Shown here piece after piece: positions 1-64,000 of a stretch of 64,000 nucleotides of DNA; positions within the stretch are counted from its first letter, which is position 1; each line of letters opens with the position of its first letter. The position numbers were made by a program, and so were the translations under genes. Source of the stretch: a virus; the IMG/VR virus record IMGVR_UViG_3300044568_004391, positions 64,001 through 128,000 of that record; one strand, 5' to 3'. The notes beneath the pieces were generated by a model, which ran no database searches, was not told the origin of the DNA, and saw only the letters and a list, made by a program, of their open reading frames with translations.

Positions 1-1
1 A

Positions 2-355
2 ACGGAGGTGGGTGTGACCGAACCAACGGTGGTCTTTTCTACTTGTTTCGGTTCACCTTTCTTACCAAGAAAAGTGGAAGATTATGTGGATTTATTCAAG
101 GAGAAAGTCCGAAAGTCGGGGTGTAATGTATGGTTGGTGAATACAGGGTTTGATGAAAATCTCAAAAGATATCCGATTGATATAACACGAAAAGTTATTA
201 ATGGTGTGATCGACGGGAAGTATTCAGAGAAAACATTTGATTATCACGGACTCAAAATTCCCAACAGGATATTGGATCTTGATTTGATCACTCTCAAACC
301 TGATATTGAAGAAGAAAGGATTGAGAAATTATTTGAACTTTTGGATCAACATTGA
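2..355 (+). CDS. pckA: phosphoenolpyruvate carboxykinase (ATP), C-terminal part (gene begins before window)
   Basis: TEVGVTEP..FSTCFGSPFLPR and NVWLVNTG motifs; frame is open to the window edge. Confidence 0.85.
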   Translation, partial: TEVGVTEPTVVFSTCFGSPFLPRKVEDYVDLFKEKVRKSGCNVWLVNTGFDENLKRYPIDITRKVINGVIDGKYSEKTFDYHGLKIPNRILDLDLITLKPDIEEERIEKLFELLDQH

Positions 356-379
356 CCCCTCTTTATGAGGGGTTTTTTT
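355..379 (+). terminator. intrinsic terminator, ACCCCTC/GAGGGGT family
   Basis: acccctc-tttat-gagggg followed by T-tract. Confidence 0.8.
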
Positions 380-390
380 ATGTTTTGATG

Positions 391-397
391 TATTTAT
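391..397 (+). promoter_or_regulatory. TATTTAT putative phage late-promoter motif
   Basis: Motif lies 17 nt before the ATG at 415 and recurs before about 25 genes. Confidence 0.55.
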
Positions 398-414
398 ATT
401 AAAACTATTTTATT

Positions 415-777
415 ATGGGAAGAATTACAACAGACGAAAATGAAAAACAAAGGATTTTGAATCTTCATTTGGAAGCAACCAAAAGACATTATTTGAAAGA
501 AGATGATGGAAAATTACCACAATCAACGTTGTCAAATGCAACTATAGAAGAAGGTGATGAGGTTTATATTATTGATGGTAAATACACAATCGATGCTGCG
601 GATGATGGAGTGAGTGTTGCTGGTACATCTGATTTGAGAGGTAAACAATTTACCAAAAATGACATCATTAAAATACCGGTGGGTAAAAGATTGTATTTTG
701 GAAATCCAAAAAGAGTAGGTCTCGTTGCCTTGGGAGAAAAAGATGGTTCAATATATGTTCACAAACCAAAAGATTGA
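415..777 (+). CDS. hypothetical protein with N-terminal leader (..EKQRILNLH..YLKE)
   Basis: ORF; leader resembles those of 774, 28567, 31600 and 33057. Confidence 0.7.
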   Translation: MGRITTDENEKQRILNLHLEATKRHYLKEDDGKLPQSTLSNATIEEGDEVYIIDGKYTIDAADDGVSVAGTSDLRGKQFTKNDIIKIPVGKRLYFGNPKRVGLVALGEKDGSIYVHKPKD

Positions 778-779
778 AC

Positions 780-1460
780 ATGAAATTTCAAATTACGGAG
801 TCCGAGAAAAAGAGGATCAAAGATCTTTATCAAATCAATGAACAAGGTTGGATGACTCATTTTTTTGATTTACTCGACGATGGGTCAACTTCATTAGATT
901 CTGATGGGAAAGGATCATCATCCGATTCTGATGACAAAGGATCGTCATCCGATTCTGATGGGAAGAAATATTCTTCCACAAACTATGATTCCGGGAATAT
1001 AATTGAACATATAAAAAAATGGGAGGGTTTTGTTGGATTTACTTATGACGACGCCGTATATCCATCAAAACCTGTTAAAGTAGGTGAGCGTTGTAAAGGT
1101 AGGTGTACTATAGGTTATGGTATTACGGATAAAAAAAAGGCAAAACCAGGTGCGACAGTCACTAAAGAACAAGCGGAACAATGGTTGAAAGATGTTGTCA
1201 ATCAAACATGCATACCTTGTATAGAAAGATGGCAGAAAAGAAATAAAATTGAAATATCAAAACCAATATTTGACGCTTTGATCGATGTTGTTTATAACAA
1301 AGGGTGTGATGGATTTACAACTTCACGAATTGCTAAAAAACTTAAAAATAAGGATATTGAAGGAGCGGGTGAGGAACTAAAAAATTGGCAAGGTTGGGGT
1401 GGAAATCAAAAAAGAAGAGACGCGGTATATAAAAACTTCTACACAAAAGGAATTAAATGA
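780..1460 (+). CDS. phage lysozyme (GH24-like) fused to leader and Ser/Asp/Gly linker
   Basis: IKKWEGF, CTIGYG, FDALIDVVYNKG and RR motifs; ATG at 780. Confidence 0.75.
   Translation: MKFQITESEKKRIKDLYQINEQGWMTHFFDLLDDGSTSLDSDGKGSSSDSDDKGSSSDSDGKKYSSTNYDSGNIIEHIKKWEGFVGFTYDDAVYPSKPVKVGERCKGRCTIGYGITDKKKAKPGATVTKEQAEQWLKDVVNQTCIPCIERWQKRNKIEISKPIFDALIDVVYNKGCDGFTTSRIAKKLKNKDIEGAGEELKNWQGWGGNQKRRDAVYKNFYTKGIK
897..965 (+). repeat. 27-bp coding tandem repeat (DSDGKGSSS, about 2.5 copies)
   Basis: gattctgatgggaaaggatcatcatcc / gattctgatgacaaaggatcgtcatcc / gattctgatgggaag. Confidence 0.85.
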
Positions 1461-2863
1461 AAAAAGTAATTAACGAAGGTGGGATTAGAGACATAAACGC
1501 ATTATCCAAAAGATATCCGAAAGCAAAGATATATTTTCACCAAGATTTGGATGGTGTAACTTCTGCGTTGGGTATGAAGGAATATTTGGAATCAAATGGT
1601 ATAAAGGTCGTTGATGCTGAAATCATTCAATATGGTGATAAAGAGTTCTCGATCAAGAAGTTGGAAGCTGAAGGTGATATTATGCCAGTTTTAGTTGATT
1701 TTGCTCACGGAAAACCGATGTTCAAAATTCATACAGACCACCACGACAGACAAGCCGGAGCAGAGGACACCAAATCCAAATCATTCAGATCTGCAAGATC
1801 AAATATTGAAACAATATCACAAGTTCTGTCACCGAAAGATATATTTCCATCTGACGACATAAAGTTAATCTCCACCGTTGATTCTGCCAACTTCAAACCC
1901 TACGGAATTAAACCCCGTGACGTTATGAATTATATCCTTAAATTAGATAAGGAGGGAACTTTGGAGAAGAACAAGATGGCTCTTGGGTTGTTAACCAACA
2001 AACTTCTTTTGGCATATAAAAACAAACCAAACTTTATGGAGGAATTGGTTATGACTTCTTCACCTTCTTTGATGAATATCTATCAGAACATCAAAAAAAT
2101 TGCAAAGGAAAGAAGGTTTGCTTCACCCGAAGAAATGGCTCAAAACCAAGAAACATATATCAAATCTCAAAAAGAATCACCCAATGTCGTTTTTGAAGAT
2201 GGAATCATAAAACAATATGGTGGTGGTTCATTATTCAAACCAGGTTCTTATGACAGATATACACCATTCGAAAACTATCCCGACGCAAATTTCTTAATTA
2301 TTGCTTGGCCTTTGGGATTGGTTCAGGCAAGTTGTAATCCATTTAAAGAAGACAGAGCTCTCAAAGGTATTGACTTGGGTGAAATTAAAGATGAGATCCT
2401 CGAAGAAAACAAGGGTTGGATGAAAAAGGAAATGGTTCCTCTCTCAACTCTAAAATGGATCTCTGAAACATCTGTTGGTCCTGAAAGTGTTGGTTTTACA
2501 TCTTCCGACTTGAAAGCGTTTTATATGGACAAAGTTCAAGCGGGGAACGAAGAATATCTTTCAAGATTGGATCAAATTATGGATAAAAAGTTCTCTGAAC
2601 TAAATGAAGATGAACTTACAATATTAGATAGTTTTGCAATTCCATTTTATGACTTGGTGGTGGAAAACTCTGGAGGTCACAAATGTATAACTAATCTCTC
2701 AGGTCTTAATTATTTGAGAAGATCCAAGAGACCACCACAAGGTGATTATAAAAGAGAACCAGGAACGGAAGCCAAGTTCGTTCAAGGGGTGAAATTCTTC
2801 CAAGATCAGTTCTTTGAAAAACTGAAGGGTAGAATTCAAGGGGTTGAGACGGAATCGGAATAA
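1457..2863 (+). CDS. DHH-family phosphoesterase
   Basis: HQDLDG, VDF, HTDHH and C-terminal SGGH motifs; short leader MKKVINE. Confidence 0.7.
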   Translation: MKKVINEGGIRDINALSKRYPKAKIYFHQDLDGVTSALGMKEYLESNGIKVVDAEIIQYGDKEFSIKKLEAEGDIMPVLVDFAHGKPMFKIHTDHHDRQAGAEDTKSKSFRSARSNIETISQVLSPKDIFPSDDIKLISTVDSANFKPYGIKPRDVMNYILKLDKEGTLEKNKMALGLLTNKLLLAYKNKPNFMEELVMTSSPSLMNIYQNIKKIAKERRFASPEEMAQNQETYIKSQKESPNVVFEDGIIKQYGGGSLFKPGSYDRYTPFENYPDANFLIIAWPLGLVQASCNPFKEDRALKGIDLGEIKDEILEENKGWMKKEMVPLSTLKWISETSVGPESVGFTSSDLKAFYMDKVQAGNEEYLSRLDQIMDKKFSELNEDELTILDSFAIPFYDLVVENSGGHKCITNLSGLNYLRRSKRPPQGDYKREPGTEAKFVQGVKFFQDQFFEKLKGRIQGVETESE

Positions 2864-3204
2864 ATGACAAAGGGATCGCCTTCTTTGATATTGTGATCCT
2901 GACAATAACCACCGGGTAATTCCAAGACGATATTTCCAACTCCTGTGTATGACTCACATTGATCAGAATTACAGGGGGGACAATCGTGATGTATTTTATT
3001 TACAACATTATTTTTGATGAAAATTATATCCAATGGAATGATACAATTTTTCATCCAAAAACTATGAGATTTTCCATTCATCAAGAACACCATTGAATCA
3101 AAACCTTCAAATGTTTTATCCATCATGCCGTTCTCAATTTGATATGGTGTTGCACAAATCTTTGACTTTAGTATATTATTTTTTATTTTGGTTTTTACAA
3201 TCAT
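2836..3204 (-). CDS. DUF192 family protein
   Basis: SFWMKNCIIPLDIIFI and VLELPGG motifs. Confidence 0.8.
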   Translation of the reverse strand: MIVKTKIKNNILKSKICATPYQIENGMMDKTFEGFDSMVFLMNGKSHSFWMKNCIIPLDIIFIKNNVVNKIHHDCPPCNSDQCESYTGVGNIVLELPGGYCQDHNIKEGDPFVIYSDSVSTP

Positions 3205-3210
3205 AACTTT

Positions 3211-3756
3211 TTAATTACGTCTAAAAATAAACCTACCAACATTTATCATACTTCTAATTTCTTCATTTGTATATTTTTCTGATAGGTATTTGTTCAAATG
3301 CAAACTACCATCAACAGATTTGAGATTTTCAAGGGTTTTAATTTTTGTTTCTCTCACATCCAAACTACTACCAACAGATTGAAGTTTTGGAAGGGATTTG
3401 ATTTGTGTTCCTCTCAAACTTAAATAACCAACAACCGATTGAAGATTATCAAGGGATTCGATTGGCGTTCCTTTCAATTCTAAATAACCACCAACCGATT
3501 GAAGATTTCCAAGAAATTTAATTTTTGTCCTTTCCAAATCTAAAAAACCCGTAATCGAAACAAGTCCTTCAAGCCAAGTTAAATCACCATCATAGCCACC
3601 CAAATTTAATTTATCATCCAACGACCATCTTTTGATGTTCTTTTTTTGGATGAAGTTTTTTAGACCTTCAATTCCATCAGGGAAAAAAGAAAGACTTGGT
3701 ATTGCCAATACCTCTTCGGTTTCCTCTTTTAATATTTGTTTAATAAGTGATCTCAT
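3211..3756 (-). CDS. LRR-like protein, 5 x 20-aa repeats, with leader
   Basis: LxNLQSVGGYLxLxxTxIxS repeats; paralog of 16287-18264; ATG at 3756 with TATTTAT at 3762-3768. Confidence 0.8.
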   Translation of the reverse strand: MRSLIKQILKEETEEVLAIPSLSFFPDGIEGLKNFIQKKNIKRWSLDDKLNLGGYDGDLTWLEGLVSITGFLDLERTKIKFLGNLQSVGGYLELKGTPIESLDNLQSVVGYLSLRGTQIKSLPKLQSVGSSLDVRETKIKTLENLKSVDGSLHLNKYLSEKYTNEEIRSMINVGRFIFRRN

Positions 3757-3825
3757 TTCCAATAAATACCCAACTCTTGATTAATTGAATTTATATTGTT
3801 AGGTTTAAGGACAGAACTTTTAATT

Positions 3826-4227
3826 ATGAGAAGATCGTCAGGAATTTTACATAAATATAAGGATAAAGTTCTCCTTTGTAAAAGGAGTGAAGAATCAGAA
3901 ACACTTGGTAAGTTTTGGTCAATACCTGGTGGTGGTTGGAAGAAAAACGAATCTTCACAAGCTGCGGCTTTGAGAGAATTCTATGAAGAAACGAATATAA
4001 ATATATCGGACCCACTCATTTATGTTGGAACATCGGTTCACAAAAATGAGGATGGATCGGGAAGTAAGTTGGATGTTTTTATGGTTGAAGCCTCAGAAAT
4101 GATTTCACCTGAGTTAGAAAATGCAAAAGATGGATTTGAGCATTCTGAATGTGGTTATTTTGAAATTGATAAATTACCCTCTCCTATGCCAAGAGATCTT
4201 ATTAACATTATAAAAAAAATTAATTAA
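3826..4227 (+). CDS. NUDIX hydrolase
   Basis: PGG..E...AALREFYEETNI Nudix box; ATG at 3826. Confidence 0.85.
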   Translation: MRRSSGILHKYKDKVLLCKRSEESETLGKFWSIPGGGWKKNESSQAAALREFYEETNINISDPLIYVGTSVHKNEDGSGSKLDVFMVEASEMISPELENAKDGFEHSECGYFEIDKLPSPMPRDLINIIKKIN

Positions 4228-4237
4228 TCTAAAAAAA

Positions 4238-4669
4238 ATGGCAGTTAAAAAAGGAGACAAAATCCAAGTTCATTATAAGGGAACTTTGGTTGAAACAGGA
4301 ATGGAGTTTGACAACTCATACGAAAGGGGTGAGACCTTGAATTTTGAGGTTGGTCTTGGACAGATGATCAAAGGTTTTGAAGATGCGGTTTATGATATGG
4401 AAATCGGACAAATCAAAGAGATTCAAATTCCAGCTTCAGAAGCATATGGTGATCATATGGAAGCGGCAATTCAAAATGTTCCACGATCCAACTTCCCACC
4501 CGACTTTGAGGTAAATATCGGATCTATGGTTCAGGGTCAGAATCAGATGGGTCATCCCATCCAAGCTCTTGTTGTTGAAGAAAACGAAGAAGGGATTGTG
4601 TTGGATTTCAATCATCCTTTGGCGGGAAAAGATTTGAATTTCTCTATTGAACTTGTTGGAATTGAATGA
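4238..4669 (+). CDS. FKBP-type peptidyl-prolyl isomerase (SlyD/FkpB-like, no His-rich tail)
   Basis: VHYKGTL, FDNS, GQMIKGFE, EAYG and LDFNHPLAGKDLNF motifs. Confidence 0.9.
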   Translation: MAVKKGDKIQVHYKGTLVETGMEFDNSYERGETLNFEVGLGQMIKGFEDAVYDMEIGQIKEIQIPASEAYGDHMEAAIQNVPRSNFPPDFEVNIGSMVQGQNQMGHPIQALVVEENEEGIVLDFNHPLAGKDLNFSIELVGIE

Positions 4670-4696
4670 AAATAATAAACTATTAAAATCAAAACT

Positions 4697-4900
4697 ATGG
4701 AAATTAAAAGAAGATTGGTTGAAGCCTTGAGAAGCAAATATCGGGCGGATATGGAACTCGCATCTGCCGCACTTCAGGTATATCTTGAACGACCGGCAGG
4801 AATTGGTGAGCACCCACAAATTTTGGATGAGATGGATAAACTTGTTGAATCTTATGCCAACGCAAAGGATAAACTCGATTCGTTGTTATTCATTAATTGA
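4697..4900 (+). CDS. small helical hypothetical phage protein
   Basis: ORF with a PAGIGEHP motif of a type seen in large phages. Confidence 0.6.
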   Translation: MEIKRRLVEALRSKYRADMELASAALQVYLERPAGIGEHPQILDEMDKLVESYANAKDKLDSLLFIN

Positions 4901-4906
4901 TTTCCC

Positions 4907-5215
4907 ATGAAGACGATAAGTAAAGAAACTCTCAATAAAGTATGGATCATCACCAAGAGAATCATCAACTATATCTTTCTTTTGATCGTTCTCGGAACAG
5001 GATTTTACATCGGAAAAACCTATGTGGAATATATCCCTGAAGAGAAAAACAACCAACCCGTCACTTTGGATAATGTATCCATCGCCGTTGACGAGAAGAA
5101 CCATATATTTATAATAGATAAACATACAGGAGAATACCAAGTATTTTCCGACTCCGTTGGTATCACAATCTTCAAGATGTATGCCGGTAAAATCTATAAC
5201 TCACAACCGAAGTAA
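4907..5215 (+). CDS. single-pass membrane hypothetical protein
   Basis: N-terminal hydrophobic segment; coupled to the SLT gene. Confidence 0.6.
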   Translation: MKTISKETLNKVWIITKRIINYIFLLIVLGTGFYIGKTYVEYIPEEKNNQPVTLDNVSIAVDEKNHIFIIDKHTGEYQVFSDSVGITIFKMYAGKIYNSQPK

Positions 5216-5736
5216 TGTATAAAGTAAAATTCGTCACCGTCACCATCATATTTTTTATCGCTTATGTGATATACCAAAATCAATCACAACAAGAAGATAT
5301 AACCCCAACCTATGTGGAGACGGGAACGGTTTTACCTACCAATGAACCCCCCTGTATTCAGATGTATTATTATATAGAACAATATTCCAAACAATACAAT
5401 ATACCAAGAAAATATGCATATGGAATTGCTTACAAAGAAACTGGATACAGGGGACCCTTTCATTGGAAATACAATCACAAACAAGTGAGTTTCGCAGGTG
5501 CGATGGGTCCGATGCAGATCATGCCCTCCACTGCAAAAAGTGTAAACGGATATTATGTATCCAACGAAAAACTTACCTCCGATATTAAATTCAATGTCGA
5601 AACTTCGATGAAGTTGTTACAAAAGTTGAAAAACAAATATGGGAGTTGGGAAGTTGCATTTGGTGTTTATAACACCGGCCGTCCGATGGTAAATCAGTAT
5701 GCTATGGACGTTTATCGGTTTGAACCGAATTGGTAA
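5215..5736 (+). CDS. lytic transglycosylase (SLT domain), membrane-anchored
   Basis: IAYKETG, GAMGPMQIMPSTA and VYNTG motifs; N-terminal TM segment. Confidence 0.85.
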   Translation: MYKVKFVTVTIIFFIAYVIYQNQSQQEDITPTYVETGTVLPTNEPPCIQMYYYIEQYSKQYNIPRKYAYGIAYKETGYRGPFHWKYNHKQVSFAGAMGPMQIMPSTAKSVNGYYVSNEKLTSDIKFNVETSMKLLQKLKNKYGSWEVAFGVYNTGRPMVNQYAMDVYRFEPNW

Positions 5737-5769
5737 TTTAATCAGAAACAATAATTTTTTTAAAAACAT

Positions 5770-6813
5770 ATGAAAGTAAAATTGGAATACATTTGGTTGG
5801 ATGGTTATGAACCAGAACCAAACCTAAGAAGTAAAGTCAAAGTTGTTGATGCAAAGAGACAGCAAGGAGTTGATCGAGATGTTTTTGGTATTGAACTTAA
5901 AGATTGTCCTGAATGGTCTTTTGATGGATCTTCCACCAATCAAGCGGAAGGTCACTTCTCTGATTGTGTCCTTAAACCTGTTTCCCTTTATCCTAATCCA
6001 CTAAACAAAGGAGTTATACCATCCTACTTTGTGATGTGTGAAGTTTATCTTCCTGATGGAACCCCTCATCCTTCAAATACGAGATCATCTATTGAAACAG
6101 AGGATGAAGATCTTTGGTTCGGTTTTGAACAAGAATATACTCTTGTAAAGGACGGAAGACCTTTGGGTTTCCCAAACAATGGTTATCCCGCTCCACAAGG
6201 AAAATACTACTGTGGTGTAGGTAATGGACAGGTCAACGGAAGAACTTTTGTTGATGAGCATTTGGAGATGTGTGTATACGCAGGGATTGATATTACAGGA
6301 ACCAACGCTGAGGTGATGCTCGGACAATGGGAATATCAGGTCTTCAGTAAGGGGAAGAAAAAAGCAGGTGATGATCTTTGGATCACACGATATATTTTGG
6401 AACAGATGTCCGAGAACTACGGATTTAAAATTGAATTCCACCCCAAACCTGTTCAAGGTGATTGGAATGGATCGGGACTTCACTGTAACTTCTCAAACAA
6501 GAGGATGAGAGAAAATGGTAGTAAGGAATATTTTGAGGGAATCTTCAAACAATTTGAGGATAGACACTGGTTACATATTGAAAACTATGGATCAGACAAC
6601 AACCTTCGTTTGACAGGAAAACACGAAACACAACATATCTCCAAATTCAGTTGGGGTGTATCAAATCGTGGAGCGTCAATCAGAGTTCCATTGAATACTA
6701 CACATAATAATTGGGCGAGTGGGTATTTGGAAGATCGTAGACCTGCTTCTCACGCTGATCCATATAAGATTGTGAAAGTAATTTCAGATTCTTTGGATTT
6801 AGTTGAAGTTTGA
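5770..6813 (+). CDS. glnII: glutamine synthetase type II
   Basis: LEYIWLDG, WSFDGSST, FGFEQEY, NAEVMLGQWEYQ, DWNGSGLH, RLTGKHET and YLEDRRP motifs. Confidence 0.95.
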   Translation: MKVKLEYIWLDGYEPEPNLRSKVKVVDAKRQQGVDRDVFGIELKDCPEWSFDGSSTNQAEGHFSDCVLKPVSLYPNPLNKGVIPSYFVMCEVYLPDGTPHPSNTRSSIETEDEDLWFGFEQEYTLVKDGRPLGFPNNGYPAPQGKYYCGVGNGQVNGRTFVDEHLEMCVYAGIDITGTNAEVMLGQWEYQVFSKGKKKAGDDLWITRYILEQMSENYGFKIEFHPKPVQGDWNGSGLHCNFSNKRMRENGSKEYFEGIFKQFEDRHWLHIENYGSDNNLRLTGKHETQHISKFSWGVSNRGASIRVPLNTTHNNWASGYLEDRRPASHADPYKIVKVISDSLDLVEV

Positions 6814-6815
6814 GC

Positions 6816-6846
6816 TTGACAAACCGAAAAAAAGTTCATACATTTG
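6816..6846 (+). promoter_or_regulatory. host sigma70-type promoter (TTGACA..TACATTTG)
   Basis: Bacteroidota -7 element TAnnTTTG with upstream TTG. Confidence 0.65.
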
Positions 6847-6926
6847 TAATCCAAACCGAACGAGGTTAGGGTTTTTTCACGAAAACGATATATTTATATA
6901 TCACAGAAAAAAATAGGGGATTTCAC

Positions 6927-6957
6927 TTGACAAAACGAAAATTAAGTTGTAGTTTTG
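6927..6957 (+). promoter_or_regulatory. host sigma70-type promoter (TTGACA..TAGTTTTG) directly upstream of the ncRNA
   Basis: TAnnTTTG at 6950-6957 and TTGACA at 6927. Confidence 0.7.
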
Positions 6958-6961
6958 TCCT

Positions 6962-7750
6962 CTGAAATTAGAGTTCTTTGATTAAAACCTTTTATTGATG
7001 GTTTAAACGGTTGGCGGCTTAGCGTCGTTAGATAACCCCGGCGACGGGAATAAAGGGTCGGAATTCAGATCTAGCAATCTGATTATATGACCGCAGAACA
7101 TTAGGTGTTCTGACAACTAAGCAAATTACCTACGATAGAAACCCTAAGGGCAACTGCTAAGGGGGTTCTATTATCCTGAGTCCGTGGAATATCAGGGTTG
7201 AGGTGGTGACACCAATAGGAAAAGGTAAAGATGACGGTTCGAAACAACCTGCCAGTTGTTTGAGGGCTGAGCATCAGTCTGAGGGGCATCCGATGGAAAA
7301 TTAATCCGACGTTGTCCTGAAAGGCCGTGAGTGGGCAGACTCACAGAGAGTAGTGTGGTATTCCGTGTTCAAAAGATATGGAGTCACACCGACAGCGCTA
7401 CTTTCCATTTCCACATTTGCTAATTTAATACTTAAATTAAGCAAAAGTCTGTCGGCGTTGTAAACGAAAGGTGTCTAAAACTTCAGACCGTGAGGTCAAT
7501 GAAGTCTCAGATAAGACCGCAAGTCTTTCTGAGTTGATTGTGAAAGTTCTAGTAGGTCGGCCAACCTTTAGTGAGTGAAAACTCAATAGAAACGAGTATT
7601 AGTCGAGTGGTTTACAACGATACGAGTGGTTACCGATAGTAACCGACACTGATCTGATATCACGGGCAATCGTGATGGACAAGTTGGCAACCTGTCGTGG
7701 GGTACACCAACGAAAGACAGATCACTCAAGCGTGTAGTCTCAGCGCAAAC
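6962..7750 (+). ncRNA. large structured ncRNA, GOLLD-like
   Basis: About 790 nt, raised GC, no credible ORF, many GNRA-capped hairpins and long-range helices (7389-95/7449-55, 7456-65/7610-19, 7650-56/7718-24); bounded by promoter and terminator; family assignment from recalled resemblance only. Confidence 0.7.
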
Positions 7751-7765
7751 TTAAAGAATCCCCTT

Positions 7766-7796
7766 ACCTTAACCGTAGTTGGTTAAGGTTTTTTTT
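7766..7796 (+). terminator. intrinsic terminator of the ncRNA
   Basis: accttaacc-gtagtt-ggttaaggt followed by T-tract. Confidence 0.85.
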
Positions 7797-7857
7797 GCCC
7801 TATTGACTCAAAACAAAAAAAGTTGTATATTTATTTATAGTTAATACATTTTATGAA

Positions 7858-8019
7858 ATGAATAATTTAACTGACGAAGATGAAGACCTCTCCTACATTT
7901 GGGGTGGTGGTAAGAAAATTAAAAAACCCAAGAAAAATCAAAAACCGACTGATGGATTTTGGGAAGATGAGTATTACGAATCGGATCAGAAGAAAGGAAG
8001 AGGTAAAAAAAAGTTTTGA
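7858..8019 (+). CDS. small charged protein (53 aa, not in ORF track)
   Basis: MNNLTDEDEDLSYIWGGGKKIKK..KKGRGKKKF; TATTTAT at 7828. Confidence 0.55.
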   Translation: MNNLTDEDEDLSYIWGGGKKIKKPKKNQKPTDGFWEDEYYESDQKKGRGKKKF

Positions 8020-8045
8020 AGTTTGAGTAAAATAGCTTATCTTTG
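8015..8045 (+). promoter_or_regulatory. Bacteroidota-type promoter TTTG-N19-TATCTTTG
   Basis: Matches the -33/-7 consensus upstream of 8063. Confidence 0.7.
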
Positions 8046-8062
8046 TATCAAACGAAGATAAG

Positions 8063-8329
8063 ATGACTCAAAAACAAATCTCCATCCTCCATCCTAAACA
8101 CGGATCAATCTTGAGTGAGTCGTTTGTTGACGATGTTCAATTCAAACTTTTCCTCAAGTCCGTCAACGGATGTTTGTCCTTGAAACGAGATCTGACGTTC
8201 TACGATGGTAACCACTTCCTCATACACATCCCGTATGTTGTATTGAAGTCTTCAATCGTTACAACAAAAGTTGAGACAATCACACCTGGAAAGGTTTTGA
8301 TTGAATCGGCTTTGGAAAAGAGCCACTGA
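8063..8329 (+). CDS. hypothetical protein
   Basis: ORF behind a host-type promoter and followed by a terminator. Confidence 0.65.
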   Translation: MTQKQISILHPKHGSILSESFVDDVQFKLFLKSVNGCLSLKRDLTFYDGNHFLIHIPYVVLKSSIVTTKVETITPGKVLIESALEKSH

Positions 8330-8364
8330 GCGTAGGACCAAGGTGGAGTGCCTTAATCGGCCCT

Positions 8365-8390
8365 AAAGTCCAGAGAAATCTGGACTTTTT
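8365..8390 (+). terminator. intrinsic terminator
   Basis: aaagtccaga-gaaa-tctggacttt plus T-tract. Confidence 0.85.
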
Positions 8391-8426
8391 CTTTTTATGA
8401 TATATTTATAGTCAAATGATTTAAAA

Positions 8427-8738
8427 ATGGCAAAATTCGTTATTACCCAAAAACAACTTGACTATATAGTTGAAAATGTTAAAAAAGATAAGTTGAATGA
8501 AGATTCAGATGGTAGTTATATGGCGAAACAACAATTGTTTGTAATTGCTACTATGGCTTATAAGATGTGGGAGATGTTGGACGACAACGCACAACTTGAG
8601 GATTGGATGGAAAGTAAAATCGCTCAGTGTGAACAAAGTGTAAGTTCTGTAGTTAAGGCTTATTTGTATGACGAATTTGATGCCGAATTAAAGGGAATGG
8701 ACACCTTGAGTTATGATGATTTGGTGATAGGACAATAA
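8427..8738 (+). CDS. hypothetical protein with leader (MAKFVITQKQL..KLNE)
   Basis: TATTTAT at 8403; LEDWMESKI motif. Confidence 0.7.
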   Translation: MAKFVITQKQLDYIVENVKKDKLNEDSDGSYMAKQQLFVIATMAYKMWEMLDDNAQLEDWMESKIAQCEQSVSSVVKAYLYDEFDAELKGMDTLSYDDLVIGQ

Positions 8739-8754
8739 TCAAAAGATTTAGAAA

Positions 8755-8785
8755 GAAATCGACCTCAAACGGTCGATTTTTTTTT
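8755..8785 (+). terminator. intrinsic terminator
   Basis: aaatcgacc-tcaaac-ggtcgattt plus T-tract. Confidence 0.8.
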
Positions 8786-8844
8786 GTTTAAACATTTGAT
8801 AAGATCCTAATATTTGAGTATAATTAGAAGTAATTTATAAATTA

Positions 8845-9861
8845 ATGATTAATTTCGCAGACATTATTGTTGATCTTCAGGCGGGTGACACAGGTAAAGG
8901 GAAAGTGGCTCATGCACTTGCAAAAACAAACGACTACACACATGTTATTAGGTATAACGGAGGTGGTAATGCGGGTCACACCGTTTACCATGACGGAGAA
9001 AAAGTAGTAACCCATTTCATACCAGTTGGGGTTCTTTATAACATCCCTTCCATTATTGGACCAGGATGTGTCGTTGATCCAATCAAATTGGAGATGGAAC
9101 TCGATGATTTAACAAAGGTAAATCCAAGAGTTAGAGAATTTCTTTTTATTGATCGTGGAGTCCATATTATAACAGAACAACACAAAGAAGAGGATGGTAA
9201 AGATTTCAAAATCGGAACAACTAAAACAGGAAATGGTCCGGCTTATGTGGATAAGTACAATAGAAGTGGAATCAGATATGAAAATTATGTGACAATCAAC
9301 AATCCTTCCAACAACTACCTTTGTGATATTTATGACATTTTATTTTCTCAAGAGGATGTTAAAATTCTTTTCGAAGGTGCTCAGGGTTTTGAGTTGGATA
9401 TTGATTGGGGTGATTATCCGTTTGTCACATCTTCTCATTGTACGGCGGGTAGTGCTTGTTTGAATGGTGTATCACCCAAATACATCAGAGACATTTATGG
9501 TATTTCAAAAGCATATGTTACTTATGTAGGTGCAAAAGAATTTGAGGGTGGTCTTGATATTTTTCAGAAAATCAGAGAAGTTGGAAATGAATATGGGGCA
9601 ACTACAGGAAGACCAAGACAAGTTAATTGGTTGAATTTAGATAATTTAATCAAAGGATCCAACATCAACGGTGTTACGAAATTAATTATTAATAAAATTG
9701 ATGTATTGGAAAAAATAAACTACTATTGTTTGATTTATTTAGGTGAGGAAATTATTTTTGACAAAAAATTAGAATTCAAAAATTTTATTCACCAAACACT
9801 TATTGAAAAGTGTCCTCTAATTCAAGAAGTAATTTTTAGCTATACACCTTACGAGATATGA
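8845..9861 (+). CDS. purA: adenylosuccinate synthetase (short form)
   Basis: GDTGKGK, RYNGGGNAGHT, IGTTKTGNGPAY, FEGAQG, YPFVTSS and EYGATTGRPR motifs. Confidence 0.95.
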   Translation: MINFADIIVDLQAGDTGKGKVAHALAKTNDYTHVIRYNGGGNAGHTVYHDGEKVVTHFIPVGVLYNIPSIIGPGCVVDPIKLEMELDDLTKVNPRVREFLFIDRGVHIITEQHKEEDGKDFKIGTTKTGNGPAYVDKYNRSGIRYENYVTINNPSNNYLCDIYDILFSQEDVKILFEGAQGFELDIDWGDYPFVTSSHCTAGSACLNGVSPKYIRDIYGISKAYVTYVGAKEFEGGLDIFQKIREVGNEYGATTGRPRQVNWLNLDNLIKGSNINGVTKLIINKIDVLEKINYYCLIYLGEEIIFDKKLEFKNFIHQTLIEKCPLIQEVIFSYTPYEI

Positions 9862-10043
9862 AATGGAATTTAGTGATCAACCAGTTTAACAGATCCGACG
9901 AGGAATTTTACCTACTTCCCTGGATCAAGTTTTTCAACATTATGAATTTTCAAACTGAGGAGGGATATGAATCTCCTTTGGTAGGATTTGAATTTGGTCT
10001 TTTCAAATTTTATTATACCTTTGCAATTCAGAAGACCTATTAG
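9858..10043 (+). CDS. small hypothetical protein
   Basis: ORF coupled to purA by an ATGA overlap. Confidence 0.5.
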   Translation: MKWNLVINQFNRSDEEFYLLPWIKFFNIMNFQTEEGYESPLVGFEFGLFKFYYTFAIQKTY

Positions 10044-10097
10044 GACTTTTGATCTTGATTTATTAACTCTAAATTATACTATTAAAAATAAAAACAT

Positions 10098-11501
10098 ATG
10101 AATCGTTTCATCTCTTTTCTTGTTCTGATGTTTATGAGTACTTTTGTGTATTCACAAAAAAACACACCTTTTGGATGTATAACCTTTGGAGAAAATAAAA
10201 ACATTTTACCGATGGGTAGGTTGAAATCCAAATCAACCAATACACCCAAAGAAATCAGATTGGTATTTCACGTTTGTTATACTGACGCGATTCCATTGAG
10301 TGAAATTCCTGTTGAATCAATATATGGTGCGATTGATCAAGCCAATGTAGATTTCGAGGGAACTAACATCAGTTTTGTTTATGCAGGTCATGATTATATC
10401 AATATCCGAGAGTTCGCTTGGCACGACTCATTTGTCTCAGGTCAAGTTTGTTTCCCAACTTATAGAACTCAATCAACAATGATTTCTAACAAATACGCTT
10501 GGGATATTTCAGAGTATTGTAATGTTTATATTATCCCTAAAATGTGTTCCACTATCTTGGGATATGCCTTTATCACATATGGACCTGCAAATAAAGATGA
10601 CGGGGTTTGGGTTAAGACCGAGTCTTTTGGGTATGGACCTTGGCCACACGTAAACCCGAAGTATGTGGAAAACGAAACCTTTAGTCATGAGCTCGGTCAC
10701 TACTGTGGATTGTTTCACGTATTCAATAACACATCGTATTGTGGACAACAAGAGGCAAACATACCTTGTGAATATGAAGGTGATTTTGTATGTGATACTC
10801 CACCCACCAAACTCGCAAGAGGATGTCCTTCCTACCCTGTTGGATCATATTGTCCTGAAGTAAATTACGATGGTGGAGTTCCATATCGTGCGAACAACCA
10901 CATGGACTATTGTCCTGAACAATGTAGAGATGTATTTACTCCAGGTCAGATAGACCGAATGCATAGAATGTTGGACTTCCAAAGATATGAGTTATACACA
11001 GAAGAGCAAGTAACACCCTTCTGTTTGGGTGATTTCGATAAGAACGGAATGATTGGAACTGGTGATCTGTTGATTATATTGTCCCATTATGGTTGTGTGG
11101 AATGTGACTATGAGGAAGGAGATATGAATATGGATGCACTTGTTAATGTTTTGGACTTAAACTTCTTGTTGGCTTTTTGGGGTGATGTTTGTGGTGACGG
11201 GGTAGGACAGATCCAAGCCAAAAGATCAGGACCTCAACCCGAATTAGAAGATCCTTTCGAGATTATCAGTAACTATGATTTTCCTGAACGAGGAACTCCC
11301 ACGAAAGAAAAAGATCGTGAAGAAAAAAAGGAAGAACCTTCTTTTGGTCTTATGAATTTGGTAAAAGAAATTAAAAAAACGGCCCAATTTAAATTGGAAG
11401 AAATTGATGAACTTGATTTGAATACGTTATTTTCTGAATATGGTGTTGATAGTTTGATTGTGAATATCAACGAAGATGAGAAAATTGTGATTGAACGATA
11501 A
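10098..11501 (+). CDS. secreted M43 (pappalysin/ulilysin-like) zinc metalloprotease with dockerin/EF-hand-like pair
   Basis: Signal peptide; HELGHYCGLFHVF, CDTPP and NHMDY Met-turn; DFDKNGMIGTGDL / DMNMDALVNVLDL. Confidence 0.85.
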   Translation: MNRFISFLVLMFMSTFVYSQKNTPFGCITFGENKNILPMGRLKSKSTNTPKEIRLVFHVCYTDAIPLSEIPVESIYGAIDQANVDFEGTNISFVYAGHDYINIREFAWHDSFVSGQVCFPTYRTQSTMISNKYAWDISEYCNVYIIPKMCSTILGYAFITYGPANKDDGVWVKTESFGYGPWPHVNPKYVENETFSHELGHYCGLFHVFNNTSYCGQQEANIPCEYEGDFVCDTPPTKLARGCPSYPVGSYCPEVNYDGGVPYRANNHMDYCPEQCRDVFTPGQIDRMHRMLDFQRYELYTEEQVTPFCLGDFDKNGMIGTGDLLIILSHYGCVECDYEEGDMNMDALVNVLDLNFLLAFWGDVCGDGVGQIQAKRSGPQPELEDPFEIISNYDFPERGTPTKEKDREEKKEEPSFGLMNLVKEIKKTAQFKLEEIDELDLNTLFSEYGVDSLIVNINEDEKIVIER

Positions 11502-11516
11502 CAAATCATTTTACAT

Positions 11517-12449
11517 ATGAAATACATCATCACGGGTGCTTATGGATTTATCGGATCCGAGTTTTTGAAACGGGTTTATCGTGAAAACGAATTCTCCGAA
11601 ATTATTGTTGTTGATTCCGTCACCTATGCTGCGGACAAATCAAGGATTCCAATTCAGATTTTGAGAGATCAGAGGGTTACATTTCTTGAGATGGACATCT
11701 GTGACCTGACTTACGATATGATCGGCGATTTTGAATATCTTGTGAACTTTGCGGCTGAAACTCACGTGGACAACTCTATAGAAAATGGTTTTCCTTTTAT
11801 GAAAACAAATGTTCAAGGGGTTTATAACCTTTTGGAAGTTTCAAGGAAATCCAAAACCTTGAAGAAGTTTGTTCAAATATCTACGGATGAAGTCTACGGT
11901 GATGTGAAAGATAAGTTTTGTTCGAACGAAAAGGATATATTGAATCCAAGTTCATATTATTCGGCAACTAAAGCTAGTGCCGATCTTTTGGTTCAATCCG
12001 CTCACAGAACATATGGTGTTCCATATCTTATCACACGATCCTGTAATAATTTCGGTGGGCTTCAAAATGCGGAGAAGTTTATCCCGAAGGTGATCGATTG
12101 TATCAAATCCAACAAACCAATCCCTATTTATGGTGATGGAAACCAGCTTCGGGTTTGGATTTCTGTTGAGGAGAATGCTGACGTAATTTTCAAACTCACC
12201 ACCTATGATGATTGTGTAAATGAGATTATCAATGTCGGTTCCGAACATCAACGAACCAACAACGAGATTGTAAAGATGATTTCAACCAACTTATTCAGAG
12301 AACCAACCATCTATTATGTCCAAGATCGGTTGGGTCACGATGAGGAATATAATTTGGATTTGTGTAAACTAAAAAGTTTGGAATTTGAATTGGATATTTG
12401 TGTTGATGAATTCCAAACTCCCGAAGATTATTTCCAAGAAAATCTATAA
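11517..12449 (+). CDS. rfbB: dTDP-glucose 4,6-dehydratase
   Basis: TGAYGFIG, NFAAETHVDNSI, STDEVYG, YSATKAS and DRLGHD motifs. Confidence 0.9.
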   Translation: MKYIITGAYGFIGSEFLKRVYRENEFSEIIVVDSVTYAADKSRIPIQILRDQRVTFLEMDICDLTYDMIGDFEYLVNFAAETHVDNSIENGFPFMKTNVQGVYNLLEVSRKSKTLKKFVQISTDEVYGDVKDKFCSNEKDILNPSSYYSATKASADLLVQSAHRTYGVPYLITRSCNNFGGLQNAEKFIPKVIDCIKSNKPIPIYGDGNQLRVWISVEENADVIFKLTTYDDCVNEIINVGSEHQRTNNEIVKMISTNLFREPTIYYVQDRLGHDEEYNLDLCKLKSLEFELDICVDEFQTPEDYFQENL

Positions 12450-12455
12450 AAAAAT

Positions 12456-12481
12456 AAAACCTCTCCTTTGAGAGGTTTTTT
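12456..12481 (+). terminator. intrinsic terminator
   Basis: aaaacctctc-cttt-gagaggtttt. Confidence 0.75.
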
Positions 12482-12659
12482 CTTATATTCAATTTCGGTA
12501 AAAAAAAGGGAATGAAACATTGAATATATTTCGAAAGTAGACAGATTATGTAAAATGTAAAGTAAATTTAATGATAAATATAATCTTATCTTTTGATTTA
12601 CAAGCAAGGACAACTCTTTTATCTTTATTCAAGAATAAAATGAAAGAATTGAAATAGTG

Positions 12660-13289
12660 ATGACCACTTTAATTACATTTAATAGAGACGATTCTCCTGT
12701 TACGGAGAATTTTTTATCATATTACAATAGATTTGTAGATAGAATTGAGATATGGGATATATCCTCTGACAGTAACGCAGTGAAATTCGTGGGGACAGAC
12801 AAAGTCAAAGTTGTAGCTTTGGCGGAAGGGTATAGGAATGACAACGGATTGATCCAACTCATGTCAACAGAATGGAAAATAATCAGAAACGAAAACGACA
12901 TCATGATTGTTGTGGAACCCGATGAATATATCCATTCAAGAAACTACGATGCGATTATCAGATTGAATAAAGACAATCACAGTTTAATTGAACCAACAGG
13001 ATTTCAAGTTTATGTGGACAGAGATTTTGATTTCAATTTTGATAACAAAGAGATATACGGTAAAGTGGATGGAAATTATACCAAACCTGTAATCGTATTT
13101 GTTAAGAACTTGTTGAAACTAAAATTCACACCTCAATTTAAATTGATTGATTCAATCAAATCCCTCAATGGACAAAAAGCACTGAGGAATACTTCTTCAC
13201 CTTTAAGTTTTCCAGTAAAACTACTAAAAGTAAGATACAACGATGAACTTACAGAAGAAGAAAAGAACAAAAAAATTAGGATTATTTAA
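12660..13289 (+). CDS. divergent glycosyltransferase-2-like protein
   Basis: FVDRIEIWDISSD and IVVEPDEYI resemble degenerate GT-A motifs. Confidence 0.4.
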   Translation: MTTLITFNRDDSPVTENFLSYYNRFVDRIEIWDISSDSNAVKFVGTDKVKVVALAEGYRNDNGLIQLMSTEWKIIRNENDIMIVVEPDEYIHSRNYDAIIRLNKDNHSLIEPTGFQVYVDRDFDFNFDNKEIYGKVDGNYTKPVIVFVKNLLKLKFTPQFKLIDSIKSLNGQKALRNTSSPLSFPVKLLKVRYNDELTEEEKNKKIRII

Positions 13290-13311
13290 TTTAAACATCT
13301 AATTTTGTAAT

Positions 13312-13488
13312 ATGTCAAATAAAGAAACTTACCAAAAAATCCTCGAACAATTAGAGGATATGAGAAAGGAGGGTTATACGATTATGAACCACGATTTCAG
13401 AGCTCTTTGTGAGATGAGGAATGAACTCAAACGTAAAATTGACAACAGCGAACCGAGTAGGGACTACAAGAAATTTATGGAGGACTGA
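13312..13488 (+). CDS. small hypothetical protein (58 aa, not in ORF track)
   Basis: MSNKETYQKILEQLEDMRKEG..KFMED; fills the intergenic gap. Confidence 0.55.
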   Translation: MSNKETYQKILEQLEDMRKEGYTIMNHDFRALCEMRNELKRKIDNSEPSRDYKKFMED

Positions 13489-13501
13489 AGTATTTAATAG
13501 T

Positions 13502-13843
13502 ATGGAGGAAAAAATCAAAAAACTATTGGATTCTCATCTTGATGAGTATAATGTAACATATACAATAACAAATTATAACAATAATTATAGGATTTTGTTT
13601 GATATTGACGGAGAAATTATTGCGTTTTATTCTTTTTTCTCTTATAATGATAAGATTGAATCTTTTTTCGATCAGTCCTTTTTTTGGTTTTTAGGTTTAT
13701 TATCCGAAGAAGACCAACTATTTGCATCAAAATACTTTTTAACAAAATATGTACCACCATATTCACCAGACTTTCCAAAAGCTGTACATAAAAGGTGGAA
13801 TATTTCTGATGTTATTTTTGGTGGATTAACAGATTTGAGTTGA
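13502..13843 (+). CDS. hypothetical protein related to the 24.6-27 kb paralog family
   Basis: Likely start MEEKIKKLLDSHLDE; similar size and pattern to that family. Confidence 0.6.
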   Translation: MEEKIKKLLDSHLDEYNVTYTITNYNNNYRILFDIDGEIIAFYSFFSYNDKIESFFDQSFFWFLGLLSEEDQLFASKYFLTKYVPPYSPDFPKAVHKRWNISDVIFGGLTDLS

Positions 13844-13886
13844 TTTAAAATTTGATTATGATAAAATTTTTAATTAAATTTTTATC

Positions 13887-14204
13887 ATGTCGATCACTCA
13901 AAAATACCTTACAATTAAAACAAGAACTTCTGGTTTCTCTTCACCGGCAGAATCCTATGTTGACAAAAGATTGGATCTAAATGAACTAATATGTCAAAAC
14001 TCATTTTCAACCTTTTATTTCAAATATGTCGGACCAAACACACTGGGTGTTAAGGATGGAGATATACTTGTTTTAGACAAGTCAGAAACACCAAAGGAAG
14101 GTGATTTGGTTGTCCTAACAGATAAGACATATTTTAAAATCCGTGAATACAAAGAACAGGATAATCTTTGGGGTAAAGTAACTTGGATCTTAACCAAAAA
14201 ATGA
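13887..14204 (+). CDS. umuD: UmuD-like protein, catalytic dyad apparently lost
   Basis: [20 protein letters not shown] and DGDILVLD; directly upstream of umuC. Confidence 0.75.
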
Positions 14205-15406
14205 TGAAACGAAAGATCGGTATTATTGACTGCAACAATTTCTATGTTTCTTGTGAGAGGGTATTTAATCCAACTTCAATTGGAAAACCAACGGTAGTTC
14301 TATCCAATAATGATGGATGTGTAATTGCTAGATCACAAGAGGCTAAAGCGTTGGGTATAAAGATGGGTGAACCATTCTTTCAGAAAAGAGATTTTATGGA
14401 TCAACACAGGTTCTGTGTATATTCATCCAACTATAATCTATATGGTGATATGTCAGACAGGGTGATGAGTGTTATCAAAGAATATGCAAATGAAGTTGAG
14501 GTGTATTCTATTGATGAGGCATTCGTTGATTTTTCAAATATACCTGACGATGAACTTTTGGATCGTTTACATTTTATCAAAAACGAAGTGAAGAGAAAGG
14601 TGGGGATTCCAGTATCTATTGGTGTTGGACCGAATAAAACTTTGGCTAAGTTGACATCACATATTGCAAAACAAACACCCGGTTACGACGGGGTTTGTTC
14701 TTATTGGGGTTTGAAGAACTTCAGGAACATGATGTATAATGTTGAGGTTGATGAGGTGTGGGGAATTGGAAGAAAGTGGTCCAAGAAATTAAAGACAATC
14801 GGTGTGGAATCCATCGGTCAATTTATGAATATGTCGGATTATGTTGTTAGAAAGATGATGAACATAAATGGACTCAAAACCAAACACGAGTTGTTTGAGA
14901 TGTATTGTCATCCGATCCAGCTAAAGTCCAAGATGAAAAAGAATATTGCATCCACACGATCTTTTGGTGAGGATGTTGATCAGTTTGATCAGATTGCCGA
15001 AGCAATGTATTCCTACATAAAATCGGGAGTAAAGAAACTTCAAGACAACGAAATCATCGCATCACGGGCAACCATCTTTGTAAGTGGGAACAAACACAAA
15101 GATCAAGGACATTACAGATCCAAATTGGTTTTTTTCCAAGAACCAACACAAGATGTAGATATGATTTGGTCACAAGTATATCCTCTTCTCAAGAAGATAT
15201 ATTCAAATTCCAAAAAATATAAAAAGTGTGGAATCATCTTCAACGAATTAACTCCTGAAAATTCAAAACAGATTTCTTTGTTTACCGAACCCATCCAATT
15301 GGTGTCACCACCATCGAATAAGGAAAAGAGATGGGAGATGAAACAAGAATATGTATCACAAAAATATACGACATCTTGGAATGAACTACCTCTTGTCTAT
15401 GTTTAA
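14201..15406 (+). CDS. umuC: Y-family DNA polymerase UmuC (Pol V)
   Basis: [37 protein letters not shown] and STRSFG motifs. Confidence 0.92.
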
Positions 15407-15596
15407 AAAAATAATTAGGAGTAAGTATGTCAAACTGATTATGTCGGTATTGGTGATCTCATCCACAATACCTACCGTAATTTCAGATTTCACAAATGAT
15501 GAAAATAACGGGTGGGAACACTATGGGTTGATGCTGATTGGTATTTTCTATATGATCCAAAGTTTGATAGATCTATTTGAAATTTGGTTTGATTAA
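15399..15596 (+). CDS. small two-TM membrane protein
   Basis: Two hydrophobic segments; likely start MFKKII. Confidence 0.5.
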
Positions 15597-15607
15597 TAAT
15601 TATAAAT

Positions 15608-16246
15608 ATGTCATATTTAATAGCTAATTTACCCCCGATTCAGTGTTACGTTCGTAAAGAATATCTATATGATTTCGAAAAAGGATTTGGAGAATATGAA
15701 CCTTGTTATTGGGTTTCAGTAAAATCAATAAAAGGTAAAGCTCTTTATTTCGAATCTTACTTGAATGAGTATGGTGCCTTGTACGATAAATTACCCTTAT
15801 CCGCATTTGTTTGGAGAACAGATGTGAGTCAAGATGAACTTTTACCTTTGGATTTTTTGGAAATATGGGATGCGTTTTCTTATAATATTTCTGTAATAAA
15901 AAAAGAATTGTTATTTGGTATGGATGTTAAAGTTTATATGAAGGACAAAAAATTTTATGACGGGTACTATCTTTTTACAATAGATTCTTGTCACTCTAAC
16001 CCTAATGAATTAGATACAACATTATCTGAAACACCCAACGAACACAAGTCATTTAATATTATCAAAATGGACAACGGTCAGTTTGCGGCCCAACCAAATA
16101 ATAGATTATTGTTTTATGATCAATCATTAACACCTAAAGGTTTAAGAATACCTGATTTTAAGGTCTCTACAAAAGAATTTTATTGTGAAGATTCAACAAA
16201 ATGGAGTTTTGGTGATAGTAATGATTTCTTTTATGATGAAAAATAA
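15608..16246 (+). CDS. conserved hypothetical phage protein
   Basis: MSYLIANLPP, GALYDKLP and NGQFAAQPNNR motifs recalled from large aquatic phages. Confidence 0.7.
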   Translation: MSYLIANLPPIQCYVRKEYLYDFEKGFGEYEPCYWVSVKSIKGKALYFESYLNEYGALYDKLPLSAFVWRTDVSQDELLPLDFLEIWDAFSYNISVIKKELLFGMDVKVYMKDKKFYDGYYLFTIDSCHSNPNELDTTLSETPNEHKSFNIIKMDNGQFAAQPNNRLLFYDQSLTPKGLRIPDFKVSTKEFYCEDSTKWSFGDSNDFFYDEK

Positions 16247-16248
16247 AT

Positions 16249-16276
16249 AAAAAACCCTCCTCTGAGGGTTTTTTTT
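16249..16276. terminator. bidirectional intrinsic terminator
   Basis: aaaaaaccctc-ctct-gagggtttttt between convergent genes. Confidence 0.8.
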
Positions 16277-16286
16277 ATTAAGTCTT

Positions 16287-16886
16287 TCATAGTCTAACAA
16301 TTAAAGCACCAACATCCACCATACTTTTTATTTCTTCATTTGTTTTTGTTGATAAATAACTGTTCAAATAAAGTCTTGCACCAACAGATTTAAGATTTCC
16401 AAAGGATTCAATTTGTGTTCCTCTTATGTCCAAATAACCACCTACGGATTGAAGATTTCCAAGGGATTTAATTGGTGTTTTATTTAAATCCAAAGATGCT
16501 CCAACAGTCCTGAGATTTCCAAGGGATTCAATTGGAGTTTCTTCCAAATTCAAATCATCACCAACAGATTGAAGATTTCCAAGAGATTCAATTTGTGAGT
16601 TGTATAGGTTCAAATAACCATCAACCGATATAAGATTTTTGAAGGATTTGATTTCTGTTCCATATGCATTAAAATCACCACTAATAGAAACAAGACCTTC
16701 AAGCCAAGTTAAATCACCTTTATATCCACCCAAATCCAAATCATCATCCAACGACCATCTTGTGATGTTATTTTTTTTGATGAAGTTTTTTAGTCCTTCA
16801 ACTCCATCAGGGAAATAGTGAAGACCAGGTATTACAAATATCTCTTCGGTTTCCTCTTTTAATATTTTTTTGATTAGGTCTTTCAT
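16287..16886 (-). CDS. LRR-like protein, 6 x 20-aa repeats, with leader
   Basis: MKDLIKKILKEETEE followed by LGNLQSVGG repeats. Confidence 0.85.
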   Translation of the reverse strand: MKDLIKKILKEETEEIFVIPGLHYFPDGVEGLKNFIKKNNITRWSLDDDLDLGGYKGDLTWLEGLVSISGDFNAYGTEIKSFKNLISVDGYLNLYNSQIESLGNLQSVGDDLNLEETPIESLGNLRTVGASLDLNKTPIKSLGNLQSVGGYLDIRGTQIESFGNLKSVGARLYLNSYLSTKTNEEIKSMVDVGALIVRL

Positions 16887-17545
16887 TATCTAATAATTCT
16901 ACCACCAACATTTATCATACCTCTAATTTCTTCATCTGTATAATTCTTCAAAACGTATTTGTTTAACCACAAATTAGTACCAACATATTGAAGTTTTGGA
17001 AGGGATTCAATTTGTGTTCCTCTTATATCTAAATAATCACCAACCGACTGAAGATTTGGAAGGTCTTTAATTGGTGTTCCCTCCAAATCCAAACTACCAC
17101 CAACCGATTGAAGGTTTCCAAGGTCTTTAATTTGTGTTTTTCTTAAATCCAACCCACCACCAACCGATTGAAGATTTGGAAGGGATTCAATTTCTGTTCC
17201 TCTTAAATGTAAAAAACTACCAACCGATTGAAGATTTGGAAGGGATTTAATTTGTGTGCTTCTTATATCTAAATAACCACCAACAGATTGAAGATTTCCA
17301 AGAAATTTAATTTCTGTCCTTTCCAAATCCAAAAAACCCGTGATCGAAACAAGTCCTTCAATCCAAGTTAAATCATCTCCATATTCACGGAAATCCACAT
17401 CATCATCCAACGACCATCTTTTGATGTTCTTTTTTTGAATGAAGTTTTTTAATCCGTAAATTTCATCAGGAAAAAAACTAAGACTAGGTATTACAAATAC
17501 CTCTTCGGTTTCTTCTTTTAATATTTTTTTGATTAAGTCTTTCAT
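16886..17545 (-). CDS. LRR-like protein, 7 x 20-aa repeats, with leader
   Basis: Same leader and repeat unit; tandem paralog. Confidence 0.85.
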   Translation of the reverse strand: MKDLIKKILKEETEEVFVIPSLSFFPDEIYGLKNFIQKKNIKRWSLDDDVDFREYGDDLTWIEGLVSITGFLDLERTEIKFLGNLQSVGGYLDIRSTQIKSLPNLQSVGSFLHLRGTEIESLPNLQSVGGGLDLRKTQIKDLGNLQSVGGSLDLEGTPIKDLPNLQSVGDYLDIRGTQIESLPKLQYVGTNLWLNKYVLKNYTDEEIRGMINVGGRIIR

Positions 17546-18264
17546 GGTCTTAAAATTCCACCACCAACATTTATTATATTTCTAATTTCTTCATTTGTAT
17601 ATTTTTCTGAAAGGAATTTGTTTAAAAATAAATCATATTTAACCGATTGAAGATTTTCAAAGGATTCAATTTGTGTTCTTCTTATATCTAAAGAACCACC
17701 AACAGATTGGAGTTTTGGAAGGGATTTAATTTTTGTTCCTCCTATAAACAAATTACCACCAACCGATTGAAGGTTTCCAAGGGATTTAACTTGTGTTCCA
17801 GTTAAATCCAAATGTTTACCAACATATTTAAGATTTGGAAGGGATTCTATTTGTGTTCCTCTTGTATCTAAAGACCTACCAACCGATTGAAGATTATCAA
17901 GGGATTTAATTTGTGTGCTTCTTATATCTAAATAACCACCAACCGATTGGAGATTTGGAAGGGATTTAATTTGTGTGCTTTTTATATCTAAATAACCACC
18001 AACCGATTGAAGATTATCAAGGGATTTAATTTTTTTTCCTTCCAAATCCAAATAACCACTAATGGAAACAAGACCTTCAAGCCAAGTTAAATCATCTCCA
18101 TATTCACGGAAATCCAAATCATCATCCAACGACCATCTTTTGATGTTCTTTTTTTGAATGAAGTTTTTTAATCCGTCAATTTCATCAGGAAAAAAACTAA
18201 GACCAGGTATTACAAATATCTCTTCGGTTTCTTCTTTTAATATTTTTTTGATTAAGTCTTTCAT
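17542..18264 (-). CDS. LRR-like protein, 8 x 20-aa repeats, with leader
   Basis: Same leader; 60-bp DNA periodicity visible at 17640-18060; TATTTAT at 18273-18279. Confidence 0.85.
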   Translation of the reverse strand: MKDLIKKILKEETEEIFVIPGLSFFPDEIDGLKNFIQKKNIKRWSLDDDLDFREYGDDLTWLEGLVSISGYLDLEGKKIKSLDNLQSVGGYLDIKSTQIKSLPNLQSVGGYLDIRSTQIKSLDNLQSVGRSLDTRGTQIESLPNLKYVGKHLDLTGTQVKSLGNLQSVGGNLFIGGTKIKSLPKLQSVGGSLDIRRTQIESFENLQSVKYDLFLNKFLSEKYTNEEIRNIINVGGGILRP

Positions 18265-18321
18265 ATAATGTTATAAATACTTCAAAATTGTTTTGTATTT
18301 ATGTAATAAATTGAATTTATC

Positions 18322-18978
18322 ATGAAAACATTATTTATCTTGCCACTTTTATTAATTTTATCTTCTTGCCAAGAGAAGTCGGATATTGAAATTATAAAAG
18401 AAGTTGAACCAACATTAACGGAAGAAACAATAAAGAAAACAATTGGTTCTCAATCAGAGCAATATGGATCCGAAGATCTTTTGGATTTCCTTTCTGTTTA
18501 TGGAGAAAATGTAACGGACATCACACCAGCATTTATGAACTATTATCAAGATATTTCATCATCACAATCGAACTCTCTATATGACAACTTAACCGAACCC
18601 AACGGTAATTACAGTTACAGATGGTTCATCAACGAAAAACTTGTTTCAACAGATTATAATCTTGTATTAAATTCTTTGGTCAATGTCCTTCCTTGTGAAG
18701 GTGTTATGAGAGTTAAATTGGAAGTTACGGACAACAGGTTTAAAAGTGTATATGTAAGAGAAGAATATGGTTTTTTGGAATTTGTGGATAAAGATGATTT
18801 TACTGAATGGTGTGAATGTGGAGGTTGTCCTGACTATTGGGATGTCTTCTACGAATTTTACCCACCAAGAGATCCTTATTTTTATCAAACCAAACCTGCG
18901 AGATGGGATTTTGACAAAAACAACTTCATCAACTCCGAAGATTTGTTAATTTTCTTAAGTAAATACGGAGAACAATAA
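18322..18978 (+). CDS. lipoprotein with split dockerin/EF-hand-like motifs
   Basis: Lipobox LSSC; SEDLLDFLSVYG and DFDKNNFINSEDLLIFLSKYG. Confidence 0.65.
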   Translation: MKTLFILPLLLILSSCQEKSDIEIIKEVEPTLTEETIKKTIGSQSEQYGSEDLLDFLSVYGENVTDITPAFMNYYQDISSSQSNSLYDNLTEPNGNYSYRWFINEKLVSTDYNLVLNSLVNVLPCEGVMRVKLEVTDNRFKSVYVREEYGFLEFVDKDDFTEWCECGGCPDYWDVFYEFYPPRDPYFYQTKPARWDFDKNNFINSEDLLIFLSKYGEQ

Positions 18979-19024
18979 ACAAGCGGCGGGCGGGGAAAAA
19001 CACCGAAAGGTCAGAAAAAAATTT

Positions 19025-19486
19025 CTAGATCATACCCAAAGAAGTTTCTTTGGACTTCTTTCTAAGTTTCTTCAAGGTAGAGTAAAAAGGGTGGGATCTA
19101 TTTCCTCTGATGTTCAAAGGTAAGTTAAGTTCTTTGATCAATTTAGACTCTCTGTCTTCATAATCTTCACAAACTTCATATCTGACCTTCATCTCTTTCC
19201 TTAAGAACTCATCTACGATCTCTTTGGAAGAAACCATATTTCCCACCAAAAGGGCAGAGAGAGTTTGACGTAACGTAGACACAAATCCTGATCTAATGGA
19301 TGAATGGGAATGAGAGTCATTCAGGTGCCAATTCAGTCGTTCATTTATATTTTTGGCAAGACCGATATATACCAAGAACATATCATCTTCTTTCAAACAC
19401 TCGGACACATCAATCCCCAACTTCTCGGCACCATTTTTACTTACATACCAATAATAAACGCCGCTCAAAGAGGGGAAGTTCTCCAT
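19025..19486 (-). CDS. GIY-YIG nuclease family protein
   Basis: GVYYW..VYIGLAKNINERL, conserved E and C-terminal PLN. Confidence 0.75.
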   Translation of the reverse strand: MENFPSLSGVYYWYVSKNGAEKLGIDVSECLKEDDMFLVYIGLAKNINERLNWHLNDSHSHSSIRSGFVSTLRQTLSALLVGNMVSSKEIVDEFLRKEMKVRYEVCEDYEDRESKLIKELNLPLNIRGNRSHPFYSTLKKLRKKSKETSLGMI

Positions 19487-19508
19487 ATCACAATAATACG
19501 ACTTTTTT

Positions 19509-20630
19509 TTATTTTACACAAGTTTGTCCTATACCTGTTAAGAAAATTAAAAAGTCCTGTGAACTAACAAATCCATCGGCATCGAGATCACACTTATAAC
19601 ATTGACCACTTTCTGTGGTGGTTCCGTGACAACTCAAATAGATAAGAAAATCTTGTGAGGTGACTAAACCATCATTATCCAAATCCAATAAACAATTTAA
19701 AGAAAGAGTTTTGAATACATCTTTCCTGTTTTGGTTTACATAACTATGCATTCTGTTGATCTGACCATTGGTAAAACTGCGCCGACAATTATTGGCAAGG
19801 TAATCCATATGATTATCTTGGACATAACCAAACCAGGGATCAGATTCCAAAATGATCACATTACAACCTGGCGTGCAGTCGGGGACAAAGTTAGATCTTT
19901 GAAATGGTGGGGTGTCACAAACAAGATCTCCTGTCGTTCCGCAATCCAATCCATAATTTTCACAAGAGAACGCACCATTAAAGGTATGAAACAAACCAAG
20001 ATAATGACCGACCTCATGGACAAGAGTTGCGTTTCTGTGATATGAAGATGGGTTCAAAGAGAAGGTGGAAGTTCTAATCCAGATCCCGTCAGGTGGTTTG
20101 GGTGCGGGATTGATGATGGTTGCTCCGAAGGGTGGGATAAACGAAAAACCAAGAGAATTATATACTTTGGGTTGAATAAAGATATTGAGAGTTGTGTTGG
20201 GATTTACACTCATGGTATTACCAATTTCAAATAGTTTTGAAGAACCTGGCGGATACATAGCGGGAAGTTTGCTACTATTCATAGGTTCGGTCATATATTC
20301 TTGATACCAAGAGAAATCTTTCAGAGGTTTCCGATTGATTGAAACAAGAACAAATCTAAATTTTGCTTTATTGAATTTAATATTCAAATCATTTAGAGCA
20401 ACCAACAAGGTGGAGTCAGAAACATTCAACAACTGATCGTCATAGAGGACATGGAAGACGATGGGGATTTCTTTGTATGTAATCGGATCGGAGGATTTAT
20501 TGGATAGTCTAGCAGATTTACGAGACAAAGAAGAGAAATCTTTTTTGGAGGTTTGAGTTCCACATTCTTCTTGAGAGAAAGATCCAAATGATATAAAAGA
20601 CAAAAGTATTAATAAGATATAGTTTTTCAT
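19509..20630 (-). CDS. secreted M43 zinc metalloprotease with dockerin/EF-hand-like pair
   Basis: Signal peptide; HEVGHYLGLFHTF, CDTPP and NHMDY; DLDNDGLVTSQDF twice. Confidence 0.85.
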   Translation of the reverse strand: MKNYILLILLSFISFGSFSQEECGTQTSKKDFSSLSRKSARLSNKSSDPITYKEIPIVFHVLYDDQLLNVSDSTLLVALNDLNIKFNKAKFRFVLVSINRKPLKDFSWYQEYMTEPMNSSKLPAMYPPGSSKLFEIGNTMSVNPNTTLNIFIQPKVYNSLGFSFIPPFGATIINPAPKPPDGIWIRTSTFSLNPSSYHRNATLVHEVGHYLGLFHTFNGAFSCENYGLDCGTTGDLVCDTPPFQRSNFVPDCTPGCNVIILESDPWFGYVQDNHMDYLANNCRRSFTNGQINRMHSYVNQNRKDVFKTLSLNCLLDLDNDGLVTSQDFLIYLSCHGTTTESGQCYKCDLDADGFVSSQDFLIFLTGIGQTCVK

Positions 20631-20699
20631 ATTTTCATTCTTTATTTTTCAAAAGATAATCTATGGAAGATATATGTAAATTTTATTATTTTTAAACTT

Positions 20700-21050
20700 A
20701 TGAAAGTAATAATTGCAGGAGGTAGAAACTTCCGTGACTATGACAAATTAAAAGAGTCGTGTGATAATATATTGGTTAATCAAAAAGAGGTGGAGATTGT
20801 TTCAGGAACGGCGGCGGGGGCGGACACTCTCGGAGAGAGATATGCACAAGAGAAGGGTTACGAAGTAAAAAAATTTCCAGCTCAATGGGATCTATATGGA
20901 AAGAGTGCAGGATATAAAAGAAATCAACAGATGGCAGAATATGCGGATGGATTAATTGCGTTTTGGGATGGTAAGAGTAGGGGGACAAAACATATGATAG
21001 ATATTGCAAATAAGATGGGATTAAAAGTTAGGGTCGTAAGATATTTATAA
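20700..21050 (+). CDS. SLOG-superfamily protein (DUF2493/YspA-like)
   Basis: IIAGGRNF, IVSGTAAGAD, AGYKRNQQM and FWDGKSRGT motifs. Confidence 0.85.
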   Translation: MKVIIAGGRNFRDYDKLKESCDNILVNQKEVEIVSGTAAGADTLGERYAQEKGYEVKKFPAQWDLYGKSAGYKRNQQMAEYADGLIAFWDGKSRGTKHMIDIANKMGLKVRVVRYL

Positions 21051-21069
21051 ACATAAAATTTAAAAAAAA

Positions 21070-21711
21070 ATGAAAAATTTATTATTAACTATTTTGTCGG
21101 TATTTGTTTTGGTGGGATGTGGTCATAATTCTGAACCTGAAGATCAAGAAGTTTTGGTTCTTCACAAAGGTTTATATTCTTTTTGTGGTGCTTCGGGTGC
21201 TGAACCTACGGGTAAAAAAATAATTATTCAAGGTGTAGAGTTTGATGAAGGATGTGCAATTTGTCCTGTGATGGATGGATCATCAATTTCCAATTTAGCA
21301 ATGGAAGGTTCAGGTGGAACATGGGGAGATTTTAATGTGAGAGAAAATCAGCAAACTCCTGATGGTACAAATAAAACAACATGGTCATTCTTTTGGTTTT
21401 TCGGATCCAACGATACTGTTCCACAATTCAACCCCGAAACCAAAGAATGGGAATGGTTGGCACCTGTTAATCGTTCATTTGTCGTAAACACAGATGCGGA
21501 TAGTACGAGTATGAGTAATATGTTCGCAATGCCATGTGAGATTATCGATACTCTCGATAATGGAATTATTTTATCTAAGTGTTATGGTCCATTGAATGAA
21601 GCGGCAGTTCCATTACGTAAACCTATAAAAGTAAAAAGTGGTATGACATCTGTTACTGCAGCTAAGAAAGGTTTTCCTTATCCTGTAGGTACACCAATAC
21701 CTGTAAAATAA
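21070..21711 (+). CDS. Cys-rich lipoprotein
   Basis: Lipobox LVGC; TATTTAT at 21042. Confidence 0.65.
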   Translation: MKNLLLTILSVFVLVGCGHNSEPEDQEVLVLHKGLYSFCGASGAEPTGKKIIIQGVEFDEGCAICPVMDGSSISNLAMEGSGGTWGDFNVRENQQTPDGTNKTTWSFFWFFGSNDTVPQFNPETKEWEWLAPVNRSFVVNTDADSTSMSNMFAMPCEIIDTLDNGIILSKCYGPLNEAAVPLRKPIKVKSGMTSVTAAKKGFPYPVGTPIPVK

Positions 21712-21729
21712 ATTAGGATAGATTTATTC

Positions 21730-21759
21730 AAAACCTCTCCATTACGGAGGGGTTTTTTT
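21730..21759 (+). terminator. intrinsic terminator
   Basis: aaacctctcc-attac-ggaggggttt. Confidence 0.8.
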
Positions 21760-21808
21760 CTCACACGAATATTTATTAATATTGGATTACAAATACCAAA
21801 TTTATAAG

Positions 21809-22741
21809 ATGCCAACACAAGATCAAATTAACAAAGTAAAATCAAATTTAAGAAACCTTATGGACTTAAATTCTGACATTCTTGTGAATGGTAATCTCAA
21901 AATAGAAAACGCATTTGCTCTTTTATCCATCCAAGACAATAAAGATTTAGGAGTCCAAATCGGAATCAATATTTTAGATGGATCATTTTGGGCAGCATCC
22001 GACGGGGTTACTCAAATCGCCGCCAATTTTTGTTGTGGAGTTGTTTCAAGATATTCAACCAATACGCCACCGAGTCTTTTAAGTGCGACAAGCCGTCTTA
22101 TAGAAAGATTCCAAAATACCTCCAATCAATTTCAGTTAGATTTACAAACATTCTATGATGATCCAACCACATATTGGGACACAGTTTATGAAGGACAAGT
22201 CAACACCGCATTCGGAACTTACACAGTCTCGGGAAAACTATCTGATTTATCAACGGTAGATGTACCAGCCAAAACTGATACAGGTTATACTGACATTATG
22301 CTTCAAGCGGTTTTTGGTCTTGATCAACAAGTATGGAATACACTTTTACCTAATTTTGAAATTACAGCATGGTATCCAAGTAATCAATGTGATGATAGGA
22401 TTTCTGAGTGTAACGAAAATTCCTTTATTTCCAATGCAAGTGAATGGTATATTGAAAACCCGGCATATTGGCAATACTGGCAATGGTATCAGGATATTGG
22501 AATCTTCGGAGGAAAAAAAGATCACGGGGTATGGTACATTACAAACTATAGTATAGGAACAGGATGGTCGATTGGATCATACGGTAATTTAAGTGACGAC
22601 GCTTGTAACTATTTATTTAATGATCTATATAACGGAGTTCCCAATCCAAACGCACCATTCGGAGGAGGATTATTCCCAAGAGAGTTTGTATTTAATAATA
22701 TGCCGAACATTAAAAAAACTTCACATACATTTAGTCATTAA
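21809..22741 (+). CDS. hypothetical protein
   Basis: Long ORF; likely start MPTQDQINK; TATTTAT at 21770. Confidence 0.65.
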   Translation: MPTQDQINKVKSNLRNLMDLNSDILVNGNLKIENAFALLSIQDNKDLGVQIGINILDGSFWAASDGVTQIAANFCCGVVSRYSTNTPPSLLSATSRLIERFQNTSNQFQLDLQTFYDDPTTYWDTVYEGQVNTAFGTYTVSGKLSDLSTVDVPAKTDTGYTDIMLQAVFGLDQQVWNTLLPNFEITAWYPSNQCDDRISECNENSFISNASEWYIENPAYWQYWQWYQDIGIFGGKKDHGVWYITNYSIGTGWSIGSYGNLSDDACNYLFNDLYNGVPNPNAPFGGGLFPREFVFNNMPNIKKTSHTFSH

Positions 22742-22742
22742 A

Positions 22743-23243
22743 ATGAATCTACAAGAACAACTATCAAAAATGAAATCAATGATGGGGATCATTAAGGAAG
22801 ATGATAATCAAAGAGTTCATTTTGATATGCAAGATTTATTGGACAGAGGAATTATCTTTATAACACAAGCCCACGATTTATCTACAGGTGAAATGATTCC
22901 ACCACAAGAAGATCCTCAAACAGGTGAAATATACAACGATTCAACAAATTTAATTACCTTATGGAATGTAACTCATCCAGAAGAAGGTGAACAAGATTTT
23001 ATTTCAAAGGCATTAGAACATCCAAGACCTGACCAAATTTCATATTGGCAAAACGCGCAAAATCAATTAAGTCAGGAAAAATATGATCAGATATTAAGAA
23101 GTATTGAATTACAAAATAAAAACTCAGCCGAACTAACGGAGGGAGAATTAACTGAAAGATGTTGGAAAGGATATACCCAAAAGGGTATGAAAACTATGTT
23201 CGGAAAGAAATACCCTAACTGTGTAAAGAAAACAAAAAAATGA
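22743..23243 (+). CDS. leader-bearing protein with C-terminal CWKGY..PNCV mini-domain
   Basis: Start MNLQEQLSKMKSMMGIIKE, matching the 23240 leader. Confidence 0.75.
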   Translation: MNLQEQLSKMKSMMGIIKEDDNQRVHFDMQDLLDRGIIFITQAHDLSTGEMIPPQEDPQTGEIYNDSTNLITLWNVTHPEEGEQDFISKALEHPRPDQISYWQNAQNQLSQEKYDQILRSIELQNKNSAELTEGELTERCWKGYTQKGMKTMFGKKYPNCVKKTKK

Positions 23244-23620
23244 AATTACAAGAACAATTATCAAGAATGAAATCAATGATGGGGATCATCAAAGAGAATG
23301 AGGCAACTGAACTCATACAAGATATGGTGGATGAGGTTTTGGAGTCATTAAGAAAGTATGCTAATGATGCGGATGACTTAGAAGACATAACAACCATAAG
23401 AATAATTAACTCCATAGATAAAATCCAAGTAACCGATTTCACAACAAATAGGTTTGAACCCAATATACATCTTGTAATTTATCAAAACAAAGACATCTCA
23501 AACTATGATTTAGTATTGGAACAAATGTATTCAAAGTTCAATACCCTCATCCCAAATCTATTAATACAGATAGATGATGTGATCAACAGCGAAACAGGAC
23601 AATCTGTATACGGATTTTAA
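23240..23620 (+). CDS. leader-bearing hypothetical protein
   Basis: MKLQEQLSRMKSMMGIIKE. Confidence 0.75.
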   Translation: MKLQEQLSRMKSMMGIIKENEATELIQDMVDEVLESLRKYANDADDLEDITTIRIINSIDKIQVTDFTTNRFEPNIHLVIYQNKDISNYDLVLEQMYSKFNTLIPNLLIQIDDVINSETGQSVYGF

Positions 23621-23642
23621 AGTTTCGTAAGAAACGATTTTT

Positions 23643-23969
23643 TTAAGGTCTCCATCTTTTCTGTGATACATCCTTTCTAACCATCAAAAAGGCAATCAAA
23701 GGATATATAACACACCCGTATATTCCAAGAGTCATTGCGTAAGACCACAAGTCCACTTTATATGGTATTAACTTTACAATTATAAGAGTAAAGATACACC
23801 CAAGAACGAGTTTTAAAAACATTCCCGTCTGAATAAAATATATGGAAGATATTCCTTCTATATTTTTAGCATACCATATAAAACCTACACCAATAATGGT
23901 TAAGATTGTACATACAATCAAACCCGCAATTAATCCACTCATAGTTTCATTCGTTTTAAAGTGATCCAA
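23643..23969 (-). CDS. three-TM membrane protein
   Basis: Three hydrophobic segments. Confidence 0.6.
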   Translation of the reverse strand: MDHFKTNETMSGLIAGLIVCTILTIIGVGFIWYAKNIEGISSIYFIQTGMFLKLVLGCIFTLIIVKLIPYKVDLWSYAMTLGIYGCVIYPLIAFLMVRKDVSQKRWRP

Positions 23970-24003
23970 TACTAACAGATAATATATAGATAATCAATAT
24001 GTC

Positions 24004-24096
24004 GGGTAATTAATAATACTATTCTCTCCACATTTCACTTCGTGAACCACTCCACTTCGTTCCGTTATGTTTCGTTCATACTATTATTAATTACCC
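24004..24096. repeat. 15-bp perfect inverted repeat enclosing short (C)TTCGT repeats
   Basis: gggtaattaataata ... tattattaattaccc. Confidence 0.8.
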
Positions 24097-24258
24097 ACCC
24101 CTTTATTTGTCCCACCTCCTGAAGTCCCACCCTGAAGAGACTGATAATGTAGGGAAACTTACAGATAAGGATGGTTCCCATCCTTTACTATGAAGAGTTT
24201 CCATATGTAGTGTTTCTCGAATTATAACATAGGGAAGGGACTCTTCGAGTCAAGGATA

Positions 24259-24274
24259 TGTTTCCCGTGAAACA
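24259..24274. promoter_or_regulatory. parS: parS-like site (ParB/Spo0J binding)
   Basis: TGTTTCCCGTGAAACA matches the chromosomal consensus TGTTTCACGTGAAACA at 15/16; non-coding. Confidence 0.7.
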
Positions 24275-24644
24275 TGTTAGTATGTCAGTCTGACACCCCC
24301 ACTTTTTTATTTGAGAACTACTGAAGAGGGATAAATTTGACCCTCTAAAGTTGGGGAATTTAAAGGAACTTCGTTCTCACGCCCCTTCAGGGGGGATATT
24401 CTTTTTTTTGCTGTAAATAATTACCATCTAATTTTTCCTTGCTGGCACTACTGCCAGAGGGGATTTTTTCCCCTTCTTACTATCAAGAACGACAATATGG
24501 TGGTATAAAGTGGGGGAAGGTGGGAACAAATGGGAGGACAAAATATGGGGGGTGGGATTATCCCATCCCGCAGTCGAGACTGACATTTTGTCATTTCCAA
24601 ATATTTCAGGTTATTTTTTTATTAAAAATTACCCCTCTTTATAC

Positions 24645-25007
24645 TCAGGGGACTAAGTATACTATTGTTTTAGAAGGTCTCCAATCTTGTATTTCAAAAT
24701 CTGTAACCTTATTGATATCCAAGTAATCGGATAAGATGGGTGATATTGATATTATGAATTTTTCAATAAAGGTAAAAAAATCCTCTTCGTTTAAAGTATT
24801 TTTGATAATTCCGTAGGCGGGTAGTGTGTCATATATATCAAATCTACCCAACACATCAATAGAATTATATTCTTCATATGTAAAGATATGAGTTTGATCC
24901 ACATAATAAAATACTGTTATATTACCTCTTGAATCTCTGTGGGGAACTAATCTCCCACCTTTAAGTTCAGATAGAACTAGGGATATGAGTTTATCAATTT
25001 TTTTCAT
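24645..25007 (-). CDS. paralog family A member (MKKIDKLISLVLSELKGGRL)
   Basis: Shared N-terminus with neighbouring genes; ATG at 25007. Confidence 0.7.
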   Translation of the reverse strand: MKKIDKLISLVLSELKGGRLVPHRDSRGNITVFYYVDQTHIFTYEEYNSIDVLGRFDIYDTLPAYGIIKNTLNEEDFFTFIEKFIISISPILSDYLDINKVTDFEIQDWRPSKTIVYLVP

Positions 25008-25401
25008 GATCGAAATATACTCTTGAGTAACCCCATTGGTCATAGAGATCATTTACATGTATGATGTTCACTTTGTTTATATCCACAATTTCAGAAAATA
25101 TGGGAAGGATTGCCATGGTTAATTTCTCGATAAACTCTTTTAATTCTTCTTTTGAGACGGAAGACAAGATTATTTTAAAGTGGGGTATATTACCATAGAT
25201 GTTAAGAAAGTTTTCTCCGAGTCCTCTGGGAGCAAAACTTCGTTGTAAATATAATACCATTTCTTTATCGACATAATAATAACCCAACCTTTTTCCGTAT
25301 GGATTAAACTCTGATTCACCTGCGGGTCTAAGTTCTTTATATAATCTCCCACCTTCGAGTTCGGGAAGGACCAACTTAACGAGTTTATCTAATTTATTCA
25401 T
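24994..25401 (-). CDS. paralog family A member (MNKLDKLVKLVLPELEGGRL)
   Basis: Shares FIEK..PI.S...DINKV with 24645. Confidence 0.7.
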   Translation of the reverse strand: MNKLDKLVKLVLPELEGGRLYKELRPAGESEFNPYGKRLGYYYVDKEMVLYLQRSFAPRGLGENFLNIYGNIPHFKIILSSVSKEELKEFIEKLTMAILPIFSEIVDINKVNIIHVNDLYDQWGYSRVYFDHEKN

Positions 25402-25775
25402 TTTAAGTTATAGTATACAATTGTTTTTTCATGTCTTACCTCCGCCACCCTTATGGACGATATATCTTCGGGATCCAAGACTTCCGAGAAGTAGGGTAGA
25501 ATTAGTTTTGCAAATTCTTCCATCAGTTCATAGAATTCTTTTGGGGGTAATGATGACAATAACAAACTATAGGTGGGGAGATTATCGGTAATAAATAAAG
25601 CCCAATAATCAGAACGGTTAAGATAAAATTTGTCTAGCTGTAAGTGGCAAATAGTTTCATGTTCTTTATTATAAAGAATGGCTATTGTGTATTCTGTGTC
25701 TTCAACCACTTTTACATGCAAGTCATCTTGAATTTCAGATAGAATTACTTTTGCGAGTTTGTTGATCTTATTCAT
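25398..25775 (-). CDS. paralog family A member (MNKINKLAKVILSEI)
   Basis: Tandem, translationally coupled. Confidence 0.7.
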   Translation of the reverse strand: MNKINKLAKVILSEIQDDLHVKVVEDTEYTIAILYNKEHETICHLQLDKFYLNRSDYWALFITDNLPTYSLLLSSLPPKEFYELMEEFAKLILPYFSEVLDPEDISSIRVAEVRHEKTIVYYNLK

Positions 25776-26128
25776 CTGTATACAATATAAGATATAAAAT
25801 GGTTGGGATAGATGCTCGACACCACCACCTCACCGTAATAATCTATTAAGTCGGGAAGGATCACATATGCGATTTTCAATGCAAAGATTTCCTGATCGGT
25901 CCTATCAAGCAAACCCAGAATCATATTCATATTTTCAATCCGAGCGGAAACGATCCTGAGTTCATAATAACTGCTGTCCTGATCATCAAGCAGTGTGGCG
26001 ATTATCCTCCCCGAAGGGTCCCTCAAATCAGAAACAGTATTGTGATCATTGTAGTGCTTGCTTTTTACAAGATCCAAATTCTCTAACTCAGGTATCATGA
26101 GAGAAACGAGTTTGTCTATCTTCTTCAT
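25772..26128 (-). CDS. paralog family A member (MKKIDKLVSLMIPEL)
   Basis: First gene of the run; TATTTAT at 26134-26140. Confidence 0.7.
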   Translation of the reverse strand: MKKIDKLVSLMIPELENLDLVKSKHYNDHNTVSDLRDPSGRIIATLLDDQDSSYYELRIVSARIENMNMILGLLDRTDQEIFALKIAYVILPDLIDYYGEVVVSSIYPNHFISYIVYR

Positions 26129-26269
26129 AACAGATAAATATACAAAAAAAATAATTGATAAAAAAATTGGATCTTAATTTTTTTCGCCGTAACTTAGCAT
26201 CATCTGACTAACCGAGAGGGGAGCAAGTATACTCCAACCTGCTTTATATTTTTTATAAAGGGGTGGGGA

Positions 26270-26626
26270 TTAAGTAAACCAATATTCACCTCCACCCACC
26301 TTTCCCTGAAAAGTTAAATCCTGTGGGTAAACCTTCTTCGGGATCCTTGTTCCCAACATAGAAACCATTTTCTTGAATACTCCCTTGACAACCTTAAACA
26401 TATCAGTCCATTCCAACATATTGACAACACCATTGGATTCAATAAAGTCCTTCTCAAAATAAAACTCCGATCCTATCCTATATGTGAAAAAACCAACCAA
26501 CTGACCATCCTTCCTAACAAATAACTGATTGTATCCATGCAACATATTCGGTTCCCTGATCTCAACCTCCAACGGTCCATCATCCAAGATAGAGTCAACC
26601 AATGTATTTAATTGTCTCTCTGTCAT
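26270..26626 (-). CDS. paralog family B member (MTERQLNTLVDSIL)
   Basis: Shares N-terminus and SNGV..ML with 26628. Confidence 0.7.
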   Translation of the reverse strand: MTERQLNTLVDSILDDGPLEVEIREPNMLHGYNQLFVRKDGQLVGFFTYRIGSEFYFEKDFIESNGVVNMLEWTDMFKVVKGVFKKMVSMLGTRIPKKVYPQDLTFQGKVGGGEYWFT

Positions 26627-26627
26627 T

Positions 26628-26966
26628 TCAATTCCTTGTAAATAAATACCCACCCGTAAGTTTACAACAATATTCTAAACTATCCAATATAGATGGGTTG
26701 GGTATATATTCTTTAACAATAGAAGCAACCCTTCCGTATAAACCATAAAGAAGTTCTATCTGATCCTCCTCCTTTAACATATCAAATACACCATTGGATT
26801 TAACAAACTCAGGCCATAAGAAAAAGTTAATGTCACCACCATACGCAGCAACCCAATCACCATCTTGAGTTTGAACATTACACCTCCCTTCTTCACCAAC
26901 ATTAACAACTAATTCATTGTCACCTATTATGCTTTCAACCAAAGTATTTAATTGTCTCTCTGTCAT
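26628..26966 (-). CDS. paralog family B member (MTERQLNTLVESII)
   Basis: TATTTAT at 26985-26991. Confidence 0.7.
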   Translation of the reverse strand: MTERQLNTLVESIIGDNELVVNVGEEGRCNVQTQDGDWVAAYGGDINFFLWPEFVKSNGVFDMLKEEDQIELLYGLYGRVASIVKEYIPNPSILDSLEYCCKLTGGYLFTRN

Positions 26967-27030
26967 ATCATTACTATTGATAATATAAATACCAATACAT
27001 AATAAATTTGGAATTGTCAAATATTCTATT

Positions 27031-27172
27031 ACAGGGGGGATCAGGTGTTAGGGGATGGGTAAACCCCCTCCATACCCTATTGACCCCCCCTCCCCCTCCG
27101 TATGCCCCCCATATACCCCCCTAAGATGGGTCAAAAAGGGGGTTTAATCCCCTCTATAAAGTTTTCCCCCCT
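27031..27172. other. G/C homopolymer-run non-coding tract at strand divergence
   Basis: More than 10 runs of C3-7 or G3-6 in an AT-rich genome. Confidence 0.7.
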
Positions 27173-27237
27173 GAAAGTGAAAAAAATGTTTATAAAATTT
27201 TTTGGAAAAATTTGGGATTTTTGTCTTATATGTTTTT

Positions 27238-27302
27238 GGAAACATTGACCCCCTCTTTAAGAATGATCTGTATATATGAAATAAAAATTTTTGGAAAAAT
27301 TT
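27238..27302 (+). repeat. ~65-bp dispersed repeat, copy 1 (ATTGACCCC..TGAAATAAAATTTYTGGAAAAATTT)
   Basis: Second copy at 28048-28112; core also at 27194-27213 and 30463-30483. Confidence 0.75.
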
Positions 27303-27342
27303 ACAAAATCGGGTTTTATATATATGATTGAAAAAAAACAAT

Positions 27343-28011
27343 ATGTTAGAAAATTTCAAATGGGGGAGTCAAGATTCTGAGACACAAAATTACTGTATAA
27401 ATGAAATTTTGGAAAACAACACATATTCAAAAATCTTCAATGTTGATCAAGGGGATATTGTTGTTGATTTGGGAGGGTCTAATGGGATCTTTAGTTATTC
27501 CATTTTAAATCGTAAACCTATGTTTATCTATGTTCTTGAGGCTATATCCGATCAGGTTAAATTAATTGATGAGAATTTAGGAGAATATCCTCACTTATCT
27601 ATTCACGGGGCACTTTCTGAAAAGAAGACAATTAAGGAAATCAGGTGGGGGTCTTATGTTGATTATAATATCCCAACTTTTTCATTTGAAGAATTTATTC
27701 ACGGGTTTAATATCCCAAAGATTGATTTCTTCAAGGTGGATATAGAGGGTGGGGAGTATGATATATTTAAAAAAGAACATATTGATTATTTGTTATCCAT
27801 TCCAAAGATCGTTTGTGAGTTTCATCTTCATAGGGACGAGAGTTTGAATAACTGTAAATTCAGATATTTCAGGGACAATATCTTACCCAACTTTTCTAAC
27901 TTCCATGTTTTTTCCTTGGACGGTGCTGATATTAAGTGGGATCTATGGAACGAACATTTTTTGGAATATTATACCGAAGTAATTTTTCATTTTGATAATA
28001 GGACACATTGA
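27343..28011 (+). CDS. FkbM-family methyltransferase
   Basis: VVDLGGSNGIFS and IDFFKVDIEGGEY motifs. Confidence 0.85.
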   Translation: MLENFKWGSQDSETQNYCINEILENNTYSKIFNVDQGDIVVDLGGSNGIFSYSILNRKPMFIYVLEAISDQVKLIDENLGEYPHLSIHGALSEKKTIKEIRWGSYVDYNIPTFSFEEFIHGFNIPKIDFFKVDIEGGEYDIFKKEHIDYLLSIPKIVCEFHLHRDESLNNCKFRYFRDNILPNFSNFHVFSLDGADIKWDLWNEHFLEYYTEVIFHFDNRTH

Positions 28012-28016
28012 TTTTT

Positions 28017-28042
28017 AACCCCTCTTAAGTGAGGGGTTTTTT
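28017..28042 (+). terminator. intrinsic terminator
   Basis: aacccctc-ttaagt-gaggggtt plus T-tract. Confidence 0.8.
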
Positions 28043-28047
28043 ATTTC

Positions 28048-28112
28048 TGAAATATTGACCCCTCCTTTATTATGGGGATGGGAAATCTGAAATAAAATTT
28101 CTGGAAAAATTT
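28048..28112 (+). repeat. ~65-bp dispersed repeat, copy 2
   Basis: Matches 27238-27302 at both ends. Confidence 0.75.
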
Positions 28113-28145
28113 TTTAATTTTGTTGGGGTTCATTATCTTTGGGAT

Positions 28146-28490
28146 ATGGAAAGGAAATCTGATTTGATCTTGCTTCGTTTGTTTCAAGAATTTCGGTGGG
28201 TTTCATATGGGTCTATCAAAGATCATATTAACTATAGAATTCCTGATGGGGATATGGTTTTAATTCGCAATGGTGATCCTGACAAGGAGATCTATATCCA
28301 TATGACCGGTGGTGATGCCCGGTTTAACATTGCCTTATACGAAGACCATTTTTGTGATATGTCATTGGAATATTTCAAAAAGTTTCTTCGGGTCTTTCTT
28401 TTGGAACATGGATTGCATCGGTATTCAAGGGTGGTGAAATGGGACTTCCCTTTATTTCGAAGACCTCATGGTTTCATCTCCCCTCTTTGA
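28146..28490 (+). CDS. hypothetical protein
   Basis: ORF behind TATCTTTG (28134-28141). Confidence 0.6.
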   Translation: MERKSDLILLRLFQEFRWVSYGSIKDHINYRIPDGDMVLIRNGDPDKEIYIHMTGGDARFNIALYEDHFCDMSLEYFKKFLRVFLLEHGLHRYSRVVKWDFPLFRRPHGFISPL

Positions 28491-28503
28491 GGTTAATTTA
28501 TAT

Positions 28504-28641
28504 CCCCTCCCTTATTGGTGAGGGGTTTTTTATTTTTTATTATATTTATTTGTAAATAATAATTCTATGACACAACGACTAATATTAACAGAAGAAGAAA
28601 AAAGAAACATCCAAAAGATGTATGGTATGATTAATGAACAA
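28504..28641 (+). repeat. cassette head: terminator + TATTTAT + leader-coding DNA
   Basis: Promoter and leader nearly identical to about 29040-29142; terminator nearly identical to 29472-29517. Confidence 0.85.
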
Positions 28642-28980
28642 CCTGATGACCAATTAAAAATGCTTCAAAATGAAGGTTATATTGATGTAACAGATTCTGT
28701 TCATAAAGGCGAATATGTATTAGAAATTCCTGATGGTAAAAACTATAAAGTCAAAGGTGGTGGTTATCAATTTAAGCTTTTAACAGATGATAATAAAGAA
28801 ACAGGTTATCTTTTTTTATCTGAAAATGGAGTAAGAACACCTTCTATGGAGAAAGGTCCATTCTATGTTGAGGATAATGGAAAAATGATTCGTCTTAATC
28901 AAGAATTTATAGGGATTTTAGGTCAAAATGGAAGGATTTTGTATAACCAAAAATTAAATCAAGTTAAAATTGAAAGATAA
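28567..28980 (+). CDS. leader-bearing hypothetical protein
   Basis: MTQRLILTEEEKRNIQKMYGMINEQ followed by unique cargo. Confidence 0.75.
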   Translation: MTQRLILTEEEKRNIQKMYGMINEQPDDQLKMLQNEGYIDVTDSVHKGEYVLEIPDGKNYKVKGGGYQFKLLTDDNKETGYLFLSENGVRTPSMEKGPFYVEDNGKMIRLNQEFIGILGQNGRILYNQKLNQVKIER

Positions 28981-29067
28981 ATTTTTATAAACTATATATT
29001 TAAGAACCTCTCCAATACGGGGAGGTTTTTTTGTTTTCAATTATATTTATTTGTAAACAATAATTCT

Positions 29068-29469
29068 ATGGCACAACGACTAATATTAACAGAAGAAGAA
29101 AAGAGAAACATCCAAAAGATGTATGGTATGATTAATGAACAAGAAGAGACCAATTTCGATAAAAATTACTTTATGTCTAAAAAGACGGGAACTGTAACCT
29201 TCGGTTCTCAAGCCATTCCATTAGAAGTTGACGGGATTAAGGTTTCTGACTACAAGACCCAATGGAAAAGAAATTTCAAAATAGAGAATATAGGGGGTAG
29301 AGGATTTCAACCTGGGGTTTTCACATGGACATACGGAGAGGAAGTTCCAACGGGAGTTATGGGTTATAGTACTGATTCTGATGTACGTACATCAGAACCA
29401 GGTATATCAATAAAAGATAGTGCAAATAAAGAAGTTGGCACACTTATTTTTGAGTTACCTTGGGATTAA
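29068..29469 (+). CDS. leader-bearing hypothetical protein
   Basis: MAQRLILTEEEKRNIQKMYGMINEQ followed by different cargo. Confidence 0.75.
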   Translation: MAQRLILTEEEKRNIQKMYGMINEQEETNFDKNYFMSKKTGTVTFGSQAIPLEVDGIKVSDYKTQWKRNFKIENIGGRGFQPGVFTWTYGEEVPTGVMGYSTDSDVRTSEPGISIKDSANKEVGTLIFELPWD

Positions 29470-29559
29470 ACCCCCTCCCTTATTGGTGAGGGGTTTTTTG
29501 TTTTTTATTATATTTATATATAAAATAAAATAAAATAAAATAATTTTAAAATCAATAAA

Positions 29560-29970
29560 ATGAGAAAAGTTAGATTGACGGAATCAGAATTGGTCCGTAT
29601 CATAGAAAGAATTGTAAAAGAAGAATCCTTAACGGGAGGTAGATCAAAACCAGAATTCAAAGGTAGATTGGCTAAATCCAAAAAAGATTTTGGGATGGGA
29701 TGGAGAGATGAATATGACAGCCCATCTGAAGGACCAGGTGAGAGATCAGGTTCGATTGTGAGTTATGAAGATTTTATGCGTTTCGCAGAAGACCACCCCG
29801 ATTTGGCTGAGTTTTATTTTGGTTGGGCCGGTGATGAATCAGGTGAAGTTTTTGACAAATATGGTGGTGTAGATCTATTTAATCCTGAAGAAGATATGGC
29901 AAATCTTGAAGAGATGAAAAGAAAAGTCAGAGTTATGGAAAATAAACTCAAAAGGAAAATGGGAAGATAA
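29560..29970 (+). CDS. leader-bearing hypothetical protein
   Basis: MRKVRLTESELVRIIERIVKE; TATTTAT at 29511. Confidence 0.75.
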   Translation: MRKVRLTESELVRIIERIVKEESLTGGRSKPEFKGRLAKSKKDFGMGWRDEYDSPSEGPGERSGSIVSYEDFMRFAEDHPDLAEFYFGWAGDESGEVFDKYGGVDLFNPEEDMANLEEMKRKVRVMENKLKRKMGR

Positions 29971-29974
29971 CAAA

Positions 29975-30382
29975 ATGAAAAAAGTTGTAAGATTAACGGA
30001 AAATGATTTGATTAGATTAACCAAGAGAGTTCTACTCGAATCGAAAGCTCAAGAGGCGGTAGACACCGCCTTTGAAAAATTTGAATCAGGTCAAAAACCT
30101 CCAGCAGGTATGGTTCAAAATGTAAAAAAATGTTTGGAGAATACACCTCTCAGAAATATTGTTTTGGCTGGGGGAGATGTTGCTCAGTTAATTTTGAGTG
30201 TATTAGCATTGACGTTACTTGTCATGGTTGGTTGGGAAGCAGCATTGGTTGTGGCGGGGATTCATGGGGCACTTAGTATTTTAGAACACACATATAAAAT
30301 AAAAGGTGTAAATGTTTTTGCAAAATCAGAAAAAGATATAAAATTTTTCGTTAATTGTTTACAATCAAAAGGGGTAATTTAA
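29975..30382 (+). CDS. leader-bearing protein with hydrophobic hairpin
   Basis: MKKVVRLTENDLIRLTKRVLLE; internal TM-like stretch. Confidence 0.7.
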   Translation: MKKVVRLTENDLIRLTKRVLLESKAQEAVDTAFEKFESGQKPPAGMVQNVKKCLENTPLRNIVLAGGDVAQLILSVLALTLLVMVGWEAALVVAGIHGALSILEHTYKIKGVNVFAKSEKDIKFFVNCLQSKGVI

Positions 30383-30427
30383 TAATCGATATTTCTTCTT
30401 TTATTGGAATAAAAAATAAAATTATTT

Positions 30428-30455
30428 CGGGGACCGAATTGGTCCCCTTTTTTTT
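30428..30455 (+). terminator. intrinsic terminator
   Basis: ggggacc-gaatt-ggtcccc plus T-tract. Confidence 0.8.
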
Positions 30456-30530
30456 GAAATCTAAAATTTCTGGAAAATTTTTTGATATTATGGGGGTTTA
30501 TTCTTATGTTTATAATATAGACCCAAAATT

Positions 30531-30959
30531 ATGAAACATATCATTTCCGTTATTTGTTTTATGATCTTCTCTCTTGTGGGAAGTTCACAAACCATCACAA
30601 AGGCTGCCATCTATAGATCCACCAATCAGAAGATTTCCATTTCAGAATTTGCTGGCGGTGCCATCATCTTCTATTATCAAAATCCTGACTATACTCACAT
30701 CGTTGACCTCCTTCATTTCGGGGTTCAAAACAAGACCGAAGCTCTTGCTCTTATGGATGAATGTCTTCATGTTTTGAGTATGGAAAAAACCGGACAAGAC
30801 CAACATATCTATCATAACTATAAATTCCATCAGATCATCCGGTATGGGTTCAATCAAAACTCCGTCATCATCGGCCGGTTATATCTGAATGCCAAAACCA
30901 TCGAGGAAATCAAACTTGCTCTTCTGAACTATTCTTATTCATCAATCAAAAATCAATAA
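30531..30959 (+). CDS. exported hypothetical protein
   Basis: Bacteroidota-style signal peptide ending SS-Q. Confidence 0.65.
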   Translation: MKHIISVICFMIFSLVGSSQTITKAAIYRSTNQKISISEFAGGAIIFYYQNPDYTHIVDLLHFGVQNKTEALALMDECLHVLSMEKTGQDQHIYHNYKFHQIIRYGFNQNSVIIGRLYLNAKTIEEIKLALLNYSYSSIKNQ

Positions 30960-30960
30960 T

Positions 30961-31569
30961 ATGAAAAAAGTTATTATCTTAATTTGTTTGGGACTTATTT
31001 CCTTGACCTCTTCTTCCCAACAATATATCGATATATTTCATTCAAGTCGCGGACCACATGTGATTAGCGCTTGTGAAGATGGAAAAGGTGGTTATGTTCA
31101 TTTCTATCAAATGGAACCTATGGGGTTTTCAAGATCTACTCTTCTCTTTTTTGAAAATAAATCTGAAGACGATTCTCTGTCCGATGATTTTTATGAGGTG
31201 ATTGACTTAACAAAAAAAATGTTAAAAAGAAAATATGTTGAAAAAAGAAAGGAAACTCCCGACACAACTCTTGTCAATTTCACCACAAATATGAAATGTG
31301 CCTTTCTTCATAAGGATGTTTGGTATTTTGATCGTGATGTAAACCTTTCTTATGAACTCACCAGAGAACCTTGGGGTATGGAAATAAAGGTCGAAACTGA
31401 TCGTCTCTGCGATGATAAAAACCCAAATATCTGCGTCCAAGGTGGAAGGTTTGTATTTTTGGATTATGAAGATTTTTATCTCTTCCCACTTTATTATTTG
31501 GATTGGGATGATGTGAATAGAATTCTAAACGAAAAAAAATCTCTTGAGCAATATTTTATTGATCAATAA
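30961..31569 (+). CDS. exported hypothetical protein
   Basis: Signal peptide ending SS-Q. Confidence 0.65.
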   Translation: MKKVIILICLGLISLTSSSQQYIDIFHSSRGPHVISACEDGKGGYVHFYQMEPMGFSRSTLLFFENKSEDDSLSDDFYEVIDLTKKMLKRKYVEKRKETPDTTLVNFTTNMKCAFLHKDVWYFDRDVNLSYELTREPWGMEIKVETDRLCDDKNPNICVQGGRFVFLDYEDFYLFPLYYLDWDDVNRILNEKKSLEQYFIDQ

Positions 31570-31599
31570 TTTTTATTGTTTCCCTATGTATTTATTAAT

Positions 31600-32028
31600 A
31601 TGGGAAAAAGAATTGTAATTTCAGAAAATGAGAAAGTAAAAATTCGTAAGTTATATGGATTGTCTGAAGGACTTGATTTTGAGCAGATCATGCTTGGGAT
31701 CGGGTCCATCATTTTTTTAAGAAAGTTTTTTCAAGGACTTCGTTCTGATCCCAAATTCAAAGCATTATTTCTTCGTGATGAAGATGTGGAACAGAATATC
31801 AAACACTTGGATAAGGTGATGGAAAGATATTTGAATGGTCTCGATGAGTATTACAGTGATATTGAAGAATATGACCGGGTGGAAATTCGTGATATATATG
31901 AAAACGATATTAAACCTTTGCTCAGAGAAAAGAAACTTGTGGATATGGAAGATATTGTGAATTATTTGAGTTACAAACTAGATTATCTTAACAAACAAAA
32001 GGAAAAGAAATTCTTTTCCAAAGATTGA
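31600..32028 (+). CDS. leader-bearing hypothetical protein
   Basis: MGKRIVISENEKVKIRKLYGLSE; TATTTAT at 31589. Confidence 0.7.
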   Translation: MGKRIVISENEKVKIRKLYGLSEGLDFEQIMLGIGSIIFLRKFFQGLRSDPKFKALFLRDEDVEQNIKHLDKVMERYLNGLDEYYSDIEEYDRVEIRDIYENDIKPLLREKKLVDMEDIVNYLSYKLDYLNKQKEKKFFSKD

Positions 32029-32074
32029 CCCCCCTTTTAATATGGGTGTAGTATATTTATCATAAAAAAATACA

Positions 32075-32422
32075 ATGAAAAAAATAGTTAGACTTACAGA
32101 ATCCGATCTCGTTAAAATTATCGAACGAGTAATCGAAGAGGGAAAGACAGATAAAGGAGTTAAGGAAAAGGATGTTGACGTAAAAATTGAAACATTTCAA
32201 GATTCCATAAAAAACCATCTCAAATCAAAAGATAATGTTACGGTTAAAAAGGTGGGGGATGATTTTGAAATTCATTCTGATGGTGATCATATCGGTCAGG
32301 TTATGTTTAGGAAAGAAGGGATTACAGTAAAAAAAGTTGGAAACAAGTTTGGAAAGAAATTCGATTTCAACGAACTCGGGAATATAAAAAAGGAAATTAA
32401 TCGGATAATAAAAGAAGATTGA
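32075..32422 (+). CDS. leader-bearing hypothetical protein
   Basis: MKKIVRLTESDLVKIIERVIEE; TATTTAT at 32054. Confidence 0.75.
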   Translation: MKKIVRLTESDLVKIIERVIEEGKTDKGVKEKDVDVKIETFQDSIKNHLKSKDNVTVKKVGDDFEIHSDGDHIGQVMFRKEGITVKKVGNKFGKKFDFNELGNIKKEINRIIKED

Positions 32423-32487
32423 ATATTTTAAACCCTCCGCCTTCAAGGAGGGTTTTTTATTTGAATTATTTTTCTTATATTTGTTTT

Positions 32488-32979
32488 ATGAAATACATCC
32501 TCCTTATTTTTGGTCTTTTGGTTTCATCACAGGTGATGAGCCAAACTTTCTACTCTGATTTCATCAGTGACCCAATCGATGGTGAACATGGTTTTGTTGG
32601 AAATGGAGATATTCAATTCCATCAATTTTCTGACACACCCGACTCTGTGGTGGTTTTCGGAATCACCGATTCATATTTCTGTGAAGATTCATTTTTGTAT
32701 GTTGAATTTGCTGTTATGGTTAATGGTGTATGGAACAATCATGAACTTATGCTTTATCCATATAACACATCCAAATGGGCATACCTCGATTTTCATATCA
32801 ACGACCCACTTATTCAGGATCTCATTAGGGGATCCAAATATGTTTATAAGTATATCGATGCTCACTGTAGTATTGAACGAGGTGAGGGATCACTTGCTGG
32901 TGTGACCGCCGGATTTAAGAAAGCCGGTATTCCAATCAGATGGAAAGATGGTGTAAATCACGGGTTGAGTGCTTGGTGA
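32488..32979 (+). CDS. exported hypothetical protein
   Basis: Start MKYILLIFG after TATATTTG (32476); signal peptide ending MS-Q; flanked by near-identical terminators at 32430 and 32998. Confidence 0.65.
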   Translation: MKYILLIFGLLVSSQVMSQTFYSDFISDPIDGEHGFVGNGDIQFHQFSDTPDSVVVFGITDSYFCEDSFLYVEFAVMVNGVWNNHELMLYPYNTSKWAYLDFHINDPLIQDLIRGSKYVYKYIDAHCSIERGEGSLAGVTAGFKKAGIPIRWKDGVNHGLSAW

Positions 32980-33056
32980 TAAACAATTTAAATTTTGAAC
33001 CCTCCCCCTTCAAGGAGGGTTTTTTTATTTTCGATATATTTATAAAGAAAAATAAG

Positions 33057-34472
33057 ATGTATATTTCTGAATCTGAAAAGAGGCATATCTTAAAACTCTA
33101 TAATCTATTGATTGAAGATACAAGACCTCTGCAAAAACTCAGAGAATGTAAAATTTCGAGTGACGGTCGATATATTGTCTATGATAATCAAGTTTACCTA
33201 ACATCTACGGGGGAACTTGCTCCAATATCTGAAGCGTGGTCATTAAGTGACATTCTTCACACAGGTGCGGACTTAGTATCTATGGGTATGGATTTTGTTA
33301 TTCCTGGATCAGGTGCTGTAATCGACGTTCTCAATGCATTGAGTTATATAATCGAGGCTCAATTCGTTGATCCCGAAAAGAAAGATTCTCTTTATATAAT
33401 GGCGGCAATAACTTTCGGTTTCGTCATCCTTCCTGGTCCACTACAAGCCGTGGCGGTTCCGTTGAAAAGAGCGGTTAAGACAGGTGTTGGATTGGCAAGT
33501 AAAACCGTAGTTGCAGGGTTGAAAATAATTGGGAAATCATTGGATGTTTTACTCGTTAAGATTCCTGAGTATATTGGTCAGGCTCTAAAATCCAAAATGG
33601 GTAAAAGATTATTGGGAAAATGGGGTGATCGATTGAGTGGTTTTATAAGTGGGTTTACTTCAAGAATAAAGACTATATTAAGATCAATTGGATCTGCACC
33701 AACTGCCACCAGGGCTGGTACTCAAACTGCAACTAGAAAATTACTTCAAACGCTCTCTAAAGCTCAACCACAATTTCTCAAAAATTTCATGTCCAAATTA
33801 CCTAAGATTAATAAGGGTAAGATGGTCTTAAGAAAGTTGGGTTTTGCACAAGGTCGATCCTATAGATACGTAGGTAAGTCAGGTAAAGCGTCAACCGCAA
33901 CGATAGTGGGTATTACAGATTCTACGGTAAGAATTTCTTTTAAAACAGGATCCAAAGTTGCTGAATCTACAGTTCCTATAAATACATTTATTTCACGAGC
34001 TGTCGGAGCTCCTTGGATAAGAAGGGGTGCAGGAGTCACAGTTCCATTTTTCATAAAGAGATTTGCGGATTGCTTGACTTCAGATGGAAGTGTGGATGAA
34101 GCGGCGTTGGAAAAATTATCCGATATAAATCCTGATGTGACATCAGAAGAGTCATTGAATTACTTAAGGGAAGAAGTTGCAAGTTACGAAGGGGAAACTG
34201 GTCAATATACAGAAAACGAAAATGCCCAATTATTTCAAGAAGCTTTGAAAAAATTGGAATATGATCTTGGTAATTTTGGGCCCAATAAGGATGGTATCGA
34301 TGGTAAATTTGGACCAAAGACCAAATCGGCTTTGGAAAAATTCCAAACAAAAAACGGTTTAGAGGATTCTCTGGGTAAAATGGACAGAATAACGGCAAAT
34401 ACTCTTGCCGATAGATTACCGGATGATGATGAAACTGCAATTAAATTAAGAAAATTAGTTTACCCGGATTAG
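33057..34472 (+). CDS. leader-bearing protein with pre-toxin-like hydrophobic region and C-terminal peptidoglycan-binding domain
   Basis: MYISESEKRHILKLYNLLIE; DFVIPGSGAVIDVLNALSY; FQEALKKL..DGIDGKFGPKTKSALEKFQ. Confidence 0.7.
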   Translation: MYISESEKRHILKLYNLLIEDTRPLQKLRECKISSDGRYIVYDNQVYLTSTGELAPISEAWSLSDILHTGADLVSMGMDFVIPGSGAVIDVLNALSYIIEAQFVDPEKKDSLYIMAAITFGFVILPGPLQAVAVPLKRAVKTGVGLASKTVVAGLKIIGKSLDVLLVKIPEYIGQALKSKMGKRLLGKWGDRLSGFISGFTSRIKTILRSIGSAPTATRAGTQTATRKLLQTLSKAQPQFLKNFMSKLPKINKGKMVLRKLGFAQGRSYRYVGKSGKASTATIVGITDSTVRISFKTGSKVAESTVPINTFISRAVGAPWIRRGAGVTVPFFIKRFADCLTSDGSVDEAALEKLSDINPDVTSEESLNYLREEVASYEGETGQYTENENAQLFQEALKKLEYDLGNFGPNKDGIDGKFGPKTKSALEKFQTKNGLEDSLGKMDRITANTLADRLPDDDETAIKLRKLVYPD

Positions 34473-34483
34473 AATTTATCATT

Positions 34484-35332
34484 ATGAAGTATGACGAAAA
34501 AAGAATAAGAAAAGTATTATCGGCTTTTAAATCATATTATGGTGAGGATAAGCCTAAACCAAGATATGGTAGTTGGTATGATTTTGATATACCTAATGTT
34601 TTTAAAAGTTTGGGTTATCCCGAAAAGTTTTTGCAAGCTCTGTTGAAACATAATATTGAATTTTATGAGATATGGGACGATCCTGAATATAAAATTGTCA
34701 TACCTAAAGAAAAAACATTTGATGTTGTGATTGACTGGATGGGAAGACAATATTTAACTAAAAGTTATGGTCATAGAATTGATGCGTTTGATAAAGATGA
34801 TATTGAAGATATGATTTCAAACTGTAACCCGTGTTATGATGAAGGTGATGAAATGGACGTTGATTATGGTGATTCAGATGGAGAGTGGGAAATAACGTCT
34901 TTTGAACAAATAACGGAATCCGATTACCAACGAATTAAAAGTAAACTTTTGATAAAAGAATCCGATAAGGAAAATTCAAAAGAAGAAAAATTGATGAGAT
35001 TTTTGAATATATATATGGACCAAATTTTGGACGGAGGTGTTTGGTATGATGATGAGAATTATTGGTTCATAAATCCTGAAACCAAAGAATGGATTTTTGA
35101 ATATCGTAAAAAAACGAAGTATGTGTTTTTTTATAGAAAATATTTTGAGATTATACAAGACCTTACAGGAATGAAATCTCCAATTACAACCGAATTGAAA
35201 AAAATACTCACTAAATGGGTGTCAAAGAAATTTGGTTTTAATGTAGAAGATGTTATACCTTATTATAGTGAAGAAAGGGCTACGGTGAGAGATGTATTAC
35301 AAAAAAATAATAGGTGGGACGAGATGAATTAA
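34484..35332 (+). CDS. two-domain hypothetical protein, paralog of 61179-61841
   Basis: IVIPKEK..IDAFDKDDIE..DEG matches VIIPEKK..VEGYDKEQVE..WEG; internal ITESDYQRIKSKLLIKE. Confidence 0.65.
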   Translation: MKYDEKRIRKVLSAFKSYYGEDKPKPRYGSWYDFDIPNVFKSLGYPEKFLQALLKHNIEFYEIWDDPEYKIVIPKEKTFDVVIDWMGRQYLTKSYGHRIDAFDKDDIEDMISNCNPCYDEGDEMDVDYGDSDGEWEITSFEQITESDYQRIKSKLLIKESDKENSKEEKLMRFLNIYMDQILDGGVWYDDENYWFINPETKEWIFEYRKKTKYVFFYRKYFEIIQDLTGMKSPITTELKKILTKWVSKKFGFNVEDVIPYYSEERATVRDVLQKNNRWDEMN

Positions 35333-35345
35333 TAACAACCCACCT

Positions 35346-36032
35346 TTAGTGGGTTTTTTTTTGGATTATAAAAAACAAAATACCTGAAACAAAACCCCCA
35401 AGATGTGCGTAATCTCCTGATCCTATGTAGTGAGAAAATTCAGGTTCGGTAAAAAAAACTGTGGAAATCATTTCAAATAGGACATACCCAATGAAAAGAT
35501 TTATAAGTATTTTCCGAATTTCCAAGAAGTTAAAAAGAAGATACATAATGGCCATTGAAAAAATAATACCTGAAAAACCTTTTGTATTACCAACAGAATA
35601 TAGGTAATTTTCTACTTGAATTTGTTGGTCAAAAGTTAAATTTTCTTCTTGGTAGTCGTAAGGATCAATACCCTCCTCCATAAGATATTTCGAAGAACTC
35701 ATGTATTTGGTATGTTGGTGGTATTGAGCAAAAGATAAGGATACAATTCCTGCCATCACCATAGATAAGATGTAGCTTCTTGTTCCCAACTTATTTTCCA
35801 AGAAAGGTCCCACCAAAAACAAAACCAACAAATTTCCAAAGATATGGAGTGGGTCGTATAGGTTATGAATGAATAAGGAGGTGATTGGTTGAAACCATTT
35901 AAAATCTTCGGTAAAAGTCCCATATAACCCAAATTGGACACAAAGATCCAAGTTAAAAATGATGGAGATCAGATGAATCACCACCATAAGAATAATTAAA
36001 CTTTTTGTGACGATTGGAACTTTGAAATTCAT
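35346..36032 (-). CDS. rhomboid intramembrane serine protease
   Basis: ITSLFIH, HIFGN, GFSG and AHLGG motifs; multiple TMs; TATATTTG promoter at 36037-36044. Confidence 0.85.
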   Translation of the reverse strand: MNFKVPIVTKSLIILMVVIHLISIIFNLDLCVQFGLYGTFTEDFKWFQPITSLFIHNLYDPLHIFGNLLVLFLVGPFLENKLGTRSYILSMVMAGIVSLSFAQYHQHTKYMSSSKYLMEEGIDPYDYQEENLTFDQQIQVENYLYSVGNTKGFSGIIFSMAIMYLLFNFLEIRKILINLFIGYVLFEMISTVFFTEPEFSHYIGSGDYAHLGGFVSGILFFIIQKKTH

Positions 36033-36061
36033 AAATCAAATATACAGAATATATTTGACTT

Positions 36062-37633
36062 TTACAAATTATCTCTCACTGATTCATTTATCTCTTTATT
36101 ACTAGGGTTAGGATAAACATCAAAATCAAATTTTTCTTTATCGTAGAAGGTGGTTTCGTTTACTATATCCCAAAACGCACTCATAATACTCAACCGATCA
36201 TCAGAACGATGAAAATTCTGATCAAATAACTCTTGAACAAAATCGTCATCCAATAACGTGAGTGTTTGGGTTAAATCAACTTCCAACTTCAAACCCTCCT
36301 CTGTGAGTTCTATAACATGTCCATATTCACTAAGTGAATTTTTGAGTCGATCATATAATTTACCACTAACATCCGATTCTTCAGCATTTATTACCCCCCA
36401 CCTAATTGCGTTTTCAATATCTCCATCATCGTACTCTTGAAATATTTCATATAAATTACCATCTTCTTCTTCACTGATGGTGACACCTTGTTTTTTAGCT
36501 TTTTCTATGAGTTTGGAACGAATAATCTGATCGGTTTTTGAATCTGATACATACTTAAAGAACCCTTCAATATCCACATGGCTTGAATCTCCCCAATATT
36601 CAAAATTTCCATTTACAATTTTTACAACGGGGTGTTCAAATGTGTATTCGTACTGTATTCTATTATCAGGCACCTTTATTCGTTTTTGAATTCTTATAGG
36701 ATCCAAACCACCAACTAAGTACCATATATCCTCTAATTCAATATTCAAAACTTCGGACAATGGGAAGTCCTCTGGTTTTATGCGACCTTCTTTAAATAAT
36801 TTATATCTTGTATAACCATCTGTAAATAAATCCGGTCTATCTTCCAATAACTTTTTCATTTCTTCTTCAGTTAAATCGGATATTTTAAAATCACTTGACG
36901 ATTGATATTCTCTCCCGAAATCTTTGATAAAATACTCACCATCTTCATCTGTGAGATAAAGAAGATCAATTATGTATTTGTGATATTTGCTTTGTGGTTT
37001 TGAGTTTTTCGGACCTTTCATCTGATAAATCACCCCGTCAGGACTAATTGCTGCCGTGAGGTGAGATTTATTAAGTTTGAATTTGGGGTTCAGAGTTTTT
37101 ACTTCCCTCAAAGAATATATGTTCCCTGATGAACTTCTACCACAATGTCCCATCCTTTCACACTCTTCGGGCGAGTTACTTGTCTCTAAATCCGCCCAAT
37201 AAAATCCATCTCCATTTTCATTTCTAAAATCCAATATGACAGGATTTTTTTCAACGTAATTTATATCACCCTGACCTACTTCAAGGGAGTCGTGCCATTC
37301 TCTTGATTTTTTATATAACTCATCGAAGGTGAGAATCATAAACGGTTTTACATTTCCATCCAAACCAACTCTGATCCAATCCATTATAGATGTCATGGTA
37401 TTCATAGCTGTGGATAAAGAAAGTGAATTAATTCTACTCAATGCTTCTTCTTTTGATTCACCTCTGTGTTTTTGAACTCTTTCTATAAATTTATTTGCCA
37501 ACCAAACCGACAAAGGCCCGGCAATTCTATCTACCATTTCCGCATTTTCTGCACTAAGTCCAACCTTATCTATTAGGATTTTTTTCTTGGATGCTTCTAA
37601 AATAATAGATGTTAAATTATCTAACAGTTTCAT
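36062..37633 (-). CDS. PcfJ-like domain protein with leader (MKLLDNLTSIILE)
   Basis: SREWHDSL, EECERMGHCG, IYSLR and QMKGPKNSKP; TATTTAT at 37648-37654. Confidence 0.6.
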   Translation of the reverse strand: MKLLDNLTSIILEASKKKILIDKVGLSAENAEMVDRIAGPLSVWLANKFIERVQKHRGESKEEALSRINSLSLSTAMNTMTSIMDWIRVGLDGNVKPFMILTFDELYKKSREWHDSLEVGQGDINYVEKNPVILDFRNENGDGFYWADLETSNSPEECERMGHCGRSSSGNIYSLREVKTLNPKFKLNKSHLTAAISPDGVIYQMKGPKNSKPQSKYHKYIIDLLYLTDEDGEYFIKDFGREYQSSSDFKISDLTEEEMKKLLEDRPDLFTDGYTRYKLFKEGRIKPEDFPLSEVLNIELEDIWYLVGGLDPIRIQKRIKVPDNRIQYEYTFEHPVVKIVNGNFEYWGDSSHVDIEGFFKYVSDSKTDQIIRSKLIEKAKKQGVTISEEEDGNLYEIFQEYDDGDIENAIRWGVINAEESDVSGKLYDRLKNSLSEYGHVIELTEEGLKLEVDLTQTLTLLDDDFVQELFDQNFHRSDDRLSIMSAFWDIVNETTFYDKEKFDFDVYPNPSNKEINESVRDNL

Positions 37634-37741
37634 AAAAAGACTTTTCAATAAATATATGAATTATGTTGATTTGGGGATAAAAGATGAAAAAAACTTGTTT
37701 TGGTTTTTGTCAAATAGATAAACATTTATTATCTTTGTAAT

Positions 37742-38176
37742 ATGAATAAATTACTGATCCTATTGTCATTTTGTTTTATGATTGCCGCTTGTGCTTCCAA
37801 GATTGAAGATGGTAAGCTTTGTGTTAAAACCATTGATGGTTATGGTGAAGAGGCTGAAGTTGAATTTTGGGTTGAGGAAATCCTTGTAAATGAAATCCGT
37901 ATCTCTGAAGATGTTCTCAAAACAATCGGAGAAACTGCTTGTCGTTATTCTGATTGGAATATTCAGGACAAGAACTATTTCTACATTGACAACAACCGAA
38001 TCAATATGATTGTCTTCAACGAAGAGAAAAATAACATTCACGTTTGGACTCACGTTGTTAAAACCAACTCAGATGGTTCTCAGAGTTTCATTACAAACTC
38101 ATTTGACTTTGATTTGAACGGAAATATTCTTTTGGATGATGACGGTGACATCAAAGTTTATTCGTATGAATACTAA
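37742..38176 (+). CDS. lipoprotein
   Basis: Lipobox IAAC; TATCTTTG at 37730. Confidence 0.65.
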   Translation: MNKLLILLSFCFMIAACASKIEDGKLCVKTIDGYGEEAEVEFWVEEILVNEIRISEDVLKTIGETACRYSDWNIQDKNYFYIDNNRINMIVFNEEKNNIHVWTHVVKTNSDGSQSFITNSFDFDLNGNILLDDDGDIKVYSYEY

Positions 38177-38218
38177 ACTCAAATATTTATATCAAGAGAC
38201 CAATTCTCTTCTTAAATT

Positions 38219-38686
38219 TTGATTCAATATATACTAAAATTCGGTTTATCGGCGATGGGGATTATCTATCCACTACTTATGTGGTGGTGGATTGGTCCCC
38301 AAACTTCTATTTCTGCTTATTTTTTGACACAGGCTCAGTTTTTATTCCTACTTTTTAACGCTGGAACTTCATTTTACTTCGCAAATACCAAAAATTGGTT
38401 GATGTCAGGTGTATTTTTGTTACTTCTGTCTTGTTTTTCCATCCAATATTATCAAACTATTCACAATATTTTTGCAATTTCCTTCTTTATTACCTCTGTC
38501 ATCTCCATTTTGAGGTCGAAAAGGTATAAATGGGTGGTTTTTGGTGTAATTTCGGGTCTTTTTGGTCTTTTTCACTCTATTTTCCTTGCGGAATACATCG
38601 CAGTGGTCTTTATTTCCCTGTTTCACATCCTGATTTTGAGAGATCTTTACAAATTTGAGTTCAGAAAACACAAATTTATATCCTGA
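38219..38686 (+). CDS. multi-pass membrane protein
   Basis: Five to six hydrophobic segments; start uncertain. Confidence 0.6.
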   Translation: MIQYILKFGLSAMGIIYPLLMWWWIGPQTSISAYFLTQAQFLFLLFNAGTSFYFANTKNWLMSGVFLLLLSCFSIQYYQTIHNIFAISFFITSVISILRSKRYKWVVFGVISGLFGLFHSIFLAEYIAVVFISLFHILILRDLYKFEFRKHKFIS

Positions 38687-38708
38687 TATTTATTTTTAAA
38701 CAAATATT

Positions 38709-38846
38709 ATGGGAAGAGCAAGAAAAAAACTCAAAAAAGCACCAAGTAGGTCAAAAATTGTCAAATTATCAAAAAGAATGACCTTAAATTTGGAAATTAT
38801 CCGACAAATCGAACGAGATTTAATTCAAAATCAAAAATCGGAGTAA
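38709..38846 (+). CDS. small basic protein (45 aa, not in ORF track)
   Basis: MGRARKKLKKAPSRSKIVKLSKRM..; TATTTAT at 38687. Confidence 0.55.
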   Translation: MGRARKKLKKAPSRSKIVKLSKRMTLNLEIIRQIERDLIQNQKSE

Positions 38847-38889
38847 TTTTTTTGGAAAGTAGGGTTATTTTTTGTAAATTTACTCTACC

Positions 38890-39030
38890 ATGAAACTAAT
38901 CCTCATTATCCTCATTCTGATGCTCCTTTTTGGAGGTTTCAAATCTGTTTTTAACCTTGTAAAAGGGGTTATGAAGTTCATTTGGATCGCAATTCTTATT
39001 ATTTTTTTACTTATTCTAATTGGTTCTTGA
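38890..39030 (+). CDS. small two-TM protein (46 aa, not in ORF track)
   Basis: MKLILIILILMLLFGGFKSVFNLVKGVMKFIWIAILIIFLLILIGS. Confidence 0.55.
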   Translation: MKLILIILILMLLFGGFKSVFNLVKGVMKFIWIAILIIFLLILIGS

Positions 39031-39053
39031 TATTTATATAAAAAAGGGCAAAG

Positions 39054-39305
39054 ATGAAACTTTCAGGTATGAAACATCTAGTGGAAGAGTATGGGTCAAG
39101 TCTAGTAGAAACTGAAGTGACCTTCGACGAGTTGAAATTGACCGCAAAATTAATCAGAGAATACTTAAAACTAACTCCAACACAACATATTGATTATGCG
39201 TCAGATGATGACAACTATCTATCGTTAATCATCCAACAATATGGTATAGGAAACTACGAAGAAGCAAAAAGGGATTTGGATGAGTTCAGTGTATTGTTTA
39301 ATTAA
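39054..39305 (+). CDS. hypothetical protein with short leader (..HLVEE)
   Basis: TATTTAT at 39031. Confidence 0.6.
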   Translation: MKLSGMKHLVEEYGSSLVETEVTFDELKLTAKLIREYLKLTPTQHIDYASDDDNYLSLIIQQYGIGNYEEAKRDLDEFSVLFN

Positions 39306-39337
39306 CCAATTTCATCATATTTATTAAGAAAATATTG

Positions 39338-39784
39338 ATGAAAAAGGTATTACATTTATCCCAAAACGAATTGAAGAATAAAATCAAATCTTTAATTCAA
39401 GAACAAGAGGAAACAGAGTCAAACGACTTTCCAACCATAGTTTCACAACTTTTGTTTTCTCAAACTCAAGTTCATATATTCCATCTTCAGACAAAATCCT
39501 TTGCGGAACACAATGCGTTACAGGATTACTATGATGGAATAGATGATTTGGTTGACACCTTAATAGAATCCTATCAGGGTGAGTTCGGCATTATTGAAAA
39601 TTACAAATCATTTAAGGTAGAATCTTATCAAGACACAGATCAGGTTCTTGCTTATTTCGATATGATCCTAAATTTAGTAAAAAAGGGAAGGGAAACCATT
39701 GAATCAACTCATCTTCAAAACATCATGGATGAGATTATTACCCTTGTTACGAAAACAATGTATAAACTGAAGTTCTTGAAATGA
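39338..39784 (+). CDS. ferritin/Dps-like protein (DUF5856-like) with leader
   Basis: HIFHLQT.SFAEH.AL..YY....DLVD.LIESYQG and YKLKFL. Confidence 0.75.
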   Translation: MKKVLHLSQNELKNKIKSLIQEQEETESNDFPTIVSQLLFSQTQVHIFHLQTKSFAEHNALQDYYDGIDDLVDTLIESYQGEFGIIENYKSFKVESYQDTDQVLAYFDMILNLVKKGRETIESTHLQNIMDEIITLVTKTMYKLKFLK

Positions 39785-39788
39785 ACAG

Positions 39789-39815
39789 AAAAACCCCTCT
39801 TTGATGAGGGGTTTT
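39789..39815 (+). terminator. intrinsic terminator
   Basis: aaaacccctc-tttgat-gaggggtttt. Confidence 0.8.
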
Positions 39816-39882
39816 AATTTTATTGTGTATTTATTTATATCAAATTATTTTAATGATCGGTTTAATCAAAAATTTCTTCTAA

Positions 39883-40302
39883 ATGAAATTCAAAAAAAAA
39901 GATATAAAATATTTTTTGGATCTCTATAAAAAGATGGGTGTACCCAAAGTGGATGCTGAAGACAATTTGAAAAAACTTATGAGGTGGGTGGAAAACCTAC
40001 CAAAGAAAATTATTCTTTACAGAATCATATTTGTCAATTCCGAAGATGAAATTATCCGTGATATACCGGGTTCACACTACATGATGGATAAAGAACATCT
40101 TATAGATACACATTATATTAACATTAAAAATTCACCTCAAGGTAGTGAGTGTTATCTTTTAACTGTAGAAGCAGACAAGAAGATGATTGATCAATTCCAA
40201 ACAATAGCGACAAATATTGTTTACCCAACTGAAAAAGAAATCACCCTAAAAAATAAAGGAGAGGGGATAAACTATATAGAACACAAAAAAATCAATGAGT
40301 AA
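39883..40302 (+). CDS. hypothetical protein
   Basis: ORF; TATTTAT at 39828. Confidence 0.6.
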   Translation: MKFKKKDIKYFLDLYKKMGVPKVDAEDNLKKLMRWVENLPKKIILYRIIFVNSEDEIIRDIPGSHYMMDKEHLIDTHYINIKNSPQGSECYLLTVEADKKMIDQFQTIATNIVYPTEKEITLKNKGEGINYIEHKKINE

Positions 40303-40645
40303 AAAATTAAATTTATCTGATAAGGAAATTCAGGAAATCAGAAAGAAACACGAAACCGAAAGAAACAACCACGAGTTTTTCAGTAAGAAGGTGTTTGAAC
40401 CTAAGAAGAAACTTGATGAACAGTCGGTGGGATCGGTTGCGTCTTCAGGTGTATCCAAATCCAAAGGTGTTGAAGAGTCAGACGGAACCATAAGTTTCAG
40501 TGCTGAATCACCACAAAGAGAAATTGCCGCTAAAATAGCATTGAATAATGCAACTGTAGAAGGGTATAGATTACCATCAAAACCCAGTAAGGTTGAATCT
40601 ACCGATAAAGGGTATAAAGTTACATATTATTTTAATAAGTTATGA
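40295..40645 (+). CDS. leader-bearing hypothetical protein
   Basis: MSKKLNLSDKEIQEIRKKH..KLDE. Confidence 0.65.
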   Translation: MSKKLNLSDKEIQEIRKKHETERNNHEFFSKKVFEPKKKLDEQSVGSVASSGVSKSKGVEESDGTISFSAESPQREIAAKIALNNATVEGYRLPSKPSKVESTDKGYKVTYYFNKL

Positions 40646-40722
40646 AAAAGAAAATCTGTCAATTTATCTCAAAGATAACTTTTGGAAAAGTTTGTCTTGG
40701 TTGGTGTAAGATTTAAGAAATG

Positions 40723-40749
40723 AAAAACCCCTCCGATTGGAGGGGTTTT
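40723..40749. terminator. bidirectional intrinsic terminator
   Basis: aaaacccctcc-gatt-ggaggggtttt. Confidence 0.8.
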
Positions 40750-40787
40750 GTTTTATTATTGAAACAATAACTATTGGTTTTGTTTCA

Positions 40788-41633
40788 TTAAACGAACAAT
40801 ACCTCTTCTTCCTTATGTTTTTCTTGTTGAAGAAGTTCATAAGCTCTTGCAAGTCTGGTCATACCGATTCCACCTCCGAATCTTGGGAAGAAGTTATGGG
40901 ATAGGAATTCTTCAAGTTCTTTCTCCACTCTTTCTTGTCCGAACAATTCAAATAGTTTTTCACAATATCTTCCATCTTCAATTGAATAGAACATTTCTCT
41001 CATACCTTCAACATCACAAGATCTTTCAGCCGATCCAATTGTTTCTTGACCATAAAGGATGACATCAACCTTGTTGAAGATCTCACCTTCTCTGTGTTTC
41101 ATATTCCAAAATGGATTTGTTCTTCTTGGGAATAGTTCAAGAGAAACCACAGATCCTTTCTCTTGCCACATTCTTGTTTCATCTTCGTGTTCAATGATTG
41201 AAATACCACCATATTCTTCACATACTGAATCGTATGTCTCACGGATGGGTTGATCAAACCCAAGATATTCCAAAAGTTCTGCTTCCAATTGGATCATATC
41301 TTCAATAGTTCCTTTTGACTCAAACTCAAACATGGGAAAAATTAGAGAGTGTCTACCTTCAATAGGGGTTTTCTCTTCACGATAAGAAGTTGAAATACAG
41401 AATACCCCATCCCACTCAGGGTTTTTAAGAAGTTCATATTCCAACCACATCTGTCCTGTTTGTGGTAAGGGCCATTGTTCCCCACAGTATTCAAAGGTTT
41501 TTACCGAATGAGGATTTTCACATGCCGCAAGAATTGACAAACGGGATTGAACTGGAACTTCAACAAAGTTTTTGTTTAGGAAAAATGTTCTCATCTTTTG
41601 AACAAGTTCGTTGTAGGTTTTTGTGTTTTTCAT
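40788..41633 (-). CDS. class II aaRS catalytic-domain-only protein (AsnRS/AspRS paralog; asparagine synthetase A-like)
   Basis: Motif 2 SYREE..RH..FPMFEFE, GQETIGSAER and motif 3 GGGIGMTRL; no anticodon-binding OB fold. Confidence 0.75.
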   Translation of the reverse strand: MKNTKTYNELVQKMRTFFLNKNFVEVPVQSRLSILAACENPHSVKTFEYCGEQWPLPQTGQMWLEYELLKNPEWDGVFCISTSYREEKTPIEGRHSLIFPMFEFESKGTIEDMIQLEAELLEYLGFDQPIRETYDSVCEEYGGISIIEHEDETRMWQEKGSVVSLELFPRRTNPFWNMKHREGEIFNKVDVILYGQETIGSAERSCDVEGMREMFYSIEDGRYCEKLFELFGQERVEKELEEFLSHNFFPRFGGGIGMTRLARAYELLQQEKHKEEEVLFV

Positions 41634-41679
41634 TTTTTTGTTTTTTTATTTGTTTATGTTTATTTGTTCATTATTGGGC

Positions 41680-41707
41680 AAAAAAAATCCCTCAATAAAG
41701 AGGGAAT
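41680..41707 (-). terminator. terminator between promoter and aaRS-like gene
   Basis: Minus strand tccctc-tttatt-gaggga plus T8. Confidence 0.7.
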
Positions 41708-41849
41708 GATTTTTTTGGTTTTATTTTTGTAATATTTGGATGTCCGTGACTCATGATTTTCTTAAAATTTTTAATAAATATATCTGAAATAAACAAAGTA
41801 TCAAGTTTTTTAAAAAAAAAATTATTATACTTATAAAAAAAGAAATACA

Positions 41850-42593
41850 ATGAAAAACATTATACCATTTATCCTGTTTTTATTATTTATACCGATGATT
41901 TCTCTTTCTCAGAGTGAATCAGACCAGAAGAGACAAAGACGAGTTGAACGATATCAAAGACCTGTACCTACACCTGATGTAGTTGTCGTCCCAAATCCAT
42001 ATATCTCACCCTACTATAATCCATATGTCCCATATTATTACAACAGATATACACCTTATACTCCTTATTACGGATTACCTGTTGCCACACCCACAAGGTT
42101 GTTTAATAGACCCGTATTTTCAATGGGGGTTCTTTCCACCATCGGAACTGATCCTTCCCTCCCAACCTTTGGTGTATATGGAACGGTTGGATCGGAGAAT
42201 GTGTTTTTTAAAATGTCTTATGAAGGAAGCAGAGTTTCCAATATTGAACATTATAACAATATCACCTTAAACGATGTTTATTCTTGGAACGATCAATCAA
42301 GAGGCGAGTTTGAAAGATATTCGGCGTTGTTTGTTGGGATGGGTGGGAAGTTAACACCCTCCATTTATCCATTTTTGGGGGCAAATTTCTACTTTCAAGA
42401 GCAAGACCTGATATTCTACGATGAACTACATATCTTGTCAAATGACGGGGAATATTCAATCAATGGGATTGATAAAAATGGTCTTAATGTGAGAGGTGGG
42501 ATTATGTTCAGAAAAAATAATTTTGAAGCAGGAACAAATATTACTTTGTTGAACCCCGCAAGATTTGGTGCCAATATAGGATTAAATTTTTGA
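41850..42593 (+). CDS. putative outer-membrane beta-barrel protein
   Basis: Signal peptide, Pro/Tyr-rich N-region, alternating beta strands, C-terminal ANIGLNF. Confidence 0.65.
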   Translation: MKNIIPFILFLLFIPMISLSQSESDQKRQRRVERYQRPVPTPDVVVVPNPYISPYYNPYVPYYYNRYTPYTPYYGLPVATPTRLFNRPVFSMGVLSTIGTDPSLPTFGVYGTVGSENVFFKMSYEGSRVSNIEHYNNITLNDVYSWNDQSRGEFERYSALFVGMGGKLTPSIYPFLGANFYFQEQDLIFYDELHILSNDGEYSINGIDKNGLNVRGGIMFRKNNFEAGTNITLLNPARFGANIGLNF

Positions 42594-42646
42594 TATGGTT
42601 TGATTTTTAAAAACCATTTCGTATTTTTTCCATAAAGTTTTTGAAT

Positions 42647-43054
42647 ATGAATTTGATTCAATCTGAAGTTGGAAAAAGTCCCATTTTACCGGATCACGTT
42701 AAGAATTATTTGATTGATATTGACGGAACAATCACCGATGATGTTCCCAATGAAGAACCAGAAAGAATGGTGTCCTGTCTTCCCTTTGTGGATGCCGTTG
42801 AAACCATAAACAAATGGTTTGATGAAGGTCATATAATCACCTTTTTTACATCAAGAACTGAAGAACATAGAAAAATCACAGAAGAATGGTTGATAAAACA
42901 CAACATCAATTACCATAATCTTCTTATGAATAAACCCAGAGGTGGAAACTATCATTGGATTGATAATCATATTGTTAGAGCAACAAGATATGATGGTGTT
43001 TGGGGTGATTTGATAAAAAAGAAAGTTGACATAGAAGTTTTTGAAGAAAAATGA
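42647..43054 (+). CDS. HAD-superfamily phosphatase
   Basis: IDIDGT, FTSR and MNKPRG motifs. Confidence 0.8.
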   Translation: MNLIQSEVGKSPILPDHVKNYLIDIDGTITDDVPNEEPERMVSCLPFVDAVETINKWFDEGHIITFFTSRTEEHRKITEEWLIKHNINYHNLLMNKPRGGNYHWIDNHIVRATRYDGVWGDLIKKKVDIEVFEEK

Positions 43055-44442
43055 TTACAGTAGGATTTTCAACAAGAAAGATTAATCCCACCTTTGTTGA
43101 GTATATAAAAAATACAATCGGTCCAAAAAATGTTGAGATAATTCCCATTGAAAACGATGGGGTTTATTCTTTAACACAAGCTTACAATATGATTTTGGAT
43201 CAAGCATCCAATGATATTGTTATATTGTGTCATGATGACATTTATTTTGAAAAAACTTACTGGGGAAAAAGGTTATTGGACCACTTCAACAAAAATCCTG
43301 AATATGGGATCTTGGGTGTTGCCGGAACAACTTACTATCCGAAGTCAGGAAGATGGTGGGACATTCAAGGAGAAATGGTTGGTCAAGTTTATCACGAACA
43401 TCAAGGGAAAAAATGGCTTTCCCAATATAACAAACCATTTGGTTCTAAAATAATCGATACTGTAATTGTGGATGGATTATTTTTGGGTGTAAAAAAATCC
43501 AACATAAAGAAAAAGTTTAATGAAGAAGTTCAGGGATTTCATTTCTATGATACAACTTTTTGTCTTGAAAATTTCTTGGAAGGTGTAAAAGTTGGAACTA
43601 TATCTAACATTGAAATTACACACAAATCAATAGGTATGACTAATCAAGAATGGGAAAGAAACAGACAATTATTCGTCAAAAAATTTGAAGATAATTTACC
43701 AATCAAATTAAAATCTCAATATCCAAAGATTGAACTTGACACCACCAAACCTATTGTTTCAGTTATAATTCCAATCTACAATTATGGAATTCAATTTGAA
43801 AAGACATTGAATTCGGTATACGATTCAACATATAAAAATGTAGAAATCATTATTGTTAATGACGGATCCACAGATCAATATGTGTTAGAAAAACTAAAAT
43901 CTTTGTCTGATATACCAAATATCAAAATTATCAATCAAGAAAATAAGGGTCCCTCGGCTGCGAGAAATAGAGGTGTACAAGAATCAAAAGGTGACTATAT
44001 TTTACCTTTGGACGCTGATGACATGATAAAACCGGAATACATTGAATCTTGTTTAAGAATTCTCAAGAAGAATCCAAATGTGAGTCCTGTATATTGTGAT
44101 ACTCATCATATAGGTGAAATGCAAGGAATTGAAAAAAGACCCGAATGGAGCGAGGAAAGATTAATTCAGGGACCTTTTATTGTTAATTGTTCCATGTTCC
44201 ACCGAAAAGCTTTTGAGGATTGTGAAGGTTTCGATGAGGCATTGAAAGGTTGGGAAGATTATCATTTTTGGCTAAAAATGATGAAAAAAGGATATAAGGG
44301 TGTTAGAATACCAAAACCTTTGTTTGTTTATTTTCATCACGAAAAGGATGGTACTATCTCAACTGAGGCTAATGTAAATCAACAAGTTTTATATCAACAA
44401 ATAATGGAAAAAATTAATAATTTTTCAAATCATGAAAATTAA
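43051..44442 (+). CDS. two-domain glycosyltransferase (GT2-like + GT2)
   Basis: LCHDD..FHFYD; VSVIIPIYN, VNDGSTD, ARNRG, LDADD and WED motifs. Confidence 0.85.
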   Translation: MITVGFSTRKINPTFVEYIKNTIGPKNVEIIPIENDGVYSLTQAYNMILDQASNDIVILCHDDIYFEKTYWGKRLLDHFNKNPEYGILGVAGTTYYPKSGRWWDIQGEMVGQVYHEHQGKKWLSQYNKPFGSKIIDTVIVDGLFLGVKKSNIKKKFNEEVQGFHFYDTTFCLENFLEGVKVGTISNIEITHKSIGMTNQEWERNRQLFVKKFEDNLPIKLKSQYPKIELDTTKPIVSVIIPIYNYGIQFEKTLNSVYDSTYKNVEIIIVNDGSTDQYVLEKLKSLSDIPNIKIINQENKGPSAARNRGVQESKGDYILPLDADDMIKPEYIESCLRILKKNPNVSPVYCDTHHIGEMQGIEKRPEWSEERLIQGPFIVNCSMFHRKAFEDCEGFDEALKGWEDYHFWLKMMKKGYKGVRIPKPLFVYFHHEKDGTISTEANVNQQVLYQQIMEKINNFSNHEN

Positions 44443-45166
44443 AATTGTAAGTACTTTTTGGAATTGTAGTCAATATATAGAAGATTGTATACTGTCAGTT
44501 AAGAACCAAACATTCAAGGATTTTGAAATGTTTTTAATTGACGATATGTCACAGGATGATACAGTTGAAAAAATTAAAAAAGTCATAAAAAACGATTCGA
44601 GATTTCATCTCATAGTCAATGAAGAAAAAAAGTATAAATTAAAAAATATGGATGATTTAATTACGGATGAGTCTTTTTTTGACGATGATGATGTGATTGT
44701 AGAGTTAGATGGTGATGATAAGTTATATGATTCATATGTTATTGAAAAAATCAATAACAAGTATTTGAATAATAAAAATTTATGGATTACAAATGGCAGT
44801 TTTATTTTTTCAGATGGAAATCCAGGATTCTCATCCAAAGTAAATCCATTCACCATAAGAAAAGATATTTTTAGATTTTCTCACCTGAGAACATGGAAAG
44901 CTCACTTGTGGCGTTCCATCGATGAAGAATCTTTTATCGGTCCTGACAATGAATATTTTAAGTCAGCACCTGATGTTGCGTATTCTTTCCCAATGGTTGA
45001 AATGGCTGGTTTAAGGCACTACGAATACATACCTGATATAATGTATGTATATAACGCTTCAAGTCCATTCAATGAGAATAAACCCAAAAGTTCTATGGGA
45101 GGTTTAAATGACGTAATAAAAAACGAACATTTCATTAGAAAAATGAAATCATATAATCCTATATAA
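44432..45166 (+). CDS. glycosyltransferase family 2
   Basis: IDDMSQD, LDGDD and SHLRT motifs. Confidence 0.85.
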   Translation: MKIKIVSTFWNCSQYIEDCILSVKNQTFKDFEMFLIDDMSQDDTVEKIKKVIKNDSRFHLIVNEEKKYKLKNMDDLITDESFFDDDDVIVELDGDDKLYDSYVIEKINNKYLNNKNLWITNGSFIFSDGNPGFSSKVNPFTIRKDIFRFSHLRTWKAHLWRSIDEESFIGPDNEYFKSAPDVAYSFPMVEMAGLRHYEYIPDIMYVYNASSPFNENKPKSSMGGLNDVIKNEHFIRKMKSYNPI

Positions 45167-45168
45167 AA

Positions 45169-46002
45169 ATGATTAAAATTAACATGATTGGAGGCGGATT
45201 TCAACACGACATTTGCTCTTCAGCAATGAATACAAACAAATATGTTGAATGGGTCAAGGACCGATCCGCTAATATAAGCATTCATATAGATGATGCACTA
45301 AAGTCAGAGGTTGACCCAAAAAAAAAGAATTACGGTTGGTTTTCTGAATCGAGTGCTGTTATACCAAAAATTATTGAAGATGTTAAAAACAACATCACAA
45401 TTTATAAAGAAAAATATGAATTTATTTTTACACATGATAAGAGAATTGTTGACACAGATCCAACATTCTTTAAATTTACCCTCCCAAATGCACTACCTTG
45501 GATAAAAAATCAGGAAATTTATACTAAAAATAAAAATATTTCTTTTATTGTTTCTAGTAAAAACTTCACTTCGGGTCACAAGTATCGTTTAGATGTTTTG
45601 AAAAAACATGAAGGTAAAAACATAGAACATTTTGGAAAAGGTTTTCGGAATGAATTACCTTGGTCTATAATTTTCAATAATATAGAAGAAAACGGTAAAA
45701 TATTGGCGTTAAAGGACTTTAGATTTTCATTTGCATTTGAAAATGACAATTACCCATCAATTTTTTGTGAAAAAATAACAGATTGTTTTGCCACAGGTAC
45801 AATTCCTATATATTGGGGTACTCCGGATATTGGTGATTATTTTGACACAAATGGTATTATTTTTTATAATGATGATTTAAATATTGAGAATTTGAATGAA
45901 GACTTATATTATAGTAAAATGGATTCAGTTAGAAACAATTTTGATTTGATCAAAAATTTATTGAGTGCTGAAGATTATATTTATGAAAACTATTTGAAAT
46001 GA
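45169..46002 (+). CDS. GT10-like (alpha-1,3-fucosyltransferase-like) glycosyltransferase
   Basis: FRFSFAFEN..CEKITDCFATGTIPIYWG. Confidence 0.8.
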   Translation: MIKINMIGGGFQHDICSSAMNTNKYVEWVKDRSANISIHIDDALKSEVDPKKKNYGWFSESSAVIPKIIEDVKNNITIYKEKYEFIFTHDKRIVDTDPTFFKFTLPNALPWIKNQEIYTKNKNISFIVSSKNFTSGHKYRLDVLKKHEGKNIEHFGKGFRNELPWSIIFNNIEENGKILALKDFRFSFAFENDNYPSIFCEKITDCFATGTIPIYWGTPDIGDYFDTNGIIFYNDDLNIENLNEDLYYSKMDSVRNNFDLIKNLLSAEDYIYENYLK

Positions 46003-46832
46003 TATCGTGTAATTTTTTTGGAGGGTTGGGTAATAATTTATTTCAATTGGCAACAGTGATTGGTATTTCGGAAAAATACAAATTTGATCTATCAATACCA
46101 TCGAAAGTAAACAGAGGTAATATATCCATTTACGGTCAATCAGTTGATTTGGAATTTAATAATCTCTTTGAGAATGAATTTATTTACGACCGAATACCCA
46201 AAAACTTAAGAATATATACACATCCCGATTTAAATTTAAACAGAACTGATTATTCTTTTGTTGAACTACCAGTACAGGATAATACAATTTATCATGGGTA
46301 TTTTCAATCTGAAAAATATTTTTCAGGAGTAAACATCAAAGAAATTTTAAAATTAAAAAAAGAAAATATAGATTTAGTAAAAGACAAATTCAACTCTTTT
46401 TTCGATAGAAAAACAGTTTCATTACATTATAGATTGGGTGGAGATCGGGTTACAAATCACATGCAATACTATCATAAGAATGTTTCGGTTGACTATTACA
46501 AGACGTGTATAGACCAAATCAAAAAAGAAAGCTCTGAAGATTTTAATATATTAATTTTTACAGACAACATGAAAATGTGTAAAGAAAAACTATCAGAGAT
46601 TGATGAAAATTTTATATACATAGATAATGGGAACTCAAACATTTTAGATTTTACATTCATGAGTTTGTGTGACATTAACATTGTGGGAAACTCTACTTTT
46701 TCATGGTGGAGTGCATATCTGAATCAAAATGATAATAACACAGTTTTTGTTACTGAAAGTGAATGGTTTGGTCCCGGATATAAACATTTCAATTTGAAGG
46801 ACACCTTCCCCGAAAAATGGATAAGAATATAA
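45999..46832 (+). CDS. GT11 alpha-1,2-fucosyl/colitosyltransferase
   Basis: GGLGNNLFQ, GYFQSEKYF, LHYRLGGD and NSTFSWW motifs. Confidence 0.88.
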   Translation: MISCNFFGGLGNNLFQLATVIGISEKYKFDLSIPSKVNRGNISIYGQSVDLEFNNLFENEFIYDRIPKNLRIYTHPDLNLNRTDYSFVELPVQDNTIYHGYFQSEKYFSGVNIKEILKLKKENIDLVKDKFNSFFDRKTVSLHYRLGGDRVTNHMQYYHKNVSVDYYKTCIDQIKKESSEDFNILIFTDNMKMCKEKLSEIDENFIYIDNGNSNILDFTFMSLCDINIVGNSTFSWWSAYLNQNDNNTVFVTESEWFGPGYKHFNLKDTFPEKWIRI

Positions 46833-47923
46833 ATTTTTTTTCAACCACAATATCAAAGAAGGGTATAGATAATGTTGTAAAAGTGTTGGAATCAGGATTA
46901 ATTTCTGCAGGTAAAATCGCGGATCAGTTTGAAAATGAGTTATCAAAGTATGGATTTACAAATCCTGTAACCCTGAACAGTGGTACTGTAACAATGCATT
47001 TGGCGTTAATTGCGTCGGGTGTTAAAAAAGGAGATGAAGTTATAATCCCGGCTCAAACTTTTATTGCTACAGGACTTGCTGTTTTATATGTTGGTGCTGT
47101 TCCCGTTTTTGCGGATATTAATAGTTATGACGGTAATATTTCAGTAGAATCAATAAAAGATAAAATAACCGAAAAAACCAAAGCAATTATACCTGTTCAT
47201 TGGGGTGGATATCCTTGTAACATGGATGAAATAAACCAACTCGCTAAGAAATATAATCTATCGGTTATTGAGGATGCGGCACACGCATTTGGGTCTGAAT
47301 ATAAAGGAAAAAAAATAGGTTCAATATCAAGGTTCACTTCTTTTTCATTTCAAGCAATAAAACATTTAACAACTGGTGATGGTGGAGTTTTATGTTGTGA
47401 GAGTAAAAATGATTATGATTTAATTAAAAGATTAAGATGGTTTGATATTGATAGGGAAAATTCTAAGGTGGGTTTTTTAGGTGAGAGAGAGTATGATGCA
47501 ACAAATGTAGGTTTCAAATATCATATGAATGATTTATCTGCTAGTTTGGGTATAGGAAATTTAGAATTCATAAATGAAAGACTAAATAGAATAAAAGAAA
47601 TATCAAATTTTTATAATGAAAAACTAAAAGATATTCCTGGTTTAAAAAAAATGATCTATACCGATGATCGAAAATCATCATATTGGCTTTATCCTATATT
47701 AGTAGAAAGAAGGAATGATTTTATTAAAAAAATGAAAGAAAAAAACATACCAGTTTCAGTTGTTCATTTGGGTATTGATAAAAACACAATTTTTGGTGGT
47801 ATAAATAATGATTTGATTAATCAAAGATTTTTTGATAATAACCAAATACATCTACCAATTAACGATCAACTTAGTGATGATCAAATAGACTACATAATTA
47901 ACTCAGTCACATCAGGGTGGTAA
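46817..47923 (+). CDS. DegT/DnrJ/EryC1/StrS sugar aminotransferase
   Basis: IEDAAHA and FSFQAIKHLTTGDGG (PLP lysine present). Confidence 0.9.
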   Translation: MDKNINFFSTTISKKGIDNVVKVLESGLISAGKIADQFENELSKYGFTNPVTLNSGTVTMHLALIASGVKKGDEVIIPAQTFIATGLAVLYVGAVPVFADINSYDGNISVESIKDKITEKTKAIIPVHWGGYPCNMDEINQLAKKYNLSVIEDAAHAFGSEYKGKKIGSISRFTSFSFQAIKHLTTGDGGVLCCESKNDYDLIKRLRWFDIDRENSKVGFLGEREYDATNVGFKYHMNDLSASLGIGNLEFINERLNRIKEISNFYNEKLKDIPGLKKMIYTDDRKSSYWLYPILVERRNDFIKKMKEKNIPVSVVHLGIDKNTIFGGINNDLINQRFFDNNQIHLPINDQLSDDQIDYIINSVTSGW

Positions 47924-48006
47924 ACAATATTACTATTTATATTCTAAAATTTTAGAATATAATGTTATGAATTACTTGGTTAAATAAATTCTATAAGATA
48001 AAAAAA

Positions 48007-48936
48007 ATGAAAAAAATAATATTAGTGGGTGGTTTTGGATTTTTGGGTAAAAATCTACAGGAGGTTTTCAAAAATGATAATTATGAAGTTTTTCCTATTT
48101 CAAGAAAAAACGGATATGATTTGTTGGAAAAAAACAAAATAAAAAAATTGATTGAAGATGTTAATCCTGATTATATCATCAATTGTGCCGCATATGTCGG
48201 TAGTTTGGAGTACGTTAACAATCATGTTGCGGATGTTATCTCAAATAATATTCTGTTAGGGTTAAATTTATGGGAGATTCTCAAAGAAGTTAAATTTGAC
48301 GGAATTGTGATAAATCCTATTTCTAACTGTACATATCCTGGAAAGGCTGATTTACAAAGAGAGGAAGAATGGTGGGATGGTATGGTTCATCCGAGTATTA
48401 TATCATACGGTACTGCGAAAAAAACAATTTACATGATAAATAAATGTTATGAAAAACAATATGGTATAAAAACAATAAACATAATTATGCCAAATTCATA
48501 TGGTGAATATGATTATGAAGATGAAAATAGAGTTCATGCCTTGAATGGTATTATAATCAGAATGTTGAAGATGGTAAAAAAGGGTGAAAAACAATTTACT
48601 GTGTGGGGATCTGGTACACCGATTAGAGAATGGGGTTATATGCCAGACACCGCTAGATTTATTAAATACATAATAGATAATGATATTATTGAATTACCTA
48701 ATCCAATAAACTTAGGTCAAGGTAAAGGACATACTATAAATGAAATTACACAAATGATTAAATCATATATCGATGACGACATAATAATTTCTAATGACAT
48801 TTCTAAGATAGATGGTGATCCAATAAAGATATTAGATGGTAATCTGTTTAGAAATGAGTTCCCTGATTTTGAGTTTACAGATTTGGATGATGGAATACAA
48901 AATACTATCAAGTATTATAAAGAGATAATTTTATAA
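48007..48936 (+). CDS. GDP-L-fucose synthase-like epimerase/reductase (Fcl/ColC-like)
   Basis: GGFGFLG, CAAYVG, CTYP, YGTAK and VWGSGTPIRE motifs. Confidence 0.8.
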   Translation: MKKIILVGGFGFLGKNLQEVFKNDNYEVFPISRKNGYDLLEKNKIKKLIEDVNPDYIINCAAYVGSLEYVNNHVADVISNNILLGLNLWEILKEVKFDGIVINPISNCTYPGKADLQREEEWWDGMVHPSIISYGTAKKTIYMINKCYEKQYGIKTINIIMPNSYGEYDYEDENRVHALNGIIIRMLKMVKKGEKQFTVWGSGTPIREWGYMPDTARFIKYIIDNDIIELPNPINLGQGKGHTINEITQMIKSYIDDDIIISNDISKIDGDPIKILDGNLFRNEFPDFEFTDLDDGIQNTIKYYKEIIL

Positions 48937-49739
48937 TGAAAAAGTTTTATATAATTACTAAAGTTTATGATGGTGATGGTTTTTTTGCTAAATTCAATCA
49001 TGTTTTGATGCATTTATATAAAGGAGATGAACTTGGTTTAATACCATATGTGGATTATACCAAACCTTCAAATCTCAGAGATTACACAAATAATGAAACT
49101 AACAATGAATGGGAATATTGTTTTGAACAGAATTATACTTTTGATGAAGTTTATAATTCCGATCATACCATGTCAGATGGATTATTTCAAGGTTGGTACC
49201 CAGCTCAAGGTAAGAATTACAGAAATTCTGACTTAACAAAGAGATTGAATTACCTTTATCATAAATACATAAAAGTAAAACCTGAAATTCAAAATAAAGT
49301 AGATCAAGAAATTTTTAACTACAAAACTTTGGGTGTTCATTGTAGGAGAAGTGACATGAACAGATACCACCCCGAAATCGCATTGAATATTACAAACGAA
49401 ATTTTTTTTCAGAAAACTATGAAAATTTATGAAGAAAATAATTTTGAAAAAATATATATAGCGACTGAAGAAATTGAAATAATTAATTATTTTAAATCAA
49501 AAATACCTGAAAAAATTATCTATCAAGATTGTTTTAGAGTTAACAAAAATGAGTCTCCTGTTCATAAACAAGACGACAGACCTTTACACAGAACTCTACA
49601 ATGTCAGGAAGTTTTGATTGATGCTTTGAACCTTGCAAATTGTAATTCTTTTTTATGTGGAATTTCGGGTGTATCGAACGCAGTTGCGTATATCAATGGT
49701 TTAAAATTTGAAAATGTGTACTATTTTGATGAAATATAA
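48936..49739 (+). CDS. NodZ/GT23-like fucosyltransferase
   Basis: LGVHCRRSD, IYIATE and LIDALNLANC...SGVS motifs. Confidence 0.65.
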   Translation: MKKFYIITKVYDGDGFFAKFNHVLMHLYKGDELGLIPYVDYTKPSNLRDYTNNETNNEWEYCFEQNYTFDEVYNSDHTMSDGLFQGWYPAQGKNYRNSDLTKRLNYLYHKYIKVKPEIQNKVDQEIFNYKTLGVHCRRSDMNRYHPEIALNITNEIFFQKTMKIYEENNFEKIYIATEEIEIINYFKSKIPEKIIYQDCFRVNKNESPVHKQDDRPLHRTLQCQEVLIDALNLANCNSFLCGISGVSNAVAYINGLKFENVYYFDEI

Positions 49740-49858
49740 TTTCATTTTATGTTCGATAAAAAAACAAAATATAAAATAAATTATTAAAATTTTATTTTTA
49801 ATACTTCAAACGGTAATGTTTATAGTCTTAACAAAAAGTATCAATTGATCAGAAAAAA

Positions 49859-50464
49859 ATGAAAAATTATTCAAAAAAAGAACTCATAGATTTTGAAACA
49901 AAAATCGGAGATTTATTCAATGAAGGTAAAATTAGATCACCTATACACTTATACTACGGAAATGAAGATAAAATGATTGAAATATTTAAAAAAATTAAAG
50001 ACGAAGATTGGATTTTTTGTACATGGAGATCTCATTACCAGTGTCTTCTCAAAGGAGTTAATCCTGAATTATTAACAGAAGATATTTTGAAAGGTAAATC
50101 AATAACTTTATGTTATCCAAATTTTAAAATTTATTCTTCAGCAATTGTTGCAGGAAACATTCCAATTGCGACGGGAGTTGCTATGGATATTAAAAGAAAA
50201 AAAGAAAAAAATCATGTTTGGTGTTTTGTTGGGGATATGGCCTCAGAAACTGGTACTTTTTTCGAAAATTGGAAATATTCAGTAAATTATGATTTACCTA
50301 TAACTTTTATTATTGAAAACAACAATAAATCTGTTTGTACAGTAACAAGTGATGTTTGGAAAACTGAAGAACTTTTTTTTAAAAATGAAAAAAGGAAAAT
50401 AATCTATTACGAATATGAATCAAAATATCCACACGCTGGTTCAGGAAAAAGGATTCAATTTTGA
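49859..50464 (+). CDS. TPP-dependent enzyme, E1-alpha-like subunit (short)
   Basis: RSPIHL, WRSHY and GDMASETG..ENN TPP motif. Confidence 0.8.
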   Translation: MKNYSKKELIDFETKIGDLFNEGKIRSPIHLYYGNEDKMIEIFKKIKDEDWIFCTWRSHYQCLLKGVNPELLTEDILKGKSITLCYPNFKIYSSAIVAGNIPIATGVAMDIKRKKEKNHVWCFVGDMASETGTFFENWKYSVNYDLPITFIIENNNKSVCTVTSDVWKTEELFFKNEKRKIIYYEYESKYPHAGSGKRIQF

Positions 50465-50484
50465 AAATTAAAGAATATAATTAA

Positions 50485-51021
50485 ATGAAATATTTTGATG
50501 AATTAAAAAAATCAATGAATTGGTTGTCACAAAAAGAAGATACATTATTTTTGGGTCAAGCAATAGAATTTCCAGGTACAGCAATTACAAATACATTAAA
50601 AGATGTTGATAGATCTAAACTTTTGGAAATGCCTGTAAATGAAGACATGCAGATGGGTATGACTTTAGGTATGGCGCTAAATAAAACAGTTCCGATCTCG
50701 ATCTATCCTAGATGGAATTTTTTATTGTTATCCGCCAATCAAATAGTGAATCATGTTGATAAAATTAAAATAATGTCAAATGGTGAATACACACCAAAAA
50801 TCATAATAAGAACATCCATTGGGTCTCAGAGACCTTTACATCCCCAATATCAACATATTGGGGATTTTACCGCCGGATTCAAATCAATGTGTGATTATAT
50901 CGACATAATAAGACTTGATGAACCTAATCAGATATTTGAGTCGTACAAGTATGCATATGAAAGAAAAGATAACAGACCAACTATTTTAGTTGAGTGGGGT
51001 GATTACTATAATGAAAAATAA
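50485..51021 (+). CDS. TPP-dependent enzyme, E1-beta-like pyrimidine-binding subunit (short)
   Basis: FLGQ, EMPVNEDMQMG, NQIVN and QH motifs. Confidence 0.8.
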   Translation: MKYFDELKKSMNWLSQKEDTLFLGQAIEFPGTAITNTLKDVDRSKLLEMPVNEDMQMGMTLGMALNKTVPISIYPRWNFLLLSANQIVNHVDKIKIMSNGEYTPKIIIRTSIGSQRPLHPQYQHIGDFTAGFKSMCDYIDIIRLDEPNQIFESYKYAYERKDNRPTILVEWGDYYNEK

Positions 51022-51030
51022 AATTACAAA

Positions 51031-52038
51031 ATGATTGAAATAATAAATCGAGATATTGATAAAATCTGTAAAAAAATAGATTTCTCCCGGATTCAAAATA
51101 AAAAAATATTAGTGACAGGGGCATCAGGATTAATTGGTGTTTATTTAATTTCTTGTTTAAAAATTTTCAAAAAAAAAAATAATTTAGAAATTTACGCTTG
51201 GATTAAAAATGAAATTGACGAAAATTTTATTGAAATTTTTTCAGGTTGTAATGTAATAAGGAAGGATCTGACAGATGAAAATTCATTTTATGATCTACCC
51301 AAATTTGATATTATAATTCATTCCGCTGGTTATGGTCAACCAATTAAATTTATGGATGATAAAATCAGAACAATAAAATTAAATACAATATCGACTATAA
51401 AATTATTTGAAAATTTAAAAGATGATGGTAAATTTTTATTTGTAAGCTCAAGTGAAGTTTATAGTGGGTTGGATCGTCAAAATGTTTCAGAAACCGAAAT
51501 AGGGACAACAAATACTGACCATGCTAGATCTTGTTATATTGAAGGTAAAAGATGTGGTGAATCTATTTGTTATTCCTACTCAGAAAAAGGTTACGATGTA
51601 AAGATAATTAGATTGAGTTTAGCATATGGACCGGGTACAAAAAAAAATGATCAGAGGGTTTTAAATTCACTAATTCAAAAAGCTTTGGAAAATGATGTAA
51701 TTACATTATTAGATCACGGAACTTCAATTAGAACTTTTTTATATATTACGGATGTTATTGAAATGTTTTGGAATATAATTTTATTTGGAAAAGAAAAGAT
51801 GTATAATGTTGGTGGTGAATCTATTATGAGTATCCTGAATTTATCTAAATTAATTGGTGAAGAATTAGGTAAGAATATTAAAGTACCAGCAACAGATAAC
51901 AAACTTGTTGGTAATGCAAACTTTGTAAATATATCGATTAAAAAATACTTGAATGAGTTCGAAAAAAAGGATTTTGTTTCAATTAAAGAAGGATTGAGGA
52001 ATACAATCGAATGGCAAAAAAAATTATACGAAAAATGA
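51031..52038 (+). CDS. NAD-dependent epimerase/dehydratase (UDP-glucuronate decarboxylase-like)
   Basis: TGASGLIG, SSSEVY and RSCYIEGKR motifs. Confidence 0.8.
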   Translation: MIEIINRDIDKICKKIDFSRIQNKKILVTGASGLIGVYLISCLKIFKKKNNLEIYAWIKNEIDENFIEIFSGCNVIRKDLTDENSFYDLPKFDIIIHSAGYGQPIKFMDDKIRTIKLNTISTIKLFENLKDDGKFLFVSSSEVYSGLDRQNVSETEIGTTNTDHARSCYIEGKRCGESICYSYSEKGYDVKIIRLSLAYGPGTKKNDQRVLNSLIQKALENDVITLLDHGTSIRTFLYITDVIEMFWNIILFGKEKMYNVGGESIMSILNLSKLIGEELGKNIKVPATDNKLVGNANFVNISIKKYLNEFEKKDFVSIKEGLRNTIEWQKKLYEK

Positions 52039-53183
52039 TAAAATTAGTAAGTGATACAATAGACAGAGGTGATATAGAAAGCCTCATAGAATGGTTAAAT
52101 CAGGACCCAATCCCTAGACTTACAAAAGGTGAACTTACTTTACAATTGGAGTCTATGTGGGCAAAAAAGATTGGAACCAAATACTCTGTTTTTTTGAATT
52201 CAGGTTCCTCTGCTATTTTTCTAACTTTATTGGCATTAAAAGAAACGAATAGATTAAAAAATTTAAAAATAATCGTACCTGCTTTGAGTTGGGTTACTGA
52301 CGTTAGTTCTCCAATGATTTTGGGTTATGAAACTTTTATGTGTGATTGTAATTTGAATGACTTATCATGTGATCTGGATAAATTAGAGAATTTATTTAAA
52401 TCAAAGAACCCTTCTGTTTTCATTTTGGTCTCTCCTTTAGGTTTAGTTCCCAAAATGAAAGAAATAGTAGAGTTATGTGAAAAATATGATGTTTTATTAT
52501 TGGAAGATGTCTGTGAGAGTATGGGATCCAAATATCAAGACACTTACTTGGGTAATTTCGGATTCGCCTCATTTTTTTCAACATATTTTGGACATCATTT
52601 ATCTACGATAGAAGGTGGATTTATTAATACAAATGATGATGATTTTTATCATGCGTTGTTAATGTTAAGAAGTCACGGATGGGACCGTGATTTACCTTCG
52701 AAATTTCAGAAAAAACTTAGAAAAGAATATAATTGTGATGAATTCAACTCTCTTTACAATTTTTATTTACCTGGTATGAATTTAAGATCAACTGATTTAC
52801 AAGCTTTTTTGGGTATTCGAGCGGTAGGTAAGTTAGATAGATTTGCAGAGGAAAGGAGGAAAAACTTCTTCAAGTATAATAATCTAATTTCTAAAAACAT
52901 CCTCTCGTTGAGTGAAAGAGAGGGGGATTTTATATCCAATTTTGCAATGCCTGTACTAAATCACAACAGAAAAAAAATTGTTGATAATCTAATTAAGGAA
53001 CAAATAGAGGTTAGACCATTAATTGCCGGAAATATGGCTCACAAACCGATGTGGAAAGGTGATAGACATGATTTAGAGAATTGTGACTTAATCGATAAAT
53101 TTGGTTTTTACTTACCGAACCATCAAGATTTAACTGACGATGAAATTTATAAAATTTCAAAAATTATAAATGAAAATGGATAA
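52035..53183 (+). CDS. DegT-family protein with His at the PLP-Lys position (ColD-like 3-dehydratase)
   Basis: NSGSSA, EDVCESMG, STYFGHHLSTIEGG and LRSHGWDR motifs. Confidence 0.8.
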   Translation: MIKLVSDTIDRGDIESLIEWLNQDPIPRLTKGELTLQLESMWAKKIGTKYSVFLNSGSSAIFLTLLALKETNRLKNLKIIVPALSWVTDVSSPMILGYETFMCDCNLNDLSCDLDKLENLFKSKNPSVFILVSPLGLVPKMKEIVELCEKYDVLLLEDVCESMGSKYQDTYLGNFGFASFFSTYFGHHLSTIEGGFINTNDDDFYHALLMLRSHGWDRDLPSKFQKKLRKEYNCDEFNSLYNFYLPGMNLRSTDLQAFLGIRAVGKLDRFAEERRKNFFKYNNLISKNILSLSEREGDFISNFAMPVLNHNRKKIVDNLIKEQIEVRPLIAGNMAHKPMWKGDRHDLENCDLIDKFGFYLPNHQDLTDDEIYKISKIINENG

Positions 53184-53721
53184 TATTTTTTTTGATAAAA
53201 AAACTTTAAAATATTGTGGTGAGAATGTCATAATAGGTAAAACAGTAAGGATTAGAAAACCTGAACTGTGTGTTATTGGAGATGGAACAATTATTGATGA
53301 TTTCACTTATATTTCATGTGGAATAACTATCGGTAAATATTGTCACATCGCTTCGAATGTTACAATATCGGGGGGTGAAGGACATCTATATATGGATGAT
53401 TATTCTACAATTTCAAATCATTGTTCTATTCATTGCGCTAGTTCAGATTACAAAGAAGTATCTTTAGACTTACCTTCAGTTCCTGAAGATTTAAGATTTG
53501 GTGGAGAAGTTGGTGAAGTTAACATAGGTAAGTACGTAACAATAGGATCTCATTCTTGTATTCTACCGAATACTATTCTTCCACAAGGTTTTGCTTGTGG
53601 TGCGTTTTCATTACTCAAATCACAAGAGTATAAAGAATTTTCTTTATATGCTGGAATTCCTGCTAAATTTTTATCAAAAAGGAATAAAAATAAACTAAAT
53701 GAAATAATTAAAAAAAAATGA
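53170..53721 (+). CDS. hexapeptide-repeat acyltransferase
   Basis: IG repeats and YAGIPAK. Confidence 0.8.
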   Translation: MKMDNIFFDKKTLKYCGENVIIGKTVRIRKPELCVIGDGTIIDDFTYISCGITIGKYCHIASNVTISGGEGHLYMDDYSTISNHCSIHCASSDYKEVSLDLPSVPEDLRFGGEVGEVNIGKYVTIGSHSCILPNTILPQGFACGAFSLLKSQEYKEFSLYAGIPAKFLSKRNKNKLNEIIKKK

Positions 53722-54659
53722 AAATATTCATTACAGGTGGTGCCGGTTATATAGGTACAACTCTAATCCCCTTATTGTTGGAAAAAGAATATCAAGTAAC
53801 TGTTTATGACTCACTGATTTTCAATAACGGTGATAAAATTTTACCTTACATAACGAATGAAAATTTTACCTTTATCAAGGGTGATATAAGGGATGAAAAT
53901 CTACTCAAAGAAAGTTTGAAAGATCATGACGTTGTAATTCACTTAGCGGCTTTAGTTGGATTCCCAATTTGTAGAGAAAAAGGTGAAAAGGAATCCTTCG
54001 ATGTTAATACAAATGGAACAAAAATAATTATAAATAACTTATCCCCAAATCAATACTTACTGTATGGTTCAACTGGATCGAATTATGGTGATGTGGATGG
54101 AATATGTACTGAGGATAGCCCCCTTAACCCTCTGAGTATTTATGGTCAATCTAAAACACGGGCTGAAAATTTAGTAATGAAACGACCCAACAGTACTGCA
54201 TTTAGATTTGCAACTGCGTTCGGAGTTTCACCAAGATTGAGATTGGATCTTTTGATAAATGATCTAACTTATAAATCAATCAAAGAAGGATATGCCGTAA
54301 TTTATGAATCACACTTTTTGAGAACATTTATACACGTGAAAGATATTGCAAGAGTCTTTGTATTTGCGATTGAAAATTCAGAAAAGATGAAAGACAATAT
54401 CTATAATGTAGGATCTGAAAAAATGAATTTTTCGAAAAAAGAAATATGTGAACTTATAAAAAAAGAAATACCTAATTCTTACTTCAACTATGCCGATGTT
54501 GGAGAGGATGCTGATAAGAGAAATTATGTAGTTAGTTACGAAAAAATTAAATCGATTGGTTATGACACAACAATCGATGTTGAAACAGGAATCAGAGAAT
54601 TAATACGATCGATCCCCTTGATAAATCTTCACAATCCTTATTATAATGTTTTGAAATAA
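53718..54659 (+). CDS. NAD-dependent epimerase/dehydratase
   Basis: TGGAGYIG, HLAALVG, YGQSK and RFATAFGVSPRLRLDL motifs. Confidence 0.85.
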   Translation: MKIFITGGAGYIGTTLIPLLLEKEYQVTVYDSLIFNNGDKILPYITNENFTFIKGDIRDENLLKESLKDHDVVIHLAALVGFPICREKGEKESFDVNTNGTKIIINNLSPNQYLLYGSTGSNYGDVDGICTEDSPLNPLSIYGQSKTRAENLVMKRPNSTAFRFATAFGVSPRLRLDLLINDLTYKSIKEGYAVIYESHFLRTFIHVKDIARVFVFAIENSEKMKDNIYNVGSEKMNFSKKEICELIKKEIPNSYFNYADVGEDADKRNYVVSYEKIKSIGYDTTIDVETGIRELIRSIPLINLHNPYYNVLK

Positions 54660-54687
54660 AAAAAGGTGGTCATTTGACCACCTTTTT
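54659..54687. terminator. bidirectional intrinsic terminator
   Basis: aaaaaggtggtca-tt-tgaccaccttttt. Confidence 0.8.
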
Positions 54688-54880
54688 AATCCATCATATC
54701 GATGTGTTTCCTAATTAGTTGTTGAAAAAAATCTGAATTACTTTTCCATTCTTTCCAAACATCAAAATCTTGTAATTCCTCTAACATAGTTTGGGGAATC
54801 AGAACAAAACCTTCAGGTACAAGATGATCAAACTTCTTGTACTTATAGTTTTTGATTGATTCTTGAATATTAACGTCCAT
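54686..54880 (-). CDS. small hypothetical protein
   Basis: ORF with LQDFDVWKEWK; TATATTTG upstream at 54973-54980. Confidence 0.55.
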   Translation of the reverse strand: MDVNIQESIKNYKYKKFDHLVPEGFVLIPQTMLEELQDFDVWKEWKSNSDFFQQLIRKHIDMMD

Positions 54881-55047
54881 TTTCTTTGTAACAATAAAAC
54901 CTCAATACCATAAGCGTAACCAGTGCCGAAATGAAAATTACCAGGAATGTTGTCATGTAAGTTTATTTTCTACAAATATAATCTAAATTTATTCAGAATC
55001 CAAATATTAATCAAAGAATTAATATATTTATAACAAAAAGATTTGTC

Positions 55048-55551
55048 ATGCCAAAAGTTATAAAACTTAACGAAAATGATTTAAGAAAAATTGTTGACAG
55101 GGTTATCACCGAATCCAACAAGCACGATGTTAAATGGACCAAAAACTTCAAAAAATATTTTAAACCCAACCAATACGAGCTCGAGGATAGGGATCAAAGA
55201 GAACTTCTTGAACTTATTGATGATATCAGAAGAGAACTCGACCGTTATGAGGATGGTGTTGTAACCATTAAACTCAAGGGTGGTGAATCCAAAACTCCAA
55301 ACGTTGTTAATGTAAGAGGTGAAGATCAAGTTCACCCACCTGGTGCAATGGCAAAGAGAAGATGTCATTGGACTAAGAAGTTCCTTCAAAATCACGGAGG
55401 TGATCTTTTAAGGGGTGTTAATTATGTAACGGACAAGCCTTTTATCAACGGCCCCGATCATGATCCATCTAAGAGAATTAATTCTCCCGAATATTTGGAC
55501 AATCAGTTTGTCGATCTTCTTGTTACCGTCAACGGTAATGTGAGAAGATAA
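55048..55551 (+). CDS. leader-bearing hypothetical protein (weak OmpA-C-like pattern)
   Basis: MPKVIKLNENDLRKIVDRVITE; TATTTAT at 55025. Confidence 0.7.
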   Translation: MPKVIKLNENDLRKIVDRVITESNKHDVKWTKNFKKYFKPNQYELEDRDQRELLELIDDIRRELDRYEDGVVTIKLKGGESKTPNVVNVRGEDQVHPPGAMAKRRCHWTKKFLQNHGGDLLRGVNYVTDKPFINGPDHDPSKRINSPEYLDNQFVDLLVTVNGNVRR

Positions 55552-55615
55552 ATTCTTAAATATTTTTGTCCTTTACTTTTTTTTCGTATATTTGTGATTA
55601 TAGACAATCACAAGT

Positions 55616-57724
55616 ATGAAAAAAATATTTCTTGTATTTTTCTCTTTTATTTCTTTTATTGGTTTTTCGCAGTCAGATCAGTGTGGATTCGATCACATTA
55701 AGATGATGGGTATGTTTGATATTACCGAAAATCACGAAATAACGTATATTGGTAATAGAGATGAAGTTCACACAATTCCTGTTGTTTTTCACGTAATTCA
55801 TTTGGGTGAAGATGAAGGTGTTGGTACAAATATTTCAGATGAACAGATTTTAGATGGATTGAGAATTATCAACGAAGACCTAAGAAAAATTCCAAATTCA
55901 TGGGGTGATGGAATAGGTGTTGATGTTGAAATGGAACTTTGTTTGGCGTCGAGAGACCCTTTGGGAAATCCAACAAATGGAATTACAAGACATGATGGTA
56001 ATATATGGGTGGATTATTCTACAAATGGTATTTCATTCACACCAAACCAAGTAGGTGAACCTGAATTGAATATTAAAAATGCTACAACATGGGATAGAAC
56101 CAAATACCTGAATGTGTGGTTAGTTTCTGAAATTCAAGGAAATGACGGACTGTGGGGTACACAGGGATATGCTTACTATCCAATCCCCAACAATCGTGAC
56201 GGTATTGTTTTATTACACAATGTTATTGGTTCCTTTGGAAATGTCAAACCAACACACAATAGAAGTAGGACTTTTACTCATGAGTTTGGTCATTACTTAG
56301 GTTTGTACCACACATTTGAAAGTTATGAAGATTGTAGTTCTGCGGCTTCAGAAGTGGATTGTGTAACTCAAGGAGATAGAGTTTGTGATACACCACCCAC
56401 CAAAGTGGGTTGGGGTTGTACACCGGCTTGTGTAATCACAAATTCACAATACCAAAACTATATGGATTATAGTGAACAAACTTGTAGAAACACATTTACT
56501 CAAGGACAAAAAGATAGAATGAGGGGTGGTGCAGGAATTATGAATGCTTGGAGAGTTTCTTTATTATCTAGCGATGGTTGTACACCTGTCGAAGGAACCA
56601 ATCTTTCTATTGAAAGTGGTACATATTACCAAAATTGTGGGTTTTCAGGGATCAAACCTGAAGTTAAAATTCAAAACTTGGGGTTAAATCCAATTCATCA
56701 ATTTCAAGTAAGTGCAAGAATTGTTGGTACACCTTACTTTATTGTTAAAAGTTGGACATCTGAAAATCCAATAAACTTATTTGACGTTGTCACAGTTACG
56801 TTCCCTATGGGATCTACAGATTACGGGACAGGAGAAATTATTTATCAAATTTTGGATCAAGATTCCTACATGACTGATAATACCCTTGAAATTATTTACG
56901 AATCATTACCATCGGAAGAATTAACGTTGATTTTGAATCCAGATTTTTTTGCGAACGAAACGACTTGGGAAATGGTAAATATTAATGGTGATATAATTTG
57001 GGAGGGGGGTCCATATAGTACAGGTCCCGATAATCCAATTATCCATATCGATTGTGTCTCGAATGGATGTTATGACTTTACAGTATATGATCAGTTTGGA
57101 GATGGATATGATTTCGGTGGGGATTTTGAGTTGATCAATTCATCAGGTGAAACATTAGCATACGGAGAGGATAATTTCGGTGATGAGGTGACTTTTAACT
57201 TTTGTATAGATGTGCCATTTTTGGAACCCTGTAGTGATATTGGATATAATGGAATTTGTGACGATGATGAGATCGGATTAATTTGGGGTTGTTTAGATCC
57301 GTTGGCGTGTAATTATGATTTTTATGCGAACTTATCAAACGCATCTTGTATTTTTCCGAATGGTATTTACGATTGTTTTGGGAATTGTTTGGTTGATTCA
57401 GATTACGATGGTGTTTGTGACCAATTAGAAATCTTGGGGTGTATAGATCCGATTTCCTGTAATTACGATGAAAATGCAACCGAAGAATCAGAGTGTCAAT
57501 ATCCAATCTTCGGATATTCTTGTGATGGTATACCGTTGACTTCATTGAATACTGTAACAGGTATTAGAGAACTAATTAATTCAAATATCGTTGAAAAAAT
57601 TATTCTATACGATATTCAGGGTAGAGAAATAAACCCTGATAAAATAACATCATCAGGTGTTTACCTAATTAATTTACACTTTAGGGATGGTACAATCAGA
57701 ACTCACAAAGTTCATTTGAACTAA
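55616..57724 (+). CDS. secreted multidomain M43 metalloprotease with GCxDPxAxNY repeats and T9SS type-A-like CTD
   Basis: Signal peptide; HEFGHYLGLYHTF and NYMDY; C-terminal LYDIQGREI..SGVYLI..THKV; TATATTTG at 55587. Confidence 0.85.
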   Translation: MKKIFLVFFSFISFIGFSQSDQCGFDHIKMMGMFDITENHEITYIGNRDEVHTIPVVFHVIHLGEDEGVGTNISDEQILDGLRIINEDLRKIPNSWGDGIGVDVEMELCLASRDPLGNPTNGITRHDGNIWVDYSTNGISFTPNQVGEPELNIKNATTWDRTKYLNVWLVSEIQGNDGLWGTQGYAYYPIPNNRDGIVLLHNVIGSFGNVKPTHNRSRTFTHEFGHYLGLYHTFESYEDCSSAASEVDCVTQGDRVCDTPPTKVGWGCTPACVITNSQYQNYMDYSEQTCRNTFTQGQKDRMRGGAGIMNAWRVSLLSSDGCTPVEGTNLSIESGTYYQNCGFSGIKPEVKIQNLGLNPIHQFQVSARIVGTPYFIVKSWTSENPINLFDVVTVTFPMGSTDYGTGEIIYQILDQDSYMTDNTLEIIYESLPSEELTLILNPDFFANETTWEMVNINGDIIWEGGPYSTGPDNPIIHIDCVSNGCYDFTVYDQFGDGYDFGGDFELINSSGETLAYGEDNFGDEVTFNFCIDVPFLEPCSDIGYNGICDDDEIGLIWGCLDPLACNYDFYANLSNASCIFPNGIYDCFGNCLVDSDYDGVCDQLEILGCIDPISCNYDENATEESECQYPIFGYSCDGIPLTSLNTVTGIRELINSNIVEKIILYDIQGREINPDKITSSGVYLINLHFRDGTIRTHKVHLN

Positions 57725-57746
57725 TCAGTACTTGATCGATAGAAAT

Positions 57747-57998
57747 TTAAAGAGGGGGATTCTCCTCCTCTTTTTTTCTTTCTATTATTTTAGTAAACCG
57801 TTCTGATGCAGTAAAACCTATACCTGCGGCAACCACATACATCATATCATCCCAAACATATTCGGGAAGATCAATGTCTATAAAAACATCAACCAAAAAT
57901 GCAACAGACAGGAGTAAAAATGCTCCTACTGTTACAAATCTTTTTGATGAAAACTGACCGTCTTGGTCTCTCATCATTTCTTTGAAGTATTCAATCAT
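57747..57998 (-). CDS. two-TM holin-like protein
   Basis: DGQFSSKRF followed by two TMs and a charged tail; TATTTAT at 58014-58020. Confidence 0.55.
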   Translation of the reverse strand: MIEYFKEMMRDQDGQFSSKRFVTVGAFLLLSVAFLVDVFIDIDLPEYVWDDMMYVVAAGIGFTASERFTKIIERKKEEENPPL

Positions 57999-58099
57999 TC
58001 CCTTTTTTTATTTATAAATATTTTTGATTCCGATTTAATCTTAATATGAAAAAAATATATAATCATACTTTGTCCGATATTTATATAAAAAAGGAAAAG

Positions 58100-58735
58100 A
58101 TGAAACATTTGATTTTTTTAATTCTATTCGTGTCTGCGACAAACATTCTAAAGTCACAAGCACCCTGTGATCTACATCTACAAGACGTAGAATTTAACTC
58201 ACAAACAACTAATCCACAACCAATTCTAACGATCCAAAATGTTGGAACTGAACCCATCACGACCGCTCAAATTCAATGGGGTCTCTTAGAAGATTCTCAA
58301 AGTATTTGGCCGTTCAGTTCTTCGGCGTGGGGTGGTGTTTTACAACCCGAAGAGGTTACAACACTTACTATGCCCGAAATCTCAATCCCTCAAGGTTCTT
58401 GGACCTACGTGTTCAGAATTATTGCATTAAATAATTTTAACCCCGCGTTTGGTCCTTGTGTGGGTATTGATGATCATCCTCTTGATAATATGTTGTTCGT
58501 TGAAATTCATGTGGATGAGAATGGTTGTGTTGACGATGATCAAGATGGGTTTTGTGATCAAGTTGTTTCGGTAGAAGAAGTAGAACTTATCGAAATGAAA
58601 ATTATTTCTGTAGAATATTTTGATTTGTTAGGAATAAGTATTAAATTCGAAGACTTAGAGCAAAATAGAATCTATATCAGAAGAACCACATTCGAAAATC
58701 GAGAAACCAAAATCCAAAAAATAATAAAAACATGA
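58100..58735 (+). CDS. exported CARDB-like protein with T9SS-like CTD
   Basis: Start MKHLIFL; signal peptide ending KS-Q; TIQNVGT; C-terminal YFDLLG..IYI..QKIIK. Confidence 0.6.
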   Translation: MKHLIFLILFVSATNILKSQAPCDLHLQDVEFNSQTTNPQPILTIQNVGTEPITTAQIQWGLLEDSQSIWPFSSSAWGGVLQPEEVTTLTMPEISIPQGSWTYVFRIIALNNFNPAFGPCVGIDDHPLDNMLFVEIHVDENGCVDDDQDGFCDQVVSVEEVELIEMKIISVEYFDLLGISIKFEDLEQNRIYIRRTTFENRETKIQKIIKT

Positions 58736-59043
58736 AAAACTTTCCCTTGTTGATTTTGTCAATCTTTTTGTTGTCCTCCTGTGCTGTTACATTGGAAGAA
58801 ATGCAATCAGAACCAAATGATTGGACAATTCAACCTGCATTTGTTTTAGATTGGGATGGTCAAACACCGGTCAACAGGTGGTGTTCAGTTATCGAACTTA
58901 ATAAATTGGACACAACAACGAATGGTGTTCCTTACATCATCAGAGAAGTTCTGGTTCAAGAAGGTGACAGCACTAAAAGAATTTTGGTGATCGAATCTCA
59001 GTTGGATGAAACCTATAAAATTACCAAAGAAATGTTTAGGTGA
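58732..59043 (+). CDS. lipoprotein
   Basis: Lipobox LSSC. Confidence 0.65.
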   Translation: MKNFPLLILSIFLLSSCAVTLEEMQSEPNDWTIQPAFVLDWDGQTPVNRWCSVIELNKLDTTTNGVPYIIREVLVQEGDSTKRILVIESQLDETYKITKEMFR

Positions 59044-61178
59044 GAATCATCTTATCTATATTATTTTTAATCTTAGGTGTAAATTTATATTCCCAATGTG
59101 ACGTTATTATCCAACCTGGGACACTCCAAAAGATAGATGTAAACCCTGGTGTTAAGTTCAGTTTCACAATAAAAAATAATGGAACTACACCTTTTCAAAA
59201 TGGGACATTCCATCTTTCTTTTGGGTGGTTGGATTCTCCAATGAATCCTCAATCTGTTTGGAATATGAATTTAAGTACTCCTATTCAACCGAATGGTACA
59301 CTACAAGTAACGTCACCTGTTTTCGATATTCCGGTTCCACAAAACGCAACAGAGTGGCCTTTTTGGGATGAAACCACAGGACCCAACGGTTGGCCAAACC
59401 CTAACTATGGTCCTTTGATGGTTTATTTAAATGGATGTTTTATAAATGCTCAAACCATAAATTCATTCCTCCCTTTGAGTGATGATTGTCCAAATATAAA
59501 TCAGGATCAATTTTGTGATTGTAATTTTGAGCTCTATGATTTCAGGACAGAACCCGAAATGCAATTAGATGTTGTTGTCCATAGTGATTATAATTGTTTT
59601 CCTGTAGGTTTTCCTCCTGGCCCCAATAGTTTTACAATTAACAATCCTGGTATATATAACATGACGATCGGTATAAACAGTTTGTTAGAAGACAACTGTG
59701 GACCATCTCCTGATCAAGGACATACTTATCTTCATTTTACATCATCTTATTTACCTGATTATGTTTTGGGAGATACGATCACTCTCGATTTAGACCAAGC
59801 ATCAAATTATTCATTAATAACATGTCTTCAAGAATCTTATAATCAAGGTAATTTTGATAATTGTTATGAGGTAGTTTTGTGGCAAATAAATAACAGTCTG
59901 AGTTTGATTTCACCAAACACATTCGAAGTAACAGTTGGTGACAATATAATTCGTGTGGATGAAAATTGTCAGACGGTTGTTGATGTTACTGACTTATCTA
60001 TTGATTCCTTTTCTTACGACATAATAGGGTGTGATGTAGGTTCGCCATATGCTGCTATGAACATCACACTATCCAACGAAGGTAATACAACTATAACCAA
60101 TTTCTGTTTGAATTTGGACATTCTTCCTGATGGTATACCTGGTGAACAATATTGTTTTTCTAATTTAAATATTTTACCTGGTCAAAGTTATGTCGTTGAA
60201 GTCAACGGAGGTTCATTATCAAATGGTGTTACTTCTATCTCAATTGAAACACCGAATGACGTAATTGTAACGAATAATACCTTCGTAACTATTATTGATT
60301 TACCTTGTTATGGTTGTACGATAAGTTCAGCAATAAACTACGATCCTTTCGCAACGGTTGATGACGGATCTTGTATTATGCCCGTTCCAGGTTGTTTGGA
60401 TCCTTTGGCGAATAATTATAATCCAAATGCAACGGTTGACGATGGTTCTTGTACTTATGATGTTCTTGGTTGTACCGATCCTTTAGCGAACAACTTCAAT
60501 CCTGATGCAAATACAGATGACGGATCTTGCTTATATGATGTCTTTGGATGTACTGATCCATCGGCAAATAATTATAACCCTAACGCAACTGTTGACGATG
60601 GTTCTTGTACTTACGACCCAATTTTGATTTTCGGATGTACTGACCCATTAGCAAATAACTATGATCCAAATGCCAATACTGATGATGGATCATGTAATTA
60701 TGATATTTTTGGTTGTACGGATCCCGAAGCAAATAACTACAACCCAAATGCGAACATAGAAGATGGATCTTGTACATACGATCCTGAAATTATATTTGGT
60801 TGTACCGATCCAACGGCCCTTAACTTTGATCCATTTGCAAACTCTGACGATGGGACTTGTATTTATGAAATTGATATTTGTGAGGAAGCGGATTTACATA
60901 CATTCGTACCAAATGTTATAACACCAAACAATGACGGATTAAACGATGTTTGGAGAGTGGTTACTCAGTCAGACTGTTGGAGAACTTGGAAAACTCAAAT
61001 CTATAACAGATGGGGTAGTTTGATCTGGGAATCTGAAGACCCCGATGCCGTGTGGAACGCAAGTAATAGTGGAAGTGTCTACTTTGTTTCCGATGGAATT
61101 TATGTGTATACTATTACAGGGGTCGCTTGGAATAACAAACCAATTCAAAAATCAGGTTACGTTACAATAATGAGGTAA
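59040..61178 (+). CDS. exported repeat protein with T9SS type-B (gliding-motility-associated) CTD
   Basis: Signal peptide; 7 GCTDPxAxNY repeats; FVPNVITPNNDGLNDVW..IYNRWG..DGIYVY..GYVTIMR. Confidence 0.85.
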   Translation: MRIILSILFLILGVNLYSQCDVIIQPGTLQKIDVNPGVKFSFTIKNNGTTPFQNGTFHLSFGWLDSPMNPQSVWNMNLSTPIQPNGTLQVTSPVFDIPVPQNATEWPFWDETTGPNGWPNPNYGPLMVYLNGCFINAQTINSFLPLSDDCPNINQDQFCDCNFELYDFRTEPEMQLDVVVHSDYNCFPVGFPPGPNSFTINNPGIYNMTIGINSLLEDNCGPSPDQGHTYLHFTSSYLPDYVLGDTITLDLDQASNYSLITCLQESYNQGNFDNCYEVVLWQINNSLSLISPNTFEVTVGDNIIRVDENCQTVVDVTDLSIDSFSYDIIGCDVGSPYAAMNITLSNEGNTTITNFCLNLDILPDGIPGEQYCFSNLNILPGQSYVVEVNGGSLSNGVTSISIETPNDVIVTNNTFVTIIDLPCYGCTISSAINYDPFATVDDGSCIMPVPGCLDPLANNYNPNATVDDGSCTYDVLGCTDPLANNFNPDANTDDGSCLYDVFGCTDPSANNYNPNATVDDGSCTYDPILIFGCTDPLANNYDPNANTDDGSCNYDIFGCTDPEANNYNPNANIEDGSCTYDPEIIFGCTDPTALNFDPFANSDDGTCIYEIDICEEADLHTFVPNVITPNNDGLNDVWRVVTQSDCWRTWKTQIYNRWGSLIWESEDPDAVWNASNSGSVYFVSDGIYVYTITGVAWNNKPIQKSGYVTIMR
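60309..60870 (+). repeat. 7 tandem 26-29 aa GCTDPxANNYxPxAxxDDGSC coding repeats
   Basis: Directly visible in the translation. Confidence 0.9.
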
Positions 61179-61841
61179 TTATTTTTTACCGAATTTGAAA
61201 CCTATGGGTTCTCTATCTGAATTTTTAGCAATAGAGATCATTCTTTCGAATCTTTCAATCTCATCGTCTATTATTGTTCTCATCATATAAAGAGTTTCCA
61301 AATCAGAATGATTTTGAACACAGTTGATGAATTCATCTGCAGAGAAATTACATTCTCCGTATGGCTTTTCCTCTACTTCCTCCGATGATTCATTAATATT
61401 ATTATTTTTTAATGGAATAACATCCTCTAATTCAACACCAGAAACAACAGAATCATAAGTTTCTGTATCGAAAGAAGATCCCTCCCAATATTCAAAGTCA
61501 CTGGAGTGAAAGTAATGTTCAACTTGTTCTTTATCGTAACCCTCTACGGTATCTTCATAATAAGTTCCTTGATACAGATTTTCTTTTACAACATAATGTA
61601 ACCTATAGAGTTTTTTTTCAGGAATTATTACGTTGTCTTCTGAAAGAGTGCCATCTATTATATTTTTTTTATTAATTTTTAATAAAGCTACTACAAACCA
61701 CTCATCCCAAAAGGGTACTGATTTTAAAATACTAGGTAAAGATTCTATTTCATATAAATCCCAAGTATTCCAAGTATCTTTGGTGATATGACCTTCACTA
61801 TATAATAAATTTAAATATTTAACAAGAACCTTCTTATTCAT
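61179..61841 (-). CDS. hypothetical protein, paralog of 34484
   Basis: Shared motifs; internal NINE site; TATTTAT at 61857-61863. Confidence 0.65.
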   Translation of the reverse strand: MNKKVLVKYLNLLYSEGHITKDTWNTWDLYEIESLPSILKSVPFWDEWFVVALLKINKKNIIDGTLSEDNVIIPEKKLYRLHYVVKENLYQGTYYEDTVEGYDKEQVEHYFHSSDFEYWEGSSFDTETYDSVVSGVELEDVIPLKNNNINESSEEVEEKPYGECNFSADEFINCVQNHSDLETLYMMRTIIDDEIERFERMISIAKNSDREPIGFKFGKK

Positions 61842-61863
61842 AACATATATTTGAATATAAATA

Positions 61864-62484
61864 TCACAAATATGTTTTGAGTGATGCTGAAAGTTGTGTT
61901 ACTTCTTGAATAAATTCTTGATTAAACTTTCCATCTGTAACAATTTCTGAAGGTATAGAACTGAATACCCAATCCATACATAGGATACCAATCAAATGGT
62001 TCTTATCATCGAACATCGGTGTTGCCACGTGGGACTTGGTTCCATTTCCTGTACATAGAGAACGAATTCCAATATCTTCGATTTCTTCCATATCCAAAAA
62101 GTAAGATTCATTCATCATAACTTGTTTCATATACCAAGCAAATAAACTAACAAGAACACCTTGATATTTTTCTGATTTTCTTTCCAACCCTTCAGAACAT
62201 CTTTCATAAGTGATTGATGCTTTTTGCATAGATGATTCGGTATAAAAATTTCCTCCGTTATGGAATTGCCAAATATAAATTCTATCTGCATGAAATTGTC
62301 TTCTTACATCTCTTAACGCTAAATGAATAATCTCATCTCTTTCGATCTGTTCCATCAAATCCTCTTTGGATTTGTCCTTTCTCTTCTTATCTTCTTTTTT
62401 TCTGAAATAATCTTTACCAATCAACGCAACAATTATTGATGTAATTGATGTCATAAAAATCACAAAATAATCATAGAATTCCAT
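61864..62484 (-). CDS. N-terminal TM + GAF-like domain protein (possible holin T-like)
   Basis: TM then ADRIYIWQFHNGG..SITYE..IGILCMDW; TATTTAT at 62503-62509. Confidence 0.5.
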   Translation of the reverse strand: MEFYDYFVIFMTSITSIIVALIGKDYFRKKEDKKRKDKSKEDLMEQIERDEIIHLALRDVRRQFHADRIYIWQFHNGGNFYTESSMQKASITYERCSEGLERKSEKYQGVLVSLFAWYMKQVMMNESYFLDMEEIEDIGIRSLCTGNGTKSHVATPMFDDKNHLIGILCMDWVFSSIPSEIVTDGKFNQEFIQEVTQLSASLKTYL

Positions 62485-62603
62485 CCCCAATAAATTTTAT
62501 TTATAAATATATCGGGATTTTATTAATTCTTGAAAATGACTAAATTTGTTTTAAAAGATAATGTATATGAACTTTGTTCGTCTTAATTTATAATTAATTC
62601 GTC

Positions 62604-62999
62604 TTATTTTTTATGACCAACATTCCACAACATATCAATTCCATAGGCATTACAGAAACCTTTTTCAGGTAGAATATCTTCATCCATATCGCCACCATTT
62701 GCAAATGCAATTTTCATGGTTGGATAGAGTTGTTTGACTTTTGTTAATAGATCTACAGCAGTTCCGTCCATATCGTTGAAATGAATTACTTCATCTATGT
62801 ACTTGACTGCACGGAGAATGTGGGACCTGTCAGCCCAACAATAATTTACTTTACCATTTTTTGAAACCAACCATTCGTCAGAATTCAATCCCAAGATGAC
62901 TTTATATCCCATATGTTTTGCGGCTCTGAATAGATTTATATGTCCTCTATGGATGGTATCAAAACCGCCAGAAATAACTACTATATCGTATGTTTTCAT
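62604..62999 (-). CDS. cytidylyl/adenylyltransferase (TagD/RfaE-II-like)
   Basis: SGGFDTIHRGH, GLNSDEWL and FANGGD motifs. Confidence 0.85.
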   Translation of the reverse strand: MKTYDIVVISGGFDTIHRGHINLFRAAKHMGYKVILGLNSDEWLVSKNGKVNYCWADRSHILRAVKYIDEVIHFNDMDGTAVDLLTKVKQLYPTMKIAFANGGDMDEDILPEKGFCNAYGIDMLWNVGHKK

Positions 63000-63036
63000 T
63001 TTAAAACTAAGAGGTCAGTTGTAACCGACCATTTTG

Positions 63037-63123
63037 CGGAGAGAGAGGGATTCGAACCCCCGGTACCCTTTCAGGTACGTCTGATTTCAAGTCAGGTGCA
63101 TTGAACCGCTCTGCCATCTCTCC
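63037..63123 (-). tRNA. tRNA-Ser (anticodon UGA), CCA not encoded
   Basis: GGAGAGA acceptor stem, loop CTTGAAA, long variable arm GTACC-TGAAAG-GGTAC, GGTTCGAATCC, discriminator G. Confidence 0.93.
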
Positions 63124-63130
63124 TGAAAAA

Positions 63131-63478
63131 TCACAACTCTTCGATTCGTTTTGCTTTGTCGTCTATCACAAGATCGAAATGAGGTTTGTGTTCTCCACCA
63201 CACTTAAGATAGTTGAACTTACATCCCCAGTCAACAAGTTGCTTTAATGTAAATTCAGTATAATCTAAACCTGAGGTAGACCCTCTCGCCGTCCAATAAA
63301 CTACAATCCAACCCTCCTCGAAGAGTTTGTTGATTTTTTTTATGTTGTCAAAGTTGGGTTCTGCCAAGTCATACCGACGAATACCTGAATAAAAACAAAT
63401 GGTTTCATCAATATCAACGAACGCTGTTTTAGCATTTCCCTCCTCTGTGAATCTTTTTGACTCTTGAAATTCTATCAT
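63131..63478 (-). CDS. HAD-superfamily phosphatase (short)
   Basis: VDIDETI, WTARG and KP..DLVIDDKA motifs. Confidence 0.8.
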   Translation of the reverse strand: MIEFQESKRFTEEGNAKTAFVDIDETICFYSGIRRYDLAEPNFDNIKKINKLFEEGWIVVYWTARGSTSGLDYTEFTLKQLVDWGCKFNYLKCGGEHKPHFDLVIDDKAKRIEEL

Positions 63479-63824
63479 CTTTTCTGTGATTCTTATAGTT
63501 GTTTATGAGTGTTGAAATATTTAATCTTCCGACGGGGTTAGAACTCTGAATTCCGTAAGGTGGAGGATTGAGATTATTATCCAAACAATACTCCACCATC
63601 CAAATTGCCGCATCATACCCCGTCTTTTCTTTTTTGGTCTCACCCAAGTCGTGGTCAAAACAAACCCCGTCGGGAAGCCCATTTATCTTAATCCATGAAA
63701 TAAACTCTTTGTAATTCTTAACCCATGTAACTTCAACATCTGTTCCAATAGGTGAGAACGAGAGCCAGTTCATATTAGGATCTAAAGGATTTCTCAAATC
63801 ATCGAGCCAAAGTAGTTTTTTCAT
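63429..63824 (-). CDS. cyclic-phosphate-processing receiver-like domain protein
   Basis: LWLDDLR, CFDHDLG, TGYD and SSNPVG motifs. Confidence 0.75.
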   Translation of the reverse strand: MKKLLWLDDLRNPLDPNMNWLSFSPIGTDVEVTWVKNYKEFISWIKINGLPDGVCFDHDLGETKKEKTGYDAAIWMVEYCLDNNLNPPPYGIQSSNPVGRLNISTLINNYKNHRKDDRISRVKKIHRGGKC

Positions 63825-64000
63825 TGGGGTAGTTGTTAGAGGACGTAAAGGTAAGTATTTGAATCCAAAAAAACAAAACCTTTAACAAAATAAAATTACC
63901 AAAAGTGTCAATGTTATTACTCCGATCATAGCATAATATGCTGTGTCTTCGGAAAATTTAATCTGTCTATCCCTCGTGCTTTTCGACATCAGAATTTTTG

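Follow-up and report, generated by a model that had tools for sequence, protein, structure and literature searches.

Roughly one-tenth of the proteins of this large uncultured T4-type phage carry a short N-terminal tag, and these tags are most likely an expanded form of the T4 signal that loads proteins into the head and is then clipped. Across the window (the whole stretch of 64,000 nucleotides analyzed) and the remainder of its 152-kb record, about 25 proteins whose bodies are unrelated start with one of four related amphipathic leaders, with the consensus sequences MKKIVRLTESDLxRIVKRVIxE (class A), ITExEKxRIxxLY..hxE (class A'), MKxLIKKILKE (class B), and LxExxSRhKxhM (class D). The sequence-only reading had described about 20 proteins of this kind; that observation is confirmed, and all 21 starts that it listed translate as it wrote them. 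Similar N-termini on unrelated remainders were found in 47 pairs of proteins, versus 11–14 pairs for C-terminal, middle, or residue-41 control segments, an excess of about four times. The leader family is the largest cluster of N-terminal similarity among the proteins of the record. Genuine signal peptides cluster apart from it, and a hydrophobic core of the Sec, Tat, or lipoprotein type (at least 10 residues after a basic N-region) is absent from the leaders, which are charged amphipathic helices. A 22-column leader HMM detected nine N-terminal and two internal copies in the record, and leaders related to class D (L[RT]E..SRIKELM) were also present at record positions 134470, 136931, and 138199.

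The four robust class A genes are on the plus strand. At 29560..29970 the leader (MRKVRLTESELVRIIERIVKE; HMM 28 bits at residue 3) precedes a body of 115 aa that matched neither Pfam nor PHROG families, and a TATTTAT motif lies upstream. The leaders at 29975..30382 (MKKVVRLTENDLIRLTKRVLLE; HMM 30 bits), where the Pfam search with the body gave a sub-threshold match only, and at 55048..55551 (MPKVIKLNENDLRKIVDRVITE; HMM 29 bits), with a promoter-like motif upstream, are joined to unrelated bodies. The gene at 32075..32422 (MKKIVRLTESDLVKIIERVIEE) encodes a small alpha/beta body that elsewhere sits behind a short MKHLKxFxxxNE leader; among 23 homologs with either leader, E22-G23 is invariant. 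Its AF2 model comprises a helix (residues 9–24), a disordered stretch (25–31), and a body with pLDDT of 80–88.

Six robust members of class A' are also encoded on the plus strand. In the product of 780..1460 the leader (MKFQITESEKKRIKDLYQINE; HMM 32 bits) is followed by a Ser/Asp-rich linker and a phage lysozyme domain (PF00959, 1.6e-20, residues 80–209); lysozyme homologs carry a class B leader in relative G001 and a class C leader in G002. The genes at 28567..28980 (MTQRLILTEEEKRNIQKMYGMINE; HMM 35 bits) and 29068..29469 share the same leader on two unrelated bodies: their leader DNA is identical at 73 of 75 positions, and identity drops to 37/100 directly past the INEQ codons. The leader at 31600..32028 (MGKRIVISENEKVKIRKLYGLSE; HMM 30 bits) again precedes an unrelated body, and that at 33057..34472 (MYISESEKRHILKLYNLLIE) a 450-aa body with a C-terminal peptidoglycan-binding domain (PF01471, 3e-10), whose ortholog in G008 (66% identity) has a class A leader ending in IITE instead. 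A long leader (..ITTDENEKQRILNLHLEATKRHYLKE) with a small body is encoded at 415..777; it matches leaders in G008 (...RILNLHLEATKRHYLKE; long form ITEEEKxRILGMHxSAxxRxYLKE).

The robust class B genes are all on the minus strand and include an LRR-like repeat protein at 3211..3756 (MRSLIKQILKE) and three tandem paralogs with LRR-like repeats (16886, 17545, and 18264, within 16287..18264; MKDLIKKILKE; Recep_L_domain and LRR_4 matches). The fifth member, at 36062..37633, has a class B-like leader (MKLLDNLTSIILE) on a 510-aa body without a family, and similar N-termini occur at 41688 in G000 and 36940 in G008. Two adjacent plus-strand genes (22743 and 23240, within 22743..23620) have class D leaders (M.LQEQLS.MKSMMGIIKE) and unrelated bodies. 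A very short leader (MKKVINE) precedes a DHH-like phosphoesterase at 1457..2863 (+). Three weak members, all on the plus strand, complete the set: 39338..39784, with an A-like leader (MKKVLHLSQNELKNKIKSLIQE), an acidic linker, and a DUF5856 domain (PF19174, 5e-23); 8427..8738 (MAKFVITQKQLDYIVENV..KLNE), by resemblance only, with a promoter-like motif upstream; and 40295..40645 (MSKKLNLSDKEIQEIRKKHETE), placed in the main cluster by pairwise score only. Of the cargoes named in the sequence-only reading, the lysozyme, the peptidoglycan-binding protein (PG_binding_1), and the LRR-like repeats stand. The protein it called ferritin-like belongs to the Pfam family DUF5856, its DHH assignment corresponds to a match below the cut-off (19.9 bits), and the Pfam search gave no confirming match for a PcfJ-like protein at 37633.

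Leader A is widespread and virus-specific. Its profile matched 8,467 protein clusters at E ≤ 1e-3 and 476 at E ≤ 1e-10 among 1.84 billion public metagenome representatives. These thousands of copies, which a leader profile had been expected to reveal, are almost always N-terminal (the match starts at or before residue 12 in 141 of the 150 best matches), and their bodies are unrelated, 80 of 82 being without a Pfam family. A strict leader DNA pattern was found at more than 120 loci in IMG/VR (a lower bound) versus three MAG contigs in 185,579 species genomes. Searches of cultured phages with the 25-residue leader (tblastn) gave chance-level matches only, no mention of "LTESDL" was found in the literature, and the IMG/VR search returned no close relatives of a virion protein. 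Across contigs, the invariant Leu, Ser, and Arg positions are encoded by four to six different codons; because codons vary while residues stay, leader A is under selection as a peptide. Information content is 3–4 bits per column through Glu22 of V-I-x-E (75 of 76 sequences), the last conserved residue, and falls below 0.7 bits from two residues beyond it. As a helix, the leader is amphipathic (hydrophobic moment 0.6–0.8); when four leaders were compared with shuffled versions, three ranked within the top 1–1.5%.

The sequence-only reading had defined the leaders by an [ILV]-x-E end. That motif is too common alone to decide membership, since it ends at residues 9–30 in 39% of all proteins of the record and in 37% when the window is shifted by 40 residues; the significant part of the claim is that Glu is the final conserved leader residue. 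Orthologous bodies in different phage lineages have different leaders, and the hydrophobic-x-Glu (h-x-E) junction is always kept. For example, orthologs of the 1457 protein carry three different leaders with h-x-E directly before the body (VINE|GG, LLVE|TG, and FVNE|EVG), and those of 39338 in G008 and G003 have other leaders, likewise with h-x-E and then an acidic linker. Multi-module proteins contain internal leader copies, in which the peptide is retained with no promoter in front. Such copies would be superfluous for a signal confined to the N-terminus, but not in a polyprotein cut at each joint.

The gp21-like protease sought on the strength of the sequence-only reading was found, together with gp20 and gp23, in complete genomes of the same lineage. 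The window's own record, in which no protease, portal, or capsid gene was found, lacks the head module because it is only 52% complete. The complete relatives are 292–322 kb in size, with a core protein 48–51% identical, and encode a T4-type head module of gp20 portal, gp21-family Peptidase_S77 protease, acidic scaffold, and gp23 capsid protein (in G008, Portal_T4 4e-68, Peptidase_S77 4e-22 with 79 bits, an acidic scaffold, and Gp23 2.5e-74). All five complete same-lineage genomes encode the protease (E 1e-44 to 1e-47). Of the records that bear leaders and reach at least 90% completeness, 7 of 8 have it, as do 3 of 5 further records with leaders; in one 93%-complete leader-bearing record neither S77 nor Gp23 was found. 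Within the phage collection, the closest capsid protein (46% identical) is that of an uncultured phage. G001 is syntenic with G000 and incomplete, with odd Gp23 fragments only. G002 and G003, considered as relatives, have only accessory genes in common with G000 and belong to another T4-type lineage, so the protease argument rests on G006–G010.

The expected sharing of x-x-E sites with head proteins was also borne out. In seven genomes, the propeptide of the capsid protein has a conserved L/S-I-N-E at its end, ahead of the mature domain, and the one scaffold inspected, that of G008, carries SINE-STSINE-S. T4 has gp67 and gp68 between portal and protease. The small proteins encoded at this place are enriched in [ILV]xE (z of about 3–4), and one of them bears a leader. 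In whole scaffold, protease, and capsid proteins [ILV]xE was not enriched beyond composition (z of about 1), and whole-protein enrichment was therefore dropped as an argument. Based on the leader profile matches, the head module, and the I-N-E sites, the tag is therefore portable and its cargo exchangeable. In G008, 33 of 362 proteins are tagged when scored by motif (about 9%), and roughly 45 fall in the N-terminal similarity cluster.

The leader genes also have an upstream sequence in common. TATTTAT, a promoter-like motif and candidate late promoter, lies 10–45 nt upstream of the start codon and precedes 10 of 18 leader genes versus 33 of 188 other genes in G000 (p = 7e-4), and 23 of 33 versus 71 of 329 in G008 (p = 3.5e-8). 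The head genes of G008, those for portal, protease, scaffold, and capsid, have the motif upstream as well. Given the head module of the relatives, the retained h-x-E junction, and this common motif, T4-like capsid targeting is the best explanation, and the leaders are probably prohead-targeting propeptides that are specific to each lineage and correspond in function to the T4 capsid-targeting sequence (CTS). An amphipathic N-terminal helix of 10–25 residues would let the nascent protein dock on the scaffold or core while a T4-type prohead assembles. The gp21-family prohead protease would then cleave V/I-I/L-x-E behind its terminal Glu, where the helix ends and a flexible polar linker follows, and the mature cargo would remain in the head and be expelled with the DNA at infection. 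The tagged cargo includes the lysozyme, the peptidoglycan-binding protein, LRR proteins, the DHH-like esterase, and many proteins without a known family. The view that the phage appends the tag to exchangeable proteins packaged in the head and delivered to the host is thus partly supported as a whole, and all the computational checks proposed with it gave favorable outcomes. Points counted against targeting are a number of cargo species far above that of T4, the internal leader copies, the 93%-complete record without S77 and Gp23, the missing head module of the window's own incomplete record, and the [ILV]xE content of whole scaffold, protease, and capsid proteins, which does not exceed composition.

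In T4, the CTS of the internal proteins IPI, IPII, and IPIII (and of Alt) is removed by gp21 at L/I-x-E (PMC9026906, PMC3012670). Like it, the leaders are short conserved N-terminal peptides with a hydrophobic-x-Glu end on unrelated, fast-evolving proteins; head-module families gp20, gp21, and gp23 are present in the lineage, and cargo is exchangeable between related phages. Unlike the T4 CTS of 10 residues, the main leader has 22, and leaders A, A', B, and D do not resemble MKTYQEFIAE in sequence. A single genome contains four or more leader classes, roughly 9–12% of genes are tagged compared with a handful in T4, and multi-module proteins have internal leaders. The short leader of the G002/G003 lineage does resemble MKTYQEFIAE (hydrophobic at position 4, aromatic at 7, Glu at the end; PMC9026906), and in G003 such leaders (MK[HY]LK.[YF]..FE or MKYLKRFNE) were found on at least 64 of 594 proteins. 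In the giant phages phiKZ, 201phi2-1, and SPN3US, gp21-like proteases cut head and inner-body proteins after S/A-x-E (PMC9026906, PMC10052503). These too are jumbo phages; they pack tens of protein species in the head, and, as proposed here, their propeptides are removed after Glu, by a distant gp21 relative. However, phiKZ-type propeptides are long, with no shared portable tag, and the capsid and protease are only remotely T4-like, whereas here both exceed the Gp23 and Peptidase_S77 cut-offs of Pfam by a wide margin. The Dar antirestriction proteins of phage P1 are packaged in the head through their N-terminal regions (PMC9024508). Like the cargo proposed here, they are accessory proteins that enter the capsid, guided by N-terminal targeting information, and are injected, but unlike the present system have neither a shared short tag nor a T4-type protease motif.

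Short amphipathic helices on flexible linkers address cargo into shells as bacterial microcompartment encapsulation peptides and encapsulin cargo-loading peptides; microcompartment cargo has uncleaved N-terminal amphipathic helices of similar size. By analogy, the leader could be a docking helix for another phage-built assembly or hub (tail or baseplate, a replication or assembly compartment, a partner protein), uncut by the head protease, with the conserved Glu as part of a binding surface or helix cap. The helix on its flexible linker, the lineage specificity of the leaders, the internal copies lying between modules, and the large number of tagged proteins would all suit such a role. The encapsulin shell is HK97-like, and the addressing of diverse cargo would be alike; microcompartments and encapsulins are cellular systems, however, with uncleaved peptides (mostly C-terminal in encapsulins) that have no sequence similarity to the leaders. 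We consider this explanation unlikely, as conservation ends at h-x-E, the boundary of the capsid propeptide is marked by I-N-E too, the head module includes the gene of a small tagged protein, and the promoter-like motif is common to leader and head genes.

Short conserved N-terminal peptides are typical recognition elements, and the leader might be recognized by a modifying enzyme, a chaperone, or a degradation machine, as a RiPP-like leader or a degron timing the life of accessory proteins. This is distinctly improbable: a search for the Radical_SAM domain (PF04055) gave no match in G000 or in four relatives whose genomes are near-complete or complete (G006–G009), although the control genomes matched in 14 of 14 cases, which excludes a radical-SAM partner for these five; the head protease is the sole conserved enzyme partner seen, and the same end motif in the capsid propeptide would be left unexplained. 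T4-type genomes shuffle genes at promoter cassettes, and it is conceivable, if very improbable, that the shared N-termini are a functionless by-product of recombining promoter-plus-start cassettes or of translation-start selection, as the common motif upstream of the start codons and the 28567/29068 pair, with its shared promoter and identity breaking right past the leader, might suggest, but across contigs amino acids are conserved with codons free to vary, internal copies retain the peptide without a promoter, and different leaders all retain the terminal h-x-E.

Beyond this phage, prohead targeting may extend to a tag code: T4-type jumbo phages of freshwater, Bacteroidota-like hosts might use a small set of lineage-specific N-terminal tags to load tens of rapidly exchanged proteins (about 10% of genes) into the head, sometimes as tag-cut polyproteins, a proposal that we offer tentatively and hold to be somewhat short of probable. 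If it is true, a phage genome would directly reveal the injected "effector set", and the 8,467 clusters with tags would form a catalog of candidate injected host-takeover and anti-defense proteins. A 22-residue tag on thousands of unannotated families would also give a testable context to many viral proteins of unknown function, and the leaders might serve as new packaging tags for phage engineering. Should their role be a different one, the purpose of this phage-specific and very abundant peptide module would still need explaining. If they do address the head, the proteins injected with the DNA, which act first in the contest with host defenses, would be predictable from sequence, and this set would be far larger and more modular than in the T4 paradigm.

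All 21 gene starts named in the sequence-only reading, which took the shared N-termini for T4-like capsid-targeting peptides ending at [ILV]-x-E on cargo packaged in the head, yielded translations that match as written. The record that holds the window (G000; 151,984 bp, 34% G+C, 52% complete by CheckV) was examined by an all-against-all comparison of the N-terminal 28-residue segments of its 178 proteins with 90 residues or more, keeping only pairs with unrelated remainders. Forty-seven similar N-terminal pairs were found, versus 14, 12, and 11 pairs for C-terminal, central, and residue-41 control segments in the identical test. The largest cluster was the leader family, with 18 proteins including a few spurious links; signal peptides formed small clusters apart from it. 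The leader observation is confirmed. As a criterion, an [ILV]-x-E near the N-terminus did not hold up: it cannot be counted as evidence alone because 39% of all G000 proteins have one ending at residues 9-30.

Class A leaders read MKKIVRLTESDLxRIVKRVIxE; class A′ leaders read [IL][TS]ExE[KY]xxIxxLYxhxE, with a longer form ending RxYLKE. Class B (MKxLIKKILKE) resembles the second half of class A, and class D reads L[QR]E[EQ][IL]SR[IM]K..M. The profile scan that the sequence-only reading had called for, done with a 22-column HMM, gave nine N-terminal leader copies and two internal copies elsewhere in the G000 record. Two sets of tandem genes sharing N-termini, unlisted in that reading, were observed at window 24645-27020 (-): four genes begin M.K[IL][DN]KL[VIA].L[VIM][LI][PS]E[LI] and two begin ..MTERQLNTLV[DE]SI. 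These may be additional leader classes or merely paralogues.

Leader usage tracks phage lineage. The body of the 32075 family (named by its window start) occurs behind either a 22-residue leader or a short MK[HY]LK.F...NE leader, with Glu-Gly at the leader-body joint invariant in 23/23 sequences. For a DHH-like protein the joint (marked by a slash) is VINE/GG in G000, LLVE/TG in G001, an incomplete syntenic genome, and FVNE/EVG in G002, a member of a second T4-type lineage. A peptidoglycan-binding protein has an A′ leader (LLIE/D) in G000 and an A leader (IITE/H) in the relative G008; leaders are swapped in the same way on a DUF5856 protein and the lysozyme. About 45 proteins are tagged in G008 (classes A, A′, and B) and about 20 in G001 (class B). 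In G003, a 476-kb genome of the second lineage, at least 64 of 594 proteins begin MK[HY]LK.[YF]..FE or MKYLKRFNE. This short leader, hydrophobic at position 4, aromatic at 7, and ending in Glu, recalls the T4 capsid targeting sequence (CTS), MKTYQEFIAE. Residues 4 and 7 of the CTS are important for its targeting role, residues 8 and 10 for its processing (PMC9026906).

Leader-bearing contigs cluster around 292-322 kb. Five relatives, G006-G010, which are 98-100% complete, share with G000 a core protein whose full-length identity is 48-51%, and they therefore belong to the lineage of G000. The gp21-like protease that a T4-like system calls for was present in these relatives, all five of which matched the head-maturation protease family phrog_207 (E 1e-44 to 1e-47); in the 52%-complete G000 no gene for a Peptidase_S77 protease or a Gp23 capsid protein was found. 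The head module of G008 comprises a portal (Portal_T4, 4e-68; L221:2873-5968, G008 162873-165968) with an intein within the gene (Intein_splicing 2.4e-16, residues 159-542), three small proteins, the protease (L221:7773-8498; Peptidase_S77, 4e-22, 79 bits vs a cut-off of 27), an acidic scaffold-like protein of 508 residues, and the capsid protein (Gp23, 2.5e-74). The last has matches in 2,575 T4-type phage records, the best being an uncultured phage at 46% identity. Peptidase_S77 was found in three of five further leader-bearing records; one 93%-complete leader-bearing record showed neither this family nor Gp23. G003 encodes a protease-scaffold fusion and a Gp23 capsid. A full-length capsid gene was not found in the 59% of G001 sequence known. 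At G001 118523-118994, short open reading frames (78 and 145 residues) match separate permuted pieces of Gp23 (65 and 26 bits).

The expectation that the same x-x-E site would recur in capsid and scaffold was borne out. The conserved N-terminal region of the capsid ends [LS]-I-N-E, ~17 residues ahead of the mature-domain homology, in five genomes of the G000 lineage and two of the second T4-type lineage, and S-I-N-E-S-T-S-I-N-E-S is found close to the C-terminus of the G008 scaffold. Of the small proteins that separate portal from protease, at the position of the core proteins gp67 and gp68 in T4, one bears a MKIIITENQYKLIKE leader; in this protein and a neighbor, [ILV]xE is overrepresented (z about 3-4). 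No such enrichment was seen in whole scaffold, protease, and capsid proteins (z about 1). G008 also encodes about nine paralogues of a 148-aa family with the leader MKIIITE[NS]QYKLIKEN (238754-242671 (-), 78974, 116808, 166712, and 283644), one of them between portal and protease.

It has been shown that T4 gp21 cleaves after L/I-x-E and that the 10-residue CTS of T4 internal proteins is targeting signal and cleaved propeptide in one (PMC9026906, PMC3012670). Head targeting of this kind is the best explanation of the leaders and a fairly probable one. AlphaFold2, given an alignment of 32075-family proteins, places a helix at residues 9-24 (moderate confidence), then a disordered stretch (25-31) and a confident alpha/beta body; the conserved Glu lies at the helix end, directly before the linker. 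Leader helices are amphipathic, with a hydrophobic moment of 0.6-0.8; three of four leaders tested rank in the top 1-1.5% of shuffles. It is possible that the leader is instead a non-cleaved helix docking onto another assembly. No Radical_SAM domain was found in G000 or four near-complete or complete relatives (controls gave matches in 14/14).

A purely DNA-level or translational origin of the shared N-termini is contradicted by codon variation and by internal copies without a promoter. Among 34 distinct leader DNA sequences, each invariant Leu, Ser, or Arg position is encoded by four to six different codons, indicating selection on the peptide. The internal class A copies, KMKLTENELIDLIERIVKEE (L003:13934-15130, record 32934-34130) and KMKLNENDLPKV (record 51994-52305, (-)), lie inside longer proteins that look like two-module fusions. 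A TATTTAT-type motif, a putative late promoter located 10-45 nt ahead of the start codon, precedes 10/18 leader genes vs 33/188 other genes in G000 (p=7e-4) and 23/33 vs 71/329 in G008 (p=3.5e-8), where the portal, protease, scaffold, and capsid genes are also preceded by it.

Information content in class A stays at 3-4 bits per column up to and including Glu22 (present in 75/76), drops to 1.9 bits in the next column (Q/N/S/D/G), and is <0.7 bits thereafter. The DNA of the tandem pair 28567/29068 shows the same boundary: 73/75 bases are identical in the leader and 37/100 after the I-N-E-Q codons. Among the matches to a single 115-aa leader protein were full-length homologues and many further proteins alike only in MKKIVRLTESDLVKIVKRVI.E, followed by unrelated sequence. 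When a 30-column class A profile was searched in 1.84 billion representative proteins, the clusters matched numbered 8,467 at E<=1e-3, of which 476 reached E<=1e-10. The best match started at residue <=12 in 141 of the top 150; most of the others contain an additional copy that is internal and separates two modules, and many metagenomic proteins have two or three leaders between modules. No Pfam family was assigned to 80/82 class A matches that were 100 residues or longer. The leader start, written as a strict degenerate DNA pattern, matched at least 120 IMG/VR loci among the matches listed vs only three MAG contigs (two labelled Bacteroidota) in 185,579 prokaryotic species, one genome each; the tag is therefore viral.

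Several large proteins at window 55616-61178 (+), e.g., 55616, 58046, and 59040, have classical N-terminal signal peptides and stand clearly apart from the leader-tagged proteins. A full-length GOLLD RNA (window 7346-7746 (+); Rfam RF02032, 263.9 bits vs a gathering score of 150) is located in a non-coding block after the gene ending at 6813, and a phage-encoded tRNA-Ser (anticodon TGA) at window 63036-63123 (-).

The kind of system is already known from the T4 CTS and polymorphic internal proteins. The leaders described here differ from those of T4 in sequence, including a 22-residue helix, in the presence of several classes side by side in one genome, and in scale, with leaders on roughly one gene in ten and on thousands of metagenome clusters.

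Follow-up and report, generated by a model that had tools for sequence, protein, structure and literature searches.

Locus and genomic setting

The locus lies in an IMG/VR virus record of 151,984 bp (~152 kb; CheckV completeness, 52%), from which a stretch of 64,000 nucleotides, referred to here as the window, was analyzed. A glutamine-synthetase-like gene is followed on the same strand by a region carrying predicted promoters, a long structured block, and an intrinsic terminator, beyond which lie a further predicted promoter and the gene for a small protein of 88 amino acids (Table 1). Across approximately positions 7000 to 7800, the GC content is 0.43 to 0.50, compared with 0.30 to 0.39 in the flanks, and the longest open reading frame inside the structured region is no more than 62 aa, in agreement with an initial annotation made from the letters alone that had described a GC-enriched noncoding block. 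All sixteen sequence strings listed in that annotation, hairpins and long-range complementary segments among them, occur at the coordinates it had given for them.

Table 1. Features of the GOLLD locus and its surroundings, in window coordinates
Feature	Position	Strand	Basis or remark
Glutamine-synthetase-like gene, 347 aa	5770-6813	+	Pfam Gln-synt_N, E 2e-11; Gln-synt_C, E 7e-17
Predicted promoter P1: TTGACA, 17-nt spacer, TACATTTG (Bacteroidota-style -7 box)	6816-6846	+	Predicted from motif
Weak hairpin, then T6, between P1 and P2	6850-6877	+	Read from sequence
Inverted repeat GATATAT-TT-ATATATC (16 nt)	6887-6902		Contains TATATTTAT at 6889-6897
TATTTAT	6891		String confirmed
Predicted promoter P2: TTGACA, 17-nt spacer, TAGTTTTG	6927-6957	+	Predicted from TTGAC-N17-TAnnTTT pattern
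Leader: small hairpin CTCT/AGAG, then conserved word GTTCTTTGA (6973-6981)	6960-6981	+	Conservation
GOLLD 5' domain, 18 helices	7012-7345	+	Covariation in alignment A2
Hairpin cccg-GCGA-cggg	7037		String confirmed
atagaaaccct/gggggttctat	7135/7161		String confirmed
GOLLD 3' domain, universally conserved part covered by Rfam	7346-7746	+	RF02032, 263.9 bits
Pseudoknot helix	7389-7395 with 7449-7455	+	Paired in 52/52; 4/7 positions covary
ccgacag/ctgtcgg	7389/7449		String confirmed
Long-range helix	7456-7465 with 7610-7619	+	Rfam-model helix; paired in 51-52/52, several pair types
cgttgtaaac/gtttacaacg	7456/7610		String confirmed
Hairpin gacc-GTGA-ggtc	7486		String confirmed
L21a hairpin, loop CGGCCA	7554-7567	+	Self-complementary GGCC at 7559-7562
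L21b hairpin GAGU-GAAA-ACUC	7573-7584	+	Loop GAAA at 7577-7580
Hairpin gagt-GAAA-actc	7573		String confirmed
ggttac/gtaacc	7628/7639		String confirmed
Long-range helix	7650-7656 with 7718-7724	+	Rfam-model helix; paired in 49-52/52, compensatory changes at 4 positions
tgatctg/cagatca	7650/7718		String confirmed
atcacg/cgtgat	7659/7671		String confirmed
Intrinsic terminator: 10-bp stem, 4-nt loop, T8 run	7766-7797	+	Consensus scan (7766-7789 plus T-run)
Next predicted promoter: TTGACT-N17-TATATTTA	7803-7833	+	Predicted; would drive downstream small genes
Gene for 88-aa protein "o88" (P0001)	8063-8329	+	Candidate GOLLD associate

The phage is large and uncultured, and its host probably belongs to the Bacteroidota, as suggested by promoters of the -33/-7 type and by a CHU_C type IX secretion domain encoded in the phage genome. 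Genome-wide, 37 sites of the form TTG-N19-21-TAnnTTTG were found where 12 were expected. A blastn search with positions 6816 to 7796 gave no match among 50,697 phage records (cultured relatives). The glutamine-synthetase-like gene keeps its syntenic place in L018, L022, L016, and L049, which are close relatives; the gene is context upstream of the RNA and lies outside the RNA unit. An adenylosuccinate-synthetase-like gene was also observed, which carries a PHROG label of the PurZ type and whose tblastn matches include bacterial PurA at similar identity.

Identification as a GOLLD RNA

GOLLD RNAs are among the largest noncoding RNAs of bacteria and phages, and they were recently shown to form RNA-only cages that are larger than the ribosome. 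We know of no cellular role that has been established for the family since its description in 2009.

A scan of the whole window with Rfam 15 returned one large match, to GOLLD (RF02032). The match (E 5e-74) spans model positions 1 to 416 of 416 without truncation and scores far above the curated gathering score of 150 bits. In a permissive-filter cmscan of positions 6700 to 7900, no Rfam family besides GOLLD appeared at an E value of ≤1; ROOL, OLE, group I/II introns, RNase P, and tmRNA had no model match at that threshold, so that ROOL, OLE, the introns, and RNase P are excluded within the reach of their models. No tmRNA was reported by ARAGORN. The minimum free energy of positions 7004 to 7797 is -258 kcal/mol, compared with -217 ± 7 kcal/mol for dinucleotide shuffles (z-score, -5.9). 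The Rfam E value, this z-score, and the covariation in relatives described below together place the signal well beyond chance, and because the match is full length and the relatives covary, an artifactual family assignment is very unlikely.

Membership of the locus in the GOLLD family is confirmed. The initial annotation had proposed an RNA of the GOLLD class or a new giant RNA and had named an Rfam search and a covariation analysis with homologs as ways of checking it; the search matched GOLLD and none of the other candidates it had listed, and covariation is present in the 5' domain, the long-range helices, and the terminator. The RNA family itself is already known, and the locus adds another GOLLD, not a novel class of RNA.

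Relatives and nucleotide-level constraint

Two motif scans of IMG/VR, one with a 3'-domain motif and one with a 5'-domain motif, yielded 22 and 88 loci, and nhmmer identified about 80 IMG/VR loci with collinear homologues of both halves of positions 7004 to 7746. Of the 22 loci in the first set, six (L007, L011, L015, L019, L020, and L021) contained no GOLLD by nhmmer or Rfam and were treated as chance pattern matches. The closest relatives are the near-identical L018 and L022, followed by L016 and L049. All GOLLD relatives found came from viral contigs, and the window's record contains phage-type genes and a single GOLLD copy in its 151,984 bp; like other members of the family, this GOLLD is encoded by a phage. 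With its relatives from metagenomes, approximately 80 or more, the locus also defines a subfamily for which the 5'-domain model is supported by covariation.

Comparison with the diverged relatives L016 and L049 reveals how strongly the region is maintained. Identity is 89 to 91% in the GOLLD core and 85 to 93% in the upstream intergenic and promoter region, whereas the flanking genes, at the third codon positions of conserved residues, reach only 48 to 60%. These values indicate strong nucleotide-level constraint on the RNA and its control region, with no decay.

Structure of the 3' domain

Helix and loop counts are based on an alignment of 52 unique full-length relatives. As is typical of the family, the conserved helices of the 3' domain are kept by covariation: the three long-range helices pointed out in the initial annotation are paired in 49 to 52 of the 52 relatives, with covarying positions (Table 1). 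One of them, the pseudoknot, is not annotatable by Rfam and closes a variable AU-rich linker at approximately 7405 to 7445, which is 41 to 72 nt long depending on the relative, the shortest being the window's. By comparison with the cryo-EM structures (PMC12286853, PMC12990946), this segment corresponds to their disordered J13/15 linker. The second helix, at 7456 to 7465 with 7610 to 7619, encloses the hairpins that bear the kissing loops.

The first of these loops, L21a, stands where the env-38 GOLLD has its GC/CG self-kissing loop, bridge B8 (PMC12286853), and shares the self-complementary character of that loop. Its central GC is retained in all 52 relatives, and a self-complementary tetranucleotide is found in 43 (GGCC in 39, UGCA in 3, and AGCU in 1). 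An invariant GC within a palindrome that is present in 43 of 52 sequences is the pattern predicted by a symmetric intermolecular kiss. The neighboring loop L21b, which is a self-complementary kissing loop in env-38 (bridge B9), departs from that arrangement: its GAAA contains no self-complementary dinucleotide. GAAA occurs in 4 of the 52 unique sequences, namely, the window and its near-identical relatives, while a fifth sequence, of the L016 type, has UGUAAU and most other relatives have a CGCAA pentaloop. A self-kiss at L21b does not define membership in the family, since the Streptococcus agalactiae GOLLD assembles although P21b is absent.

Structure of the 5' domain

Because the RF02032 model is limited to the conserved 3' half of the RNA, the upstream part was examined separately. 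An alignment (A2) of window positions 7004 to 7345 with 45 unique IMG/VR relatives was used to derive a consensus with RNAalifold, which comprises 77 pairs in 18 helices, 36 of the pairs showing compensatory changes. In A2, 99.5% of cells are paired, compared with 89.2% in shuffles and 30 to 42% when partners are slid; pairs changed on both sides number 36, compared with 4 to 12 for slid partners, and the covariation score is 0.376, compared with 0.04 to 0.08. As the structure was taken from the same alignment, it is somewhat favored in these comparisons, but the margin over the controls is large. The hairpin cccg-GCGA-cggg and the helix atagaaaccct/gggggttctat both fall within the 5' domain, among the covarying helices. 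With a core of 736 nt (7011-7746), the RNA has the structured, less conserved upstream domain and the total length of approximately 700 to 850 nt that are characteristic of GOLLD.

Transcription signals

The two predicted promoters upstream of GOLLD share the form TTGACA-N17-TAnnTTTG, and P1 lies 111 bp upstream of P2. The -7 boxes match the TAnnTTTG type of the Bacteroidota. Sites of the form TTGAC-N17-TAnnTTT(G/A) number only five in the 152-kb record, and three of the five flank GOLLD (6816, 6927, and 7803). P1, P2, and the sequence between them are conserved in four relatives, P1 in a setting where flanking synonymous sites are near saturation. Nearly every unique relative has a promoter of the P2 type ahead of GOLLD, including those with a tRNA-Met just upstream, which indicates that GOLLD has its own promoter throughout the subfamily.

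Between P1 and P2 lies an inverted repeat with an A7 tract (6907-6913) just past it. The TATTTAT string forms part of the word TATATTTAT contained in this repeat. The word occurs 29 times in the genome, compared with 13.8 for permuted words, and 18 copies lie 5 to 42 nt (mostly 14 to 20 nt) upstream of an ORF ATG, compared with 2.3 for controls. Its abundance and its placement at ORF starts mark TATATTTAT as a genuine gene-proximal, promoter-like word of this phage. The repeat element with its copy of the word is invariant in the four relatives, and the copy at 6889 may be a third promoter, an UP-like element, or an operator. The initial annotation had described a "triple promoter input," with host-type promoters at 6816 and 6927 and TATTTAT between them. 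Both promoters were recovered, the former by consensus scan and the latter by the TTGAC-N17-TAnnTTT pattern, and the triple input holds at the level of motifs, as two TTGACA-N17-TAnnTTTG sites flanking a copy of TATATTTAT. Expression at both early and late times, which that annotation had also suggested, is a guess. The weak hairpin that also lies in this interval may terminate transcription of the glutamine-synthetase-like gene. It was not retained as a conserved terminator; its sequence is conserved but lacks compensatory changes, and L049 has a variant with a weaker stem.

The P2 start site would lie near 6962 to 6965, at the head of a leader with a small hairpin and a conserved word. Of 42 unique relatives, 41 have the TTCTTT core of this word no more than 120 nt upstream of the GOLLD core, and a reading of their sequences by eye shows it mostly as GTTCTTTGA(A); GTTCTTTGA is also found in leaders of tRNA operons in the same genome. 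The GOLLD leader also carries GUUCUUUGA. At the other end, the strong downstream terminator proposed in the initial annotation is present, and its stem covaries across relatives (AT/GC/CG and TA/CG), so the 3' end of the unit is conserved. A primary transcript running from P2 (~6963) to the terminator (7797) would be approximately 835 nt, with both ends placed by motifs. The layout of P1, P2, and the intervening TATATTTAT resembles the tandem promoters of stable-RNA operons.

A predicted independent transcription unit

We consider the locus to be a GOLLD RNA gene, with its core at 7012 to 7746, forming an independent transcription unit of a large uncultured phage with a probable Bacteroidota host, and we put the probability of this reading at roughly 0.9. 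Small genes follow on the same strand, and the intergenic organization is kept in close relatives, as would be expected if the structured region were instead a cis-acting leader, such as a giant riboswitch or attenuator, for those downstream genes. We regard this as very improbable, given that the unit closes at 7797 with an intrinsic terminator that covaries, that a separate consensus promoter begins at 7803, and that the downstream genes vary among relatives; moreover, the family is known as a free, self-assembling RNA (PMC12286853). Decay of the locus into a nonfunctional remnant is more improbable still. The loss of the usual tRNA neighborhood, the shortest linker of the subfamily, and the atypical L21b loop could be taken as its traces, yet the model match is complete and untruncated, base pairing is preserved, promoters and terminator are conserved, and the core is far more similar between relatives than the neighboring synonymous sites are.

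A GOLLD gene that is a self-contained unit with its own strong (predicted) promoters is here seen to be independent of tRNA genes. All 13 tRNAs of the record are clustered at 127 to 152 kb on the strand opposite to GOLLD, and the one closest to it lies at window position 63036, approximately 55 kb away, which fits the earlier description of the RNA as standing alone after a glutamine synthetase gene, the upstream gene having both Gln-synt_N and Gln-synt_C domains. Adjacency to tRNA genes, frequent but not universal in the family, is a typical association of GOLLD and not a defining feature, and it is missing from this locus; in the relatives L002, L005, L010, and L012, a tRNA-Met lies directly upstream of GOLLD.

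Comparison with known cage-forming RNAs

The best-described point of comparison is the env-38 GOLLD, an 833-nt RNA whose cage is a 14-mer of D7 symmetry (PDB 9MEE; Kretsch et al. 2025, PMC12286853). In that structure, 5' domains cap each half-shell, 3' domains form a ring, and the linker faces inward, while two self-kissing loops, L21a and L21b, together with an A-minor contact hold the half-shells to each other (PMC12286853). We compared the env-38 sequence, taken from the supplement of that study, with the window by eye. The two RNAs share a two-domain layout and a variable internal linker, the window's 3' domain matches the full family model, its L21a has a self-complementary core with a central GC, and its gene is phage-borne. 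A tRNA-Met lies directly upstream in env-38 and in close relatives of the window's GOLLD, though not in the window itself, where no tRNA is adjacent and the host is probably a member of the Bacteroidota. The window core is shorter (~736 nt, 7011-7746, versus 833 nt), as is its 5' domain, by approximately 85 nt, with a resemblance, seen by eye, over approximately the first 100 nt only. At the joining loops, the L21a palindrome is a 4-nt GGCC instead of a GC/CG dinucleotide, and L21b is a GAAA tetraloop instead of the self-kissing CUCGG.

The S. agalactiae GOLLD, of the same family, is 700 nt long and forms a 12-mer (PDB 9L0R), or a 10-mer when reduced to its 3' domain (9LMF); assembly survives the loss or alteration of P21b and of parts of the 5' domain, and what changes is the subunit number (PMC12990946). 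That RNA lacks P21b altogether, whereas the window retains the hairpin with a GNRA loop, and it comes from a different host phylum and from a bacterial chromosome or prophage near tRNAs, unlike the window's. ROOL, which forms an 8-mer cage (PDB 9MDS), is likewise a large, ornate, phage-borne RNA-only cage, often near tRNA genes and with no established role, but it is unrelated in sequence and secondary structure and has no match in the window at an E value of ≤1.

Homology to the two GOLLDs of solved structure suggests an RNA that would fold without protein and self-assemble into a closed homo-oligomeric cage. Its 3' domains would form a ring, with half-shells joined through self-complementary kissing loops, here the GGCC of L21a at 7559 to 7562, while the 5' domains would act as caps and the AU-rich linker would face inward. 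Contacts between the halves, and perhaps the number of subunits, may differ from those of env-38; the stoichiometry could depart from 14 because L21b carries GAAA without a self-kiss and the 5' domain is approximately 85 nt shorter. Such natural variation at the loops that join the half-cages is useful for asking what sets subunit number.

As to cellular function, our most likely guess is a role tied to translation or tRNA handling during infection, prompted by the usual linkage of the family to tRNA genes, including the tRNA-Met directly upstream in several relatives. For this particular phage, a tRNA-linked function is made less plausible by the distance of ~55 kb to the nearest tRNA. The existing understanding of GOLLD is unchanged by the locus, the value of which lies in the annotation itself, the alignment of the subfamily, the arrangement of the promoters, the variation at the loops, and a protein lead; it adds a well-defined GOLLD from a probable Bacteroidota phage.

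A small protein gene downstream of GOLLD

Among the 54 related loci with at least 1 kb of sequence beyond GOLLD, 44 carry the gene for the 88-aa protein downstream of GOLLD and on its strand; by tblastn, the gene lies 100 to 760 nt downstream of GOLLD in 52 of the 54 loci where it was found. Other neighbors vary between these loci. Relatives of the protein are encoded by 253 IMG/VR contigs, and 50 of the best 80 among the 253 have a same-strand GOLLD no more than 2.5 kb upstream, including GOLLDs with a different 5' domain (e.g., L139, at 318.8 bits). The protein family is small and restricted to viral sequences, with 65 clusters among 1.84 billion representative proteins. The protein had no Pfam or PHROG family, no profile match to PDB sequences, no Foldseek match at an E value of ≤0.001, and no informative Atlas cluster; its best VIA-align hit (Z, 5.3) is to a generic alpha+beta protein, and tblastn against phage records (cultured relatives) found nothing.

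This arrangement raises the question of whether GOLLD and the protein constitute an RNA-protein module in which the protein serves as a cofactor, a chaperone, or cargo of the cage, a reading that would extend the identification of the locus as a GOLLD gene and not replace it. The recurrent order and spacing of the two genes while other neighbors change, the cooccurrence of the protein with GOLLDs of different 5' domains, and the small, exclusively viral distribution of the protein family are in its favor. Other observations make us consider it unlikely. Among the best 80 protein loci, 30 have no GOLLD within 2.5 kb, even at an Rfam E value of ≤0.01, and when the proteins are clustered at 80% identity, 10 of 23 clusters are without GOLLD; conversely, 10 of the 54 GOLLD loci are without the protein gene. 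The protein gene has a (predicted) promoter of its own, and no RNA-binding fold or motif was recognized in the PDB-sequence profile, Foldseek, and VIA-align searches. The loci L139 and L144 have flanks that are 91 to 95% identical and differ in that an HNH endonuclease gene stands in L144 in place of the tRNA-plus-GOLLD cassette of L139. An obligate pairing is rejected on the basis of this swap and of the loci and clusters without GOLLD. Since such near-identical loci differ by a cassette swap, the pattern looks like GOLLD cassettes landing in an insertion hotspot upstream of the protein gene rather than codependence. As a small protein that usually travels with GOLLD, it is nevertheless a testable candidate partner; if it did bind, load, or sit inside the cage, it would be the first known protein partner of GOLLD and a handle on the function of the family.

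A weaker idea than the pairing of GOLLD with the 88-aa protein concerns the leader word GUUCUUUGAA, common to GOLLD and the tRNA operons of the phage, and its possible pairing with the invariant UUCAAA in loop L14. The leader UUUGAA and the L14 UUCAAA are both invariant across relatives, leaving no covariation signal possible for the pairing, and the published structures assign L14 to an A-minor contact (PMC12990946). If true, the pairing would link the cage to tRNA precursor transcripts.

Gene neighborhood of the GOLLD RNA

A homologue of the 88-aa protein is encoded just 3' of the GOLLD RNA, on the same strand, in 44 of 54 GOLLD loci. Conversely, GOLLD lies upstream in 50 of the 80 loci encoding this protein, counted on the best 80 of 253 contigs. 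The association is frequent, not obligate. Two phage contigs, L139 and L144, have flanks that are 91 to 95% identical but diverge in the cassette immediately 5' of the gene for the 88-aa protein (L139:1328-2439 versus L144:1591-2439), which contains a tRNA and GOLLD in L139 and an HNH endonuclease gene in L144. Judged from this sequence comparison, the difference suggests a hotspot for mobile insertions. In the phage contig L131, in which GOLLD is absent, the gene two positions 5' of the one for the 88-aa protein homologue encodes the tmRNA-binding protein SmpB (E 7e-46; L131:1801-2229); here the variable site again holds a gene related to translation.

On the other side of GOLLD, the glutamine-synthetase-like gene is kept 5' of the RNA in the closest relatives and is found at other positions in three further GOLLD contigs.

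Features of the window discussed in this section
Feature	Window position	Remarks
NUDIX gene	3796-4227	
Glutamine-synthetase-like protein gene	5770-6813	Only 347 aa; partial match to catalytic domain
Leader word GTTCTTTGA(A)	6973-6981	GOLLD leader, 3' of -7 promoter box
TATATTTAT copies (examples)	7826, 8401, 28541, 29042, 29509, 32052, 33035	
88-aa protein gene (P0001)	8063-8329	Same strand as GOLLD; relatives in L002-L175, alignment A3
Short adenylosuccinate-synthetase-like gene	8845-9861	338 aa
Y-family (UmuC-like) translesion DNA polymerase gene	14183-15406	
M43 metallopeptidase-like proteins (three)	55616-57724, 10098-11501, 19509-20630(-)	
712-aa protein	59040-61178	C-terminal CHU_C domain, a type IX secretion signal (E 6e-17)

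Leader and promoter-like words

The leader word GTTCTTTGA(A) also occurs 3' of the -7 box in tRNA-operon leaders of the same genome, at 140936(-), 148390(-), 150269(-), and 146607(-) on the whole phage record (C1). Among relatives, 41 of 42 GOLLD leaders carry it when counted by the shorter core TTCTTT, and its UUUGAA is complementary to an invariant UUCAAA in loop L14 of the RNA. The word may be a common leader or processing signal of stable RNAs. A second word, TATATTTAT, recurs genome-wide, with 18 of 29 copies situated 5 to 42 nt 5' of an ORF start. Copies often immediately follow a terminator and lack a -35 or -33 element; the word likely represents a phage-specific promoter class.

Metabolic, polymerase, and secreted-protein genes

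The PHROG family name of the adenylosuccinate-synthetase-like gene denotes the PurZ type of the 2-aminoadenine pathway, but its tblastn matches include bacterial PurA at similar identity. The CHU_C domain, together with the M43 metallopeptidase-like proteins, is consistent with a Bacteroidota host and with phage-encoded proteins that would be secreted. The Y-family polymerase shares 35 to 37% identity with counterparts in diverse phages.

What the first reader, a model, noticed from the sequence alone, without database searches (positions are those of the whole stretch)
28504..29520. Cassette architecture caught in the act: terminator-promoter-leader duplicated, cargo replaced
Seen: about 100 bp from TATATTTATTTGTAAA through ..ATTAATGAACAA is nearly identical before 28567 and 29068, and identity stops right after the INE-Q codons. 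The terminator cccctcccttattggtgagggg is identical at 28504 and 29472. Related (A)CCCTC/GAGGG(T) terminators recur at 355, 12456, 16249, 21730, 28017, 29005, 32430, 32998, 39789, 40723 and 41680; those at 32430 and 32998 are near-identical and flank one gene. Inference: conserved terminator, promoter and leader blocks act as homology arms for gene-cassette exchange, without a dedicated integrase.
Basis: partly seen in the sequence, partly recalled or inferred. Interest (0 to 1): 0.72.

Follow-up and report, generated by a model that had tools for sequence, protein, structure and literature searches.

The report
Shuffling terminator-promoter-leader gene cassettes in phage
In the variable region of a large uncultured T4-type phage, small genes sit in a shared frame (stop hairpin, phage promoter, 25-codon protein tag), and close relatives carry different genes in that frame; this extends the "PeSL" gene shuffling already known from T4-like phages into the coding sequence.

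Summary
Window 28541-28641 and 29042-29142 are 97% identical (98 of 101 bases). Identity falls to about 30% exactly after codon 25. The hairpin terminators at 28504 and 29472 are identical.

The two protein bodies are unrelated (BLASTP aligns only residues 1-25; profile comparison probability 0.6%). Each body family also occurs elsewhere behind four or five other leader types. This same leader precedes eight unrelated bodies in public metagenomes.

Three metagenome contigs share 84-97% identical flanks with the window. They differ by whole cargo replacements whose breakpoints lie at the leader end (28641) and at terminator starts (28017, 28504, 29467). No integrase or resolvase was found in the 152-kb record.

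The phage is a fragment of a roughly 300-kb T4-type phage, and the window is its non-colinear, hyperplastic part.

It matches the PeSL model of T4-type phages (Arbiol 2010, Comeau 2014) combined with a leader resembling the capsid-targeting sequence of T4 internal proteins. The differences are a TATTTAT promoter box, probably late, and a homology block that runs in frame into the coding leader. This scan has reported PeSL-like cassettes on other DNA before.

Leader function and the recombination itself are inferred, not shown.

The parts
28017..28044 (+). Intrinsic terminator after the methyltransferase gene; right-hand breakpoint in relative L010
   Evidence: Hairpin of -14.2 kcal/mol plus U run. 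L010 rejoins the window at 28017 with 96% identity.
28040..28148 (+). Second class of repeated intergenic module ('module 2'), upstream of gene 28146
   Evidence: Aligned copies at 27230, 28040, 30440 and 32010 (the last truncated), and in L010 and L011.
28146..28490 (+). 114-aa anchor gene shared with relatives L010 and L012
   Evidence: L012 1-495 matches window 28145-28641 at 97.2%. ORF shown.
28504..28531 (+). Terminator T1; left edge of the cargo-A cassette
   Evidence: -14.3 kcal/mol. Identical to the hairpin at 29472. L011 homology begins at 28504.
28542..28549 (+). Promoter box ATATTTAT, 18 nt upstream of the ATG
   Evidence: The motif [AG]TATTTAT lies within 45 nt upstream of 40 of 192 crude genes, against 4.1 +/- 1.9 in shuffles and 7 for the reverse complement. 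The same box precedes the prohead protease and scaffold genes in all four relatives and the major capsid gene in one.
28567..28641 (+). 25-codon leader of gene A (style 2); left homology arm ends at 28641
   Evidence: 97% identical to 29068-29142. Five cassettes with four different cargoes are near-invariant up to this point (alignment A2).
28642..28980 (+). Cargo A body (112 aa plus stop), a small beta-rich protein of unknown function
   Evidence: Its family is found behind five leader types. AlphaFold2 body pLDDT is mostly 78-90. No fold match in PDB.
29002..29037 (+). Terminator T2, a different hairpin sequence
   Evidence: -16.4 kcal/mol, z = -5.1. Also present after cargo A in the independent contig L011.
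29043..29050 (+). Promoter box ATATTTAT of cassette B
29068..29142 (+). 25-codon leader of gene B
29143..29469 (+). Cargo B body (108 aa plus stop), unrelated to A
   Evidence: hhalign of body A against body B gives probability 0.6%. The family has 11 relatives behind four leader types. No fold match.
29472..29499 (+). Terminator T3, identical to T1; right-hand breakpoint in relative L012
   Evidence: L012 rejoins at 29467-29535 with 91% identity.
29510..29517 (+). Promoter box of the next gene
29560..29970 (+). Next gene, with a style-1 leader (the RLTESEL type)
32430..32462 (+). Terminator, 94% identical to the one at 32997; the two flank gene 32483-32979
   Evidence: (family D7).
32997..33030 (+). 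Twin terminator followed by a TATTTAT box
33057..34472 (+). Style-2-leader protein with a peptidoglycan-binding domain; its homologue in a complete relative carries a style-1 leader instead
   Evidence: PF01471, E = 3.2e-10. BLASTP against G002 shows 66% identity starting at residue 24, directly after the leader.

Best explanation
The window is the hyperplastic (variable) region of a roughly 300-kb T4-type phage. Small accessory genes there are built as cassettes: a G+C-rich hairpin terminator, a phage promoter box (ATATTTAT about 15-25 nt before the ATG), a 25-codon N-terminal leader, and then a variable protein body that ends at the next terminator. The terminator-promoter-leader block is about 110-140 nt, is repeated, and is nearly identical between copies. 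General homologous recombination between copies, within one genome or between co-infecting relatives, therefore inserts, deletes and replaces bodies. No site-specific recombinase is needed. The left crossover lies inside the promoter-leader block, so each swap is in frame. The right crossover lies in the next terminator-promoter block. Each new body thus inherits the same transcription signals and the same protein tag. The tag itself is most likely a propeptide comparable to the T4 capsid-targeting sequence: an amphipathic helix ending in hydrophobic-x-Glu, which would load the body into the prohead and then be removed by the T4-type (S77) prohead protease. Shown here: the repeats, the breakpoints in relatives, the unrelatedness of the bodies, and the combinatorial pairing of leaders with bodies. 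Inferred: that recombination is the cause, the timing of the promoter, and head targeting and cleavage.
For: Repeats and the sharp identity drop. Bodies unrelated. The same 25-aa leader precedes 8 BLAST-unrelated bodies. Body B occurs behind 4 leader types and body A behind 5; the leader-end Glu is invariant in the B alignment and the homology always begins just after the leader. A third cargo, the peptidoglycan-binding protein, has a style-2 leader here and a style-1 leader in G002. Breakpoints in close relatives lie at 28641, 29467, 28504 and 28017. L010 and L012 overlap by 123 nt at 100% identity, so they come from one strain with a different cassette content. A four-gamete pattern appears within the leader in alignment A2. 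Of 17 CCTC/GAGG hairpins, 14 lie in the 42-kb non-colinear stretch (P = 4e-6). G000 1-61 kb is colinear with the complete relative G002 while the window is not. G002-G005 carry gp23 and the S77 protease. The promoter box is enriched tenfold and is orientation-specific, is more frequent at leader genes (7 of 10 against 33 of 182, P = 8e-4), and precedes head genes in relatives. AlphaFold2 models show a leader helix, a linker with pLDDT below 50 at residues 20-25, and a confident body. Two leader proteins carry lysozyme or peptidoglycan-binding domains, as expected for injected proteins. No integrase or resolvase was found. Published PeSL model: PMC2839356, PMC4122927. T4 capsid-targeting sequences and cleavage after Glu: PMC3012670, PMC5694885.
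Against: The comparative evidence rests on three short metagenome contigs (1.4-2.4 kb). The right flank of L012 matches the window at only 88-91% and covers only repeated elements, so synteny on that side is not proven. Neither reads nor mini-circles could be examined. This 152-kb fragment contains no prohead protease or capsid gene, so the T4-type assignment rests on colinearity with G002. The promoter box could be a host-type promoter rather than a late one. No experiment shows head targeting or cleavage, and the leaders show no obvious sequence likeness to the T4 capsid-targeting sequence as I recall it (not compared with a tool).
Confidence: 0.72

Rival explanations
1. Simple tandem duplication of one gene, followed by fast divergence of everything except the N-terminus and promoter. 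The two bodies would then be diverged homologues.
For: The two genes are adjacent, of similar size (137 and 133 aa), and both bodies are beta-rich.
Against: Identity drops from 97% to background within one codon. BLASTP aligns only residues 1-25. Profile-profile comparison gives probability 0.6%. Each body has its own family with 45-59% identical relatives that carry quite different leaders.
Confidence: 0.03
2. The apparent cargo swaps are assembly chimeras: metagenome assemblers joined different parts of one genome at the repeated block.
For: The breakpoints coincide with repeats, which is where mis-joins occur. The contigs are short. About 48% of the genome is missing, so cargoes D, E and F could lie elsewhere in it.
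Against: The repeat copies are imperfect, and the longest exact runs are only about 40 nt. The leader-cargo junctions for D, E and A recur, with sequence variants, in independent sources: JGI, ENA, Logan and NCBI. Leader swaps on cargo B and on the peptidoglycan-binding protein are seen on long contigs of 78, 266 and 296 kb with dissimilar leaders.
Confidence: 0.08
3. Cassette turnover is driven by homing endonucleases or illegitimate recombination. The shared block is conserved only because it works (promoter, translation start, peptide tag) and is not used as a homology arm.
For: An HNH endonuclease gene sits next to the variable cassettes in L010 and is absent from G000 and G002. Homing endonucleases are known contributors to T4-like plasticity (PMC4122927). 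Peptide-level selection on leaders is evident: third-position entropy is 1.06, against 0.44 at second positions.
Against: Four independent breakpoints fall exactly at block edges. The block is 97% identical at the DNA level within this genome, although other style-2 leaders here differ strongly. Identical 46-nt direct repeats bracket the two-gene unit. I found no homologue of the L010 HNH gene in this genome, though no family-level endonuclease scan of the window was run.
Confidence: 0.12
4. An integron-like or other site-specific system moves the cassettes, with the hairpins acting as attC-like sites.
For: Each cassette ends in an imperfect inverted repeat, and the array is unidirectional.
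Against: No tyrosine or serine recombinase was found in 152 kb. The hairpins are followed by U runs and fold as ordinary intrinsic terminators. Each cassette has its own promoter, unlike integron cassettes.
Confidence: 0.03

Closest known systems
PeSL (promoter-early stem-loop) mobile regulatory cassettes of T4-type phages: RB49/phi1, T4/PST, KVP40/nt-1 (Arbiol et al. 2010, PMC2839356; Comeau et al. 2014, PMC4122927)
   Same: A composite stem-loop terminator plus promoter of about 100 nt, repeated in front of small orphan genes. The copies are concentrated in hyperplastic regions of a T4-type genome. Insertions, deletions and replacements between close relatives have breakpoints in these modules. 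No site-specific recombinase is involved.
   Different: PeSL promoters match the sigma-70 consensus and are early. Here sigma-70-like sites are not enriched (71 found, 89.6 expected). The conserved box is TATTTAT, which also precedes head genes in relatives, so it is probably late. The hairpin always precedes the promoter. The conserved block extends 75 nt into the coding sequence, so exchanges are in-frame protein fusions. Mini-circles could not be looked for.
T4 internal proteins (IPI, IPII, IPIII, Alt) with their capsid-targeting sequence, and the polymorphic IP loci of T-even phages (reviewed in PMC3012670, which cites Repoila et al. 1994; PMC5694885)
   Same: A short conserved N-terminal peptide sits on otherwise unrelated small proteins. 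The peptide ends in hydrophobic-x-Glu, the cleavage motif of the T4-type prohead protease. Cargo proteins are highly diverse between related phages. The phage group encodes an S77 protease.
   Different: The leaders are longer (22-25 aa or more, against 10-20) and show no obvious sequence likeness to the T4 sequence as I recall it (not compared with a tool). There are at least five leader classes, mixed combinatorially with the bodies. The scale is much larger: 88 body clusters for one leader class in 78 loci. Head targeting and cleavage are untested here.
Integron gene cassettes
   Same: A unidirectional array of small, swappable, mostly orphan genes, each bounded by an imperfect inverted repeat.
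   Different: There is no integrase. Each cassette has its own promoter and a true terminator. Exchange appears to be by homology, not at attC sites.

Membership tests
PeSL cassettes of T4-type phages | Intergenic composite of a stable stem-loop (terminator or attenuator) and a promoter | tested here: met
   Hairpins of -14 to -16 kcal/mol with U runs. An oriented promoter box is enriched tenfold upstream of genes.
PeSL cassettes of T4-type phages | The promoter is a sigma-70-consensus early promoter with an AT-rich upstream region | tested here: not met
   Sigma-70-like sites number 71 against 89.6 +/- 10.8 in shuffles. The conserved element is TATTTAT without a -35 box, and it also precedes head genes in relatives.
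PeSL cassettes of T4-type phages | Host genome is T4-type, and the modules cluster in its hyperplastic regions in front of orphan genes | tested here: met
   G000 is colinear with G002, which has gp23 and the S77 protease. Of 17 hairpins, 14 lie in the non-colinear 42 kb. The cargoes have no Pfam or PHROG function.
PeSL cassettes of T4-type phages | Differences between close relatives have their breakpoints in or at the modules | tested here: met
   Breakpoints at 28641, 29467, 28504 and 28017, with flanks 84-97% identical. Caveat: the contigs are short metagenome assemblies.
PeSL cassettes of T4-type phages | Recombination between neighbouring modules yields mini-circles | not testable with these tools
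   No reads are available. The expected circles would be 501 nt (leader-to-leader) and 968 nt (T1-to-T3).
T4-type capsid-targeting propeptides (internal proteins) | A conserved short N-terminal peptide on otherwise unrelated proteins | tested here: met
   Eight unrelated bodies behind one leader. 88 body clusters behind the style-1 leader.
T4-type capsid-targeting propeptides (internal proteins) | The peptide ends at a hydrophobic-x-Glu site of the kind cleaved by the prohead protease | tested here: met
   The only invariant leader residue besides Met1 in alignment A3 is the Glu at the leader end. All leader types end in I/L/V/M-x-E. The motif is documented in PMC5694885. Actual cleavage was not tested.
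T4-type capsid-targeting propeptides (internal proteins) | The phage encodes a gp21-type (S77) prohead protease | tested here: inconclusive
   Absent from this 52%-complete fragment. Present in four of five large relatives, including all three that are at least 90% complete.
T4-type capsid-targeting propeptides (internal proteins) | The proteins are packaged in the head and processed | not testable with these tools
   This needs virion mass spectrometry.
Integron | IntI tyrosine recombinase with attI and attC sites | tested here: not met
   No PF00589 or PF00239 match in the 152 kb.

The most novel reading that the evidence does not exclude
The block may be a plug-and-play system for injected proteins. 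The crossover point lies at the end of a coding leader, so a single homologous exchange would give any captured body late expression, loading into the head and proteolytic release at once. The five or more interchangeable leader classes could then specify different loading routes, copy numbers or compartments. The hundred-odd body families behind these leaders in uncultured T4-type jumbo phages would be a large untapped pool of host-takeover or anti-defence proteins.
Probability: 0.4. Interest if true: 0.62.

Novelty: new variant of a known kind. Interest (0 to 1): 0.42.

Why it matters
It shows that PeSL-type modular shuffling, described for coliphage- and vibriophage-type T4 relatives, also operates in a distant, uncultured clade of roughly 300-kb T4-type phages with a different promoter. 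It also shows that the homology block can include a coding leader, so recombination swaps protein bodies in frame behind a common tag. In practice the leaders give a simple sequence handle for listing candidate virion-delivered proteins in metagenomes. The principle itself is already known, so this is a well-documented example rather than a discovery.

Tried and rejected
The longer contigs holding P0003, P0004, P0009 and P0018 (up to 266 kb) could therefore not be fetched. This limited the synteny test to three short JGI/NCBI contigs.
- IMG/VR scans found nothing with cargo A, with the flanking gene 28146, or with the degenerate leader pattern.
- GenBank phages gave no DNA match to window 27500-34500.
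- Pfam searches for the gp21 protease, gp23 and the T4 portal in the fragment, and for the gp21 protease and gp23 in L009's record, were negative. The T4-type assignment had to come from colinearity with G002.
- L009 holds a cargo-B homologue but is not syntenic with the window.
- Foldseek against PDB gave no match below E = 0.3 for either body. PHROGs and Pfam gave no function.
- Rfam found no RNA family in 26000-35000, so the conserved block is not a known RNA element.
- Repoila et al. 1994 (PMC395341) is not held and is cited only through PMC3012670.
- The diverged-homologue idea and the integron idea were both rejected (see rival explanations).

Full report
**What is there.** The window is bases 64001-128000 of a 151,984-nt IMG/VR virus record. 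The record has 34% G+C and is estimated to be 52% complete. Two adjacent genes, 28567-28980 (137 aa) and 29068-29469 (133 aa), are each preceded by three elements. The first is a hairpin terminator. The second is an ATATTTAT box 18 nt before the ATG. The third is the same 25-codon leader. At an offset of 501 nt, 28541-28641 and 29042-29142 differ at 3 of 101 positions. The following 100 nt are 37% identical and the rest is 30%. The hairpin at 28504 recurs identically at 29472. With the promoter core, 45 of 46 nt match, so a direct repeat brackets the whole two-gene unit. The six hairpins I folded have -14 to -16 kcal/mol and are followed by U runs.

**The bodies are unrelated.** BLASTP aligns only residues 1-25. 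I built alignments of each body family and compared them with hhalign, which gave a probability of 0.6%. AlphaFold2 gives both proteins a low-confidence leader helix, a linker with pLDDT below 50 at residues 20-25, and a confident body with a different strand order in each. Neither body matches a solved fold, a Pfam family or a named PHROG.

**Leaders and bodies are combinatorial.**
- In 5.8 billion public proteins, this leader (at least about 70% identical) precedes eight bodies that BLAST cannot relate to one another.
- The family of body B (11 relatives, 45-59% identity) occurs behind this short leader, behind a style-1 leader (the RLTESDL type), behind a long two-part leader, and behind half of that long leader.
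- In the body B alignment the only invariant leader residue apart from Met1 is the Glu at the leader end. Homology always starts just after it.
- The family of body A occurs behind five leader types.
- A third case is the peptidoglycan-binding protein at 33057. It has a style-2 leader here, but its 66%-identical homologue in a complete relative has a style-1 leader, and the alignment begins right after the leaders.
- The style-1 leader alone occurs 152 times in 78 IMG/VR loci, on 88 BLAST-distinct bodies. Variation is greatest at third codon positions, which points to selection on the peptide.

**Relatives differ by cassette.** A degenerate leader pattern pulled three metagenome contigs. BLASTN against the genome places them as follows (alignment A2).
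- **L012.** Positions 1-495 match window 28145-28641 at 97.2%: the upstream gene, terminator, promoter and leader. An unrelated 130-aa body follows. Similarity resumes at 29467-29535 (91%). An extra 107-aa gene with yet another leader comes next, and then 29501-29611 (88%).
- **L011.** Its first 320 nt match 31748-32067 (84%). A lipoprotein-like gene follows. Then 28504-29021 (97.5%) appears, which is the cargo-A cassette in another neighbourhood, with its edge at the terminator start.
- **L010 (read on its minus strand).** It matches 27249-27297 (96%). Next come an 89-aa gene and two leader cassettes with new bodies. It rejoins at 28017-28267 (96%). These cassettes occupy the place of the window's methyltransferase gene.
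- **One strain.** L010 and L012 come from one sample and overlap by 123 nt at 100% identity. They share a SNP against the window, so they describe one strain with a different cassette set.
- **Absent here.** Bodies D, E and F, the HNH gene and the small genes have no homologue in G000 or G002.
- **Within the leader.** Two polymorphic sites show all four combinations across the five copies. This hints at exchange inside the block, although recurrent mutation is possible.

**Genome context.** The fragment holds no capsid, portal or protease gene. However, G000 1-61 kb is colinear at 30-80% amino-acid identity with 6-64 kb of G002. G002 is a 296-kb, 100%-complete IMG/VR genome that encodes a gp23-type capsid protein and an S77 prohead protease. 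Across the window the colinearity breaks down, so the window is a hyperplastic region. Of 17 CCTC/GAGG hairpins, 14 lie in that 42-kb stretch (P = 4e-6). The record has an SbcC/gp46-like nuclease. G002 has a weak RecA-like ORF. No integrase or resolvase was found.

**The promoter.** The motif [AG]TATTTAT lies within 45 nt upstream of 40 of 192 crude genes. Shuffles give 4.1 +/- 1.9 and the reverse complement gives 7. Seven of ten leader genes have their own copy, against 33 of 182 other genes (P = 8e-4). In four relatives the same box precedes the prohead protease and scaffold genes, and in one it precedes the capsid gene. In T4 these are late genes (established knowledge), so I infer a late promoter. 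Sigma-70-like sites are not enriched.

**Interpretation.** The architecture and the breakpoints fit homologous recombination between repeated terminator-promoter(-leader) blocks. This is the PeSL model of T4-type phages (PMC2839356, PMC4122927). That model was proposed for roughly 100-nt modules that cluster in hyperplastic regions and carry their own promoter and terminator. The leader resembles the T4 capsid-targeting sequence. That sequence is a 10-20-aa propeptide shared by otherwise diverse internal proteins and removed after Glu by the prohead protease (PMC3012670, PMC5694885). Two leader proteins here have lysozyme or peptidoglycan-binding domains, which fits proteins that are injected into the host. 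This case differs from both precedents in three ways: the promoter type, the in-frame coding arm, and the number of interchangeable leader classes.

**Limits.**
- The contigs are short, and the right flank of L012 consists only of repeated elements.
- Chimeric assembly is unlikely, because the copies are imperfect and the junctions recur in independent sources. It is not excluded.
- The recombination, the timing of the promoter, and head targeting and cleavage are all inferred.

**Earlier work.** This scan has noted PeSL-like cassettes on other genomes and leader notes on this genome. They agree with what I tested independently here.

Noticed in passing
window 27230-27330, 28040-28148, 30440-30533, 32010-32077; L011:262-388; L010:148-262 (minus strand): A second class of repeated intergenic module. 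It has an ATTGACCCC hairpin-like part followed by an AAATTTCTGGAAAAATTT element with a TTTC-NN-GAAA palindrome. The copy at 32010 is truncated and fused to a TATTTAT promoter, whereas L011 keeps a full copy at the same site. This module therefore also marks a breakpoint. It may be another promoter or operator class.
   Followed up: partly
L010:1871-2410 (+): An HNH endonuclease-like ORF lies next to the variable cassettes in the relative. It has no homologue in G000 or G002 and may be a homing endonuclease contributing to local turnover.
   Followed up: partly
window 780-1460: A style-2-leader protein carries a lysozyme domain (phrog_7, E = 5.8e-25; it also hits 'internal virion lysozyme motif'). 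It is a candidate virion-borne wall-degrading enzyme.
   Followed up: partly
L099:293-739 (G002, just upstream of the prohead protease gene): A 148-aa protein with a leader-like N-terminus (the MKIIITENQY type) sits where T4 has prohead core genes 67 and 68. Paralogues of it lie among the leader cassettes of G002 at 107162, 111691 and 116814.
   Followed up: no
window 8845-9861: A 338-aa ORF matches phrog_1211 (E = 2.9e-62), annotated as an adenylosuccinate-synthetase-like enzyme of the type used for 2-aminoadenine DNA. This hints at modified DNA.
   Followed up: no
window 14183-15406: A Y-family (UmuC-like) translesion DNA polymerase gene (phrog_1268, E = 4e-116; 35-37% identical to phage and prophage UmuC genes).
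   Followed up: no
L012:977-1300: A 107-aa gene with a third leader style (the KIRHIQESN type) is inserted between two promoter copies. The same leader style precedes body-A relatives P0022, P0026, P0027 and P0029.
   Followed up: partly
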